A DNA stretch of 64,000 bases from Chiloscyllium plagiosum (Eukaryota), in contig NC_057751.1 of the NCBI RefSeq assembly GCF_004010195.1, positions 15,793,677 to 15,857,676 on the forward strand. The letters are read 5' to 3'. The notes under the pieces are model-generated. The model saw only the letters and a list, made by a program, of their open reading frames with translations, was not told where the DNA came from and searched no databases. Positions 1-64,000 of the stretch are shown piece after piece. Numbering within the stretch: the stretch's first letter is position 1; each line of letters opens with the position of its first letter. The position numbers were made by a program, and so were the translations under genes.

Positions 1-165
1 GATCACTGCTCTGTGGTGCTATCGTAGCTGTCATCTACTAACAACCAGTGTGGGTCAGTTTTTTGGCAAACCCCTCCTCTCTTCTGGTTGACAAGTTTCA
101 GCTAATTTGGTCCCAAAGTACCGTTGAGCAAGTGACTGACCGCCTAACAGCACCGGGAAACATAC

Positions 166-333
166 CAAAGAGCCTTCCAGCCTGAAAATGGCCGCCGGGC
201 CCATCTGCTCCTTGGGGATTAGTCGTCTTCTCCAGCGCCTGCGGCGGTAAATGTCTCCCTTGTTCTGTTTTATGTGGAACTTCCAGCCAAACAGAGGGGC
301 GTACTCCCAGCCATCCTGATCAATCTCTTCTCT
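166..333 (-). CDS. Ferlin exon 30 equivalent (outer DysF C)
   Basis: 168 nt; REEIDQDGWEYAPLFGWKFHIKQNKGDIYRRRRWRRRLIPKEQMGPAAIFRLEGSL. Confidence 0.96.
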
Positions 334-1208
334 CTGTGTGAGGAACATCAGATCGTAAATTGGAACGCCAATGTTTCAAATAGTCATGGTGCGGCCCTGG
401 GAATGCTCCTAAAAGGAAGCCCCTGACTGGTTGCACACGTCCTCACTCGATGTGAAGGCTTGAGGGTGCACTGTTTTGATCAAGTGAGAGCAATCACGAT
501 CTTAAAGTTAGAGTCAGGACACTTAGAAGTGAAATGAGAATGTTTTAAGGAGGGAATTCCAGAACTTGGAGTCCAGGGGACTGACAGCACAGCTGTCAAT
601 GGTATGATTAAAGTCAGGATCGCTCCAGAGGCCATGAATGCAGATAAATGGAGAGGAGTGTAAGGTCGGGAAGATTACAGAGCTCGGGAGGGAATGAGGC
701 CTCAGAGGAATTTGAGAATTTTAAGATCGAGGTGTCGTTGACGAGGAGCTTAGGGCAGGGGATGACAGGGGAAGTGGACTTGAACATCGAAAGACAGGCC
801 ACAGAATTTTGAGTGACCTCGACAGAGTGTGGGAGACCAGGCAGGTGTGTTTTGGAATAGTCAAGTCAAGAGGGAATGGAGGCAGGGATGAGGGTTTTAG
901 TCACAGGTGAGTTGGTGTTATGTGGGAAAGGCAGCAGCTAACGAAAGTACAGCAACCTCCCATCAACGATGACATGATGACGACAAGGTGAGCTGGTTTA
1001 TTTGGGGAAAATAACCACCGACGGGACACCAGGGACAAGTCCCCTGCTCTTTCTGAAAATAAGCCAAGGGTCCCTCAACGTCCACCCGAGGTAGGGGGAA
1101 ATGGTTTAAAGTTTCAAACGGCAGATGGGTTCCTCCAATATAACCGCTGGAACCCACTTCCCCCCCATCCCCACGAACGTGGCACGTACCAATACTGTGA
1201 CAGCTCAC

Positions 1209-1348
1209 CTTCATCTGGCGAGAGCGATCAGGCTTCCTCATGCGCTCGCGCTTCCACCGTCGTCGCCGGTTTGTGTGGTAGGCTTTCTCCGTGGGGTTCC
1301 AGTGCCTTGGCATCGTCTCTGGTGGAACAGCCTTTCCATACTCCCATC
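1209..1348 (-). CDS. Ferlin exon 29 equivalent (inner DysF C)
   Basis: 140 nt; WEYGKAVPPETMPRHWNPTEKAYHTNRRRRWKRERMRKPDRSRQMK. Confidence 0.96.
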
Positions 1349-1754
1349 CTGCAAAATGGAGCAGAGGGCACGTTGTGGTAACAACCACCAAATCGCCTTG
1401 GCCCCCCAAGGTGAGGAATCAGCAACCGGAGAGGGGCGGTGTCAAAGGGACTCACACCACAGACTTGGTGAGGGCCCCTGGAGTTGTAGACACTGCTGTA
1501 GTGTTGGGCACAGACGGCTCCAACACGCAGCAGGTATATATGACCAGGTAGGCTGCTTCACTGACCAGCATGGTGGGATAAATATTGGCCTCTCTTTGAA
1601 ATAGTGCAGACACTGCTTTTACACTCACTTCACTTCTTTATATGAAAATTGACACCCTCAACTGGGCCATCGACTTTCACTGTTGTCTGACAGTGCAATG
1701 CTTCGTCAGTGCAGTTGCTCAGGATGCGCTGCACTGCAGCAACACAGACACACA

Positions 1755-2272
1755 GACAGTGCGGCGCTCCCTCAGTACTGACCCTCCAACAGTGCGCCGC
1801 TGCCCCAGTACTGATGTTCCAACAGTGTGGCACTCCCTCAGCACTGACGCTCTGACAATGTGGCACTCCCTCAGCACTGACCCTCTGACAGTGCGGCACT
1901 CCCTCAGTACTGACCCTCTGACAATGTGGCACTGCCTCAGCACTGACCCTCCGACAGTGCAGTACTGCCTCAGCACTGACCCTCTGACAATGTGGCACTC
2001 TCTCAGCACTGACCCTCCGACAACGTGGCACTCTCTCAGTACTGACCCTCCGACAGTGCTGCACTCCTTAGTACTGACCCTCTGACAGTGCGGCACTCCC
2101 TCAGTACTGACCCTTTGACAATGTGGCACTCCCTCAGCACTGAGCCTCCGACAGTGCGGCACTCCCGCAGCACTGACCCTGTGACAGTGCAGCACTGACC
2201 CTGTGACAGTGCAGCACTGACCCTGTGACAGTGCAGCACTCCTTTAGTCCTGACTCTCCGACAGTGCACTGT
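1755..2272. repeat. 33-bp minisatellite (ACAGTGYGGCACTCCCTCAGYACTGACCCTCYG), with a few 22-bp deletion units at the right end
   Basis: Direct tandem repeats; they give an 11-aa periodicity in the spurious ORFs at 1630-2317. Confidence 0.95.
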
Positions 2273-2636
2273 TGCCTCAGTGTTGAAATGGAATGCCTTC
2301 CTGGACCCTGTGTTCATTTATGTGTGTTAGAACATACACATGCAATGTCCTAAATCAGAGCTGAAGTCTCATGCACAGAACAAAGATGACAATTTTGGCA
2401 TGCAGTAATGAGGAAGAGCATATGGGATGGGGTTCTTGAAGCCTTGAAGGACTGAGAGAGAAGGGCAGTTGAGCACTCAGTTTCCTGACCTTGATAAATA
2501 ACACTGAAAACTGGGTTGAGGTAACAGGAGCCAGATTCATCGATAATCCAGAAAGGATCAACTTTAACAAAAGAAGGTAGTTACAGTTCAATAGTGCCAA
2601 GTCTTTGGCCAGTCCCACTGGCACATGCCTACTTAC

Positions 2637-2739
2637 CATGTTCATCCACTGCCCGATAAAGATCTGCTATCCAGTCCTCCTTCCATTCCCACCCAACAGG
2701 GCATTCAATCTCTTCCACTGGCAAGTGTCTATTCCCTTT
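2637..2739 (-). CDS. Ferlin exon 28 equivalent (inner DysF)
   Basis: 103 nt; KGNRHLPVEEIECPVGWEWKEDWIADLYRAVDEH(G). Confidence 0.96.
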
Positions 2740-2777
2740 CTGAAATCCAAAAGAAAAAACATTGGGTGGACTTGCCA

Positions 2778-2985
2778 GGAGAAAGTGAGGACTGCAGATG
2801 CTGGAGATCAGAGTTGAGAGTATGGTGCTGGAAAAGCACAGCAGGTCAGGCAGCATCTGAGGAGCAGGAGAATCGACGTTTCGGGCATAAGCTCTTCATT
2901 AGGAATGAGGCCTCATTCTGAAACGTCAATTCTCCTGCTCCTCGGATGCTGCCTGGCCTGCTGTGCTTTTCCAGCACTCACTCTC
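2778..2985. mobile_element. Penelope-derived fold-back element (family A)
   Basis: GAGAAAGTGAGGACTGCAGATGCTGG start, inverted arms, mutated hammerhead core (CTAATGA) on minus. Confidence 0.8.
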
Positions 2986-3036
2986 TGGACACAAGAGCAT
3001 TTGCATCAAACTCTTCTCAAGCAACTGTGATCAAAA

Positions 3037-3350
3037 CGGCACGGTGGCTCAGTGGTTAGCACTGCTGCCTCACAGCACAGGGTCCCAGGTTCAATTTCCC
3101 ACCTCGGGTGAGTGTCTGTGTGGAGTTTGCACATTCTCCCCGTGTCTGCGTGGATTTCCTCCGGGTGCTCCGGTTTCCTCCCACCGTCCAAAAATGTGCG
3201 GGTTAGGGTGAATTGGCCATGCTAAATTGCCCGTAGTGTTAGATGAAGGGGTAAATGTAGGATAATGGGTCTGGGTGGGTTGCACTTCGGCGGGTCGGTG
3301 TGGACTTGTTGGGCTGAAGGGCCTGTTTCCACACTGTAAGTAATCTAATT
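3037..3350 (+). mobile_element. tRNA-derived SINE
   Basis: A and B boxes and tail. Further copies at about 9081-9369(-), 11155-11490(-), 12735-13165(-), 21149-21445(+), 22423-22650(+), 25292-25603(-), 25777-26325(-), 50890-51140(-), 52217-52435(-), 56570-56830(-). Confidence 0.88.
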
Positions 3351-3609
3351 TAAACAAAAACTGTGTTCCCCATCTTGTACGTATCAACAGTAAAGCTCTG
3401 ATAAGGCCACAAGTGGAGCACAATGCCCAATTCTGATCTCTGCACTTCAGGAAGGACGTGAGAGTCCTCAACATGGTGCAGACGGGGATGGACCAGAATG
3501 GTTCCGGGGTGAATGATTTTTGCCACAGGCTTCTGTTGGAGAAGCCTGGGGTGTTGTCCTTGAAGTGAAGGCGATTGAGGGGGGATTTGGACAAGATTCT
3601 GACACGTTC

Positions 3610-4085
3610 AGATATTGAGTGATACAGCACAGAAACAGATCCTTCGGTCCAACCAGTCCAGGCTGACCATAATGCCAAACAAAGCTAGTCCCGTCTGCCT
3701 GCGCTTGGATCATGCCCCTCCAAACATGTCTTATTCCTGTACTTATCCAAATATGTTTTAAACGTTGTAAGTGTACCTGCATCCACCACTTCCTCTGGAA
3801 GTTCATTCCACACACAAATTACTCAGTGTGTAAAAAAGGTTGCCCCTCGTGTCCTTTTTCAAATCTTTCACCTTTCACCTCAAAAATATGCCACCTTGTC
3901 TTGAAATCCCTAACCAAAGGGACCACCCACCAAAACCTCTCAAAGGTGACGCCTCAACCTCCTGCATTCCAGTGAAAAAGTCCCAGTGTCTCCAGCCTCT
4001 CCTCATCACTCAAACCCTCATTCCCGGCAACATCCTAGTCAATCTTTTCTGCACCCTCTCCAGCATAATAATAGCCTTCCTTGAG
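3610..4085 (-). mobile_element. CR1 LINE 3' fragment
   Basis: ERVQKRLTRMLPG and CR1 3' UTR. Confidence 0.85.
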
Positions 4086-4292
4086 CAGGTGGGAGGCGGA
4101 GAAGTATTGTTCCCATCACGTGATGATGCAGAGCTTATTTGGGAGACATGGATTTCATATTTTGGGCAAGAGATAGAAGGGGAGGACGTACGATCAAACT
4201 TTTTTCCACAGCGAGTGGTAATGAGCTGGAACTCACAGCCCATGAGCAAGGAGGAAGCAGAGATAATGAATGACTCCAACATAAAATCAGAC

Positions 4293-4446
4293 TTAAAAAT
4301 CACACAACACCAGGTTATAGTCCAATAGGTTTAATTGGAAGCACTAGCTTTCAGAGTGCTTCCAATGAAACCTGTTGGACTATAATCTGGTGTTGTGTGA
4401 TTTTTATCTTTGTGCACCCCAGTCCAACACCGGCACCTCCAAATCA
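4293..4446. mobile_element. Penelope-derived fold-back element (family B) with TSD
   Basis: Inverted copies of the tail seen at 61048-61146; CATAAAATCAGAC repeated at 4280-4292 and 4445-4457. Confidence 0.85.
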
Positions 4447-4711
4447 TAAAATCAGACAGGTGCTTGAGGGAAATAAACTGCAGGGAGGAGTAGGGCAATG
4501 GGACTGACTGGATTTCTGTTCCGGACTGACAATATGACCCTCTGCCCTTTTTTAGCTCCACGAGCTGGACTGAAGTCCGGCCCAATTATAGGAACTATGA
4601 GTCTTTTCTTTCTCGCAATCATCAAGAGTCCACCACAAGGTGCTTGCCTGTGCCATGTTTAACTCCTGCGGACATTTCGGTCAGATTTCTCAGAAGGAGT
4701 GAAACACCTAC

Positions 4712-4826
4712 TTTGTCTGTCCACTGTTCCAAGGCTGGGCTCCATTCCCCTCCAGCCAAATGGGTTTCATTCTCGTAAACTTCGTCAGTGAATTCATTGT
4801 GGCCTGCATCAGCGTCAAACAACAAA
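4712..4826 (-). CDS. Ferlin exon 27 equivalent (inner DysF)
   Basis: 115 nt; LLFDADAGHNEFTDEVYENETHLAGGEWSPALEQWTDK. Confidence 0.96.
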
Positions 4827-5019
4827 CTGTAAAAGAGAGGGAGAAACAGAATTGGACAAAAATGTCCATGGAAATGCAGAGACAGTGACCCATCCTCAAC
4901 TCGACCCTTTCCAAATTCCTCTGTCACTCCTCCTCCGTCCTCAACCTCAAATGCATGCAACGCACTCCCCATCCCTCCCTCAATCATTCCTTGTCGCTCT
5001 GTCTGGTCGACAGCGCGTC

Positions 5020-5200
5020 CTTGGCTTGCGAGGGAGCACTGAGTCAGAAAGGTCATGGGTTCACGTCCCATTCCAGGATGTGAGGGTGTGCTTCAGACTG
5101 ACGCCCCACTGCGGCATCGAGGGAGCACTGCTGTGTGGGAGACGCCGTCTTTCGGGGTGAGGTGCCCGCTGACGGCCCAAACAAACCCTTGTCCCGTGAA
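5020..5200 (+). mobile_element. Ancient tRNA-headed SINE (DeuSINE/SacSINE1-like), degraded
   Basis: GAGTCAGAAAGGTCATGGGTTCACGTCCC...GAGGGAGCACTGCTGTGTGGGAGACGCCGTCTTTCGG; related minus-strand copies at about 16200-16610 and 30440-30650. The family was recognised from memory only. Confidence 0.5.
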
Positions 5201-5288
5201 CACAAGTAAAAAGGTGTGCATGATGATCAATCGCAATGCTTTGGAAGACCCCCTCCCCCCACTGCAAGAAGGCAGGAAGCAAACTCAC

Positions 5289-5452
5289 CACCGCTCAGGG
5301 TCGATGGTCCATTTTCCGTCCCACTGCCAGCCCCGGAGAGGGTAGAAGTCCTTTCTCGACAGCCTTATTTTACCCGACGCATCGGAGAACGCTGGATGCT
5401 GCAGCAACCCACTGGTGCCCCAGTGGCCCATGACCCGCGCCTGGTTTTCATA
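5289..5452 (-). CDS. Ferlin exon 26 equivalent (outer DysF N)
   Basis: 164 nt; YENQARVMGHWGTSGLLQHPAFSDASGKIRLSRKDFYPLRGWQWDGKWTIDPER(C); donor gtgagt. Confidence 0.96.
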
Positions 5453-5464
5453 CTGCAAACAGAA

Positions 5465-5866
5465 CCACAAGAAGGCGTTTGGTATGCTTTCCTTTATCGG
5501 TCAGAGTATTGAGTCCAGGAGTTGGGAGGTCATGTTGCGGCTGTACAGGATATTGGATAGGCCACTGTTGGAATATTGCGTGCAATTCTGGTCTCCTTCC
5601 TATCGGAAAGATGTTGTGAAACTTGAAAGGGTTCAGAAAAGATTTACAAGGATGTTGCCAGGGTTNNNNNNNNNNNNNNNNNNNNNNNNNNNNNNNNNNN
5701 NNNNNNNNNNNNNNNNNNNNNNNNNNNNNNNNATGAATAGGAAGGGTTTGGAGGGATATGGGCTGGGTGCTGGCAGGTGGGACTAGATTGGGTTGGGATA
5801 TCTGGTCAGCATGGACGGGTTGGACCGAAGGGTCTGTTTCCGTGCTGCACACCTCTATGACTCTAA
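5465..5866 (+). mobile_element. CR1 LINE 3' fragment (spans a 67-N gap)
   Basis: KKAFGMLSFIGQSIE..RPLLEYCVQFWSP..RVQKRFTRMLPG, plus tail. Confidence 0.9.
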
Positions 5867-6944
5867 GTCATGACACATCGTACAGACAGCCCTGCCCAGC
5901 GTGGAACGGAGAGGCACGAGACCAGGAGGGGCTCGGCTTCACTGTGACCAGGACAAGGGAACGTGATATTCGCCGGAAGTGAGGAGGTTTCACCTACGGA
6001 AACATTGCCATAATGTAGCCTGCGACTGACACCACCCCCAGCCTTGCTCCTGCGAGACTCCACTCGTTCTTGCGAGCTTCCAGACACTCCCAGGAGCCTC
6101 CAGAAAACAGCCCTGAATTGCTAATGGGGCACTGCAGAGGACGAGAGATGGACTGGGCACGGGAAACTGCCAGGAATGAGCACCGAATCTCTCCAGACTC
6201 CCTCACAGCTCAGTGCGAGTTCCCCCTGACAATCAGGTGGCCTTGAACAAAGATCAGTACAGCACAGGCTCACCAAGTCTTTCGAAATTAAAAACCTTCT
6301 GCATCTACGCGGCCCGTATCCCTCTATCCCCTGTCTATTCACGTATCTGCCTCTTAGATGTTTCCATTGCATGCACCTCCAACATTTAAGAGGCATCTGG
6401 ATGGGTATATGAATAGAAAGGGTTTGGAGGGATATGGGACGGGTGCTGGTCGGTGGGACTAGATTGGGTTGGGATATCTGGGACAGCATGGACGGGTTGG
6501 ACCGAAGGGTCTGTTTCCGTGCTGTACATCTCTATGACTCTATAACCTCCTTTGGCAGTGTAATGCAGGCACTTACCATCCTCTGTTAAAAACAAAACCT
6601 GCCTCTCCCATCTCCTTTAAACCTCCAGATCGGGCAACACCTTGGTGAAATTTTTCTGTACCATCTCCAAAGCCTCCATATCTATCTGGCCGTGTGGTAA
6701 CCAGAACTGTCCGCAATAGTCCAGGTGCCACTTTCAGGGAGCTGTGCATCTGTACACGTCTATCCCTCTGTATTTTAATGCTTCTAAGGGTTCTGCCATT
6801 TACAATGTGCTGCTCTCCTGCACAAGACCTTCCAAAATACATCACCTCGCATTTGTTCGGATTAAATTCTGCCTTCCAAATCTTCTGCTCAAGTCTCCAG
6901 CCTATCGATATCCTGCTATAACCACAACCCCACTACAACAACAA

Positions 6945-7215
6945 CCACACCACCCTGTGGCCGACCACTTCAACTCCCCTCCTCCCACTCTGCCAAGGGC
7001 ATGCGAGTCCTGGGCCTCCTCCATCGCCAAATCCTAGCCACCCAACGCCAGGAGGAAGAACGTCTCACCTTCCGCGCTGGGACCCTCCAATCACACGGTA
7101 TCAATGTCGACTTCACTATTCTCCTGTTCCTTCGATACTGCCTGACCCTGCTGTACTTTTCCAGTGCCATACTTTTCGACTCTGATCTCCAGCATCTGCA
7201 GTCCTCACTTTCTCC
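6945..7215 (+). mobile_element. Penelope-like fragment: GIY-YIG C-terminus joined to the family-A tail
   Basis: HPVADHFNSP / MRVLGLLHRQILATQRQEEERLTFRAGTLQSHGINVDFT, then ATTCTCCTGTTCC...CAGTCCTCACTTTCTCC. Confidence 0.8.
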
Positions 7216-7287
7216 CATGTCCTGCTACACCCTCACTATCCGCAGCTCCCTCATCTGCAAACCTACTGATCAGACCACCTGCATTCT

Positions 7288-9020
7288 CATAGAATCACAC
7301 AGCAAGGAAGCAGACCCTTCGGCCCAACCAGTCTGTGCTGACCATAATCCCAAACTAAACTAGTCCCACCTGCCTGCTCCTGGCCCATATTCCTCCAAAC
7401 CTTTCCTGTTCATGGACTTATCCAAATGTCTTTGAAACATTATACATCTACCACTTCATCAGGAAGTTCATACCACACATGAACTCAGATTTGCCCCACT
7501 GTCTTTTTAAAATCTGTCTCCTTTCACCTTAAAAATGTGACCCTTTGTCTTGAAATCCCCCATTCTCAGGAAAAGACAACAACAATGAACTCTATCTATA
7601 CCTTTCATTTTACAAACTTCCATAAAGTTGCCTCTCAACCTTCTACACTCTAATGAGAAATGTCCCAGCCTATCCAGCCTCTTTTCAGAACTCAAAGCTT
7701 CCATACCAGGCAACGCCCTGGTAAATCTCTTCTGAACCCTCTCCAGCTTAATAATATCCTTCCTATAACTGGGCGACTAGAACTGGATACAGTGCTCCAA
7801 AAGAGGCCTCACCAATGTCCTGTACAACCTCAACATGACGTCCCAACTGCTACACTCAAAGGACTGAGCAATGAAGGCAGGCGTGCCAAAAGCCTGTCTA
7901 CATGTGACGCAAACTTCAACCTCCAAAGTCAATGATACATATCACTAACAGCAGGGGTCCCAGCACTGAGCCCAGTGGAACACCACTGGTCACAGATATC
8001 CAGTCAGAAAAACACACTTGAACTGCTACTCTCTGTCTTCTATATATGCCAGCTGTGTATCCATCTCACCAGCTCACTGCAGATCTCATATGACTTCACT
8101 TTTTGTGGATCAGCCTGCCATAATGGACCCTATCGAAGGCCTTGTTAACATCCAGGGAGACAATACCCACTGCCCTGCCCTCATCAATCATCTTTGTCAC
8201 TTCCTCAAAAACTTCAATCAAGTTTGTGAGACATGACCTCCCCTGCATGAAGCCATGCTTCCGATCATTAGTAATTCCACGTTTTTCCAAATGTCAGTAA
8301 ATCCTGTCCCTAAAATTCTTCTCCAATAATTTCCCTACCATCGGCCTGTAACTTCCCGGATTATCACCATTGCCACACTGAAACAAAACAGCAACGTTGG
8401 CTGTTGTCCAATCCTCTGGGACCTCTCCTGTAACGAAAGCGGATGCAAACCTTTCAGACAATGCCCCCAGCCATTTCTTCCTTCATCTCCCTCAGTATTC
8501 TGAGACAGAGCCACTCGAGTCCTGGGGACATGTTTGCCTTATTGCTTTTCACAACTCCCAACACCTCTTCCTTTTCTACATCAACATGTCCTAGAATATC
8601 AACATATATCTCTTGAGACTCATCATCTGGAATACTGCTGCAAAGTATTTGTTAAGGACCTCACCAACGTCCTCCTACTCTACACACAGAATTTCCTCCT
8701 TGCCTGCACCTACCCTTTCCCGAGCTACTCTCTTGCTCCTTATATACATATAAACTGCCTTTGGATTTTTGTTAATCCTGCTTGCCAAGAACATTTCATG
8801 GTCCCTTTTAGCCTCCCTAACTCCTCGTTTAAGTTCTTTGCTGGGTTTTTAAAAATATTCTTCAAGGGCTCTGTCCATCTTCAGTTTCCTCAACCTTATG
8901 TAACCCTCCTTTTCCTTTTTTGGACTAAGTTCAAAATTTCTCAGTATCCAAGGTTCCCAAATCTTGCCATCCTTACTCTTCATTGTCACAGGAACAGGCT
9001 CATCCTGAACTTCATTCAAC
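7288..9020 (-). mobile_element. CR1 LINE fragments
   Basis: HGFMQGRSCLTNLIEVFEEVTK, KAFDRVH, and the CR1 3' tail. Confidence 0.85.
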
Positions 9021-9579
9021 TGGCATGGGTTTCCTCCCCAATCCAAAGATGTACAGATTACGTGGACTGGTCATGTTCAATTAGATTAGTTGATTAGATT
9101 CCCTACAGTGTAGAAAGAGGCCCTTCAGCCCAACAGTCCACACCGACCCTCCGAGGAGTAACCCACTTGGAGCCATTCCCAGAATAACGCACCTAACACT
9201 ATGGGCAATTTCGCACAGCCAATTCACCTGACCTGCACATCTTTGGAGTGTGGGAGGAAACCGGAGCACCCAAGGGGAACGTGCAAACTTCACACAGACA
9301 GTCGCCCAAGGCTGGAATCGAACCTGGGTGCTATGAGACAGCAGTGCTTACCACTGAGCCACCATGCTGTCCAGAGATGTGCAGGCTAGGTGGGTTGGCC
9401 ATGGGAAATGCAGGGTTATTGGGTGGGGGGGGAGTGGATATGAATGGGCTGCTCTTTGGAGGGTCCGACGGGCTGAATGGCCTGTTTCCACACCGTAGGG
9501 ATTCTATGATTCTATGAAATGCACTGCAAAGATAAATAAATGCAAAATACCAACAGCAACCCAGGACTGCAAGACTCAC

Positions 9580-9711
9580 TCTTTCTGCAGCGACTAAAAT
9601 TTTCCCATCGATGTACTTTTCAAACTCCTCTTCGTCAGTAGACAGGCCCATCCAGATCCGCACTCGGAGCTGAGCGACAGTCCTCTGGTTTTGGGACTTG
9701 TCCAGTGGTTG
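9580..9711 (-). CDS. Ferlin exon 25 equivalent (FerB end)
   Basis: 132 nt; QPLDKSQNQRTVAQLRVRIWMGLSTDEEEFEKYIDGKILVAAER. Confidence 0.95.
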
Positions 9712-10310
9712 CTGTGAACATCGGTGTGAGAAATGACGTTACTCATCATTGGAAAGCATCAGGTGGCCTGACAGGCAACTCAGTGCTTCACAGACAAGAA
9801 CAACCAACCTCACGTTCCCTTGCCTCACTAACTTTAACTCCGCTGCACATATTCAAATAACCAAAGAGGAATATACAAACAGAAAGTGTTTCGAGGGATA
9901 AGGTCCGGGTGCTGGCAGGTGGGATCAGATTGGGTTGGGATATCTGGGTTGGCATGGACGGGTTGGACCGAATGGTCTGTTTCCCTGCTGGACATCTCTA
10001 TGACTCGATAAATTTGAATCATACTCAGAAAATATCCTCTGGATGGTAATCCAACAGTCAAAACATACATGCAACTGTTCCATACGTTAAACATTGTCAA
10101 CCAGAAGGGAGTTTCGAAAGCTTAATGGCTTCATGGACTTCATCTCTCTCATGGGACTTTCCATTGTGATACTTTGAAAGGGAATGGAATATAAAAGTAG
10201 GGAAGTCTTGCTCAAACTGTACAAGGCTCTCATCAGACACCACAGCTGGAACACTGCAAACAGTCTTAGGGCCATATATCTAAGGGAAGATCCATTACCA
10301 TTGGAGGCAG

Positions 10311-10810
10311 NNNNNNNNNNNNNNNNNNNNNNNNNNNNNNNNNNNNNNNNNNNNNNNNNNNNNNNNNNNNNNNNNNNNNNNNNNNNNNNNNNNNNNNNNN
10401 NNNNNNNNNNNNNNNNNNNNNNNNNNNNNNNNNNNNNNNNNNNNNNNNNNNNNNNNNNNNNNNNNNNNNNNNNNNNNNNNNNNNNNNNNNNNNNNNNNNN
10501 NNNNNNNNNNNNNNNNNNNNNNNNNNNNNNNNNNNNNNNNNNNNNNNNNNNNNNNNNNNNNNNNNNNNNNNNNNNNNNNNNNNNNNNNNNNNNNNNNNNN
10601 NNNNNNNNNNNNNNNNNNNNNNNNNNNNNNNNNNNNNNNNNNNNNNNNNNNNNNNNNNNNNNNNNNNNNNNNNNNNNNNNNNNNNNNNNNNNNNNNNNNN
10701 NNNNNNNNNNNNNNNNNNNNNNNNNNNNNNNNNNNNNNNNNNNNNNNNNNNNNNNNNNNNNNNNNNNNNNNNNNNNNNNNNNNNNNNNNNNNNNNNNNNN
10801 NNNNNNNNNN
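10311..10810. other. Assembly gap, exactly 500 N
   Basis: N run; left boundary of the inverted block. Confidence 1.
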
Positions 10811-12168
10811 ACTCCTGCACCTATTGTCTATTGTCTATTATCTTCCAGCCTTCTGAACACACTGTTGTCTTCAGCAATTCTTAACCACAATCTCTGCCCC
10901 CATTTTGTTTGCTTGTTTTGGGACTTTTCTTATTTTCTTTTCCTTCTTTTAATCAGCAGCGCACCTCCGCGAGACATACTTTGTTTATTATTCTGACCCC
11001 GTCTCCATTCATGATGGCTCTGGAAGACCTACTGTTCAGTTGTTCAGTCTGTCCTGTTTTCCACCTTATCACCAATTTTCCCTTTTTGTCCTTGTCACAC
11101 TCAACCCCGGCTCAAACTGATTGCTGTTTCTTTTAAAATCTTTCCCAGTCCTGGGAATCATCGAATCCCAGCAGTGTGGAAGCAGGCCAATTGGCATCAA
11201 GTTCACACTGACCCGCCGAAGTGCATCCCACCCAGGCCAACCTCCCTATCGCTGTAACGCTGCATTTCCCAGAGCCAATCCACCCAGCCTGCACGTCCCT
11301 GGACACTGTGGGCAATGCAGCATGGCCAATCCATGCTAACCCGCACATCTTTGGACTGTGGGGGGAAACCAGAGCACCCAGAGGAAACCCACACAGACAC
11401 TGGGAGAATGTGCAAACTCCACACACACAGAATCGAACCTGAATCCCTAGCATGGTGAGGGAGCAGTGCTAACCACTGTGCTGCCATTGGGCCTGAAAGG
11501 TTAACTGTTTCACTCTCAACAGAGAATATTTCCAGCACTTCTGCTTTTTATTTCTGCAGTCCACAAATGCAGCCTCACACCAACGACAGAGGTTGCACCC
11601 TACTGGAGCTTGGTTCACCATTCCTCCATCTCGTACTCTCAGAGACATGTACGGCACAGACAGTGGTCATTCAGCCCACAGTGTCCGCAACAGTCAGCAG
11701 AAATCTGACTACACTAATCTCTTCGTTCCACCTCTTGGCCCGTGGTCCTAGAGGCTGTGACAAGTTGAATGCCTGGATACTGCTAAATATTACAAGTGGT
11801 TCCGACTCAGCCACCAAGTGTGTTCCAGGCTCCCTCCACCGTCTGGGTGGAAAAAAAATTCTCTTCCTCAACTCTCCAATTTGTCTCCTGCCTCTTAGCT
11901 TAAATCTATCCTCCTAGTTGTTGTCCCCAATACTGATGGGAAGTGTGCCTTCCCATCCATGCTACCAATGCCAATCAAAACTGTACAAACCTCTATCAGG
12001 TCCCCTCTCGATCTTTGCTGCTCAAAATAGCGTCAGTCTACCCAATTATTCCTCATAGCTCGGACCTTGCAGCCCAGGCCACATCCTGGTAAACCTTCTG
12101 TGCACCCAGTGTAAACGCATGTTCCTGGTCATGCGATGAATAGACGTGCACTCAATACTTCACTGGTT

Positions 12169-12280
12169 CCTATCTGTGATGGTCTTCTAAAGGCGGAGGG
12201 TTAAATGGGACTTAACGGGAAAGTGGCCTATCTGTGATGGTCTTCCAACCGTTGAGGGTTAAATGGGACTTAATGGGAAA
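12169..12280. repeat. 58-bp tandem duplication
   Basis: CCTATCTGTGATGGTCTTC...GAGGGTTAAATGGGACTTAAYGGGAAA twice. Confidence 0.9.
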
Positions 12281-12325
12281 ATAACTGGTGCAAGGTAGGA
12301 ATTTGATGCTCTATTCTTCTCGCAG

Positions 12326-12394
12326 ATAGCGACAAAGGTTGTTGAGAACCATATAAATCCTGAATGGAACCAAGTGATCTACCTGAAGAGCAGG
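12326..12394 (+). CDS. Ferlin exon 14 equivalent (C2C), inverted block
   Basis: 69 nt, tcgcag|...|gtgagt; IATKVVENHINPEWNQVIYLKSR. Confidence 0.93.
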
Positions 12395-13484
12395 GTGAGT
12401 TTCCCACGATCCCGTTTCCATCCCACACCCACACTCACAGGTCACACAGGGTGAGGGTTAGTGCAACTGTGCACAGAGCTGCAGTGATACCTGCCCATGG
12501 AGAGGCTGCTTGTGTGAAAGAGTTGATGCACTGGTTATGGTATTAACCCTTGAAGGAGTTTAAAATCAGAGAGGTAAAACCCGGAGGTCTGTGTTCAGCT
12601 ATTTAATGCCAATCTGGCCATCACTGGGGTGAAAGGGGTTACGTGATGAAGACTTGCATAGCCTGGTTTGTGTTTCCTTTCATATGGGAGACCTAAAAGG
12701 GGCAATCTGCTAACATTTGACAAACTACAATCGTAAAATCCCTAGAGTGTGGAAACAGGCCATTTGGCCCTTTGAGTACAGACCGCACCTCTGACCAGCA
12801 TCTCACCCAGCATTCCTGGTGAAGGGCTTATGCCCGAAACATCGATTCTCCTGCTCCTCAAATGCAGCCTGACCTGCTGTGCTTTTCCAGCACCACACTG
12901 TTGACTCTCACCCAGACCCACCATATTACCCCAACTCTAACCCTGCATGTCCCATGACTAACCCATCTAACCTGCGCATCGCTGGACAATGTGAGCATTA
13001 TAACCTGGCCAATCCACCCGAACCTGCACATTTTGGGACTGTGGGAGGAAACCAGAGCACCCACAGGAAACCCATACAGACACTTGGAGAATGTGCAAAC
13101 TCCACACAGACAGCCACCCAAGGGTGGAATCAAACCCGAGTCCCTGGCGCTAACCACTGAGCAACAGTGCTGTCTGATCTAGTCAGGAGTGTTCACAGAT
13201 GACCAAAAGGGTTTGATTGGATAGATCGAGAGCTGATGCCCACGCCACTTGGCTGCAATGGGGAATCAGCTTGATGTATCCGATATTGAGGCAATAATGT
13301 GGAGGAGTGTTAGCCAGACAGCCAAAGCGGATGGATGGTATAGCTTAGACACAGAACGGGAATGAAATCAGGTTTCTCATCAGCAAAACGCTGCACTGTC
13401 AGGACAGGGTCCCACAGGGTTTGGGATTCAGGAATGTTGCCGAGCTCTTGATGAAGTCATTGTTTGTGTTTATTCTCTCCACAG

Positions 13485-13528
13485 TTTCCCTCCTTGTGTG
13501 AGAGTATTCGCTTCACGGTGTGTGAACG
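13485..13528 (+). CDS. Ferlin exon 15 equivalent (C2C), inverted block
   Basis: 44 nt, ccacag|...|gtaagt; FPSLCESIRFTVCE(R). Confidence 0.92.
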
Positions 13529-14239
13529 GTAAGTGAGAGGTTGCTTCTTGCACTCTTCCAGCTGGGAAGGGCTACACCTTGGGCTGTGAGAGCTGATGCT
13601 CCCTTTGCAAGACTCCTGTAACCTATGGCTGGGTGTTACAGTCTGCCCCCACAGTGTGTGTTTTTGGAAGAGGTTGTTAAGGGGCCACTTAGAAGAGAAG
13701 TGACAGCAAGCCCATCCCCTGGTCCAGTCCCAATAATCCTGGTTGCTGAAATCAGCAGCTCGCCTGACATACTAAAAGCAATAGCCAGGGGGCAATAGTA
13801 GAGCATGTTACCAAGCTGGTTGTTTCATATTACTCAGTCCAGAAGTTGGTCAGCGATGGGAGACGCGAGGAGCCACTATTTCAATAAAAGTAACAGTGGG
13901 AAGGAAGAAATGTAGAAACTAGCTGCCAGAGTTCTTTCTGTCGGGTCATGGCTGACCTTCGTTGTCAATGTCATATGCCTGCTCTCTCCCATACCACTCG
14001 ATACCTTTAAAATCCAAACATTTATCTCTCTGATTCTTGAATAGATTGGGTGATCCAGCCTCCACGCTCTCCAGTGGTAGAGAATTCCACAGGTTCACTA
14101 ACCTTAGGGTGAATAAATGTTTCCTCATCTCAGTCCTATATTGGGAGTGTTACCCACTGAATGAGTCCACTCCCCAGGCTTCTGTCTGCACAGCACATAT
14201 GAGGCACACCGCATTAATAATGTCAATACAAATCTCAAA

Positions 14240-15530
14240 TGCAGGAGGAAGGCTAGGACTGGAATAAGGAAGGCTAAGAGGAAGCCAGAGGAAAGGATGG
14301 CAGACTGCGCTAAAAGAAACAGCAAAATGCTGTTAGAAAATATAATTAGTAAAAGATGATTGAAGAATAGAGTGGGGCAGGATAAGCCGCTCACTGAAGC
14401 AAAGGGAATGGCAGAGTTCAAAATTAACACTTTGCTTCTGTCTTTAATAAATCAGAAAATGATGACAATAGCCCAGTTAAAAATGTTGGTGTTCAGCAAC
14501 TGAGCTGTATGGGGCTAGATAAGGGAGAGGTGCTATAAAGGCTGGCAGCACTCCCAAGGAGAGAAGTTTCCAGGCCTGGATGGGATGCATCCCAGATTGC
14601 CAAGAGAGATGAGGGAGCTAGTTGTGGAGTCATTGATAGAATTTTTCCAGGCCTCTCTGAACACAGGATCAGTCCCGGAGGGTGTGGAGGATTGCAAATG
14701 TGACGCTGCTGTTTAAGAAAGGGCCAAAGGATAACTCGGGAAACTACAGACCTGTCAAAATGATATCAGTAGTGGGGATATGGAGGCCATAATATGGAAT
14801 AAGGTAAATATACACCTGAAGGAAAATAAGTTAATATTAGACAGTCAACATGGCTTTATCAAGGGCAGGCCACGTCTGACAAATTGATAAAGTTCTTTGA
14901 AGAGGTGACACAGGTAAAGGCTGTAGATGTTGTATTTTTGGGCTCTCAGAAAGCATTTGATATGGTGCTACACAGTGGGTGAGCTAAAAATACAAATCGT
15001 TGGTCAGACTCTGTTCGGACTGTTGCGGGCAACTTATTGAGGAAGGATGTTAAAGTGCTGGAGAGAGTGCAAAGGAGATTTACGAGAATTATATCAATAA
15101 TGAGGAATTTTTAGATACACGGAAAGATTAGAGAGCTTGGTCCTTTCCCCTTGGAGCAGAGAAGATTAAGAGGGGACCTTATTGAGGTGTTCAAAATTAT
15201 GAACAGCTTTGACAGGGTTAAGAAGGTTATTCTGTTTATGTCAGTAACAAGTGGGTCACAGTTTCAAGATTGTCAGCAAGGAGTGAGATAAGGACAGACT
15301 TATTTACTCAGAGAGTTGTTGGGATTTGGACTGAGCTACCTGGGAGAGTGGTGCAGGTGGATTCTGTAGAAGGTTTCAAAGGAGAGCTGGATGTATATTT
15401 GAACAGAATGCATTTGGAGAGCTACTGAGATTGAACTGGTATATGGAACTAGCTGGACAGCTCTTTTGGAAGTCAGGACAGACATGAGGATTAAGTAGCC
15501 TCGTCCTGTATAATATTACGATTCTATTAC
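14240..15530 (+). mobile_element. CR1 LINE fragment, old
   Basis: Decayed ANVTLLFKKG..DN.GNYRPV, SQHGFIKGR, ERVQRRFTR motifs. Confidence 0.85.
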
Positions 15531-15852
15531 TTAGACTGCTGGGGAGTGGGTCACAAACTTTCTTTAAATGCTGTACAGTTACAACAGTTACCTGTGTTAA
15601 TCTCGGCAGCGATAGCCACAGCCCCCTCGATCTCCCTTCTGTCTGTTGAGGCAATATGACACACACTCGGAAAATTATCAAACACAGTTCGCAAGTACTC
15701 TATTAAAGTTCATGGCGATTGTAATGGTTGTGGGACATGTCAGAGTGTACTTGGTGTTTTAAAATGCTAAAACGTGTAGTTTGACCGATACCGTGCCCCA
15801 TCCCCGGCCCTGTTCCCAGGTCACTAAGACTTTTTGTGGTCACTACTTTCAG

Positions 15853-15929
15853 GAAGAGTGCTGTGAAAAGCCACCCCGTAGGAACAACACACCTGAGCAT
15901 CTCAAAGATCTCGATGACAGGGTCAGAAG
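15853..15929 (+). CDS. Ferlin exon 16 equivalent (C2C), inverted block
   Basis: 77 nt, tttcag|...|gtaagg; KSAVKSHPVGTTHLSISKISMTGSE. Confidence 0.88.
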
Positions 15930-16079
15930 GTAAGGAATGTTACAGGTTCACCAGGAGCTTCCTGCGACAGCTTCACCTTTCAGGTCAGTTGTGACCTTGG
16001 CTTCTATTTTTCCACCGAACATGTCCCTGGACTCTCCACACCGGCTTGGTTCTGATGACGAGCTCTTTGTGAGATTGTG

Positions 16080-16149
16080 AGGAGATAGTGAGGGCTACAG
16101 GTGCTGGAGATCAGAGTCGAAGAGTGTGGTGCTGGAAAACACCCGTCGA
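16080..16149 (-). mobile_element. Very short family-A insertion with 15-bp TSD
   Basis: Family-A terminus between CTTTGTGAGATTGTG repeats at 16065-16079 and 16150-16164. Confidence 0.75.
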
Positions 16150-17123
16150 CTTTGTGAGATTGTGCCAAGTCAGATCTGTGAGTGCAGAGGCATGGCATGA
16201 CACTTAAGAATGCTTTGCTTTCTTTGGCATCTTTCTTATCCCCAGGATGTCCCCAGGCGGAGAAGGGAGTACTTCTCAACAAGCAGTAACTGTCAGGAGA
16301 GCAGTGCGGCCAATTCGTGCACACATCCAACTCCCTCAGCCGGCAGATCATTGACCAGCTTACCTGGTTTGAAGTGTTAGTAAGGAAGTGAATGTTAGCC
16401 AGTACTGCTGGGGAGGACTCCTGAGTACCCCTGTTGGGATCTTGTACGTCCCCCAGAGGGGGCAGATGGGAAAGGCAGCATCTCAGACAGTCCAGCACTC
16501 TGACAGTACTGAAGGTGGGAGTGCCTGCCTGGATTTTGATGCCCTGTCTTCAGGATCAGAGCAGAACACAGATGGCCATTTGATTGAACTGAGATCCCGA
16601 TCGACCTAAGGTAACCACAATACCCTTGTGTCCACATCTGTGGCCGTTCTGACCTCGATCTTACATTCAGGATCTCACTTGTGATGCCCAACAGTTTAGT
16701 GAAGACCTGTACATCTATCCTTGGTTACCTCATTCAAAGAGTCATAGAGTCATACAGCATGGAAACAGACCCTGAGGTCTATGTGATCTGTGCTGACTAA
16801 GTCTCCCAAACTAAGCTACAGCCACTTGTCCCTGTTTGACCCATATCCCTTGAAACTTTACCTATTAATTTATCTGTCCAAATATCTTTTAAATGTTGTA
16901 ACTGTACCTGCATCTACCACTTCCTTTGGTAGTTTGTTCCACATTTGAACCACCCTCTGTGTGAAAACATTGCCCCTCAGGTCCCTTTTAAATCTTTTCC
17001 CTCTCACCTTAAAAATATGCCCCAGTTGTGACCTTACCCACCCTCAGCGAAAAGACACCTGCCATTCACCTTACCTATACCGCTAACGATCTTATAGCCT
17101 CGTGTAAGGTCACCCCTCAACCT

Positions 17124-17342
17124 TCAAGGAGAAAGTGAGGGCTGCAGATGCTGGAGATCAGAGCTGAAAATGTGTTGCTGGAAAAGCGCAGCAGGTCAGG
17201 CAGCATCCAAGGAACAGGAGAATCGACGTTTCGGTCATAAGCCCTTCTTCAGGAATGAGGAAGGGCTTATGCCCGAAACGTCGATTCTCCTGCTCCTTGG
17301 ATGCTGCCTGACCTGCTGCGCTTTTCCAGCAACACATTTTCA
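17124..17342. mobile_element. Penelope-derived fold-back element (family A) with TSD, inserted in a CR1 fragment
   Basis: 83-bp inverted arms 17165-17247 and 17260-17342 (2 mismatches); direct repeat TCACCCCTCAACCT at 17110-17123 and 17340-17353; hammerhead core at 17225-17252 (-). Confidence 0.85.
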
Positions 17343-18066
17343 CCCCTCAACCTCCTGTGTTCCAGTGAGAAAAATTCCAGCCTATCTGCCCTCTCCTTAT
17401 AACTCCGATCCTCTAGTCCTGGCAACGTGTTGGTAAATATTTTCTGAACCCTTTCTTGGGAGTCATGATGGGGGTGGAGAGAATGGCAGGGAAGGGATGT
17501 TGCTTGAGAGAGTGTAGGGGCACAATGTACACTCTGACCTGATGCGCCCAGTGTTTGACATTAGATATCCATCCAATCCGTGTCTCTCATTATCTCACAT
17601 ACTTCTCTGAGGTCACCCCTCAGCCTCCAACGCTCTAGCGATAGCAATCCAAGTTTGTCTAACTTCTCCTCGTAGCAAATACGCTCCAATCCAGGCAACA
17701 TCTTTGTAAATAGTTCGACCCTTTCTGAAACATCAAATGATAAATTGGCTTTCTGAAAATGTTGATGCAGTCGTGATGTCTCGTTCTGTAGAACGTATCA
17801 ACCAACTAAATGACACGGTGAAATTGGGCCTTTTAATTGGATTTATTGTCCAAACTGACATGGCTGCAATGTCGATCTTGATTCAGTGAGACTGTGCATT
17901 CTCAATTACCTTATACTTTCCATTGTATGTTAAAATTAGGACTAAGAATAGATCATTCAGCCCAGCGAGCTTCCTTTGACATACACCACTATTATGTCTA
18001 ATTTGATAGTGGCTGCAACTTCACTTTCCTCTGTAGTATCCCCCCCAGTAATCATCAGCTCTATTC

Positions 18067-18094
18067 CTGATGAAGGGCTTTTCCCCGAAACGTT
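18067..18094 (+). ncRNA. Hammerhead ribozyme core (family A, diverged)
   Basis: CTGATGA-A-GGG-CTTTTC-CCC-GAAAC-GTT, followed by the family-A tail to about 18150. Confidence 0.5.
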
Positions 18095-18550
18095 TATTTT
18101 CCTGCTTCTCGGGTGCTGTCTGACCTGCTGTGCATTTCCAGCACCACTCTAAACTACAGAATAATATTAGCAGACTTCACGACAGACTGATGAATCAGTA
18201 CACGGGACAGAAACAGACCATTCGGCCCTTCTGATTTGTGCCAGTATTTATGAACCCTCCTGTCTGCTGCTTCATCACACTCCGTCAGCAGACCCTTCTA
18301 TTCATTTCTGCCTCTTGCACTAATCTATTTTCCCTGTCAAAGTTATTCACGGTGTTTCGGTGGGTTCCACAGACTGAGCATAGGTTTCTCCTGACTTAGC
18401 TATTGGGCTTATTAATGACCGTCGTTTATGAAGGACCCTGACACTCTGCTTCGGCCTACACCTCCTTGCATGTCCTGCTGCCCGTGGCTACTGCGTTGGA
18501 GCCTCGCTTTCCGAGTCGGTAATAACGCACATTGTTTTCTAATCGAGCAG

Positions 18551-18666
18551 ACGATGAGACGCCCGGGTTCCTGCCAACGTTTGGGCCGTGCTTCCTGAAC
18601 CTGTATGGGAGCCCCCGGGAAGGATTGGACGGTTCAGACAAATACGATGAGCTGAACCTCGGAAAG
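18551..18666 (+). CDS. Ferlin exon 18 equivalent, inverted block
   Basis: 116 nt; (D)[38 protein letters not shown], with the hallmark [16 protein letters not shown]. Confidence 0.97.
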
Positions 18667-20423
18667 GTGACTGGCTTTGTTTCTCTTTCCTGAATGACGT
18701 GGGGCAAGGTTTGACCCGTCTGTGGCTTCGGCGGTTTCAAAGAGGGTAAAAAAGGCCAATTCACATTAAGGGCAGTGCTGCGTCTGTCATGGGACAGGAA
18801 GTATCCATTTGGCCCATTATTCCTATGCTGGCTTTTTCAAAGAGCTCACTTCATTTCTTTCTGATCCTGTCCCCTGTAAATGCAAGGTTTGATTGTAAGT
18901 TCCAAATATATATCCACTGACTCATCAAGCAGTGCATCTCGGATCACACTTTGGTGTTTTAAAAAAACTTCTCATCCTGACCTCCAATGTTTTGGACCTG
19001 TTCCCTCACTGCTAATCCCCTTGTTCGTGGGAACGGTTTCCTGCAAAATATTTTTGATCATTATCTCTCAATTTCTTTTGTCAGACAGTATGCAACAAGG
19101 CCTAGGCAATGTTGTGTCTTGGACTGATAAGTGGCAAGTAAAATTTGCAACTCACAAGTTCCAGGCAATGACGCCCCTATCCTCGAACCACCTGCTCTTG
19201 ACATTCAACAGCATCCCCATCATAAAATTCGACCCCCTCTGCCACCGGCCGCTGTAACTTTCTGGGGAATTACTGTTAATCTGAAACTCAACTGGACTAG
19301 CCATATAAGTACAGTGGCTGCAAGAGCAAGTCAGAGGCTGGGAATAACTCCCCAAAGTCTGACCATAATTCGCAAGGCACAAGTCAGGAGTGTGTGAGAG
19401 AATACTCCCCACTTGCCCTGGATGAGTGTAGCTCCAGCAACACTCGAGAAGTTCGATATCATCCAGGACAAAGCAGCCAACTTGTATGGCACCACAAATA
19501 TTCAGTTGCATCAATGTGTGCCATCTACAAGGTGCATTGCTGCAACTCATCCTTCAGCACACATCCCAGACCCACGGCCTCTTTCATTTACAAGGGCAAG
19601 GGAACCCCACTCTCTCTGCAAGTTCCCCTCTGAGTCACTCACCGTCCCGACTTCGAAAAATATCGCCCGTTCCTTCAGTGTCGCTGGGTCAGAATCCTGG
19701 GACTCCCTCCCTCAGGGCACTGTCCCTGCACGACATGGATTGCAGCGGTAGAAGATGGCTCAGCCCCCCCACCACCTTGTTAAGGGGGCAATTAGGGGGA
19801 ACAGGGCGTTAAATGCTACTCCCGCCAGTGACATCCACATCTAAGATTAAGTGGATTTTGAAAAAAATGTGTTTTTAAAGTTCGTAGGCTTGTCAGAGAA
19901 TGGGTGGACACTGCAGAAATTCAAGGTAGACTCATACAAGAGGCGGGCCTTCGCTTCAACAGGGTGAGTCAGTATAGGGAGAAGAATGTTTCACCCTCAG
20001 GATGTTTGAGAGTGAAGAGTACAAAGTATTTAACTTCATTGGGAGAGGCCGAGAGGGGTGTGTTTATCAGGGAAAGATGGGTCTCCGTAACAGAAGAGTT
20101 CATTTCTGTCTGTTCCAATGGGAGCAACAGAATATTCGGATGATGGTCAAAGCTATTAAGGAAACAAGAGGAGGTACAGTGTGTTCAAGGGCGGAGATGT
20201 GGAGAAAGATTCACTTGAGTTCAGGGACTAGCTGGGAAGGAATAGCTGGAATGAATGATGGTTCAGTGGTTATCCTGCTTAAGTATGCATTTAATTTTCA
20301 ACACAAAAGGGCTTAGATGGGCGTGCTTGGTTGAACAAATTGCACAGTGAAGTGTTGAGATGAGATCTGGCACATCATCTTCGTGTAACACTCTGACTTT
20401 TCTCCTCACGCTCTCGCTCACAG

Positions 20424-20537
20424 AGTGAAGGAGTCGCCTATCGAGGGAGGATTTTGATAGAATTGGTCACGAGGATGGACGAGACCTCGGGGAAAACCAT
20501 TGACGACCTGTTGCTCGAAGATTTCTCGATTGTACAG
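20424..20537 (+). CDS. Ferlin exon 19 equivalent, inverted block
   Basis: 114 nt; SEGVAYRGRILIELVTRMDETSGKTIDDLLLEDFSIVQ. Confidence 0.96.
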
Positions 20538-22969
20538 GTATTCGTGCCGTAAAGCTGTCCTTTTCCAGAATTGGTCCTTGGTTTGATTCCGAGCATGGGG
20601 AATTGAGGATTTCTTGTGTGTAAGAGTGAGTGTTTGTTTGAGTGCTCCTGTTGCTGCGAGCAGAAGGATTAAGTGCTGCTGCTGTTAATTTACCAATGGC
20701 GGCATTTGGTTTGACCAACATTGTGTTCCTTCAGTCTACTCGAAGTCAAGTTTCATTTTGTTTGGTCATGAGAAGTGGAAGGTGAGGAGTTCTGTGTCTC
20801 CACTTGGTTGGGTGGAAGTTTCCACGTCTTTTCACAAGCGTTCAAGGCTCTCTCCTTGCCTCTGTCATTTGCAATTGGTGATGCTCCTTCTTCCCATATC
20901 AATAGAGACAGAGAGAGAAAGAATGTCTGCTGTCCACCAATCTGCCTGCCTTTTTGTTCAGGCTCCAGTGTTGAATAAAGGAATCCTGATGAGGCAACAC
21001 AAGGGAAGTAATTTGGCCCATCTAGCCTGTGTTGGAGCGATCCAGTTATACCCACTGCTCTTCCCCCCTGCCCCCTACCCCTGCATCACCGGGTCCTGCA
21101 GCTGCCTTCCACCACAATCAGTTGTTAGGCTCCCTTTTGAAAGTTTGTGGGCAGCACGGTGGCACAGTGGTTAGCACTGCTGCCTCACAGCGCCAGAGAC
21201 CCGGTCAGATGACTGACTGTGTGGAGTTTGCACATTCTCCCTGTGTCTGCGTGGGTTTCCTCCCACAGTCCAAAAATGTGCAGGTTAGGTGAATTGGCCA
21301 TGCTAAATTGCCCGTAGTGTTAGGGGCAGAAGTAAATGTAGGGGAATGGGTCTGGGTGGGTTGCGCTTCGGCGGGTCGGTGTGGACTTGTTGGGCCGAGG
21401 GCCTGTTTCCACACAGTGAGTAATCTAATCTAATCTAATCTAATCTTACTAAGATTTTAGCTTTATTGTCACGCGTACTCAAGTACAGGAAGTGTACAGT
21501 GTCGCCATCTTAGGTATGAAGTTACCTAGCTACAAAAACGTAGGTACTACTGATCATCAATCACATTTTCCTTTCACCATCTCTGCTGTAAGGTGAGCAA
21601 CCCCCCTGCTCTGCTTCTCCACATAATTGAAGGCCTTCATTGCGCTGAACTGTTTAAGGAAATTTGCTCTCGTTCATGGTTTTGCACAACCCAGCTACCC
21701 CTCAAGTCACCAAGCTGCTGAAACCCTTTCTCAGGCCTTAGTCACCTCAAGACGTGACTATTTCGACACTTCACTGATTGACCTCCCATCTTCACGGACA
21801 GTAATTTGTCCGAACCAGTCCCTTTGTATTTTTAATCAGACCAAGCCTGTAAGCCAGGTTCTCATTGACCAACATTGGCTCCTGGTCTGGCACAACCTTG
21901 AAGCTCTCATTTTCAAATACCTCATGATGTTGCACCCTCTCTATCTCTGCTGACTCCTTTGTCATTGCTGGTAACATAGTGGCCATGTTACTGGAATAGC
22001 GATCCTGGACTAATGACACTTGGGTTCTCACTTCCACTGTGGCAACTGGAGTTCACGGATGTCCTTCAGGGAAGGAAATCTGCAACCCTTACCCGGTCTG
22101 GCCTACTCAGCGATGTGAACAAGCCGACCCAGGCACTCACTTTTATCAAACCACGACAGAGTGAGGCACTGTGCGTAAACTTTAAGGCACACAGTCTGCA
22201 GCGGTTCAAGAAGCTTCTCAGCAGCTTAGAGCTGGGCAACAGAAATGAAACCGGTATCCCATGAATGAGGTTGAAACCAAGTCCTCCTCCTCCCTGAGCC
22301 CCTCAGGAATTCCCCCTCCCTTTATCCCTTATTTAAAACCCACCACTGTGTTGTTGTCCAGTTTCCTGAGGTGGCTCTGTTCTATCTGATTATGCTTTCC
22401 TCATGTTAATATTGCTATATAGTGGGCGGCACGGTGGCACACTGGTTAGCACTGCTGCCTCACAGCGCCAGATACCCGGGTCTCCAGTTTCCTCCCACAG
22501 TCCAAAGATGTGCAGGTTAGGTGAATTGGCCACGCTAAATTGCCCGTAGTGTTAGGTAAGGGGTAAATGTAGGGGTATGGGTGGTTTGCGCTTCGGCGGG
22601 TCGGTGTGGACTTGTTGGGCCGAAGGGCCTGTTTCCACACTGTAATGTAATTTAAAAAAATACCTGCAAGCTGTTGTAATTATTACTTACTTGGCATGCA
22701 AGTGGGTGTCAGGTTATTGATTGACAGGGTAGATGCAATGGGGGATCAGGGCTCAGCATACGTAGTGTCCCTGTTTCTGGGTCAGGAGACCCAGGTTGAA
22801 GTCCCACCTGCTCCAGAGGTGAGTAACAACATTTCTGAACATGTTGATTAAAAATGTAATTGGGGAGAATCAGAGGGTGCTTTGGCACAGCTGCAGTAAC
22901 CCTCTCTCTGGGCCTGAAGGTCCTGTGTTCAGGTATCACATTGGGATGTGACTGGTTGATCTTGTAATG

Positions 22970-23143
22970 GAGAAAGTGAGGATTGCAGATGCTGGGGATC
23001 AGAGCTTAAAAATGTGTTGCTGGAAAAGTGCAGCAGGTCAGGCAGCATCAAAGGAGAAGGAGAATCGACGTTTCGGGCATAAGCCCTTCTTCCTGGACTT
23101 ATGCCCAAAACGTCGATTCTCCTTCTCCTTTGATGCTGCCTGA
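22970..23143. mobile_element. Penelope-derived fold-back element (family A) with TSD
   Basis: Inverted arms of the family-A tail; direct repeat TGATCTTGTAATG at 22957-22969 and 23141-23153. Confidence 0.85.
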
Positions 23144-23291
23144 TCTTGTAATGCACAAAGGGAGAAACAGATGGGACTGGTCCAAAGATGTGTAGGTTAG
23201 GGTGGATTGGCCATGCTACATTGTCTATGATGTACAGGGATGTGCAGGTTTTGGTAGATTGGCCATGCTAAATTACCCATAATGTCCAGGG

Positions 23292-23602
23292 ATTAGATTA
23301 CTTACAGTGTGGAAATAAGCCCTTCGGCCCAACAAGTCCACACCGACCCGCCGAAGCGCAACCCACCCATACCCCGACATTTACCCCTTACCTAACACTA
23401 CGGGCAATTTAGCATGGCCAATTCACCTGACCTGCACATTTTTTTTGGACTGTGGGAGGAAACCGGAGCACCCGGAGGAAACCCACGCAGACACGGGGAG
23501 AACGTGCAAACTCCACACAGTCAGTCGCCTGAGGCGGGAATTGAACCCGGGTCTCTGGCGCTGTGAGGCAGCAGTGCTAACCACTGTGCCACCATGCCGC
23601 CC
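23292..23602 (-). mobile_element. tRNA-derived SINE, young, nested in an older SINE repeat array
   Basis: Full-length reverse-complement copy. Confidence 0.9.
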
Positions 23603-23604
23603 AG

Positions 23605-23992
23605 GTTAGGGTAGATTGGCCATGCTAAATTACCCATAATGCCCAGGGATGTACAAGTTACGGTGGATTGGCCATGTTAAATTACCCATAGTGTTCAGGG
23701 ATGTGTATGTTAGGGTAGATTGGCCATGCTAAATTACCCAGAGTGTTCAGGGACGTGCAGGCTAGGGTGGATTGGCCATGCTAAATTATTCCCTAGTGTT
23801 CAGGGATGTGCAGGCTAGGGTGGATTGGCCGTGCTAAATTACCCACAATGCTCAGGGATGTGCAGGTTAGAGTGGATTAGCCATGCTGCAGTACCCATAG
23901 TGCCCAGGGATGTGCAGGTTAGGGTGGATTGGCCATGCGACATTACCCATGGTGTCCAGGGATGTGCAGGTTAGGGTGGATTAGCCATAGGA
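23605..23992. repeat. 52-bp tandem array of the SINE internal unit
   Basis: About 7.5 copies of GTTAGGGTRGATTGGCCATGCTAAATTACCCATAGTGYYCAGGGATGTGCAG; a similar array lies on the opposite strand at about 25910-26180. Confidence 0.92.
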
Positions 23993-24186
23993 ATTGCAGG
24001 GATAGGGTAGGGAGTGGGATGCTGTTCGGAGGGTTGGTCTGGACTCAACTGGCCGAATGACCTGCTTGCACGCTGAAGGCGTTCCATCGTGTGTGAAAGG
24101 AGCTGTACTACTGCATTACAAAGAAAGCTTCTTGGTTGTCTGTACCTCCGACAAAGTGAAGGCTCTCTTTGATTTGCCACTTTCAG

Positions 24187-24364
24187 AGATACTTGCACAG
24201 GCGGCGGTACAGTCTCTGCGTCGTGTTCTACTCAGCTACGCAAATGCAGGAGGTGAAGGAGCCCGTCCAGTTTGAGGTCAGCGTGGGCAATTACGGCAAT
24301 AAGTTTGACAAGTCGTGCAAGCTGCACGCCTCCACAACACAGTACAGCCACGCCGTGTTTGATG
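24187..24364 (+). CDS. Ferlin exon 20 equivalent, inverted block
   Basis: 178 nt; [59 protein letters not shown](G). Confidence 0.97.
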
Positions 24365-24787
24365 GTAAGTGGTTGCCTCGGGTACACGGAGGGCTATGCG
24401 CTAACAGAACGATAAAGGCTTAACACTGTGCCGAACTCTCTACATCCAACAAAGCATGTGTGGTGAAATTCGGATCTCCGATGGGCAAAATTCTTCCTTT
24501 GATCCCTATTCCATCTTCGCCTCCTTCACGTCTCCCAATGCCCCATTCCAACCTGACACCCATTCCCAGCGACGCTAGCACAGAAGGTACAGGCAGTGGT
24601 GTGTTACACCTCGCTGAAGGAGTCAGTGTGTTTCAGTGGCAACACTCATTGTTACATGCCTGCAGCTTTGGATGTTTATTTCCCTCAGCTGCCTCCCACT
24701 GTTGTACTGCCAGCCGTTGACAGATGTTGGAAGGATTTGCGGGTCGATGTTTGACATGTTTGGCCCCACCATGAACACAGTTCGAGA

Positions 24788-24968
24788 CAAAGAAACTGCA
24801 GATTCTGGAATCGAAGCGAGACAAGCAGGAAGCTGAAAGAACAGAGCAAGCCAAGCAGCCTCCGGAGGTGGAGAAGTCAACCTTTCTTTGGGTATAATCC
24901 TCGTTAACTTCTCCACCTCCTGATGCTGCCTGACTTGCTGTGTTCTTCCAGTCTCCTGTTTGTCTACC
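24788..24968. mobile_element. Older fold-back element related to family A
   Basis: Inverted arms AGACAAGCAGGAAGCTGAAAGAAC...GAAGTCAAC and GTTAACTTCTCC...CTGTTTGTCT. Confidence 0.6.
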
Positions 24969-26515
24969 TGTCATGAACACCGCTTCAAGTCAAGCTCCAA
25001 TCTGGAGCTCCCGGCCCAGAGGCTGGGACTCTACCACTGCTCAACAAGGCCTCCCAAGTATGTGGTACCAAATAATGTGCCCAACAGGGAAGGCAGGAGA
25101 ACACTTTCAGTCCAGACAAGGGAGGGAATGTGGCACTTGCTGCATAATTCCATCAAATAATTGGAGCTGCGAGTCAAAAACCTTAAAATTCACTCCGATA
25201 ATCACAAAAAAAGCCATGTTTTGCTTTGCCAAGGAAATCCTTTGCGTCCTCATGCAATCTCCCCAAGTTGGCGGTGAAGGAGATGACATCAGTAGATTAG
25301 ATTCCCTACAGTGTGGAAACAGGCCCTTCGGCCCAACCAGTCCACACCGACCCTCCGAAGAGTAACCCACCCAGACCCATTTCCCTCTGACTAATGCACC
25401 GGACTAATGGGCCATTTAGCACGGCCAATTCCCCCTAACCTGCACATCTTTGGACTGTGGGAGGAAACCGGAGCATCTGGAGGAAACCCACACAGACACG
25501 GGGAGAATGGGCAAACTCCACACAGACAGTCGCCCAAGGCTGGAATTGAACCTGGGACCCTGGTGCTGTGAGGCAGCAGTGCTAACCACTGAGCGACCGT
25601 CCCGCCTCAATGTAAAGAAAACTGATGTAAAAGCACGAAGGAGACTGGAATGCAAACCTTTGGTCATAAGATGAGATGAGGAAGGGTGGGAAGAGATTTC
25701 CCTGGCACTGGCATCGACTTGATGGGCCCACAGGCCATTTCTGTGCTTTAAATACAGTGTAATGTTCCCTGATGAGAATCATAGAATCCCTACAGTATGG
25801 AGGCGCGTCATTTGGACTATCGAGTCCACGCCGACCCTCTGAAGACCATCTCACCCAGACCCAACCTCCCCCAACTCTGTCCCTATAACCCCGCATTTCC
25901 CATTGCTAACCACATCCCTTAGCACTACGGGGCAATTTAGCACGGCCAATCCACCCTAACCTGCACATCCCTTGGCACTATGGGTAATTCAGCACGGCCA
26001 ATCCACCCCAACCTGTACATCCCTCGGCACTATGGGTAATACAGCACGGCCAATCCACCCCAACCTGCACATCCCTCGGCACTATGGGTAATTCAGCACG
26101 GCCAATCCACCCTAACCTGCACATCCCTGAGCACTATGGGTAATTCAGCATAGCCAATCCACCCTAACCTGCACATCTTTGGACTTTGGGAGGAAGCACC
26201 TGAGGGCAACCCACGCAGACACAGGGGGACAATGTGCAAACTCCGCACAGACAGTCACCCCCTGAGGGTGGAATCGAACCTGGGTCCCTGCCGCTGTGAG
26301 ACACTGAACCACTGTGCCTGCCCCACAGGTCGCTGAAAAAGCCTACGTTCGCCTGAGGGCAACAAAAAGTGTTAGTGGAATCTGGCTCACCTTCGTTTCT
26401 TGCTTCCTCCCGGCACTTGCAAAGCACGGCCAAAGGATCCAACTGCACATGATGCTTGCAGACAGTCATTGGGGGCGGGGGGCACTAATCTCTCCCGGTC
26501 TCCGTGTCGTTGCAG

Positions 26516-26640
26516 GTAACTATTATTACTACCTGCCCTGGTGCGACACAAAGCCAGTGGCCGCCCTGACATCACACTGGGAGAACATCGAGCACAGGCT
26601 GGACAGGTTGAACATCCTCCTCAAAATCATTGACAAGCTG
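26516..26640 (+). CDS. Ferlin exon 21 equivalent, inverted block
   Basis: 125 nt; NYYYYLPWCDTKPVAALTSHWENIEHRLDRLNILLKIIDKL. Confidence 0.97.
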
Positions 26641-27497
26641 GTGAGTGCCCACTGTGCAGGGCGAAGCAGAGTGGGGCTCTTTCAGAACACTTCTGACGTC
26701 ACTCAGTTTGTCTCTCTCTTCCCCAGCAGATATTTCCAGCTGCTCCCCCTTTTCCGATTCCTGAGGGGCTCTTCTCACTGCTCCCCCATCCTGTTCGAGC
26801 CTCCCTCAGAGTAGTTTGACCAGACGCACTTCACTGTGCAGATGGAGGGAAACTGCAGCAGAGAGTATTGGGAGGCGTGGACTGCATGGGGGATCTCGTT
26901 CCTTCATTTGTTGTCTTCAGTTTTCAAATCAGTTCCACGCCATCCATTTCCCCCCGTTGTCCCACACCCATGTGAATACTGTCAGGACAGGAGGAGGCTG
27001 CTTAGCCAGTCTGGGGCCAGAGAGATCCCAAAGGCATCCCCGAATTGGAACCGGCCAGCCAACTAACAGGCACTAGTCCACGATGCGTGACGGTGGCAAT
27101 TTACCCACTCCCAGCGGAGGTGGTAGAGGAGGGTTTGCCAATCTGATGGGCCTCTCTCAGTCATTCCTTATTCCAACAAAGCCAGCACACGGCTGCTAAG
27201 GGTCAACATTGCGCGAGAAATGTGGGCGCTCGTGGTGGGTATGGAGGTGCATCAGTGGGGACAGAAGTTTCTCAACTGGCTGTCAGTGGGCATGAGCAAA
27301 CCGTGTGCTCGATGTTCCTCTGGAACACAGTGTCAGTTCCTGAGTTCAACCAGCACCAACTCAATGGTGCCTGCTCAGCGCTAGCACCTGTGAGGAATTT
27401 CTGCACCGCTGGCCCCTGCTTGGGTCGATTGGGTGGCTGTTGGTGTCGAGGGATATCGTCTTTGCCACACTGTTGGTGTTCTCACATTTTTTTTAAG

Positions 27498-27598
27498 AGA
27501 GCCAACCTGGAGGAGATCAGGACAACGTTGCCATCTGAAGGAAGTCGCCTCACTGGCATGTGGGTGAAGATGCTCGACAGGGTCGTGAAGGATTGCAA
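27498..27598 (+). CDS. Ferlin exon 22 equivalent (FerA), inverted block
   Basis: 101 nt; RANLEEIRTTLPSEGSRLTGMWVKMLDRVVKDC(N); phase 0 to 2. Confidence 0.88.
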
Positions 27599-27859
27599 GT
27601 AGGTGCCAGACGCAACCAAATGCCCACAAAAAGTCCAATGGTTGGTTCAACACTTGGTCATTGGACACGGAAGGCCCTCTCTGGTTAGATTGAAACATTC
27701 CCTCTCCCCGTGGCACCTCTCAACACTTCTCTGTTGATTTTCTTTATTCATTCCTCGGATTTTATCATCGCTCCGGAGTGGGCATTTGTCACCCACCCCA
27801 GTCACCTTTGAACTGAGTAGCTTGCTGGGCCATTTCAGGGAGAAGAGTCACCCACATTA

Positions 27860-28592
27860 TAGTCACCGAAACAAACCCTCCGGCCCAACCAGTCCGTGCT
27901 GACCCTAATCCCAAACGAAACTAGTCCCACCTGCCTGCTCCTGGCCCACATCCCTCCAAACCTTTCCTGTTCATGGATTATCCAAATGTCTTTTAAATGT
28001 TGTAATTGTGCCCACACCCACCACTTCCTCAGGACGTTCGTTCCACACGTGAACTACCCTCAGTGTAAGAACTTTGCCCCTCATGTCTTTTTAAAGTTTC
28101 TCTCCTTTCACCTTAAAAATGTGCCCCCTTGTCTTGAAATCCCTCAGCCGATGGAAAGACAACTCCCATTAATCCTATCTGTGCCCCTCATTATTTTATA
28201 AACCTCTATCAGGTCGCCTCTCAATCTCCTACTGTCCAGTCAAAAAAGTCCCAGCCTATCCAGCCTTTCTCTATAACTCAAACCTTCCATACCTGGCAAC
28301 GTCCTGGTAAATCTCTTCTGAACCCTCTCCGGCTTAATAATATCCTTCCTATAAGAGGATGACCAGAATTGGACACAGTACTCCAGAAGAGGCCTCACTA
28401 ATGTCCTGTACAACCTCAACATGACGTCCCGACTCCTATACTCAAAGGTCTGAGCAATGAAGGCAAGCGTGCCAAATGCCTTCTTCACCACCCTGTCGAT
28501 ATGTGAGACAAACTTCAAAGAATTATGTACCTGAACCCCCCTCGGTCCCTCTGTTCTACAACACTACCCAAGGCCCGACTTTTAATTGTATC
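27860..28592 (-). mobile_element. CR1 LINE 3' fragment
   Basis: ORF 28240-28518, KKAFGTLAFI..LVRPLLEYCVQFWS. Confidence 0.9.
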
Positions 28593-28887
28593 TTATTGAG
28601 ACTTGAAGGGCCAGATGGATTAGCAGAGATAGATGTTTGAAGACTGGTGCAGAAAAGGTAGCTGAAGGGTCTCTTCCCATGCTGTAATGCTCTGATTCTA
28701 TCATTTGTGACGTCAAGTAGGATAGTAGCAATTCTCTGGTTTCCTGATGACTTACTTTATATTTTTAAGTCACGATAAAAGGCCAAGAACAGACTTGGCT
28801 TTGTAGATATTGACGCTTCATCACTTGGTGGTGACCCAATGGTGAATGACCCTGATTGGTACTCTTTGCTTGCCCTGTTTGTTGCAG

Positions 28888-29080
28888 TCGCTCCCTGCCA
28901 CCGTTGAAAAGGCTTCCTCAAGTGACTGCCCTCGATCAGCAGCTGTATGACCAGCAGGTTTTGCTGCTTAAGAAGATCAGGAAGTCGGCAGAGAAGCTGA
29001 GAGACAGAAACATCAATGTGAAGGAAAAGCTGCCTGAAGTTGAAGAGTGGCTCGAGAGGCTGTCTGTACTGGCTGAGGAG
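28888..29080 (+). CDS. Ferlin exon 23 equivalent (FerA), inverted block
   Basis: 193 nt; RSLPPLKRLPQVTALDQQLYDQQVLLLKKIRKSAEKLRDRNINVKEKLPEVEEWLERLSVLAEE. Confidence 0.95.
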
Positions 29081-29204
29081 GTTTGCTTTTGATACTGGCT
29101 GCAGGTGGAAGAGAGTGGGGTTTGCCCATGTTGTCCTTGTTGAAAGGAGGACATGTCGCAAAACAGAATTATAACCACTTCATTGTTTTGCGTTGTAGTT
29201 TAGG

Positions 29205-29274
29205 AAACATGGCACTCCCTTGGTACTGACCCTTTGACAGTGTGGCACTCCCTCAGCACTGATCCTCCGACAGT
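29205..29274. repeat. 33-bp minisatellite running into the 500-N gap
   Basis: Two units of the same repeat, then N. Confidence 0.9.
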
Positions 29275-29774
29275 NNNNNNNNNNNNNNNNNNNNNNNNNN
29301 NNNNNNNNNNNNNNNNNNNNNNNNNNNNNNNNNNNNNNNNNNNNNNNNNNNNNNNNNNNNNNNNNNNNNNNNNNNNNNNNNNNNNNNNNNNNNNNNNNNN
29401 NNNNNNNNNNNNNNNNNNNNNNNNNNNNNNNNNNNNNNNNNNNNNNNNNNNNNNNNNNNNNNNNNNNNNNNNNNNNNNNNNNNNNNNNNNNNNNNNNNNN
29501 NNNNNNNNNNNNNNNNNNNNNNNNNNNNNNNNNNNNNNNNNNNNNNNNNNNNNNNNNNNNNNNNNNNNNNNNNNNNNNNNNNNNNNNNNNNNNNNNNNNN
29601 NNNNNNNNNNNNNNNNNNNNNNNNNNNNNNNNNNNNNNNNNNNNNNNNNNNNNNNNNNNNNNNNNNNNNNNNNNNNNNNNNNNNNNNNNNNNNNNNNNNN
29701 NNNNNNNNNNNNNNNNNNNNNNNNNNNNNNNNNNNNNNNNNNNNNNNNNNNNNNNNNNNNNNNNNNNNNNNNNN
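29275..29774. other. Assembly gap, exactly 500 N
   Basis: N run; right boundary of the inverted block. Confidence 1.
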
Positions 29775-30192
29775 CAGAGATGTACAGACAGAAATAGACC
29801 CTTCGGTCCAACTCATCCATGCCGACCAGATATCCCAGCCCAATCTAGTCCCACTTGCACCATATCCCTCCAAACCCTTCCTATTCATGTCCCCATCCAG
29901 ATGCCTTTTAAATGCTGTCATTGTACCAGCCTCCACCACATCCTCTGGCAGCTCAGTCCATACACGCATCACTCTCTGCATGGAAAAGTTGCCCCTTCGG
30001 TCTCTTTTATATCTTTCCCCTCTCACCCTAAACCTATGCCCCTCTAGTTCTGGACTCCCCCACCCCAGGGAGAAGACTTTGTCTATTTATCCTCTCCATG
30101 CCCCTCATGATTTTATAAACCTCAATAAGGTCACCCACGGCCTCCAGGGAAAACAGCCCCAGCCTATTCAACCTCTCCCTGTAGCTCAAATA
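29775..30192 (-). mobile_element. CR1 LINE 3' fragment abutting the 500-N gap
   Basis: RERLNRLGLFSLE..GDLIEVYKIMRG. Confidence 0.9.
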
Positions 30193-30922
30193 GCCTCCTT
30201 CTGTATTGTCAAATTCTACGATTTCATGATGACAACCAATCAGATTTTTTTGTGATGCCAACTGAAGGATAAGTAACATAAGACCATAAGACACAGGAGC
30301 AGAAATTAGGCCATTCGGCCCATCGAGTCTGCTCTGCCATTCAATCATGGCTGATAAGTTTCTCAATCCCATTCTCCCACTTTCTCCCCTTAACCCTTGA
30401 TCCTCATCTTGAACTCCAGGAAGAATACACCTGTTCTTATACAAAATACTTCCACAGGATTATTTCACAATTGTTCATCTGAGCGGGCAGATGTTTAAAC
30501 TCAGTTTAAGGTCTCGTCAAAAAGCCAGCACCTCACGCAGTGCAGCACTCCCTCGGTGCTCTCAGCCTGGATGTTCATACTCAAGGGGCAGGACGGAAAC
30601 CTGGAGCCCCGCCACTCAGAGAGAAAAAGAGCTACCCACTGAGTCAACGAACGCCACAGACAGCTCACCGTCACCTTCTGAGGGGCAATAACAGGAAATG
30701 GGCATCAGAAGCTGTCCTGGTCTCCAGCCTGGGATTGAATCATGGAACCTCCAATTTGCTGTCCTGGGACACTCTCCCCTACTCAGATACTCCCTCACCC
30801 TTCAGAAAAACTGGGGCGGCGCAGGAGGATTCCAACTCCACTCTCTCCTGACCCCTGCAGCTCACTGTCCAAAGCCAGTGCACCACTGGGTGGCCCACCA
30901 CGAAGGGTTGCGCGCGGCTCAC

Positions 30923-31023
30923 CTTTCTGCCGGCGAAACTAACTTCCAGAAATGAGTCGACACCTTCCTTATCCCTGTCTCCCCCGAACACGTGCTTCAA
31001 GTTCGACATCAGCCCTTTGGACA
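30923..31023 (-). CDS. Ferlin exon 13 equivalent (C2C)
   Basis: 101 nt; (M)SKGLMSNLKHVFGGDRDKEGVDSFLEVSFAGRK. Confidence 0.93.
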
Positions 31024-31694
31024 CTGGAAATTAAGGAAGACGGTAAGTGCTTCAGCCACTGAGTGTTTGTGCCTGCACTGTCCCTCTCCATTTCCTTGGT
31101 CACATGTGACATTGTGGTGCTCAGAGTCAACCTCCTCCTACCTCTCCCTGTCTTGTCCATAGCCCCGGAGACTGGCATCGCACAAGTGGGTGTGCTCCCG
31201 GCTTCGGTAGTTTCGTCTGCCTTCACTGAGAACAAAAATGGGAGCTGCGTGAAACCTGTCGGCGGGACAGGAAGGAGAGGGGCTGTCACAATCCACTCCT
31301 CCAGGAGTCAGGCTGCCCCGTGACACACACAGAGTTGCACTCAGGCACAGGCACCTGGGGATCTGTATGGAGACCCCAAACAACACAGAGGACACGGAGA
31401 GGACACCTGACACATGGAGCTGCAGTGGTACATCGTTCAGGAGGGGCTCAGAGTAAGGCCCCAGAGACATGGGTTCAAATCCTTCCACATCAGGTGGTGG
31501 GATTTACATTTCCATAATAAATGTGGAAAAAATAATTTGTATCAGTATTGGCGACCGTAGATAATCAGTGTTGATTGTCATAAATACACAGCAACTAATG
31601 GAATGAAACTGAACCAAAAGAACAAGAATCTGGAATCGAAGGCTAACCTCAGTTATGGCCTACAGTCTTAGCAATTGTTGTAAAGCCCCACCAG

Positions 31695-32290
31695 GTTCAA
31701 GAGGATTGGAGTGTAAAAGCAGTGACGTGCTACTGAGATTTTATAAAGCTCTGGTTAGGCCCCATTTGGAATACTGTGTCCCAGTTTTGGACCCCTCACC
31801 TCAGGAAGGACATACTGGCACTGGAGCGTGTCCAGCGGAGATTCACACGGATGATCCCTAGAATGGTAGGCCTAACATGCAATGAGCGGCTGAGGACCCT
31901 GGGATTGTATTCATTCGAGTTCAGAAGATTGAGGGGAGATCTAATAGAAACTTACAAGATAGTGCATGGCTCAGAAAGGTTGGACATTAGGGAACTGTTT
32001 CCTTCAGGCGGGGATACTTGGATCGGTGGGCACAGCCTTAGAATTAGAGGGGGTCAATTCAGAACGGAAATGAGGAAACATGTCTTCAGCCTGAGAGTGG
32101 TGGGTCTGTGCAATTGCCACGGAGTGCAGTGGAGGCCGGGACGTTAAACGTCTTCAAGGCAGAGATTGATAAATTCTTAATCTCGCAAGGAATCAAGGGG
32201 AGAGTGCCGGTAAGTGGCGTTGAAATGGCCATCAGCATGTGGACCCGATGGGCCGAGCGGGCTTACTTCTTAGGCTCACTGCTGTTCTGA
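31695..32290 (+). mobile_element. CR1 LINE 3' fragment
   Basis: YKALVRPHLEYC, ALERVQRRFTRMIP, RRLRGDLIETYKI. Confidence 0.9.
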
Positions 32291-32559
32291 AGGTACACGA
32301 GGTCCTTACGCCACTCGACCTACACTTGGTGTCACACCCACAACAATGTGATCATCTCTTTCAAACCCTCAAACTCACGACGAGAAACAGGCAGTAAGTG
32401 CAAGACCCACATCCTCGTAAATGAATAAAAACAGGGAGGGGACAGGGGGGAGCCAATGGCTGTGGAGGGGATGCTGTAAAACTCAGCCAGGATGCGCTCA
32501 TACTCTCAAAACCAAGCACTCGCGTCAAAGCAATGCTTCTCGGTGTTTCTGTGACGTAC

Positions 32560-32683
32560 TGTGCGAGATGTCCTCCGCTCGATAGATCTTCACCTCAAAG
32601 GTGACCCATCGGGAAAGGATGCCTGCTGGCTGCAGTAGGTTACTCTCAACATCATCCTCTTCATTTGTCCCTCTCTTGTCTAT
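32560..32683 (-). CDS. Ferlin exon 12 equivalent (FerI/C2C start)
   Basis: 124 nt; IDKRGTNEEDDVESNLLQPAGILSRWVTFEVKIYRAEDISH; donor gtacgt. Confidence 0.95.
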
Positions 32684-32864
32684 CTGGTACAGCAAAGGGA
32701 TTTCAATTACAACAACAACAAAAGCATTTCTTTGGTGCCTTCTCATTTACCAAAAAATTCCCAGCAATGAAAAGGAAAGCATTCACCTCCATGCTCGCAA
32801 ACTTCCATTCATAATTACAACCAATCACCTTTTTTTCCTTATCATTATCAAATAATCCTTACCA

Positions 32865-33378
32865 TAAGGATATTATTTAATCGGAGGGGGTTCAGAAGAG
32901 ATTTACCAGGATGTTGCCAGGACTGGAGGGTGAGAGTTATGAGGAGAGGCTGAAGAGATTGGGACTTTTTTCACTGGAGCGTGGGAGATTGAAGGGTGAC
33001 CTTACAAAGGTTTATATGGTCATGAGGGTGAGAGATAACATAAACGGTGATGTGTTTTCTTTCCCTCGTGGGGGGGATTTTCAAGACTAGGGGGCATATT
33101 TTTAAAGTGAGAGGAGAAAAATTTAAAAAGGACACAAGGGGCAATTATTTTTAACACAGTCAGTGGCTCGTGTGTGGAATGAACATCCGGGGAAGCGGTG
33201 GAATCGGGTACAGTTACAATGTTTAAAAGACGTTTAGCTAAATACATGAATAAGAAATGTTGGGAGAGACACTTGCCAAATGCAGGTTGGTGGGACTAGT
33301 TTAATTTGGGAACATGGTCAGCATGGACAAGTTGGGCCAAAGAGCCTGTTCCTGTGCTGTGTGATTCTATGAGTCTAT
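32865..33378 (+). mobile_element. CR1 LINE 3' fragment
   Basis: VQKRFTRMLPGLEG and tail. Confidence 0.85.
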
Positions 33379-33865
33379 CTCCTTCAATGCTGTAGTGACA
33401 ACCAGGGAGTGACTGAAGGAGTTTCAGTTCACTCGCATTGTCTCCAAACTCCACACTCCCCTTCCACATCACTTCCTTCTACATTCACCCCCAAGTCTCT
33501 GAGAACAGCACCACCAACCATACCTCAATCTCAACAGACTGTTAATGTATTCAGTTGGTGCTAGATATGCAATGTGTCTTGCTGTAAAGTAACGTTTACA
33601 AGTGAACAAAGTCTCGGCCACAGTTCCACATTTTTACTTCCTGGCTCTCTGAGTCTTTGACCGTCCGTTCACCATCTCCTCACCAACACTCATGAAACCA
33701 TTGTCCTGATCCAATTCTTGATTGTATCACATTCTGACCATTTCTCTAAAGACACTCTCCATCACAAGAAACACGCCCGACTGCCCAATTGATCCTGTGA
33801 AGTTCCCACTGCTTCTAGGTACCGCTATGCTCTCCCTCCCTGTCCTCAAGGCCAACCTCCCTCTC

Positions 33866-34172
33866 CTGAACCACATGGCCGCCATTTTCCATGTCCCTGA
33901 ACGACGTGCTTGTCATCTTCCCTTCCCCTGAACGACGTGGCCGCCATTTTCACTTCCCCTGAACCACGTGGCCGCCATTTTCACTTCCCCTGAACCACGT
34001 GGCTGCCATTTTCCCCTTCCCTTGGGCCATGTGCCCACCATTTTCCTTTCCCTGAACAAGTGCTCACCACTTTCCCTTCCCCTGAACCATGTGGCCCCCA
34101 TTCTCTCTTCCCCTGAACTATGTGGCCCCCATTTTCCTTTCCCCTGAACCACTTGGTAGCCATTTTCCCTTC
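33866..34172. repeat. 31-bp minisatellite, 10 copies
   Basis: Unit CTGAACCACGTGGCCGCCATTTTCACTTCCC. Confidence 0.9.
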
Positions 34173-35165
34173 TTGGCTCCTGCCTTAGATGGCATGACAA
34201 ATTATTCCCAACTCCAGCCACTTGCCCGCTCTTCTGTCAAAATCATCATCAATATCCCAGAAGCCTCAAAAGGTCCAACCTGTCCTTGCAAACATCCACT
34301 TTTATATCCAACCTCTCCTGCTCTCCTAAGGTCTTTGAACATGCTCCTCCAACTAACCCCTTGTTTCTAACTCTCCAGGTCAGGTTTCCACACTAAAGCC
34401 ATCATCTCCATAGCGGTTTTTCTCTGAAACCTGAGCAGGGGGTGGGGGGGGTTAATCACACTATGCTCTTCCAACACCCTCCTTCTCTCGACCAGCTGGG
34501 TGCAACTGAGTTCACTCTTGCGTTTGTAAATGGAACATCCCCACCACCAGCCATATGAGTGCTCCTTCCCTCCTACACACAGGCCACAAGACACAGGAGC
34601 AGAAGTAGACCACTCGGCCCATCGAGTCTGCTCTGCCATTTAACGAGATCACAACTGACCTGGTAATCCCACTTTCTGGTCTTTTCCCCAGAAACGTAGA
34701 TCCCCCTCACTGATTAAAAAATCTGTCCGTTTCATTCTTGAAAGTACACCGTGACCCATCTCCAATGCCTCTTGTGACCCCCTTTGCCAATCTCAGTGCT
34801 GCGGGACTGAGTATCTGAGGGCCAATCCTGGACCAGACACGGTTAGCTACGCCCGATGGTCCAGGGGAGAGGCGTGGTGGGGGAAAAAGGAGTGTTTGTG
34901 TGTGCAAGTTCAGGGATGAGTAAGGGTGAATTCAGGAACCCGAAGGCAGCAAAGGATTCATCCTGTACCCCTTGATGGAGTGTTACGCCACTCCCCCACA
35001 GGTGGACAAATGCACATGGTTATCAAAGTGGTACACCCCTGCAATAACAACATCATCCCTTTCTCCCACCCTCCCTCCATCCCACAACTGGAATCAATGT
35101 TCAAAGAGTGACGTTCCACACAGCAGGAATATTTTGCAATCCCCGACTTGCCAGAGTGCTTTCCG

Positions 35166-35491
35166 AGATGGAAATGTGTTGCTGGAAAAGCGCAGCAGGT
35201 CAGGCAGCATCCAGGGAACAGGAGAATCGACGTTTCGGGCATTAGCCCTTCTTCAGGAATGAGGACAGTTTGTCCAGCAGGCTAAGATAAAAGATAGGGA
35301 GGAGGGACTTGGGGGAGGGGCGTCGGAAATGTGATAGGTGGAAAGAGGTCAAGGTGAGGGTGATAGGTCAGACTGGGGTGGGGGCGGAGAGGTCGGGAAG
35401 AAGATTGCAGGTTAGGAAGGCGGTGCTGAATTTGATGGATTTGACTGAGACAGGCTGGGGGGAGGGGAAATGAGAAAACTGGTGAAAACTG
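35166..35491 (-). mobile_element. Penelope-like 3' segment (pyrimidine-rich UTR, hammerhead, family-A tail)
   Basis: C-rich UTR leading into an intact hammerhead core and the tail; GTGCTTTCCG repeated at 35156-35165 and 35492-35501. Confidence 0.75.
35229..35256 (-). ncRNA. Minimal type-I hammerhead ribozyme core (Penelope-associated, family A)
   Basis: Minus strand reads CTGAAGA-A-GGGC-TAAT-GCCC-GAAAC-GTC: intact CUGANGA and GAAA boxes, perfect 4-bp stem II, ACGT palindrome as helix III. Stem I is weak. Confidence 0.7.
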
Positions 35492-35562
35492 GTGCTTTCC
35501 GGGCAAGAACGTACTCAAAAGGAACAGATCCCATACGACCAGGAAAGTGTGGTTGTGCTCAC

Positions 35563-35678
35563 CGGTGCTTCGTCCCCCGCTGTCAGGATGATGATGCTGA
35601 CTTTCAGGTAGCCTTTGGCCATGGACTGCACATCATCTGGCTCGTACAGGAGTAACCACTTTCGTAACACTGCGTGAT
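35563..35678 (-). CDS. Ferlin exon 11 equivalent (C2B end/FerI)
   Basis: 116 nt; [38 protein letters not shown]. Confidence 0.96.
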
Positions 35679-36682
35679 CTGTGACAGAACACCACCGCAG
35701 CACTGTTACAAAGAGCTCAAACAGTAGGGGAACCCAACTGGTCAGTGCTGGCCCACAGGAGCCTCAACGCGTTCGGTCCCTTTCTCCCCCACAACTTTAT
35801 CCGGCTGCAATGCAGCCAAGTTTGAGATGACGCATTTGGGGAGGAAGACAATCAAAAGATAGGTCTAAAGTAGGGGGTCCAATTCGAAAGGGGAAGCAAC
35901 GGCAGAGGGACTTGGGGGTACATGTGCACAGATTATCAAAGGAGGCAGGAGAGTAAACAGAGCAATTAATGAAGCCTATAGTGTCCTCAGCTTTATTAAC
36001 AGGGCCACAGAGTACAAGAGCAGGGAGGTGATGTTGAACTGGTACTTGTCAGACCTCAGCTGGACTACTATGGCTCGAGGCACCACACTACAGGGAAGCT
36101 GTGAAGGCACTGAAGAGATTGCAGAAGCAATTTCCCCAGAACAGTTCCAGGGATGGAGAATTTTGGTTATGAGGACAGACTGAAGAAGTTTGGAGTATTC
36201 TCCTTGGGAGAGAAGAAGACAAAGAGGGGATCTGATAAAGCATTCAAAATGACGAGGGTGCTGGATTGAGAGGGAGAAATCATTCCCACCCGTAGAAGGA
36301 ACAAGGTCGAGAGGGCAATGCTTTTGAGTGCTTTTGCAAAAGAAGCAAATGTCAGACAAGTTTTTTTTACACACCGAGTAGTTTGGAATTTACCCGGAAA
36401 TGCAGTGTAGACAGAATCAATTGAGACGTCAAGAGGGCATTGGAGGATTATCTGGATAGAAATAATGCATAAGGGTATGGGGGTGGGGGAGGGGAGAACG
36501 CAGGAAATTGGCAGGAGGTAACAATGCACATTTGAAATGCAGATTCAATGGGCCGAATGGCTTCCTCCTGAGCTCTAACAATTCTTAATTCTCCTGTGAT
36601 TCACTTTAACTGAATCGCTGCTATTCCCCTCAGCCACTCCACGTGTCCCAAGTTTAACTGAATCCCTTCTTGGTGAGACGAA

Positions 36683-36880
36683 GGTGTGGTGCTGGAAAAG
36701 CGCAGCAGGTCAGGCAGCATCTGAGGAGCAGGAGAATCGACGTTTCGGGCATAAGCACTTCATCAGGAATGCTGAAACGTGGACTCTCCTGCTCCTCGGA
36801 TGCTGCCTGACCTGCTGTGCTTTTCCAGCACCACACTCTCCACTCTGATCTCCACCATCTGCAATCCTCACTTTTTTCCC
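36683..36880. mobile_element. Penelope-derived fold-back element (family A)
   Basis: Inverted arms at about 36685-36746 and 36774-36836 around a hammerhead core. Confidence 0.8.
36739..36766 (-). ncRNA. Hammerhead ribozyme core (family A)
   Basis: CTGATGA-A-GTGC-TTAT-GCCC-GAAAC-GTC; one stem II mismatch. Confidence 0.6.
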
Positions 36881-38348
36881 TGCTTGGTTAGCATGTTAAT
36901 TTTACACCCCCTAACTTTTACAGCCTCTCCCCTTTATCACCTTCCCGACTTCTAACCTATCAAACCCCTCTGTAGTTTTAAAGACCTCTATTTATTCCTC
37001 ACATCCGAATCTAAACTACTTTGACCCATCTTGGTTCCTCTTGAGTTTGATGCCCATCTCCGATTAAGAAGACTTTCTCTCAGGTTGAAAGTTTTTAACT
37101 GACCTCCTGCCTCGAAGGAATTTTGGAGAGCAGTTCCAGATTTCAATTCTGTCCTCACGCCTGAAGAGCCTGGCTCTAACATTAAGGTTTTGCTCCCTTG
37201 GTCTGGACTCCAGAGCAAACAGGTTCTCTCCCTCTGCAGCCTCTCAAATCCATCATACACCTTGAATCTCCGCAGAATAGACAGGAGCAGGAGCATGCTA
37301 TGGGGCCTGTCTATCTGCCATCCAACATGATCGCACCTTTCCATTTTCCTGTCTGCCCCCATTTCCCCTTCTCTTCAGTGGTACCCAAAAATCTGTCCAA
37401 CTCAGCTGTGAATACATTCAATGACCTAGCCACCACTGTTCCCTGGGGAAAAGAGATATCCAAAGACAGCAAATTCATCCTCACCTCCATCTCAATGACC
37501 CTAGAAAAGCCCTCTCAGAATATTTAATGTTTCAATAAGATCATACACCTCATCGCTCTAAATGCAAATTTGCATTTGACAAAAATTCCTATACAGGGTG
37601 AGGACATCACCTTGTTGTCCTTGAGATGGTGTAGCAAGCTGCCTTCTCGAACCGCGACAGTCCACATGTTGTAGGGAGACCCTCAATACCCTTTGGGAGG
37701 GAAATCCAGGATTGCGACCCAGTGATGCTGAAGGAATGGCCAATATACTTCCAACTTGGAACGGCGAGTGACTCAGAGGGGAACCTGCAGAGATTGGGGT
37801 CCCCATCTATCTGCTGCCCTTGTCCTTCCAGATGGTCGAGATCATGGGTTTGGAAGTTGTCATCTTAGGAAATTTGGTGAGTTGCCACAGTGCATCATGT
37901 GGATGGTACACACTGCTGCTGCTGAGCGTTGGTGATGGAGGAAGTGGGTGTTTGTGGACGCGATCTTGCACCGCCCCACCTGCGCCCCCAACCTTTCTTC
38001 AATACTGTTTACAGAGGTTTACTTATATTAAAAAACCTTAGCCACCTATAAAGGACCATACACGTTTCTCTGAAGGGAGATAACTTTTAAGTGCAGCCAT
38101 TACATAACGACACGCACTCTTGTGGGTCCAAATTGAGAGATGGAAGAGAGTGCAAGATTGATGCTCCCTTGCAGTGCATGTAACAACTTGCTCAACCTTC
38201 CCTCACATTAATCAACCCCTTAATCTTCAAGCCAAGACAGTGAAACTTGTCCTTAGAATTTAAATCCTCTTAGCCTCACATAGTCATAAGTCTCCCTCTG
38301 ACACTATGGAGCGTTTACATTGCCCAGAATGAAGGTAACATTACATAC

Positions 38349-38379
38349 CTGGAAGATCATAGACAGAGCCGATATCCAG
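38349..38379 (-). CDS. Ferlin exon 10 equivalent (C2B micro-exon)
   Basis: 31 nt, ttacag|...|gtatgt; LDIGSVYDLP(D). Confidence 0.88.
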
Positions 38380-39044
38380 CTGTAAGGGATGATAATGTAC
38401 AATTTAAAGAAACTCTTCCTAAATCATGAAGTAAGTTTTTACTCAGCTATCTCGCGACTTCCACTTAGAGGAGACTGTAGCATTACCCAGGTAGCTCCTT
38501 GGTCTGGCAATTTATTTATTAAAATAGTAATAGAGAGGGACAAAACTGGTCCACACATTCAAGTCCTAATTTGGGGCAAGGTGAATTGTGATGGAATTAG
38601 ACAGGAGCGTGCAGGGGTTGATTGGAGCAGTTTGTTTGCAGGCAACAGGACCTCCAGCAAGTGGGAGACCTTTAAAAGTGAGATGGCTCGAGTTCAAGGT
38701 CTATGTGTTCCTGTGAGGTTGGCAGAAATTGGGAACCCTGGTTGACAAGACATGTTTTGACCAGAAAAAAGGAGGCGTGGATCAGGGACAGGCAGCTGGG
38801 ATCAAGGGAATCCCTGGAGTTAAACAGGGAATACAGGAGTTTACTAAAGAAGGAAATCAAGAGGACGTAAGGGGGGCACAAGAAAGCATTGGCTGAGAAG
38901 ATTAGGGTGAATCCAAAGAGGCACTTTAAGTATATTAAAGGAAAAAGAATAACTAGAGAGAGAACAGGACCCCTCAAGGACCAAAGGGGACGTGTGTGCT
39001 TAGAACTGCAAGAGATGGTTGTGAGGTTTTCAAGGAATATTTGT

Positions 39045-39347
39045 TCAAAGTTTGTGAGAAGATTTGTAGCTCAAGTGCTCGTTGTTGTGGTTCTGTTCGC
39101 CGAGCTGGGAATTTGTGTTGCAGACGTTTCCTCCCCTGTCAAGGTGACATCCTCGGTGCTTGGGAGCCTCCTGCAAAGGACAGCTGGAACTGACAACCGG
39201 AAGCGGCAGATTCAAACCACTACAAATGCCGGAGGAAACATCACAGAAGCGCTTCACAGGAGGCTCCCAAGCACTGAGGATGTCACCCAGACAGGGGACG
39301 AAATGTCTGCAATACAAATTCCCAGCTCGGCGAACAGAACCACAACA
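39045..39347. mobile_element. Fold-back element (family C) with hammerhead motifs and TSD, inserted in CR1 ORF2
   Basis: 91-bp inverted arms 39083-39173 and 39257-39347; AGGAATATTTGT repeated at 39033-39044 and 39347-39358. Confidence 0.85.
39271..39310 (+). ncRNA. Hammerhead ribozyme motif (family C)
   Basis: GCA-CTGAGGA-T-GTC...GAC-GAAA-TGTC-TGC; stem I GCA/TGC and stem II GTC/GAC pair. The sister copy in the opposite arm keeps GAAACGTC. Confidence 0.65.
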
Positions 39348-40792
39348 GGAATATTTGTCCTCTGTGTTTATCATGGAGAAAGACATGGGAATTTGGGGAA
39401 GTTAGTGGTGACATATTGGGGACACTCCATGTCACATTGGAGGTGGTGTTGGATGTATTAGAATGTACAAAGGTGGATACATATCCTGGTCCTGCAAGAG
39501 GCGAGAGAAGAAACTGCAGGGACCCTTGCTGATATTTTTGCATCATCGTTAGCCATGGGTATAGTCCCAGAAAACTGGAAGGTAATTAATGTTGTACTAT
39601 TATTCAAGAAGCGCTGCAAATAAAAGCCTGGGAACTACATACCAGTAAGCTAACCTGGTCGGTAAATTACTTGAGATGATTCTGAGAGATAAGATGCACA
39701 TGCATTTGGAAAGACAGAGTTTGATTAGGATTAGTCAGCATGGCTTTGCGCGTGGGAGATCATGCCTCACAAATTTGTTATGAATTGTTTGATGAGGTGG
39801 CCAGGAAGGTTGATGAGGGGAGGGCAGGGCAGTAGACGTAGACTATATGGATTTCAGTAAGGTCTTTGATAAGGTTCCATATGGTAGGCTGCTGTGGAAG
39901 GTTACATCACATTGAATCCAAGGGGAGCTGGAAAATTGGATACACAGTTGACTTGATGGGATTGTAATAGTGGAAGGACGCTTGTCAGACTGGAGGCTTG
40001 TGACTCGTGGAGTGGTGCTGGACCCATTACTGTTTGTTATCTATATCAATGTTTGAGAATGTACAAGGCAGTGATTAGTAAGTTTGCTGATGACACTCAA
40101 ATAGGTGGTATCGTGGACAGTGAGGAAGTTTATCAGAAACTGCAGCAAGCCCTTGATCAGCTGGGGAAGTGGGCCGAGAAATGGCAAATGGCATTTAATA
40201 CAGATAAGCGTGAGGTCTTGCAGTTTGGAAAGTCAAATCAAGGCTGGAGTTTCATGGTGAAAGGTAGGGTCTTAACGAATCTAGTGGAACAGAAGGTCCT
40301 TGGAGTTCAGGTGCACGGTTCTCTGAAAGTGGAGTCCCAGGTAGACAGGGCAGTGAAGAAGGCTTTTAGCACACTGGCCCTCATCAGTCAGGGCACAGAG
40401 TATAGACGTTGGGAAGTTATCTTGCAATTAGACAGGATGTTGGTGAGGCCGCACTTGGAGTATTGTATTCAGTGTTGGTCACCTTGCTACAGGAAGGATG
40501 TTAATCAACTGAAAAGAGTGCAGAAGAAATTTACAAGGATGTTGCCTGGACTCCAAGGTCTGAATTATAGGGAGAGGTTGGACAATTAGGACTTTTTTGT
40601 TTAGAGTGTAGGAGACTGAGGGGAAGGGGGAATCTTATAGAGGTGTATAAGAACATGGGAAGCATGGCTAGGGTGAACGCACTCAGTCTTTTTCCCAGGG
40701 TTGGAGAATCGAGGACTAGAGGACATCAGTTTAAGGTTAGAGGGGAGAGAATAAAAGGGAACCTGAGGGGCAACATTTTTACACAGAGGGTT

Positions 40793-41104
40793 TTAGATTA
40801 GATTACTTACAGTGTGGAAACAGGCCCTTCGGCCCAACAAGTCCACACCGACCCGCCGAAGCGCAACCCACCCATACCCCTACCTTTACCCCTTTAACCT
40901 AACACTACGGGCAATTTAGCATGGCCAATTCACCTGACCCGCACATCTTTGGACTGTGGGAGGAAACCGGAGCACCCGGAGGAAACCCACGCAGACACGG
41001 GGAGAATGTGCAAACTCCACACAGTCAGTCGCCTGAGTCGGGAATTGAACCCGGGTCTACAGGCGCTGTGAGGCAGCAGTGCTAACCACTGGGCCACCGT
41101 GCCG
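40793..41104 (-). mobile_element. tRNA-derived SINE, young, nested in CR1
   Basis: Reverse complement of the same SINE. Confidence 0.9.
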
Positions 41105-42467
41105 ACCACAGGGTGGTACGCATATGGAATGAGCTGCCAGCCGAAGTGGTTGAGGCGGGCACATTAATAACATTTAAAAAGCATTTGGACAAATACAGGG
41201 ATAGGAAAGGATTAGAAGGATATGGGCCAAGTGCAGGGAAATGGGGTTAGCGTGGACAGACGTTTTGGTCGGCACGGACCAGTTTGGGCCAAAGGGCCTG
41301 TCTACGTGCTGTGGGGACTCTCTGACTCTCTCACTCTATGAACAGTTCTCTCTCAAAGCCCTAACAGCTGGAGCTGGAGTTGCAATGTTGAAAATGAACC
41401 AAGTGCAACCAAATTTTAAAAAACGGCAAAGACGAAAGAGAAGATTAAAAGCATGCTCAAATCAGGTGAATCTTGCAGCCATCCCCAACCTGTCTTCAGT
41501 GCTTTTAACTGTTTACGGGACATTGTTGCAGGCAAGGTTCTGTCAGGGTTGCCTACATTAAACATTTTTTTTGCTACCCATGTCCCCTTATTGTGTGAAT
41601 CTCTTTCTAATATCCCCACGGGTTAAGGGCTACGTATTTTCATATGAAGAGACATATGATTTATATCATCCATCATGTATTGAACACATACTTCAGAGTA
41701 GAGCGATGGAAGCGAGCGCAAACTTGATGCTCCCATGTAGTAACATCAAAGGCTGTGACACTGAACCTTAGAGAACTGTGAACCAAGTGCAGATCGAGGT
41801 CAGATCTAAGAGATGTGGATTGTCGATGAACACAGACACAAACACAAGACGAATCATTCTGTGCATGGAGCAGAGATCACCCTGGAGAGAGGGGTGTGTA
41901 CTACAGTTCACTCAGTAAGTCCCAGTTGCTGTGACAGCATGGATCTTTGCGCAAAGTGATGGCAGAGGCTCCAATGTCAATTGATCAGAAATCACTCCCA
42001 ACTATCACCGACGTGCACTGGAAGGATTTGCCAGTCAGTGTTCCAATTGGTTGAGCATATTCTGCACACACTTTCCTTGATGGGTCTTGAACCTGGAACT
42101 TCTGGTCCAGATGTATTGGCACTACTCACAAGACTGGAGGGTTTCTTCCAGCGTTGTTGGTACATCCCCCAAGAGCTTGACACGACACCTTACAAAGCAG
42201 CTTTGGAGAATATGACAGAATGGGGACCATTTGGTCCATCACATTTTTGACTACATGACCAATTGGTCACATCCTCGACCTGTTCCCCATATTTCTCCCA
42301 AACCTACGAGATTCCTCGTGCATTGTGACCCAGGGTAGCAATGAAGACACGCCTCATGATACGTTGAGCAGTTTTACCAGGCAGTCCAAAAGCAAAGCTG
42401 CTTTATTACAAAAATCTGTCGTGTACCTGAAATGTGTGAGGCCTCAAGTCGGCATGGAAAAACTCAC

Positions 42468-42518
42468 CTTGAATACACCGATCATGGAATCAGCTCGAAG
42501 TGAGTGCGAATTTAATAC
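42468..42518 (-). CDS. Ferlin exon 9 equivalent (C2B)
   Basis: 51 nt, ttgcag|...|gtgagt; VLNSHSLRADSMIGVFK. Confidence 0.93.
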
Positions 42519-42829
42519 CTGCAAAAAGAAAGACAGGGAGTGATCCATGAGGGTAAGAGGCAGCTACCACTCTGAAAGCTAAAGAACTGGCGATACCCGG
42601 CTCTGTATCGGTCGCACAAAACATTGCTGAGTGCCCTGGGGGTACCACATGGGGAATCCCAGATGTCCAATGCATGGTAGAATTTGACCAATAAGGGCAC
42701 ACTTAATTCAGTCAACATTTCAAACCTGCAAGCCCCATCTTTCTTTTCCATTGAGGACATTTTGATTTTACGTTAATTACGACTCACAGGAGAATGCACA
42801 AAAACAAAGGCAGTGAGTTTGGACGATAC

Positions 42830-43025
42830 AAGTCAGAAACAGCTGGAGAAGCTCAGCGGATCGAGCAGCAGTCTGTGGAGAGAGAAAGCAGAGTCAACAT
42901 ATTGGGTCCAGTGGTCCTTCTTTGGAAGGTTGACTCTGCCTTCTCTCCACGGATGCTGCCAGACCTGCTGAGTTTCTCCAGCTATTGCTGCCAATGTTTT
43001 GGATTTCCAGCACCTGCACTTGTTT
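42830..43025. mobile_element. Older fold-back element related to family A
   Basis: Inverted arms at about 42840-42898 and 42929-42983 (GCTGGAGAAGCTCAGC.../...GCTGAGTTTCTCCAGC). Confidence 0.6.
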
Positions 43026-44705
43026 TGGAACATACAGGTTTCTCCACAGTTCAAGACCGGCTGAGAAGTGCAACACAGCGCCATCGCTGGCCAAGAGATG
43101 TGGTTACAGCATGACAAGTTTATACAGGTCACTCCCATTATAAACACAAACACTAAGGTGTCCCATGGCACACTGGTATTGTCCCTACCTCTGAGTGAAA
43201 AGCTTGAAGACACACCCCAAGTAATTCAATGCGGACACGGGAATTCAAAACAGTAAGACAGAAGCGAGGGTTGCAGACAAACAGGCAGTCTAGATTTTAC
43301 CTTTTTCATTGATTTCTACACGAGATTGAGTTACAATTCATCCTGACATTACAGTACAGAACTGTGATGCCTTCTCTGGACAATACAAGTCATACAGTTT
43401 ACAGTGCAAGAGGCCATTTGGCCTGTTTTCCCGGTGCCAGGTCTGAAATATCAACTAGGAGATTAATCCCATCCACCATTCATTGAGACCTGCATCTCAA
43501 CATTTCCCTGTACACTGGAAAGTCTTCATGATCCTTTTAAGGAAGACTGTCATCATCAAGTGTAAGAAGAATTTCAAGCTCACACAGTCTGGCTGTGGAT
43601 TGTCACACCAGAGAAAACAGGTTTGCTCCACCTCCCCTTTTCAAATCCCAGTTTCATTTTAAGCAAATGGGAGACAGCACACAGCGACCATTTTCTGATC
43701 TCTCATCCCAGTGTTGATCCTTTCCCCACAAAGCCAGGCAGGAAGTCTGCGGGTAGGCCAACTTGGGATGGAAACCCTGCTGAAATCAAACCTTCCTTTT
43801 AACTCAGGACCAACCACTGAATTTAGTATCAGTCAACAGCCAGGTTTACAAGTCTCTGAACCCTGCTTCCATGAGGAAGCTTCAATAGATAGTGATCATG
43901 GTGCAATTCTGTCATGGAGAAAGGCCATTCAGCCTATCGAGTCCATGCTGTATGTTCAGCAATCTCTCCTCTCCCTGTGCTTTTGCATTACAGCCCTGTG
44001 AGTTTATTACCCCCAAGTGTCTGTCCAATTCCCTTCTGAAATCATTCCCTGTCTCCACTTCTACTGCCTTCACAGGCAGGGAGATCCAGCTCATTACGAC
44101 TCACTAAAGAAACAAGATCTTCCTCACATGTGCCCCTCAGTATCTCTTGCCCAGAACCTTAAACCTTGTGTGCCCCCACTAGTCCTGGAATTGTCAGCTG
44201 ATTGGACCAGCTCCTTTTTGCCTGCCTTACCTGGAACCTGTGATAATCTTGTCCAAATTCCCTCTCAATCTACAGGAGGACAGTCCCAGCTCCTCCAACC
44301 CAACACTGTCACTAAAATCCCTCCTCCCCTGGAACCATTCTGGTCAATCCCCTCCGGGCCTGACCAACGGGCAGAAGTGGGAATTCAGTTTGTCCCGAGC
44401 CCAGGGTTTGGATGGAGTTACATCAGCCAGCAGAGAGATCTGTTTGCAGAACAGATAGGCTGACCCCCACCAGACATTCACTAGCTCGACTTAATGGGGC
44501 TGAGTGAGGAACACACTGGGGTCAGGATACCATGCATTGGTGTGGGGGAAGACACAATCACACCCATCAAATGGATTATACTGACGCACAGTGACAGGAA
44601 GCTGGCGTGCTGTTACAGACCAGCACATGGCATGATTCTGAGCTGCAAATCCAACAATTCTTTTCGACTCTTGACTTGAGAGCAATTTAAAATCTGTTAA
44701 CCTAC

Positions 44706-44768
44706 CTGCAGGTGTATAAGTGTGTTGAAAACCTCACTTGGGGGTTTATGAAAATTCTGGAAGAAAAG
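44706..44768 (-). CDS. Ferlin exon 8 equivalent (C2B)
   Basis: 63 nt, gacag|...|gtagg; LFFQNFHKPPSEVFNTLIHLQ. Confidence 0.9.
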
Positions 44769-45394
44769 CTGTCAAACAGAAAAGCAGCATTATTTATCTT
44801 GCAGGGGACAACTTGAAACTACACAAAGCTGGACATGTGAACAAAACTGTCCATCCTGCGCTCAGTAGGACAAATGCAAGAAGGCCAAATTTCAAACCAT
44901 CACAACTACTTATGGTGCAGGACGAAGGATGCTGATTGGCCAAGGCCATGCCATGGAGAAACGCCAAGTTCCTCAGCGTTGTGTCCTCAGCCCAACCATC
45001 TTCAGCTGCTTATTCAATCACCTTCGCGTCACAGGTCAGAAGTGAGAATGTTTGGAAATGTTCAGCACCATTCGCAACTCCTCAGATACTCTATCAGTCC
45101 ATGTCAATTTGCAGCAATACCCTGAACAACAATTAAGTTTGGGATGACCAATGGTAAGGAACCAGTGGTAAGTGCCAGGAAATGACCATCTCCAACATGA
45201 TAGAATCTGACCATCACTCTTTATCATTCAATGGCATTACCATCAATGAATACTCCATTATCAACATCCTGCAAGTTACTATTGACCAATAGCTGAACTG
45301 GGCCAGCCATATAAATACTTTGGTTACAGGCTGGAAATCCTGCAGCAAGTAATTCACCTCTGATTCCCCAAAGCCTATCCCCACCATCCATAAG

Positions 45395-46089
45395 TCTTAC
45401 AACACAGGGGAAACCCTTAATTTAAACCAGCAACACAGTAAAGATTTAACCCATGCAGTAATCTGTGAAAATTCAAGAGGCCAAGAACTAAAGTAAAAAT
45501 TAACAACTTTATTTCTTAAAGTATAACAGAGAATAATTAACTGACAACTATTTACACCTCCTTTCTCTAACCTATCTGTTACCTTTCCTACTCATTTGAT
45601 AAAACTCCCAATTAAGATTTACAGGAAAATTCAAATTTTAACACCAACCAGCAGTTGAATCTTCTCTTTATCTTCGTCAGTAGATTGGCTCTCCAGATCA
45701 GTGTTGAGGTTTTTCTCTGTGCAAACTCCTTCTCGAGACAGGTACCTCTCAGACAGTTCTGACTCTCAGTCTACACCTGTTGGTCTGGTGACAGTTCTCC
45801 TCCCAACTGTTCAATTTTCCCCAGTCTTAGACCCCCCAAAGCATCGGATTGTGTCATTGGCTTTAAAGATTGTCAATATACTCAATTCAAAGTTGTTTGG
45901 AATTTAGTATTTTTCGGGGTATAATTTAAACTGATTGGCCTAATTCGAATCTGTTTTGTCATTTCCAGGCAGCCAGCTACTCCAGTCGCTGGAGCACAAG
46001 TTACATCGTGTCTCATTGAGAACACTTGGTGCTGTCACTGGTATCTTTTACTCTCTCAAAAGGTGTAGTTCACCCACATCTTCATAACA
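45395..46089 (-). mobile_element. Putative solo LTR (695 bp) inserted in a LINE fragment
   Basis: 5-bp TSD ATAAG (45390-45394, 46090-46094); termini TCTTA...TAACA, near-inverted and TG..CA-like with one change; AATAAA on minus near 45510. The flanks rejoin into the LINE sequence seen uninterrupted near 19353-19410. Confidence 0.7.
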
Positions 46090-47194
46090 ATAAGGCACAA
46101 GTCAGGAGTGTGATGGAATACTTCCCACATTTCCAGGTAAGTGCAGCTCCAACAACACTCAAGAGGCTTGAGACCATCCAGGACAAAAGCAGCCTGTTTG
46201 ATTTGCACCACATTCACAAACATCTCTCTCTCCACTACTGATACGCAGCAGCAGCAATGTGTACCACCCAGAAGATGTACTGCAGCAATGTACCTAGGCT
46301 CCTTTGAAAGCACCTTCTAAAACAACAGTTTCTATCTCAAAGGATAAGGACAGCAGGTACATGGGGCACCGCCACCTACAAATTCCCCTCCACGCCACTC
46401 ATCATCCTGACTGGGAAATAGAGCAACATTCCTTCACTGGCATTGGGTCAAAATCCTGGGAACTCCCTCCTTAATGGCACTGTGGGTGCACCCCCACCGC
46501 ACGGACTGCAGTAGTTCAAGAAGGCAACTCACCAGCACATTCCTAAGGGTGGATAATAAATGCTGGCCGTCCAGCAATGCCCGCATTCCATGAGTTTACA
46601 AGATTACTGATAAGGCCCAGGGAGTAATATGAATTCCAACGTGTACACTGACTGGGGAAGTAATCCAATGTGGTCAAGTAATCCACGACCTCCAGGGTTG
46701 CTCGAGAAATATTGATATTATTTTCATGAGCACGGATAAAAGCTGGAAATGCGGGAGCCAGGTTTACACCTAGCCGGACTCTGCTATTTGTGAACAAGTG
46801 GAGCTGGAACAGACAAGCCAAGCCTTGGAGAGTCAACTTCCCGTCAAAACCAGATAGGCCTGGTCCTACCTGATGAGGTGCTAACGGCCACACTGTTTCA
46901 GAATGAATCATTCTTTCCACCTCCAATCAACCTGCTTTGTTAGATTCATGTTACCCAGACTTGTGGCACCCACCTCAGTAGGCAAAAACGCGACAAGGAA
47001 CAGCTGAAGGTTCAAAACCATGTTCTGTGACCTCAAGGTACTGAAATTAATCACCTCATTGGATCTTCCTGCCCCCGCCTGATTGGACAGTATTGGACAC
47101 AAGCCACAGAATTGCCGAGAAGGTGTGAAGAGGTGTGAAGAGGACAATCTGGAGATCCACTTTGCTCTGCTTTGACACCCTCAAGACCGTTGGG

Positions 47195-47391
47195 CAGAAG
47201 TGGGTACTGCAGATGCTGGAAATCAGAGTCGAGATTAGAGTGGCGCTGGAATAGCACAGCAGGTCAGGCAGCAACCGAGAAGAAGGAAAATCAATGCTTC
47301 GGGCAAAGGCTTTTGCCCGAAGCGTTGATTTTCCTGCTCCTTGGGTGCGGCCTGACCTGCTGTGCTTTTCCAGCACCACTCTAATCTCGAC
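47195..47391. mobile_element. Penelope-derived fold-back element (family A)
   Basis: Palindrome centred on the stem-II sequence (CTTCGGGCAAAGGCTTTTGCCCGAAG); ACCCTCAAGAC repeated at 47177-47187 and 47390-47400. Confidence 0.8.
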
Positions 47392-48792
47392 CCTCAAGAC
47401 AGCGTCTCTGACCGACAGCCGAGCTACACAGCATCTCCAGCTCCTTGTACCTTGTGATGAGTGTCATCAAACTGACCAGACTCAAAGAGACCACCTCAGT
47501 CAGGTGACCCCGAGACCAGAACTGGCCTGAGACGAGACAGGAAGCTCAAAATCGACAACTGCAGATCCTGAAACATCAGCCAATCCTCAAAGACCAAGGA
47601 AAAGCCTTTCCCAGCTTTCTTGAACAGGTTTTCCCAATCTTTTCAGACAACAGCTTCAGTACAGAGGTCAGGTCAGGGTGTAACGAATCCTCAGAAGCCC
47701 ATATCAAAAGTGGATAGCTGGTGTACATTTGAAACTGTTTACTTAGAATTTTAAAGCTGTTTACTAAAGAGCCCAGTGAAGAGATGGTTTGAGAAATTGT
47801 AATTAAAAGTACAATAATACAGTCTGATAAATATTGTTTTTTTCTTGATAAACTATTCAATTAAGGTGTGTTGGACCTTCCCCTGACTTGTCCCAACTCC
47901 CAAATGGTCTATCTTGCCACATAATGCTCTTGAGTTAAAAATGGTTATTGCAAACTGACCAAGGTTGGTCACCTTTCACTTCACAATAGTTAGTTCACAG
48001 TCACTAATACTCAAGAACTCTCTGTTTCCATGACTGGGAGTCACTTGCTTAACAATCCTTAAGTGTGCCAACAGCTGCATGAACAACCAACGTCACATAA
48101 TGGATTGAGCTGGTAACGTGACTCATTCGAGTTTGTCAGAGGTAACACACATTCACGCACAGGGATCCTTTCTCCGGAAAAAATTAGGAAAATACGTTCA
48201 AAGCTTGAGCCTTTTCTTGGACTACCCAGGGGTTTGGGAGTCTGTTATTCACTCACTTCTGGCACGCACAACTCCACAAGAGATCTGGAGGAATCATTTC
48301 CTGCCCACTAGACCAGGGCACCGCAATAAGCTTTAGCTCCCAACCTCCTTCCCCAGCTGGGAGATCGATGACTTGGCCGAGCTCTTGAGTTGGTCGCTCA
48401 CCTACTCGTATGGGAACAGGAGGTGCCACTCAAGCCTGTCCTGTCAGTTGATGATCATGGCTTCACACAAAAATCAAACCGGGTCTTCAATTTCTGCATG
48501 TGTACAAATCCGAACACTGCAACTGACAGTCGAAGGGACAGTTAGTAATCGTTGCTTGCGTATGTGGCTGTAGCTGTATGAAGCTGTACCTACCTGGCTG
48601 GAAGTAGTCTTCATTGAGAAAATGACTGGATGTGGGTGAAGCTTTTTGTTTCGGAATGCAATAGATTAGGAGTTAATGTCAGAGGCCCAGGGTACATTGA
48701 AAATCAAGGACATATCCTTTCCAACTGGTCAACTGGCTCAAAAGATTTCTAAAACATGGGGCAAATTAATTGTTTTGGATAGCAGAAAGGAA

Positions 48793-49490
48793 GTCATAGA
48801 GTTATACAGCGGAAACAGACCCTTAGATACAACTCATCCGTAACAACCAGGGTTCCTAAACTGATCTCATTCCAAATGCCAGCGTTTGGACCATATCCCT
48901 CCAAACCCTTCCTATTCACATTCCCATCCATTTAATGCTGCCATTGTACCAGCCTCCACCACTTCCTCTGGCAGCTCATTCCATACACGCACCACCCTCT
49001 GCGTGAAAATGTTGCCCCTCAGGTCCCTTTCAAATCTTTTCCTTCTCACCTACAACACTCTGGTTTTTGAGTTCCTTTACCCTGGGGAAAAGACCTTGGC
49101 TATGCACCCTATCCATACCCCTCATCATTTTACAAACCTCTATCAGCTCACCCCAAAAGAGCCCCAACCTATTCAGCCTCTCCCTACGGCTCAAACCCTC
49201 CAATCTTTTGTAAATCTTTTCTGAACCCTTTCAAGTCAAACATCTTTTCTATCGCAGGGAGACCAGTATTGAATGCAGTACTCCAAAAGTGGCCTCACCA
49301 ATGTTCACCATCCCTCACATTGCCATTTATCGTGTATCCCCTTTTACTGTTTGACCTCTCTCTCTCACAAATGCATCACCTCACACCTATGAGCTGAACT
49401 CGATCTGCCACTTTCCTGCCCTCCTCACCATACCATCGACATCACTTTGGAGGTCTCCTCCACACCATCCACTACACGTCCAATTTTTGT
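48793..49490 (-). mobile_element. CR1 LINE fragment(s)
   Basis: Similar to the 58308-59568 copy. Confidence 0.85.
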
Positions 49491-49941
49491 GTTGCCTTGA
49501 ACCACACTCACTCCAGGGAGAGGGAATGCACCAACAAGATGGCCTACCTCTACACAGGTTCGGAGAAGCCCATACAGGTATGGAATCCAGCAGAGACAGG
49601 GGTTTAAGGAATCAGAGGAAGAAAACTCCAAGTCAAATCCATTCAAATTTGTTCTCCGTGACTGAGACAGGGAAGGCTGTTCAGACATTACTTGGAAAAC
49701 CCTGCAGCAGTTAGACTCAATAAACCTTTCCAGTTTGCAACAGCTTGACAGTCCTGTTGTTGTCTTACCCCGAGTACTTAAATCCTCACTCGCCAACAAC
49801 CATCTCAATCAAATTTCAAAGGGTCTCGTGCAGGGGTGAGCCAGTTGCAAGTTTGCACCACACTGGCCCCTCTCTGCCACCAGTTACACAGCCAAGGTGG
49901 TTGCCACTCAGCTCCTGCAGTGGCAAGGGAAATCTCCTTAC

Positions 49942-50070
49942 CTCGTCGAAGATAGGGTTGTTACCCCGTTTGATTCTGGTCCGGAAAACGGTGTCGCCTA
50001 CGTAGACCTTCACCACGGGCCGGATGTTGGCACCCTGCAGCTGACGGCCCTCAATAATCCGGACTCGAAC
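49942..50070 (-). CDS. Ferlin exon 7 equivalent (C2B)
   Basis: 129 nt; VRVRIIEGRQLQGANIRPVVKVYVGDTVFRTRIKRGNNPIFDE. Confidence 0.97.
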
Positions 50071-51385
50071 CTGATAAAGAAACATCGCAGAGAAGGAGGA
50101 GGCAGCCAGTCAGCCCCTTGTGCTCGCCAATCCCACTCCCCTGCTCTGTACCCACACAATAATGTCATTTATTTTCCTCTCTTAATTTTGCCTCATGAAA
50201 CGGATTCATTTTGCGGAGATTTGAATGAGTCTGTTTCCCCCCACTGCCCTTTCAACCAGTGCGTGACAACTCGCTGCGAGAAATATTTCCTTACATTCTC
50301 TCCTCAACTCCATCTCCTCTGGTCTCTGGTGACCAACTCTCCCGCCAGTGGGAAATGTTTCTTCCACATCCATGCATTTTCGATCAGAGATCCCTAGTTT
50401 TGAAATACTCCGCTCCCCCCCACCCCCACCCACCTCCCCCCAACTCCCCGCCCCCACCCCGACCCCAACCGGGTCTAGATACACCCATGCGGAATAATGT
50501 GCTCTCAGCATGCAGCCTGTCACCCTCCCTCAGAATCTGACAGGTTTCAATCAGATCGCCTCTTGTATTTTAAACCCCAATGGGTACAGGCCTAACCCTA
50601 CCAGGTAGGATCACTCCCTGTGTTCCAGGAATCAGCCAAGTGAACCTTCTCTGGACTTCTTTCTGTGCAACAATATTCCTTCTTCAGTAAAGAGAACCGA
50701 ACTGTACACAGTTCTCCGGATGTGGTCTCACTACTCCCTGTACAGCTGTAGCAACCTGCTATCAAACTCCAGAATGGGCCAAACTGGATTGTCTGATTGA
50801 CAGGGTGAATATTCGCCAAGAAAACTGCAAAGAGTAATTTGCTCTTTGTTCAACAGTGTAATGGCATGCTGACGAACTAGGTGTTCATAGATCATATAAC
50901 CCATACAGTATGGAAGCAGACCGTTCTGCCTACCGAGTTCACACTGATCCCACCCCTGTAATTCCCATTGCCAATCGACCTAACCTGCAACTTCTTTGGG
51001 CTGTGGGAGGAAACTAGAGCAACCGGAGGAAACCCACAGTGGAGAATGCGCAAACTCCATGCAGACAGTCGCCCAAAGGTGAAATCGAACCCAGGACCCT
51101 GGCGCTGTGAGGCAGCAGTGCTAACCACTGATCCACCATTTAACACCCTCGATACAAGGCTCTTGTGTGCAGCTAAATAATCCAAGTCTTACCTTTCCAT
51201 CTCATCTTTTTCTCTCCCAACTGACTAAACAAGGGAAGTGCAGCAACTGCATTGCTCCCATCTTGAGTCAGGTCCGATATAACCTGCACAGTGCCTTAGG
51301 TCATTGGGCCTAGGCCTGACATATGCCCTGAACCTTGTGCCCCCCCCATCCCCATGTCTGACCACCATCCTACTACCGCGTTTAC

Positions 51386-51540
51386 CTGGAAGTCCTGTGG
51401 TTTATCAGAAACTTTCTGCGCGAACTTGGCAGTTCCCCTAACGGAGGCATTTTCTGGCGATGGTGATTGAGACCTCAGTGGGATCTCCTGTAATCTGGGA
51501 ACATTAATGGTGTCATCCTGTTCTGGATGGCCTGGCTTCC
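51386..51540 (-). CDS. Ferlin exon 6 equivalent (C2A-C2B linker)
   Basis: 155 nt, AG/GT; KPGHPEQDDTINVPRLQEIPLRSQSPSPENASVRGTAKFAQKVSDKPQDFQ, ending in the conserved KPQDFQ. Confidence 0.9.
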
Positions 51541-53570
51541 CTGAGAGGGAAACAGATCAAATCGCGTCGACACAGTGTACTGTACATACAAATACATGCA
51601 AAACAGGCGCAAACACACACACCCGCCCAAGGAAAGGTGAATCACACACACAAGAAACCATGTTAAATGGAGATGGGGAAGCAGGAGAGGGAGGGGATAT
51701 AGTCACAGCCACACGGTCTCCACAGGATTGATGCCCGGGAAGGACACACATTTAAGAGCAACAGAGGCTTTCTTCTCTCCAGCTTTGCCTGTCAGCTCAC
51801 CCAGTCAGAAGGCAGTTAAAATACTGTAAAAGGGCAGACTAAACATCGACTGGGTGAGCATCTTGCAGAACATTTCCAATTCAGTCGGAAGGCAGTACTC
51901 CAGTGGCCTGTCACTTCAATTCTCACCCTTGTTCTCCACACTGACATCTCTGTCCTTGGCTCTCTGCAGTGTCCCAGTGAAGCTCAGCATTTGCTTGAGG
52001 AGCAGCGCCTCATTATTCAATGAGGCACCTCCGCCACCCAACCCCACTCACTCCAACCCTAGCTTTGCGCAAAGCCTATTACGTTGCTGTTTGTGCAGAC
52101 CTGAAGTATTAATTCTGCTCCTCTCTCTGTCCCTGTCTCCCAAAACCGATGCTCCCTGACCCACCAAGTCTTACCACAATTTCCAGTTTCTATTCAGTTT
52201 AAGGGCTCGCCTGTGTTTAGATTAGATTCCCTACAGTGTGGAAACAGGCCCTTTGGCCCAACAAGTCCACACCGACCCTCCGAAGAGCAACCCACCCAGA
52301 CCCATTCCCTATATTGAACCCTGACTAATGCACCTAACACTTTGGGCAATTTAGCATGGCCAAATCACCTGACCTGCACACCTTTGGATTGTGGGAGGAA
52401 ACCGGAGCACCCGGAGGAAGCCCACGCAGACACAGTCAAGGAATAGAACGCTTTTGCATTCAAGACAACCTGCAACGAGGGATACCTGGGGAGGTACAGC
52501 ATGGTCAGATGGAGAGGAAAGATCCCTTGAAGTCTTGTGGCACAGTGGATAGTGACTCCCTGAACGAGGCAAAAGTTAACAGCTTGAGTGCTACCCAGGT
52601 CACGGAAGGCAAGGCAAGCGTGCTCATAACACAAACAAAACATGCAGCAATCTACAAATGCTTCCAACGCATGCTGGTGGCAAGGGATAGGAGCGGGACA
52701 CACACACACACACACAATGAGGCCATTCAGCCCCTTGCACCCATACTGGCACTCAGTAAGATCACAGATTATCTGCATCCACCTTGCCTCAACAGCCCTT
52801 ACTACCCTCAACTGATCGTGGATGTCAAGTTATTCACTGAGATAGCATCCCCTTGTTTTTCACGGGAGGGAGCTTGGCACTTTGGCCATCCCTTTCTCTT
52901 CTGAACGGCCTGGCACTGATTTCAAGGTTGCGTTCCCTGGGTCCTCGACACCTCCCACCAGTGGGGAAAGTTTGTGAACCCGATCAATCCCTTCTGCAGT
53001 CCTGGCAGAGTCTCTGGTGAACATTTCTGGTGAACATAAGGCTCTCTCTGCTCTCCATTCGAGCCAGGGTTGTGTATTGCTGTAACCGTAAGAAACAGGA
53101 ACAATTTCAATATGAAAATGACATTCCAGATCCGCTTTCCCGTAATCCTAGATTCCCTAGCAAAGCTCCCTCTCTCCTGTAACCTGGAATTATGAGTATT
53201 TTTTTCCATTGTGTTTTCTTGATTTGCTTTAGTGTGTGGCTTTGAGCTTTGCATTGATCTGTGTACATGGAGACAGATAGGGCATTCCTTTGGCATCTGA
53301 TGACTCAGCCTCTCTGTGGGCCTGTAAAACCACTTTGTTCACCTCCATTTGCAACACTTGGATCTGTCCCCTTTGTGGTCCCACCTCACACTTACCGGCT
53401 GTGAAATCCATTCGCTGCAGCTTCCAGTCACTGGATCCAGTCTCATTTACCTCCACAACGTTAGGTAGCTCTCACTACCATATTGCCGAGCTGACTGTGA
53501 CAGTCCCGTGTTTGCGACTGCTCAACACAAGACCCACGCAGAAAGACAATTCGCACAGCGGCCCACTTAC

Positions 53571-53634
53571 CTTCTTTCGTTTCTTTTTTATTGACGAGGG
53601 GTGGTTCATAGACGATTTCAAAGCTGAGCAGGTT
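53571..53634 (-). CDS. Ferlin exon 5 equivalent (end of C2A)
   Basis: 64 nt, ttgcag|...|gtaagt; NLLSFEIVYEPPLVNKKETKE(G); phase 0 to 1 fits both neighbours. Confidence 0.85.
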
Positions 53635-54265
53635 CTGCAAACGAAACACATAAATCCCTAAACAAAGCTGTCTTCCCGTTGTAACACCGCCGTCCTCCCC
53701 AAAACAAACAGCTTGACCAACTCAGGCACCCTGAATCATCCCTCTTCGTGCCCATGGCCTGCGCAAAATTGGTGTTTCACAGGAGCATAGGAGATCGGAG
53801 CAGGAGTGAGGCCTTAAGAGTTAGGAGCACAGATCTCGATTAAACAAGGACGTTTTCTTGTTAAAAAGAGCACCTGCAAGGGGAAGAGGGTGGCAGACTG
53901 GCAGTGAGGTCGAGGGACGGAACTCAAGATGTTAGGGACCAGGCAGCTGCAGGCATGGCCACCGATGGTGGGTGACGAAGTTCAAAGGCTGGAAACTGGG
54001 GGAGCTCAGAGATCTCAGAAGGTGGCAACAAGTTACAGAAACAGGGCAAGACAAGAGCATGCAGGGATTTCAATTTTAAATCCGCATTTTCTGGATCGCA
54101 AGCCAATAAAAGCCTGAAGACATAGGGCAATAAGCAAATGGGACTCAGTCCCAATTCGGATCCAAGCTGCCAATTTTTGGCAGAGCGCAGATTTGCAATG
54201 GGCATAATCTAGGAATACAGGCAGGAGCGAGATCAGTCAGCTCTGCGTCTCCATAGAAACATCAC

Positions 54266-54374
54266 CTTCGTTTTTTGCTTCTTCTTATCCAGCAGAGGGA
54301 CTTTGACAAAAGATATATTTCTGCTCCTCTCCCCAACTAGATTGGCGAGCCGGACATTGACGGATCCTAGGAAC
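54266..54374 (-). CDS. Ferlin exon 4 equivalent (C2A)
   Basis: 109 nt, AG/GT; FLGSVNVRLANLVGERSRNISFVKVPLLDKKKQKTK. Confidence 0.9.
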
Positions 54375-55153
54375 CTATAGAGGACGAGTGAGATCAAATC
54401 CAGTTACAACAGACTATCACTAAATGCAGTGGTATCACACATCCACTTAGCAAACTTCATCATTGGCAACTTAAAACAGAAACCAAGTTTACATTCAAGG
54501 GTGGGGGAGGCAAAGGGTTACAGGTTCATAAATCATAAAGCACAGGAGACTGTTCAGTCCACTGGAAGATGGTCTTGGGTTTGGAAAATGCTGAATCTTA
54601 TAGACAGCACAACAAGCAGTGAACACAATGTGCTGCTGAACGCCAAATTCCAACATACACCCTCCTGCTCCTTGGGAATCAGTTCAGAGGAGGTTTACTG
54701 GATTCATCCCTGGAATTAGCAGGTTGACTTGTGAGGAAGGTTAGACAGGCTGGACTTGCTTTCAGCACAGTTCAGAGCTGAGTTCCAGAGGTGAGGTTAG
54801 AGTGACTGCCCTTGACATGAAGGCCACATTTGACCGAGTGTTGTATCAAGGAGCCCTGGCAAAACTGGAATCAATGGGCATCGGGGGGCAAACTCTCCAC
54901 TGGTTGGAGTCATACTTGACATATAAGAAGGTGATTGTGGTAGTTGGAGGTCAGTCATCTTAGCTCAAGGACATCTCTGCAGGAGTTCCTCAGGGTAGTG
55001 CCCTAGGCTCAACCACCTTCAGCTGCTTTAGCAATGACCTTCCCTCTGTCGTAAGGTCCGAAGTGGGGATGTTCGCCAATGATTGCACAAGTTTCAGCAT
55101 TATTTGCAGATCCTGAAGCAGTCCGTTGTTCAAACGCAACAAGACCGGGACCG

Positions 55154-55483
55154 TGGGCGGCACGGTGGCACAGTGGTTAGCACTGCTGCCTCACAGCGCC
55201 AGAGACCCGGGTTCAATTCCCGCCTCAGGCGACTGACTGTGTGGAGTTTGCACGTTCTTCCCGTGTCTGCGTGGGTTTCCTCCGGGTGCTCCGGTTTCCT
55301 CCCACAGTCCAAAGATGTGCAGGGTCAGGTGAATTGGCCATACTAAATTGCCCGTAGTGTTAGATAAGGGGTAAATGTAGGGGTATGGGTGGATTTCGCT
55401 TCGGCGGGTCGGTGTGGACTTGTTGGGCCGAAGGGCCTGTTTCCACACTGTAATCTAATCTAATCTAATCTAATCTAATCTAA
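55154..55483 (+). mobile_element. tRNA-derived SINE, young full-length copy
   Basis: Near-identical to 63282-63601; (TAATC)6 tail. Confidence 0.9.
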
Positions 55484-55508
55484 CATCCAGGTTTGGCCTG
55501 ATGAGTAG

Positions 55509-55701
55509 GAGAAAGTGAGAACGACAGATGCTGGAGATCAAAGTTGAGAAAGTGGTGCGAGAAAAGCACTGCGGGACATCCGAGGAGCAGGAGAATTGAT
55601 GTTTCATTCCCGGTGAAGGGCTTATGGCTGAAACATCGATTCTCCTGGCCCTCGGATGCTGCCTGACCTGCTGTTGTTTTCCAGCACCACACTCTCGATT
55701 C
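55509..55701. mobile_element. Penelope-derived fold-back element (family A), diverged, inserted in a LINE
   Basis: Inverted arms; 16-bp imperfect direct repeat at 55493-55508 and 55702-55717 (2 mismatches). Confidence 0.75.
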
Positions 55702-58155
55702 TTGGGCTGATAAGTAGCAAGCAACATTCCTGCCATACAAATGCTAGGCAATGACCATCTCCAATAAGAGACAATCTGATCACTGCCCCTTGACATTCAA
55801 TGTCACCATCACTGAATCGCCCACTATCCGTGGACTCGAAACCCCACCGGACTCACCATATTAACATAGTGCAATAAGAGCAGGTCAGAGACGAAGAATC
55901 TTGCAGCGAGTAACCCACATCCTGACTCCCCAAAGCCTGTCCACTATGTACACGGAGTGTGATAGAAAACTCCCCACATCTGGATGAGTGCAGCTCCAAC
56001 AACACTCAAGGAACTTGACACCATTCAGGGCAAAGCAGCCCGTCTGATTGTCCCCACATCCACAAACATCCACTCCCTCCAACCCCATCGACACTCAGTA
56101 GTAGCAGTGTGTCTTATCTACAAGATGCAATTTACCGAAGATCTTTAGGCAGCACCTTCCAAACCCATGACCACTTCCATCTAAGAAGGACAAGGGCTGC
56201 AGGTACATGGGAACACCACCTCCTGCAAGTTCCCCTCTGAGCCACTCCCCGCCTGCGACTTTCAAACATATTGGCCGTTCCTTCAGTGTCCAAGTTAGGG
56301 GTTGCAAATTTCAGGATAGAGATGAGGAGGTTTTGTTTTGTCTGTCAGAGGGTTGAGTATCGTTGGAACTCTCTGCCTCAGACAGCAGTGGAGGCAGGGT
56401 CACTGAATCTTGTTAAGGAGTGTGTGGATAGATTCTTGTTAGGCAAGGAAATGAAGGCTCTTTGGGAATAGAGAGGAAAGTGAAATTCGAGATGCAAACA
56501 GACCAGCCACAATCTTATTGGATGGTGGAGCAGATTCGAGGGGCCAAATGGCCTAATTCTGTTCACAATCCCAACAGCGTGAAAGCAGCTCATTCAACTC
56601 ATCGAATCCACATTGACCCTCTGAAGAGCATTCCTTCCAGCCTCAACCCCAACCCTATCCCTGTTATCCTGCAATTCCCCACGGCCAATCCACCTAACCT
56701 GCCCATCTTTGGACTGTGGGAGGAAACCCATACAGACACGGGAGAACGTGCAAACTCTACACAGACAGTTCCCCGAGGGTGGAATCGGACCTGCGTCTCT
56801 GGTGCTGTGTGGCAGCAGTGCTACTGACTTTGGTGTCTCCCTAACTACCAGAGCCACTCCTTATTTTGGAGACAGGGAGGAACGGCACCCATAGGCTGAC
56901 AGATGAAGAACTAGAGGGCACAGATTGAGGTCAAACGGCCGACAAACTGGAAGAGAAATGTTTTGACGTGGCGAGGGATTATGATCTGCAATGCACTGCC
57001 TGAACTTTCCCATCTAATCTTTCTTCCTCCTGTACAGACCTCAGAGGTCAGTGCATGGTATAAGTCTTCAATACTGGGTATCAAGACAATCAGCATGTGC
57101 GGTGCTTCCCAGCAGCTGTAATGGTGTCAGGGGAACGTTGCTCCCAGAGGGAGGTGGACACTGGCTCAAAGTTGGCTTTCCAAAGGGAACTGGATGGATT
57201 CTCAGAACACAAAGGAAGTGCAGGGCTGTGGGGAAAGCGGACTGAAGTGAATCGTTCCTTAAAGGGGACCTGATGAACCGAATGGCCTCACATTATATCT
57301 ATCCAAGGAGAATGGAGATGCTGCCCCAAGTCTTCAGAATGGCCTTGGTGAAGTGGGCTGGGAATCGTACAGCCGCAGAAACAAGCTATGGCTCACCATG
57401 GAAACGGCGAAGGTTCACTAGATTGGTCCCTGAGAGAGGGGGCTGTCTTAGGATGAGAGACTGTGAAAGCTGTGTCTTCCCCAGAGTTGAGAAAAATGAG
57501 AGATGATTCCAATGAGACACGCAGATTTTGAAGGGGCTTGACAGAGTGGACACAGAGATTGTTGGCTGGGGGACCTTGAAGAGACAGAACGAGGGGCTGA
57601 TCGTTTCAGATCGAGGTGAGGAGAAATGCCTTCACACATGGGAGTTGTGAACCTTGGGAATTCTCAGCTCCGGGATGCAAGGCTTTTCAGGAAGGTTCTC
57701 CTGGGGAATCCGGGGTATTTGGGGAGCAGACGGAAACGTGGAGTTGGAGTCGGAAACCAGCCACGATGGAGGGAGATGGCAGAGCAGGCTCAAGGGGCCA
57801 AATGACCTCCTTCTGCTGCTGCTGCTGTGTTGTACAGTAACTGGTCTGTGCCAACGCTCCACACAAGCCTTCTCTCTCTCCACTTCATCTCACCTTAGCA
57901 GTGCATCCTTCTGATTCTCACACTTGCACCCTCTCTCTCTCTCCTCACACAAACTCTGCAAGTGACCCACTGTTCAAAACATGGAGATGAGAGTCTGGTA
58001 AACAACTGCGACTGTGCTTGGAAGCAGCTGCCAGCAGTGATTTTCCTCCGGGTGTTAAATTTTTATTTTAAATAATTTACTGACGGTTTTCGTCCTGAAT
58101 CCCCCCCCATTGACGTGGGGCGACTGTTCCTTCACAAAGCACAGAATAAGGTTAC

Positions 58156-58247
58156 CTGCCCTTTCCAACTTTGTCTTTGCCTTTCAGGTGAATCTGAAGA
58201 GAGGATTTGGCATCAAGAGGATTTCCTTTCAACTTGAACTCCAGCAC
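58156..58247 (-). CDS. Ferlin exon 3 equivalent (C2A)
   Basis: 92 nt, AG/GT; VLEFKLKGNPLDAKSSLQIHLKGKDKVGKG(R). Confidence 0.9.
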
Positions 58248-58307
58248 CTAAAAGATTGAGATGGGAACCATGACGATCACAAACATCCAACATGGGCAGC
58301 AGCTGTC

Positions 58308-59568
58308 CATAGAGTCATAGAGATGTACAGCTCGGAAACAGACTCTTCGGTCCAACCCGTCCATGCCGACCCAGATATCCCAACCCAATCTAGTCCCACC
58401 TGCCAGCACCCGGCCCATATCCCTCCAAACCCTTCCTATTCATTTACCCATCCAGATGCCTCTTAAATGTTGCAATTGTACCAGCCTCCACCATTTCCTC
58501 TGGCAGCTCATTCCATACACGTACCACCCTCTGTGTGAAAATGTTGCCCCTCCCTTTCGTATCTTTCCCCTCTCACCCTAAACCTATGCCCTCTAGTTCT
58601 GGACTCCCCCACCCCAGGGAAAAGACTTTGCCTATCCATTCCCCTCATAATTTTGTAAACCTCTATAAGGTCACCCCTCAGCCTCCGACGCACCAGGGAA
58701 AACAGCCCCAGCCTGTTCAGCCCCTCCCTATAGCTCAAATCCTCCAACCCTGGCAACTTCCTTGTAAATCGTTTCTGAACTCTTTCAAGTGTCACAACAC
58801 CCTTCCGATAGGAAGGAGACCAAAATTGCACGCAATATTCCAACAGTGGCCTAACCAATGTCCTGTACAGCTGCAACATGACCTCACAACTCCTGTACTC
58901 AATACTCTGACCAATAAAGGAAAGCATACCAAACGCCTTCTTCACTATCCTATCTACCTGCAACTCCACTTTCAAGGAGCTATGAACCTGCACTCCAAGG
59001 TCTCTTTGTTCAGCAACACTCCCTAGGACCTTACCATTAAGCATATCCGTACTGCTAAGATTTGCTTTCCCAAAATGCAGACCTCACATTTATCTGAATT
59101 AAACTCCATCTGCCACTTCTCAGCCCATTGGCCCATCTGGTCCCGATCCTGTTGTCATCTGAGGTAACACTCTTCGCTGTCCACTACACCTCCAATTTTG
59201 ATGTCATCTGCAAACTTACCTCTTATTCTCACATCCAAATCATTTATGTAAATGACAAAAAGTAGAGGACCCAGCACCGATCCTTGTGGCACTCCACTGG
59301 TCACAGGCCTCCAGTCTGAAAAACAACCCTCCACCATCACCCTCTGTCTTCTACCTTTGAGCCAGTTCTGTATCCAAATGGCTAGTTCTCCCTGTGTTCC
59401 TTGAGATCTAACCTTGCTAATTAGTCTCCCATGGGGAACCTTGTCGAATGCCTTACTGAAGTCCATATAGATCACATCTACCGCTCTGCCCTCATCAATC
59501 TTCTTTGTTACTTCTTCAAAAAACTCAATCACGTTTGTGAGACATGATTTCCCACGCTCAAAGCCATG
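58308..59568 (-). mobile_element. CR1 LINE 3' 1.25 kb (RT region, low divergence)
   Basis: ORFs 59155-59595 and 58508-59044: SCLTNVIEFFEEVT, YMDFSKAFDKVPH, GVPQGSVLGPLLF, KFADD, LVRPLLEYCVQFWSP; CR1 tail ...CTCTATGACTCTATG. Confidence 0.95.
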
Positions 59569-60234
59569 AAAGCCATGCCCCCACCTCCGCTGCATTCCCT
59601 CTGCCCATTACAATATATTTCATTACTCGGACCACAGCGAGAATTTTGCAAGCACGCTTATCCAAGGGAAGGTAGACTGACATTACAGGCAGTCCAGAGA
59701 AGGTTCATTAGGCAAACCTGGGAATGGAGGAGAGGTTGAGCAGGTTGGACTTGTACTCGTTGGAGTTTAGAGGAACAAGGCAACCCTATCGAAATATTTA
59801 AAATTCTTAGGGGACTTGACAAGATAGATACGGAGAAGTTGTTTCTCACTGTGGGAGGCAACGACCAGGAGGGTAATCTCAGAGTAAGGTTTGCCCATTT
59901 AAAACAGAGAATTCTTTACCTCAGAGGACTGGGGGATTAAGCATATTCAAAGGTGAGATGGCCAGATCTTTATGCAGAAAGGGAATCGAGGGTAAAGGAC
60001 TGTAAAATGGAGGGAAGGATTATCAGCCATGACGTCATTGAATAGTGGAGCAGACTCGGTTGGCCAACATCTGCTCCGACCTCTTCTGGTCTACAGAGCT
60101 CACGTGGCTCTCACATGCCTCGCGCATATCTCCCCATGTACTAACATATCTCCCCCTGTGCATCTCAGTCAGTTTTCCTTCACCCTCTCGTCCTGCCCTC
60201 CTCTGCCTGTTCTATCTCCCTCCCTGTCACCTCC

Positions 60235-61146
60235 CTACCACCATTACGCGCGGGGACACCTCCCACCTTGTACATGGCAGGTACTCATGTGACTCAGCCA
60301 ATGTTATCTATCTTATACGTTGCAGGCAAGGATGCCCGGAGGCATGGTACACTGGGGAAACCGAGCAAAGGTTACGACAATGGATGAATAGGCACCGCAC
60401 AACAATCAACAGACAGGAGGGTTCCCTCCCAGTTGGGGAACACTTCAGTGGTCCAGGACATTCAGCCTCGGACCTTCGGGTGACCATCCTCCAAGGTGGG
60501 CTTCGGGACAGGCAGCAGAGGCAAGTGGCCGAGCAGAGGCTGATAGCTAAGTTCGGTCCCGTAGGGAGGGCCTCAACCGGGACCTTGGGTTCATGTCACA
60601 TTACAGGTGATCACCATTGCACTATATACACACACAGATATTCCTACACACACACACACTCTCACATACACACGGACACAGATACACACAGACGCGCACA
60701 CAGACACCCACACACACCCTTATAGACACACAGACTCCCACACACGCACCCCCTCACAGACTTAAGACACTCTGCACTCACTACNNNNNNNNNNNNNNNN
60801 NNNNNNNNNNNNNNNNNNNNNNNNNNNNNNNNNNNNNNNNNNNNNNNNNNNNNNNNNNNNNNNNNNNNNNNNNNNNNNNNNNNNNNNNNNNNNNNNNNNN
60901 NNNNNNNNNNNNNNNNNNNNNNNNNNNNNNNNNNNNNNNNNNNNNNNNNNNNNNNNNNNNNNNNNNNNNNNNNNNNNNNNNNNNNNNNNNNNNNNNNNNN
61001 NNNNNNNNNNNNNNNNNNNNNNNNNNNNNNNNNNNNNNNNNNNNNNNAAAGCTAGTGTGCTTCCAATTAAACCTGTTGGACTATAACCTGGTGTTGTGTG
61101 ATTTTTAACTTTGTACACCCCAGTCCAACACCGGCATCTCCAAATC
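60235..61146 (+). mobile_element. Penelope-like element 3' part (GIY-YIG endonuclease, CA-rich tract, gap, family-B tail)
   Basis: YSCDSANVIYLIRCRQGCPEAWYTGETEQRLRQWMNRHRTTI...PVGEHFSGPGHSASDLRVTILQGG...AEQRLIAKFG; tail AAAGCTAGTGTGCTTCCAATTAAACC after the 263-N gap. Confidence 0.85.
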
Positions 61147-61320
61147 CTGTCACCAAGGTCACTCTTGCCCATCCTGAGCAAGGCTCCAACTGGGCCGTGT
61201 CAGGCTGATCACCTCTAAACTGCAACTCTAACTGGAGATTGTTGCTCCTGATGCATGAGCATTTTTCTGTGACTGTGTGTAAGGTGCCTAGGTTGACCCA
61301 GGGAGTGCTTTTCCACTTGC

Positions 61321-61376
61321 CTCATTCCACTTTACGTTCTTCTCCTCATCTGATAGGCTTGTTCTCTTCTTTTTCC
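61321..61376 (-). CDS. Ferlin exon 2 equivalent (C2A), GC donor
   Basis: 56 nt; ttccag|GG AAA AAG...TGG AAT GAG|gcaagt; (G)KKKRTSLSDEEKNVKWNE, homologous to ferlin C2A KKRTK...NPVWNE. Confidence 0.85.
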
Positions 61377-62317
61377 CTGGAAAGGTGCAAGAAAAAGAAA
61401 ATCAGAGTCGGGTATTAGTAGATATGGCTCACCAACACTTCCTGCCCTTTCAGTTACCGCCCTTCCTCAGAAGGGGAAATGGCAGACAGGACATATTACG
61501 TGAACCAAACTGAGAGAAAGCAGAATGGGGCCTCATTTCTCAGAAGCCCAAGGGCAATGAGCAGAGGGATCTAAAGTACAGACACTAACGGCGATATTGC
61601 AGATTAATTAGAACACGAGAAAAATATACCAGAAACAGCAATTGCTGGAAAAGCTCAGGGGGTCTGGCAGCATCTGTGGAGGGAAAGGTGTCTGTTGCTG
61701 ATTACGCTCCTGCCTGTTTGATTGGCACCCATCCATTACCGCCACATGGCTCCGTTTGAAGCAACAAACTAACATCAGTCCAAACTACATCGGCCGTTCC
61801 TTCACTCTTGCTCTCTCCCTAACAGCAGCGTGGGTGTATGTAAACAGGATGGAGTCCAATGGTGCAAGGCACCTCACCACGACCTACTCAGGGTCAAATG
61901 GAGGAGGAGGGATCAGCTACAAATGCTGGCGTCACTAGCGATCCCGGAGTGGTTAAATTGTGAATGATCAGAAGCCACAAGGCACTCGAATTGTCGCTTC
62001 TTCCTCGAATGCCCGAGATGCCTTTATGCAGGAGGTGGTTAAGACTGAAGGAATGGGTTGCCAATAATATTGGTAATGCAGACACAAAATCGGATGTACA
62101 GGTATACCACAGTGGTATGGCAGCATTGCTATGACCAAGAGTTAGCACTACCACGACTTACAACGAGAGAGCGCTGTTCACGCACTGTTAGTTGCCAAAC
62201 AGAAGCAATATCAATTAAAAAAAACACCAAGTCACAGAAGTAAATGGTAAGGAGCCCCTTGAAGAAGAATGAACCACTGTGGCTCAGTGAATAGCACTCT
62301 CACAAGATCCTGTGTTC

Positions 62318-62882
62318 AAGAGTATAGGAGTTGGGAGGTCATGTTGAGGCTGTGCAGGATATTGGTTAGGCCACTTTTGGAATTCTACATGCAATTTTGG
62401 TTTCCCTGCTCTGGTGTTGTGAAACTCAAAAGGGCTCAGAAAGGATTTACCAGGATGTTGCCAGGACGAGAGGGTTTGAGCGAAAGGGAGAGGCTGAATA
62501 GGCTGAGGCTGTTTTCCCTGGAGCATCAGAGGCTGAGGGGTGACCTTATAGAGGTTTATAAAATCACGAGGGGTACGGATAGGGTGAATAGACAAGGTCT
62601 TTTCCCAGGGGTGGGTGAGTCCAGAATGAGAGGGCATAGGTTTAGGGCGAGAACGGCAAGATTTAAAAGGGATCTAAGGGGCAACTTTTTCACACAGAGA
62701 GGGGTGTTGCCAGAGGAAGTAGTGCAGGCTGGTACAACGACAACATTTAAAAGGCATCACCATCATTAATGAGGGTATGGAAAGCTGGTAAATAGGAGAA
62801 AATCAGTTTAGGGTGTCTGGTAGGTGCAGATGAGTTGGACCAAAGGGTCTGTTTCTGTGTTGTACAACTCTATGACCCTAAG
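62318..62882 (+). mobile_element. CR1 LINE 3' fragment
   Basis: ORF 62269-62769, EYRSWEVMLRL..LVRPLLEF..RGDLIEVYKI. Confidence 0.9.
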
Positions 62883-63281
62883 TAAAGAAATTCCTTCTCA
62901 TGTCAGTCGTCAACTATCATTCCCTCATCTGAAAACTGTGTCCCTTCTCCATGGTCTAGATTCCCCAGCCAGAGGTGAAACAACTTCTCAGTGTCTACCC
63001 TGTCGAGCGCCCTCACAATATTGTTGCATTCCAACGGCTCTCCTACCATTCTGCCAAACTCCAGGGAATTTTAGACCCTATTTGTTCAGCATCTCATCAT
63101 TGCTTACGAGGGGTTCGTCCTGAGTTAACATTTCAAGTTGCGTGACCTTTCAGCAGAATGGATTGGAGCTCAGAAATTGGAGGATAAATGCTCCAGACAG
63201 GGGCTGGGGATGGGTAAAGAAGCGAGAGAACAAGTGGAGACCAGAGATTGGTATAACAGGAAGGAGGAATACCGGCATTTG

Positions 63282-63601
63282 TGGGCGGCACGGTGGCACA
63301 GTGGTTAGCACTGCTGCCTCACAGCGCCTGAGACCCGGGTTCAATTCCCGCCTCAGGCGACTGACTGTGTGGAGTTTGCACGTTCTCCCCGTGTCTGCGT
63401 GGTTTCCTCCGGGTGCTCCGGTTTCCTCCCACAGTCCAAAGATGTGCAGGTCAGGTGAATTGGCCATGCTAAATTGCCCGTAGTGTTAGGTAAGGGGTAA
63501 ATGTAGGGGTATGGGTGGGTTGCGCTTCGGCGGGTCGGTGTGGACTTGTTGGGCCGAAGGGCCTGTTTCCACGCTGTAATGTAATCTAATCTAATCTAAT
63601 C
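63282..63601 (+). mobile_element. tRNA-derived shark SINE (HE1-like), young full-length copy
   Basis: GGGCGGCACGGTGGCACAGTGGTTAGC (A box), GGTTCAATTCC (B box), CR1-like tail, (TCTAA)n. Confidence 0.9.
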
Positions 63602-64000
63602 ATTGGGACAAGTATGTAAAAAATAGGTTGGCTGAGCTGAAAGTAGCCTATTTGAAGACAAGGCCTTAGGTATGGGAAATGGAAGGCGTCCTTAACTTTA
63701 AATTATTGATTATAGGCATTGAGTCCTGAAAGTGGAAAATGAGATGCTGCAATTCCAGCTTGCGCTGAATTTCACTGGAGCATTGCAGCAAGCCAGAGAC
63801 AGAAATATTGGTCAGGGAGCATGTTGTGTTGAAGAGGCAAGCAGCTGGAAGCCCTCACCCCTTACCCCTCATCCAAAGGACATTCCTGTGAACCTTCACT
63901 GCACCAACTGCAATGCAAGTTCATCCTTCAAGCATGGAGTCAGAAATTGCAGATGGTACTCCAGTTGTGGTCTCACCAAAGCCATTTATAGTTACAGTTA

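Follow-up and report, generated by a model that had tools for sequence, protein, structure and literature searches.

The short palindromic elements dispersed through a 64,000-nucleotide stretch of the Chiloscyllium plagiosum genome (the window: NCBI RefSeq assembly GCF_004010195.1, contig NC_057751.1, positions 15,793,677 to 15,857,676) are very probably ordinary insertion stubs of Penelope-like elements (PLEs), formed with no part played by ribozyme cleavage. With rather less assurance, we think it probable that these fold-backs are head-to-head 5′-truncated Penelope-like ends from three families, that each arose from two cDNAs and that the hammerhead is likely a passenger.

Fold-backs and their families

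The ten fold-backs of a preliminary description were all recovered, eight as inverted repeats of 52–96 nt with 84–95% complementarity in an inverted-repeat search and two (42830 and 55509) by blastn, at 73% and 70%. Their lengths (152–302 bp) agree with the 150–300 bp first given, while their density (10 per 62,670 non-N bases, or one per 6.3 kb) is somewhat lower than the suggested one per 5 kb; with solo copies included, the window holds 17 stubs. As proposed, the setting is intronic: minus-strand ferlin exons match myoferlin/dysferlin at 1349, 4813 and 54376 (the last weakly, E 0.06), and nine fold-backs sit between these matches; 55509 is probably intronic too, because it lies upstream of the exon encoding residues ~83–119.

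The ten had been read as inverted duplications of one short tail. They belong instead to three unrelated families: F1, with eight fold-backs (2778, 17124, 22970, 36683, 47195, 55509 and the diverged 24788 and 42830), F2 (39045) and F3 (4293). F2 and F3 queries gave no blastn match to any F1 copy in the window. Arm positions below are numbered from the hammerhead cut site, with nucleotide 17 as −1 and the tail side positive.

Fold-back 2778 (2778..2985) has a tailed left arm (−36..+97) and a right arm from −36 to +58 in which some 20 nt, comprising core and stem II, are missing; G5 of the element is mutated, its centre is a perfect 16-bp palindrome and its target duplication is weak (5 bp). In 17124 (17127..17339), the tailed left arm (−38..+98) holds the intact minus-strand core at 17225–17252 and overlaps the right arm (−23..+57) by 3 nt, within a 14-bp target duplication. 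The arms of 22970 (22970..23140; left −26..+97 with tail, right −20..+26) are separated by 2 nt and flanked by a 13-bp duplication; 47195 (47192..47389; left −15..+101 with tail, right about −21..+63) has a duplication of 11 bp, and 55509 (55509..55701; left −9..+89 with tail, right −34..+64 with a mutated core) one of 16 bp with two mismatches. The non-nested 36683 (36675..36876) carries its intact minus-strand core (36739–36766) in the left arm (−36..+64) and its tail on the right (−8..+95), with a 12-bp duplication containing one mismatch. The diverged F1-type elements are 24788 (24787..24971; left about −20..+91 with tail, right −4..+66; duplication 9 bp) and 42830 (42831..43023; left about −30..+65, right about −8..+91 with tail), the latter with a decayed core and a weak duplication (13 bp, two mismatches). 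The Poseidon-like F2 element 39045 (39045..39346; left −56..+78 with tail, right −130..+39) has a right arm that starts inside an ORF end, a plus-strand core at 39274–39307 and a 12-bp duplication. F3 is represented by 4293 (4293..4444; left −12..+52, right −1..+89 with tail), between duplications of 13 bp (4280–4292 / 4445–4457).

Solo F1 copies were also present. Alone among the F1 copies of the window, the minus-strand one at 35166..35491 extends far upstream, to about −263; it has an intact core (35229–35256) and a 10-bp target duplication. On the plus strand, 18063..18155 runs from about −32 with a core at 18067–18094 and without a convincing duplication, 12811..12905 starts at −33 directly after a 10-bp duplication and has a mutated A6, and 7118..7215 runs from about +2 with a tail and without a ribozyme core. 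A 70-bp minus-strand stub (16080..16149; +36..+98) lacks a ribozyme and has 15-bp target duplications on both sides, and a diverged F1-type minus-strand fragment lies at 61636..61688 (about +7..+50). The stubs at 12811, 7118 and 16080 were absent from the preliminary description. Finally, a 5′-truncated Penelope-like remnant on the plus strand (60232..61145), within a 9-bp duplication (60223–60231 / 61146–61154), comprises in order an endonuclease-domain ORF end (60240–60611), a CA-rich UTR, a 263-N gap and an F3 end with tail.

Hammerhead cores and Penelope-like identity

A minimal-hammerhead descriptor of our own design found five sites in the window, identical to those of the preliminary description (17225–17252 −, 36739–36766 −, 39274–39307 +, 35229–35256 − and 18067–18094 +), and 200 dinucleotide shuffles gave two matches in all (0.01 per window), which upholds their identity as hammerheads. 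At all five, CUGANGA, GAAA and UH occur in order, stem II is closed by G10.1–C11.1 and an extra base follows A9. The GAAAC-GTC reported for these cores holds except in 39274, which reads GAAAT-GTC, and in 18067, which reads GAAAC-GTT and has its first stem I pair broken. Helix III is palindromic (15.1–16.1; ACGU in F1 and F2, with AUGU in 39274, and AGCU in F3). Stem II of F1 has 4 bp, and helix I, with 4–5 bp expected, pairs at three of four positions in F1, leaving a U-U mismatch, and has 3 bp in F2. Rfam returned no hammerhead family among 17 matches with E up to 10.

These core features are the same as those of the pLTR hammerheads of metazoan PLEs, which the available part of PMC4209133 describes as minimal type I motifs with an extra base between 9 and 10.1, G10.1–C11.1 and a palindromic 15.2–16.2; the F1 motif departs from them in its 4-bp stem II, its U-U mismatch in stem I and the absence of compensatory change in 12 cores. 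The same part reports mostly single motifs in truncated copies, with opposite-strand pairs 100–700 bp apart, and does not name sharks among the hosts.

Neither excess conservation of the core nor stem covariation, the two checks put forward at the outset, was found. Changes number 7/123 in the core and 57/736 downstream (p 0.58), so that cores decay like their flanks; across 12 F1-type cores (24788 left out), none of nine stem pairs had changed on both sides, in a sample of few decayed copies that tests the copies and not the active parent. The copies decay neutrally after insertion. Folding of three of the ten elements predicted a single hairpin spanning the whole element (−137 to −202 kcal/mol), and a second arm in a transcript would sequester the ribozyme.

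The proposed Penelope origin is borne out by target duplications, one-sided tails, head-to-head arms and, for F2 and F3, ORF ends. Target duplications of 9–15 bp score at least 9 in eight of the ten fold-backs; random flank pairs reached a score of 9 in 4/288 cases and 10 in 0/288. An inverted 5′-truncated copy is joined head to head in all ten, and exactly one arm of each bears the tail, which adds 25–41 nt in nine elements and 71 nt in the tenth (boundaries by hand). In translation, the upstream arm of F2 (39045) matches the C-terminal end of shark ORFs (three matches, best E 8e-16), among them P0041 and P0043, the latter carrying a precomputed RVT_1 domain. The F3 end also closes the remnant described above, in which the piece of ORF shares 91% identity with shark proteins, and the F3 relative P0004 has an RVT_1 match (E 5e-9). 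The link from F3 to this ORF spans the 263-N gap. We take the ORF end to be of GIY-YIG type from its motif, by eye; neither Pfam nor NCBIfam matched the window's ORF piece to GIY-YIG. No ORF was tied to F1, for which one 41-aa frame was searched without a match in either of two databases, and no full-length partial-tandem unit (pLTR-ORF-pLTR) occurs in the window. A Cys-rich linker between reverse transcriptase and endonuclease is present in Neptune and absent in Poseidon, according to the accessible part of PMC8557442; on this motif, C-X4-C-X2-C is found in P0004 (F3 relative) and is absent from P0043 (F2 relative).

The insertion pattern is already described for Penelope-like elements: in what we have of PMC8557442 and PMC3846280, endonuclease-positive insertions consist of a pLTR, an adjacent inverted 5′-truncated copy and a one-sided 30–40-bp tail. 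Head-to-head inversion, a tail on one arm, target duplications of about 8–15 bp and strong 5′ truncation are common to both. Here, by contrast, the whole unit consists of two truncated ends (150–300 bp) at a density of about one in 6 kb, and the 5′ ends of F1 accumulate 32–38 nt upstream of the cut site; neither dense two-end stubs nor such a pile-up was found in those portions of the two papers.

Junctions, the cut site and routes to the palindrome

As noticed earlier, the inversion point falls in or beside the ribozyme, and does so in nine of the ten fold-backs, whose arms all start between −38 and −1. The exception is 39045, with arm starts at −56 and −130; each of its arms holds the whole motif region, and its junction lies outside the ribozyme. 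In short elements with fixed 3′ ends, junctions must fall near the motif. All ten junctions differ and nine are asymmetric. Neither arm lies within the other in six elements (five clearly, 47195 by 4–7 nt), so a simple snap-back fails; this proportion fits the 50:50 expectation for independent cDNAs. The scissile bond is crossed by 19 of 20 arms (in two by only 3–4 secure bases), and because these arms run unbroken through it the hammerhead likely rode along as a passenger rather than causing the fold-back.

Depth profiles from four sequencing runs, against one reference copy matched at 85% likeness, gave ratios across the cut-site bins of 0.92, 0.89, 1.00 and 0.91. Depth declines steadily across the motif (ratios of 0.80–0.89, then 0.64–0.73) and steps down in all four runs into the bin starting at −32 (0.49, 0.41, 0.26, 0.35), upstream of which a plateau persists at 3–18% of peak. 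Among those listed, loose ends at −31/−32 number 146–216 in three runs, with low agreement (0.31–0.41). Within the window, the starts of six out of 14 F1-type loci fall inside an 8-nt span (−32 to −38), and for five of the six a junction or target duplication fixes the position; the clustering of these hand-assigned ends is modest (P 0.001–0.11 depending on the null). The −32 step could also come from subfamilies differing upstream of −32, and contig depth is no copy number.

For the two-cDNA and run-off details, we incline, if only somewhat, towards the following sequence. Two cDNAs would be primed from the two target ends with uncut element RNA as template; both would stop near the RNA 5′ end and then be joined, in one insertion event. 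The junction would fall in the ribozyme because the ribozyme would form the last 40 nt of the copied template. The protein of PAc, a Penelope-like element of the Poseidon clade from the lizard Anolis carolinensis, nicks both target strands and extends them, initiates reverse transcription at two neighbouring internal sites that bound the tail and takes unprocessed RNA as its template, and F2 resembles PAc in having an ATG where stem II begins; head-to-head products and junctions are not described in the accessible part of that source (PMC11167929). The F2 arms end at −56/−130 and one F1 copy reaches −263, so a single template end would not serve all copies. The D. virilis start site precedes, by 46 bp, an intron of 75 bp (PMC2377424, in part), whose end the hammerhead abuts (PMC4209133); the start is thus about 120 nt from the hammerhead, not at its edge, which counts against a run-off start. 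The two-cDNA step draws on ten elements and a lizard enzyme in vitro, the window contributing target duplications, head-to-head arms, the one-sided tail, arms across the cut site, different junctions and core decay. L1 twin priming resembles it, in that both target ends prime cDNA and microhomology occurs at the inversion junction, but yields non-overlapping segments of one RNA, whereas the fold-back arms copy the same segment.

Given the same origin, reverse transcriptase might instead stall in a folded or protein-bound hammerhead, such stops setting the arm ends with no fixed RNA start. Three or four short arms, including those of 36683, 42830 and 55509, do begin on the 3′ side of stem II, at its foot (−8/−9), where the right-arm deletion of 2778 also ends, and the steady fall in depth over the motif would suit stalling. 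We nevertheless judge it unlikely: the largest step is at the motif's 5′ edge, where an enzyme moving 3′ to 5′ would already have unwound the motif, stem II has only 4 pairs, and in five of the seven strand-changing joints listed from contigs one of the two partners falls outside the ribozyme, at +16 to +26. The earlier suggestion that stem II seeds the fold-back is weak: it gains from the arms at −8/−9 and loses from the same joints, and none of the fold-back junctions links one stem II strand to another.

Less likely again is self-priming by a folded-back antisense RNA, a route put forward for rotifer elements, in which the palindrome precedes integration. Head-to-head repeats with junction palindromes are so interpreted in the portion of PMC3846280 at hand; this route can yield non-nested arms, the 16-bp palindrome of 2778 would fit it, and RNA reads of both orientations map to F1, though intronic copies explain these. 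It sits poorly with the asymmetry of nine of ten junctions and with the sense-RNA start sites that account for tail boundaries in vitro (PMC11167929, in part).

We think it distinctly improbable that the palindromes, or solo 95–130-nt units, form a non-autonomous family whose copies are themselves transcribed and inserted anew, in a retrozyme- or SINE-like manner. Abundance is very high (39,186–51,645 contigs aligned per DNA run, in two species), short copies are by depth about 6 to 30 times as numerous as long ones, the motif and the two presumed start sites all lie within a unit running from −33 to +98, and non-autonomous derivatives of Penelope-like elements are proposed in the part of 10.64898/2026.07.22.740005 available to us. 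The non-LTR retrozymes described there likewise have type I hammerheads, a PLE terminal-repeat origin and occurrence in a cartilaginous fish, but are defined by tandem units in head-to-tail order bearing at least two consecutive hammerheads, whereas copies here are single or head-to-head, and nowhere in the window do two copies lie side by side on the same strand. Furthermore, palindromic RNA buries the motif, cores decay and all ten junctions differ; the F2 arm begins in a reverse transcriptase ORF end and F3 also serves as the end of an endonuclease-bearing remnant, so that a separate family of non-autonomous derivatives, as first supposed, is not supported for the palindromes. This evidence excludes palindromes, not solo units. 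A self-propagating palindromic (MITE-like) family, which should share ends and centre, was rejected because the ten elements have ten different junctions and cores that decay like flanks.

The preliminary description held that self-cleavage makes an RNA end that seeds the fold-back. In nine of ten fold-backs the junction is no more than 38 nt from the cut site, among the 20 arms only the right arm of 4293 (start −1..+2) could have been copied from a cleaved template, and one listed joint, at +1/−33 in a single contig, fits such a template. This proposal is largely refuted and now seems very improbable, given the 19 arms that span the cut site, the missing depth step there in all four runs, stubs ending far from the motif (16080 at +36, 35229 at −263) and, in the accessible part of PMC11167929, catalytic mutants that leave in vitro insertion unchanged. 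Inverted duplications are a known artefact of long reads, but the chance that the fold-backs are assembly artefacts is negligible, since target duplications flank them, arms of one fold-back have diverged by 5–16% or more, tails are one-sided and strand-changing joints recur in contigs and reads of other runs (at other family loci, not these ten).

Penelope-like stubs as a possible record of integration

The fold-backs themselves are expected by-products; their value lies in their use as data. The origin of inverted repeats and tails in Penelope-like elements is called open in the parts of PMC8557442 and PMC11167929 available to us. With tens of thousands of such junctions per genome, two-ended priming, self-priming and stalling become separable by counting, and the nested/non-nested test and the missing cut-site step already speak against snap-back and against cleavage. 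It is conceivable, though we lean against it, that the stubs are a fossil record of integration, in which a protein dimer would prime both target ends, at the two internal start sites, on RNA starting just ahead of the hammerhead, a 95–130-nt run-off cDNA, akin to retroviral strong-stop DNA, would be the default product and two joined would give a palindrome, and the solo unit (start, ribozyme, priming sites) might be re-mobilised in trans as a mini-element flooding shark genomes. Long perfect intronic hairpins at this density would also be putative substrates for editing or small-RNA processing.

Fold-back elements, their anatomy and setting

All ten fold-back elements listed in the preliminary description (starting at 2778, 4293, 17124, 22970, 24788, 36683, 39045, 42830, 47195 and 55509) were present, eight recovered via an inverted-repeat search and two more via blastn, with lengths of 152–302 bp (n = 10). 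Our own minimal-hammerhead descriptor returned the same five sites in the window as those claimed as hammerhead cores, with a background of 2 matches in 200 shuffles; the core text GAAAC-GTC stood for three of the five cores, while the other two deviate from it. With E values allowed up to 10, Rfam returned 17 matches, none of them a hammerhead; its microRNA matches scored far under gathering thresholds and were rejected as hairpin artefacts. The claim that all ten elements share one tail proved wrong, as blastn revealed three families without cross-matches: F1 (eight elements, two diverged), F2 (39045) and F3 (4293). Missing from the original list were solo (single, non-fold-back) copies at 7118, 12811, 16080 and 61636 and a remnant at 60232–61145. 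Candidate copies from public collections (20 from metagenomes, seven from GTDB and one viral) were discarded as chance matches, all 28 aligning over just 19–27 nt.

In every fold-back the two inverted arms abut at their 5′ ends (10/10), and a 3′ extension, or tail, is confined to one arm (25–41 nt in nine elements, 71 nt in one). Target duplications scoring at least 9 flank eight of the ten elements, a score attained by 4 of 288 random flank pairs. According to PMC8557442 and PMC3846280, Penelope-like insertions comprise an inverted 5′-truncated copy plus a 30–40-bp tail, often one-ended, and the fold-backs in the window follow the same pattern. Penelope-like terminal repeats hold minimal hammerheads, mostly single and at times in opposite-strand pairs (PMC4209133).

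Positions below are numbered from the cleavage site, with hammerhead nucleotide 17 as -1 and the first base past the cut as +1. Both arms of 2778 begin at -36, giving a 16-bp perfect palindrome at its centre (2903–2927); its right arm lacks about 20 nt (core and stem II), the gap lying between two similar 4-mers. An F1 stub of 70 bp without a ribozyme (16080–16149) ends at +36 and is flanked by perfect 15-bp duplications; the shortest products are thus of a kind missed when searching for hairpins.

A ferlin gene (myoferlin/dysferlin-like) occupies 966–54403 on the minus strand, with exons near 1349, 4813, 9675, 26745, 50073 and 54376; its stop-free pieces match dysferlin and myoferlin (E 2e-10), with a weak match at 54236–54403 (E 0.06, residues about 83–119). 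Within the window, about 19 kb is self-repeated sequence, and a 300-bp SINE-like repeat with inverted pairs at 9027–9409 and 23253–23747 accounts for much of this. A tandem array with units of about 33 bp lies at 1728–2280, and LINE-type reverse transcriptase (RT) fragments at 58308–59607 on the minus strand (RVT_1, E 2e-18) and 39656–41329 on the plus strand (RVT_1, E 6e-4).

Ties to autonomous Penelope-like elements

The longer F2 arm begins at -130, within coding sequence, and aligns with the C-terminal ends of three shark proteins (among 23 candidates), one with RT and without a Cys linker; stem II begins with an ATG, like that of PAc, a Poseidon-type element of the lizard Anolis carolinensis (PMC11167929). 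A weak TIGR01453 match in P0043, an F2 protein relative, fell outside the motif and was set aside. For F3, a truncated Penelope-like remnant on the plus strand (60232–61145, with a 9-bp duplication at its borders) consists of the end of a putative endonuclease-domain ORF, a CA-rich UTR, a 263-N gap and, downstream of that gap, a second F3 end (61048–61145). For the ORF piece (60240–60557), 40 of 90 candidates proved to be relatives; the best of them, 87–91% identical, belong to Chiloscyllium and Hemiscyllium, and one relative carries RT and a Cys linker. The GIY-YIG label was assigned by eye, and neither the ORF piece nor P0004, an F3 protein relative, received an endonuclease label in searches of Pfam, NCBIfam and PDB. 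For F1, one 41-aa frame had no match in two protein searches; architecture and motif suggest that this family, too, is Penelope-like. Shark host-protein models P0011, P0017, P0022, P0030 and P0042 (septin, PPP1R12A, a GPCR, XRCC5 and NT5DC1) carry Penelope-like ORF ends, through either exonisation or annotation error.

Junctions, cleavage and the origin of the second arm

Junctions fall between -38 and -1 in nine of the ten elements, and cleavage had been proposed to seed the fold-back. That proposal was not supported. The cut site is traversed by 19 of 20 arms (two of these by just 3–4 secure bases), so the templates of those arms were uncut. Depth was compared along the long solo copy 35150–35450 in three DNA runs from two species, with 39,186–51,645 contigs apiece, and in one RNA run of 2,401 reads; contig depth does not equal copy number, and ratios over the cut-site bins were 0.89–1.00 in the four runs. 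Of 15 joints listed (21 further joints exist), seven change strand, with head-to-head sides of +26/-23, +19/-23, +18/-34, +18/-207, +16/-37, +1/-33 and -21/-32, and one of these seven lies at the cut. These data concur with PAc, whose insertion was unaltered by catalytic mutants (PMC11167929).

The depth ratio into the bin beginning at -32 was 0.26–0.49 (four runs), with a plateau upstream at 3–18% of peak, and this step may mark where the element RNA template starts, near -32 to -38, although subfamilies differing upstream of -32 would enlarge it. Six of 14 F1-type loci in the window begin within 8 nt in this region, five of them pinned by a junction or duplication; P for clustering was 0.001–0.11, varying by null. 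Directly ahead of the core on the minus strand stands TCATTCC (35256–35262, 2901–2908, 17252–17258), which we take to be initiator-like, with A at -32. Loose ends and joint inserts past 35260–35261 often start with C (sense G at -33), which may reflect either a G templated by the cap or a base specific to a subfamily. The single-cell poly(A) run (2,401 reads, both orientations) had no pile-up of ends, which such a library cannot show. The D. virilis transcript start lies about 120 nt from the hammerhead motif, unlike the -32 to -38 proposed here (PMC2377424, PMC4209133).

The tail arm is shorter at its 5′ end in six of ten elements (five clearly), each arm then having sequence absent from the other, and such non-nested arms must both derive from element RNA. 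We propose that two cDNAs would be made, one per nicked target strand and one per internal reverse-transcription start site, and joined via 0–3 nt of overlap or 1–2 added bases. Alternatively, antisense RNA may prime itself, as PMC3846280 suggests. Snap-back of a single cDNA with self-copying would make the second arm a subset of the first, and is rejected as a general route by the six non-nested elements. Subfamily-specific bases are common to both arms in 17124, 22970 and 47195; in 8/8 elements the two arms are more alike than an arm is, on average, to the other copies (marginally so in 55509), and in 6/8 at least one other copy matches equally well or better. An artefactual origin of the fold-backs was rejected.

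State of the ribozyme and significance

The junctions of all ten elements differ, and blastn found no tandem units in the window. The excess core conservation and stem covariation named as tests were not found: core changes numbered 7/123 cells versus 57/736 downstream (16 F1 arms, p 0.58), with compensatory changes at 0/9 pairs among 12 cores. A catalytic base is lost in about half of core-spanning arms. Whole-element folding of three elements gave one hairpin each (-137 to -202 kcal/mol) with the motif buried, and predicted monomer and dimer folds of five arms, which did not yield the active hammerhead, were set aside. Because the motif is predicted to be buried, catalytic bases are lost and opposite-strand arms cannot provide the tandem partner that minimal hammerheads require, the palindromes are likely dead on arrival; solo units may be re-mobilised.

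In mainly freely accessible literature we found no report of breakpoint clustering at the hammerhead, of such a 5′-end pile-up or of non-nested arms; the by-species motif alignments that accompany PMC4209133 may contain shark motifs. The fold-backs are real, non-random and mostly known, being shark representatives of already described structures, and the accumulation of 5′ ends immediately before the motif, together with the non-nested arms, provides a usable mechanistic lead.

Follow-up and report, generated by a model that had tools for sequence, protein, structure and literature searches.

A fold-back insertion with two minimal hammerhead motifs in Chiloscyllium plagiosum and its probable origin from a Penelope-like element

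Results

A 302-bp fold-back insert interrupts a decayed CR1 element

We analyzed a 64,000-nucleotide stretch of Chiloscyllium plagiosum contig NC_057751.1 (the window; positions count from its first letter), in which a 302-bp insert at 39045-39346 is flanked on both sides by an exact copy of AGGAATATTTGT (Table 1). The 12-bp target site duplication (TSD) described in an earlier note on this DNA was thus recovered letter for letter, with a chance expectation of about 7e-6 when ±5 nt are allowed at each end. The same note had placed the insertion in ORF2 of a CR1 element, and our reading, made at the protein level (a global nucleotide alignment to the other CR1 copy was uninformative), agrees: the flanks translate as CEVFKEYL on the left and EYLSSVF on the right, the host reads CEVFKEYLSSVF with the duplicated bases counted once, and a second CR1 copy in the window, which both flanks match at 59-62%, has GEVLNKYFAAVF uninterrupted at the corresponding place. 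Among 15 of the 102 joints in the aligned contigs there was no exact empty-site read; junction-spanning contigs in runs X1 and X3 reach fewer than 31 letters into the insert, and the presence of the insertion in those runs is not claimed.

The inverted arms (39083-39173 and 39257-39347) measure 91 bp with 6 mismatches, the length given before, and both arm sequences previously quoted agree with the DNA; an automated inverted-repeat call lengthens the arms to 96 nt at 92%. The insert is asymmetric: its left arm reaches 38-39 nt further outward, and its right arm begins 83-86 nt further upstream (39171/74-39256) than the left, so that no symmetric terminal inverted repeats (TIRs) abut the TSD, the left arm overshooting by 38-39 nt. 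No palindrome lies at the inner junction, where we infer a 3-nt microhomology (CTG). A blastn comparison of the insert with the window returned no second copy, and also no match at E<10 to family A, the other fold-back family from which the arms had been said to differ.

Table 1. Positions of the insert, its parts and related fold-backs in the window
Feature	Position	Strand	Details and basis
Decayed CR1 LINE ORF2, host of insert	38600-40720 (limits approximate)	+	protein-level reading, flank matches
TSD, left copy	39033-39044	+	12 bp, CR1 sequence; exact repeat
Left arm	39045-39173	-	129 nt, almost certainly an inverted, 5'-truncated pLTR piece; begins 17 nt ahead of hammerhead core; 38/44 aa to P0010
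Tail, left arm only	39045-39083	-	38-39-nt 3' extension; family ends pile at 39044 and 39082/39083
Left-arm hammerhead motif	39120-39159	-	damaged by U4C, C11.1G and a loop change; palindrome ACGU kept
Inversion junction	39171-39173	.	CTG assignable to either arm; LQRT reading and read loose ends
Right arm	39171-39346	+	about 175 nt, almost certainly a 5'-truncated pLTR piece, without tail; two coding frames
Right-arm hammerhead motif	39271-39310	+	minimal type I; core intact; palindrome ACGU changed to AUGU
Right-arm stem I	39271-39273/39308-39310	+	
Right-arm CTGAGGA	39274-39280	+	extra U at 39281
Right-arm stem II	39282-39299	+	GAAA at 39300-39303
Right-arm predicted cut	after 39307	+	
TSD, right copy	39347-39358	+	12 bp; exact repeat
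Six family A fold-backs	2780-2985, 17124-17339, 22970-23140, 36685-36885, 47190-47390, 55508-55700		blast

The arms encode both ends of a reverse transcriptase-endonuclease protein

One frame of the right arm (39174-39287, ending in LHRRLPSTEDVT) corresponds to an ORF C-terminus and matches the last 38 residues of P0003 with 32 of 38 identical; a second frame, from 39226, corresponds to an ORF N-terminus and matches the first 40 residues of P0010 (37/40). The left arm, read through its tail, matches the same N-terminus, and the tail codes for residues up to about 53. The matching proteins are annotated in Chiloscyllium punctatum. P0003 consists of a YVDD reverse transcriptase (RT), then VYKIPC..C..HYIG, read by eye as a GIY-YIG-type endonuclease (EN) motif, and finally the frame found in the arm, an order shown on database proteins and not on the DNA of the insert locus. 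Pfam RVT_1 scored P0003 at E 3e-6 (27.4 bits, just under the cut-off of 29.6 bits), Pfam called no GIY-YIG family on the parent protein, and PDB returned no relative of P0003. Loose ends of aligned sequences upstream of the right arm entered the endonuclease tail coding sequence (IDLDPIYRP) in 4/4 runs. A parent with RT plus GIY-YIG upstream of the arms, for which the earlier note had advised a search, is therefore documented both by the P0003 match and by these ends.

Since a single repeat that holds an ORF end and an ORF start is the pseudo-LTR (pLTR) of a Penelope-like element (PLE), the arms are almost certainly pLTR ends of an RT-bearing PLE. The features of EN+ PLEs are present: an RT followed by a C-terminal GIY-YIG, a pLTR overlapping the ORF end and the first codons, a tail of 38-39 nt at one end (such elements have an optional one of 30-40 nt), an inverted 5'-truncated copy and a 12-bp TSD. 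Neptune and Nematis PLEs have a Cys-rich zinc-finger-like linker between RT and EN (PMC8557442). By eye, the RT-EN linkers of P0003, P0001, P0006 and P0007 contain no such motif, so the parent likely belongs, on sequence grounds, to the Penelope/Poseidon type.

Metagenome and viral contigs scanned for exact DNA patterns gave 0 matches, and a protein scan of viral contigs confirmed 0 of 82 candidates. We also observed that the final ~100 residues of P0002, annotated as 5'-nucleotidase domain-containing protein 1 isoform X3, belong to the endonuclease tail of this PLE, a chimera that is either exonisation or an annotation artefact.

Reads from other copies restore the motif

Contigs from three organisms, together with a raw RNA run, were aligned to 38960-39440. 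Summed depth was about 1e6 on the arms, as against tens at the left junction flank; the parent PLE is a high-copy element. Long, diverse, AT-rich loose ends piled up at 39044 (92 and 87 contigs in X3 and X14, respectively) and at 39082/83 (87, 80 and 88-89 contigs in X1, X3 and X14, respectively), which indicates that across the family 3' ends occur at two sites separated by 38-39 nt.

The family majority was T at 39288 in 96, 85 and 98% of the depth in the three organisms; the corresponding values were 97, 91 and 99% at 39141, 91, 87 and 74% at 39131, and 91, 64 and 93% for C at 39313. At 39304, C made up 73, 17 and 62% on the right arm alone, the deeper left arm having no variant row there, and for T at 39275 the right arm had no variant row. 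One arm or the other thus carries the majority base at every one of the 6 mismatches, and the majority restores the motif at all six, as the two-arm consensus of the earlier note had anticipated. This majority retains the CTGAGGA/GAAACGTC core, whose loss the earlier note had named as a refutation of its reading, with an extra U after A9, G10.1-C11.1 as G-C and the ACGU palindrome at 15.2-16.2. Variation of the motif within the family, in 40 of 95 variant rows, falls on the free position N7, on C17 (U in 9-42% of the family depth on the right arm) and on CpG sites, and these rows hold no compensatory pair change.

Of the 457 RNA reads aligned, 442 did so only partly; the reads come from other copies, and their strand bias of about 5:1 was consistent between both arms. 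C17U occurred in 41/106 RNA reads, and changes at 39315, 39319 and 39321 had similar shares; C17U and these changes (39307-39321) may mark a subfamily whose cleavage triplet is GUU. Among the related families described below, U17 is likewise the most frequent state (14/24). An RNA-end pile at the cut site was absent from this one run, a single-cell polyA library unsuited to show one. In one contig joint the direct arm begins at 39308, immediately past the predicted cut. Among other fold-back copies, 6 of 15 joints inspected, in three organisms, have 39178/79 as their entry point into the direct arm, where the direct arm of the insert begins as well; 39171-39179 may be a hot spot of truncation or the start of a transcript, in part a reference artefact.

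The motif is a hammerhead architecture that covaries across PLE families

The catalytic core (CUGANGA, GAAA, UH) is intact in the right arm and in the family majority, and not in the left arm (U4C); the G10.1-C11.1 pair is lost in the left arm and the ACGU palindrome in the right. Stem I had been proposed as GCA/TGC and stands as such; stem II likely extends beyond GTC/GAC to about 6 bp with a bulge or an A.G mismatch. A full minimal-hammerhead descriptor had 2 matches in the window, the right arm of the insert and one family A copy, and 0 matches in 300 dinucleotide shuffles. Rfam hammerhead models gave no match at the gathering threshold or at E<=10; the sole Rfam match on the insert was a miRNA hairpin model (E 0.005, far below threshold). 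An in-frame ATG of the right arm (39280-82) overlaps the beginning of stem II; an ATG built in this way from A9, the extra base and G10.1 is seen in 3 of 24 families (the L004 and L014 families and window 39280).

The earlier note had read the mutual repair of the two arms as covariation, an argument that fails because both arms descend from one sequence and their differences are decay; nor do two families, the insert and family A, provide a statistic, which a test over 24 families does. From an alignment of 20 related proteins we took the best 80 of 503 confirmed loci in metagenome contigs, and tested the 57 (partly redundant) with at least 150 nt beyond the expected EN end over a span of -100 to +600 nt. 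A sense motif was present in 24/57 loci, 60-515 nt past the expected EN end, and 33/57 had no descriptor match; an antisense motif was found in 0/57 in the same downstream span (0.035 in shuffles). The 9 antisense matches were all upstream, and 3/3 of those checked were inverted copies. Since the descriptor itself demands stems and is circular for pairing, the pairing test was repeated with a core-only selection, which gave 46 matches in 22 families, or 24 with the right arm of the insert and family A, some of these matches probably being chance.

Positions I.1, I.2 and I.3 pair in 20, 24 and 16 of the 24 families, II.1-II.4 in 18, 18, 17 and 17, and the palindromic stem III (III.2) in 19, in C-G, A-U, G-C, U-A and U-G forms, against a permutation expectation of 9-12 of 24 (the permutation ignores relatedness). 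Several pair types per column are present. Over the same 24 families there is no pairing excess at I.4, at II.5 or in the register without the extra base. Stems I, II and palindromic stem III thus covary over 24 PLE families. We agree with the earlier note that the architecture of the motif is that of a genuine hammerhead and no product of chance; it belongs to the published minimal type I class of PLEs. Among the loci, L015:1089-3803 forms a palindrome of 2.7 kb, near-perfect at 98%, in which two PLE halves bearing identical hammerheads stand head to head, either a long form of the head-to-head layout or an assembly artefact.

The copy in the insert is likely inactive

Architecture alone is no proof of ribozyme activity. 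Folding of the motif was no better than that of shuffles (z -0.94), nor was that of the tail hairpin (z -0.26), and in the two-arm majority sequence stems I and II form at a probability of only about 0.5. Co-folding of two motif copies gave a minimum-energy structure other than the dimeric hammerhead. For a transcript of the whole insert the predicted fold is a hairpin of -198 kcal/mol in which each motif pairs with its own complement. Given this predicted burial, the damage to core and pair on the left and the loss of the palindrome on the right, the ribozyme is likely dead in the insert.

In published work PLE motifs show weak cleavage as dimers (PMC4209133; PMC6765202), and the hammerhead of the anole Poseidon, located at the ORF start, cleaves only with protein (PMC11167929). 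In the parent RNA the hammerhead would be a passenger of the pLTR, and its activity would require a dimer formed through the ACGU palindrome and probably help from protein. A different reading, which we regard as doubtful though worth keeping in view, is that the motif has hammerhead ancestry and is, in this family, now kept mainly by its overlap with coding sequence and by a role as a structure that binds protein or makes the RT pause, cleavage in vivo being slight or absent. The motif does overlap, in two reading frames, the region of the ORF stop and the start of the ORF, the share of U at C17 fits the idea, and in the anole system insertion in vitro does not need cleavage and the cut site shows no RNA-seq ends (PMC11167929). 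Coding would not by itself, however, account for the conservation of core and palindrome across families with unrelated stems, and the distance of the motif from the EN end varies from 60 to 515 nt. This reading is compatible with the account of insert formation by two-strand priming given below.

Element 3' ends at both junctions of the insert

Both outer junctions of the insert are 3' ends of the element, one at each RT start site, and AT-rich flanks are found at the 3' ends of the family. The tail limits correspond to two RT start sites mapped on sense RNA, and the anole Poseidon protein, a predicted dimer, cuts and extends both strands (PMC11167929). With majority bases, the proximal start site lies in an AC-rich loop with about 8 closing pairs (the native fold is not significant). 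The left tail is absent on the right and the 83-86 upstream nucleotides are absent on the left, so neither arm was templated from the other. Exactly one tail is present in 7/7 fold-backs (the insert and six of family A), a result with a probability of 0.008 if the ends chose their sites independently. That each arm has sequence the other lacks, together with the single tail in all seven, favors two-strand priming.

The insert was therefore probably made in one event, in which both cut target strands primed reverse transcription on element RNA. The GIY-YIG endonuclease would make a 12-nt staggered cut with one 3'-OH per strand; one 3'-OH would prime at the distal start site and yield the left arm with its tail, stopping after 129 nt, the other would prime at the proximal site and yield the right arm of about 175 nt, and the two truncated cDNA ends would be joined through the 3-nt microhomology. 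In 3 of the 6 family A fold-backs one arm begins exactly at GAAAC, and of 15 joints inspected for the family of the insert (102 in all), 8 leave the inverted arm at the same place, 39116-39130; this suggests that the RT stalls on uncleaved RNA where stem II has its foot.

More tentatively, as something that may well not be the case, we propose twin priming, in which a dimeric RT-endonuclease primes both strands on one RNA, at each end of the tail hairpin. The distal cDNA would then displace the proximal one, so that both copy the same upstream sequence. If true, twin priming would account for the head-to-head repeat, the one-tail rule and the non-nested arms barred to snap-back, and the frequent arm stop at GAAA would represent RT stalling at a folded, uncleaved stem II in vivo. 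In a literature search that included work on GIY-YIG tails since 2023, with subscription papers outside its scope, no title or abstract opening stated twin priming for PLEs.

Self-priming is the chief alternative: the inverted arm of a PLE would arise by snap-back, possibly on an antisense template, and the endonuclease would resolve the hairpin and leave a one-sided tail. Arkhipova and colleagues argued for self-priming from palindromes at inverted junctions (PMC3846280), the tail has been attributed to EN-mediated resolution (PMC8557442), snap-back also expects one tail per insertion, and among the six family A fold-backs three have nested arms and one has a palindromic centre. The junction of the insert has no palindrome, however, both tail limits were mapped as RT start sites on sense RNA (PMC11167929), and a cDNA anchored at the tail-less site cannot template a tail that it never copied, which is the layout of the insert and of two family A copies; we consider snap-back unlikely for the insert. 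Still less probable is amplification, as one unit, of a non-autonomous master element or of a master PLE's inverted 5' end, with the fold-back as one of the copies. Joints running from 39124-39130 to 39178/79 (6 of 15 inspected, in three organisms, some at a depth of 200-350) indicate that some junctions recur; yet the insert's own junction differs from these, junction positions and inserted letters vary, the window contains the insert only once, and because the reference ends near 39178, recurrence at that point is in part artefactual. Inverted arms and a TSD would also fit a MITE derived from a DNA transposon with a chance hammerhead-like string in its TIRs; this parentage, which the earlier note had named as a refutation of its reading, has next to no probability, as the arms are asymmetric by 38-39 nt, the hammerhead descriptor has no match in shuffles, and the arms encode both ends of an RT-EN protein and in reads run on into it, a coding continuity by which the MITE is ruled out.

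Family A and further PLE ends

Family A fold-backs carry a tail of about 36 nt on exactly one arm in 6/6, and TSDs of 14, 13 and 11 bp were found for three of them. Two are non-nested, as is the insert, three are nested and one is ambiguous (n = 6); the three nested ones fit simple snap-back equally well. One arm begins exactly at GAAAC in 3/6, and a seventh family A site tested had no second arm. At 7060-7215 a family A 3' end with its hammerhead deleted is joined, in the same orientation, to LTFRAGTLQSHGINVDFT, which resembles the coding sequence for a GIY-YIG domain's C-terminal end; this junction suggests that family A belongs to another PLE lineage, possibly a Neptune-like one. At 60042-61150 a GIY-YIG remnant (about 60290-60530, 31% to P0013) is followed by an assembly gap and, beyond it, by an end that starts AAAGCTA and is likely a hammerhead 3' half with an AGCU palindrome. 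A fold-back of the AAAGCTA end, with one arm about 38 nt longer, is found at 4293-4445, and the two sites represent a further PLE family.

Discussion

Minimal hammerheads (min-HHRs) in metazoan PLE pLTRs, including fish Poseidon, Xena and Neptune elements, were described by Cervera and De la Pena (2014, PMC4209133). The insert resembles them in its CUGANGA/GAAA/UH core, in the extra base between 9 and 10.1, in the G10.1-C11.1 pair, in a long helix II with no helix III beyond a palindromic 4-mer, and in pairs of motifs on opposite strands, 100-700 bp apart in that account (PMC4209133). It differs in that its family has its own stems and a helix I of 3 bp instead of 4-5; the available portion of that account does not name sharks (PMC4209133). 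We found no description of this PLE family in the available portions of shark-directed literature, and the figure supplements of PMC11167929 and PMC4209133 may already contain the head-to-head product or shark motifs.

Poseidon of Anolis carolinensis (PAc; Frangieh et al. 2024, PMC11167929) likewise has its proximal start site in an AC-rich loop. Counted from the ATG, the ends lie at +67 and +106 here, as opposed to about +111-118 and beyond in PAc, a comparison that depends on which ATG is the real ORF start, since P0010 begins at one 18 codons earlier. The available text of PMC11167929 does not derive the head-to-head product. The inverted pLTR units of EN+ PLEs (Arkhipova et al. 2013, PMC3846280; Craig et al. 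2021, PMC8557442) share with the insert the head-to-head 5'-truncated copy, the tail at one end only, the pLTR with the first ORF codons and a TSD round the whole unit, which is 8-10 bp there and 12 bp here. Unlike those units, the insert has two halves that are both stumps (129 and about 175 nt) without an ORF body, and it thereby mimics a MITE.

Non-LTR retrozymes (bioRxiv 10.64898/2026.07.22.740005; PMC7229834) are, as the insert is, non-autonomous, hammerhead-bearing and PLE-related. They are tandem direct repeats, whereas the two motifs of the insert are on opposite strands and so cannot both be sense in one RNA. We rejected a non-LTR retrozyme reading, as there are no tandem same-strand hammerhead repeats and the insert is a single copy in the window.

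The insert is a new family of minimal PLE hammerheads, in a class and an insertion layout that are already published. On the ribozyme side it adds one family to a class described in 2014, which is little gain. As a record of PLE integration it is clean, both junctions being 3' ends at known RT start sites and each arm holding sequence that rules it out as a copy of the other. Fold-back stumps of this kind are easily misannotated as MITEs or pre-miRNAs, as the sub-threshold miRNA match in Rfam illustrates. The shark genome is rich in such stumps, and counting them could separate two-strand priming from snap-back.
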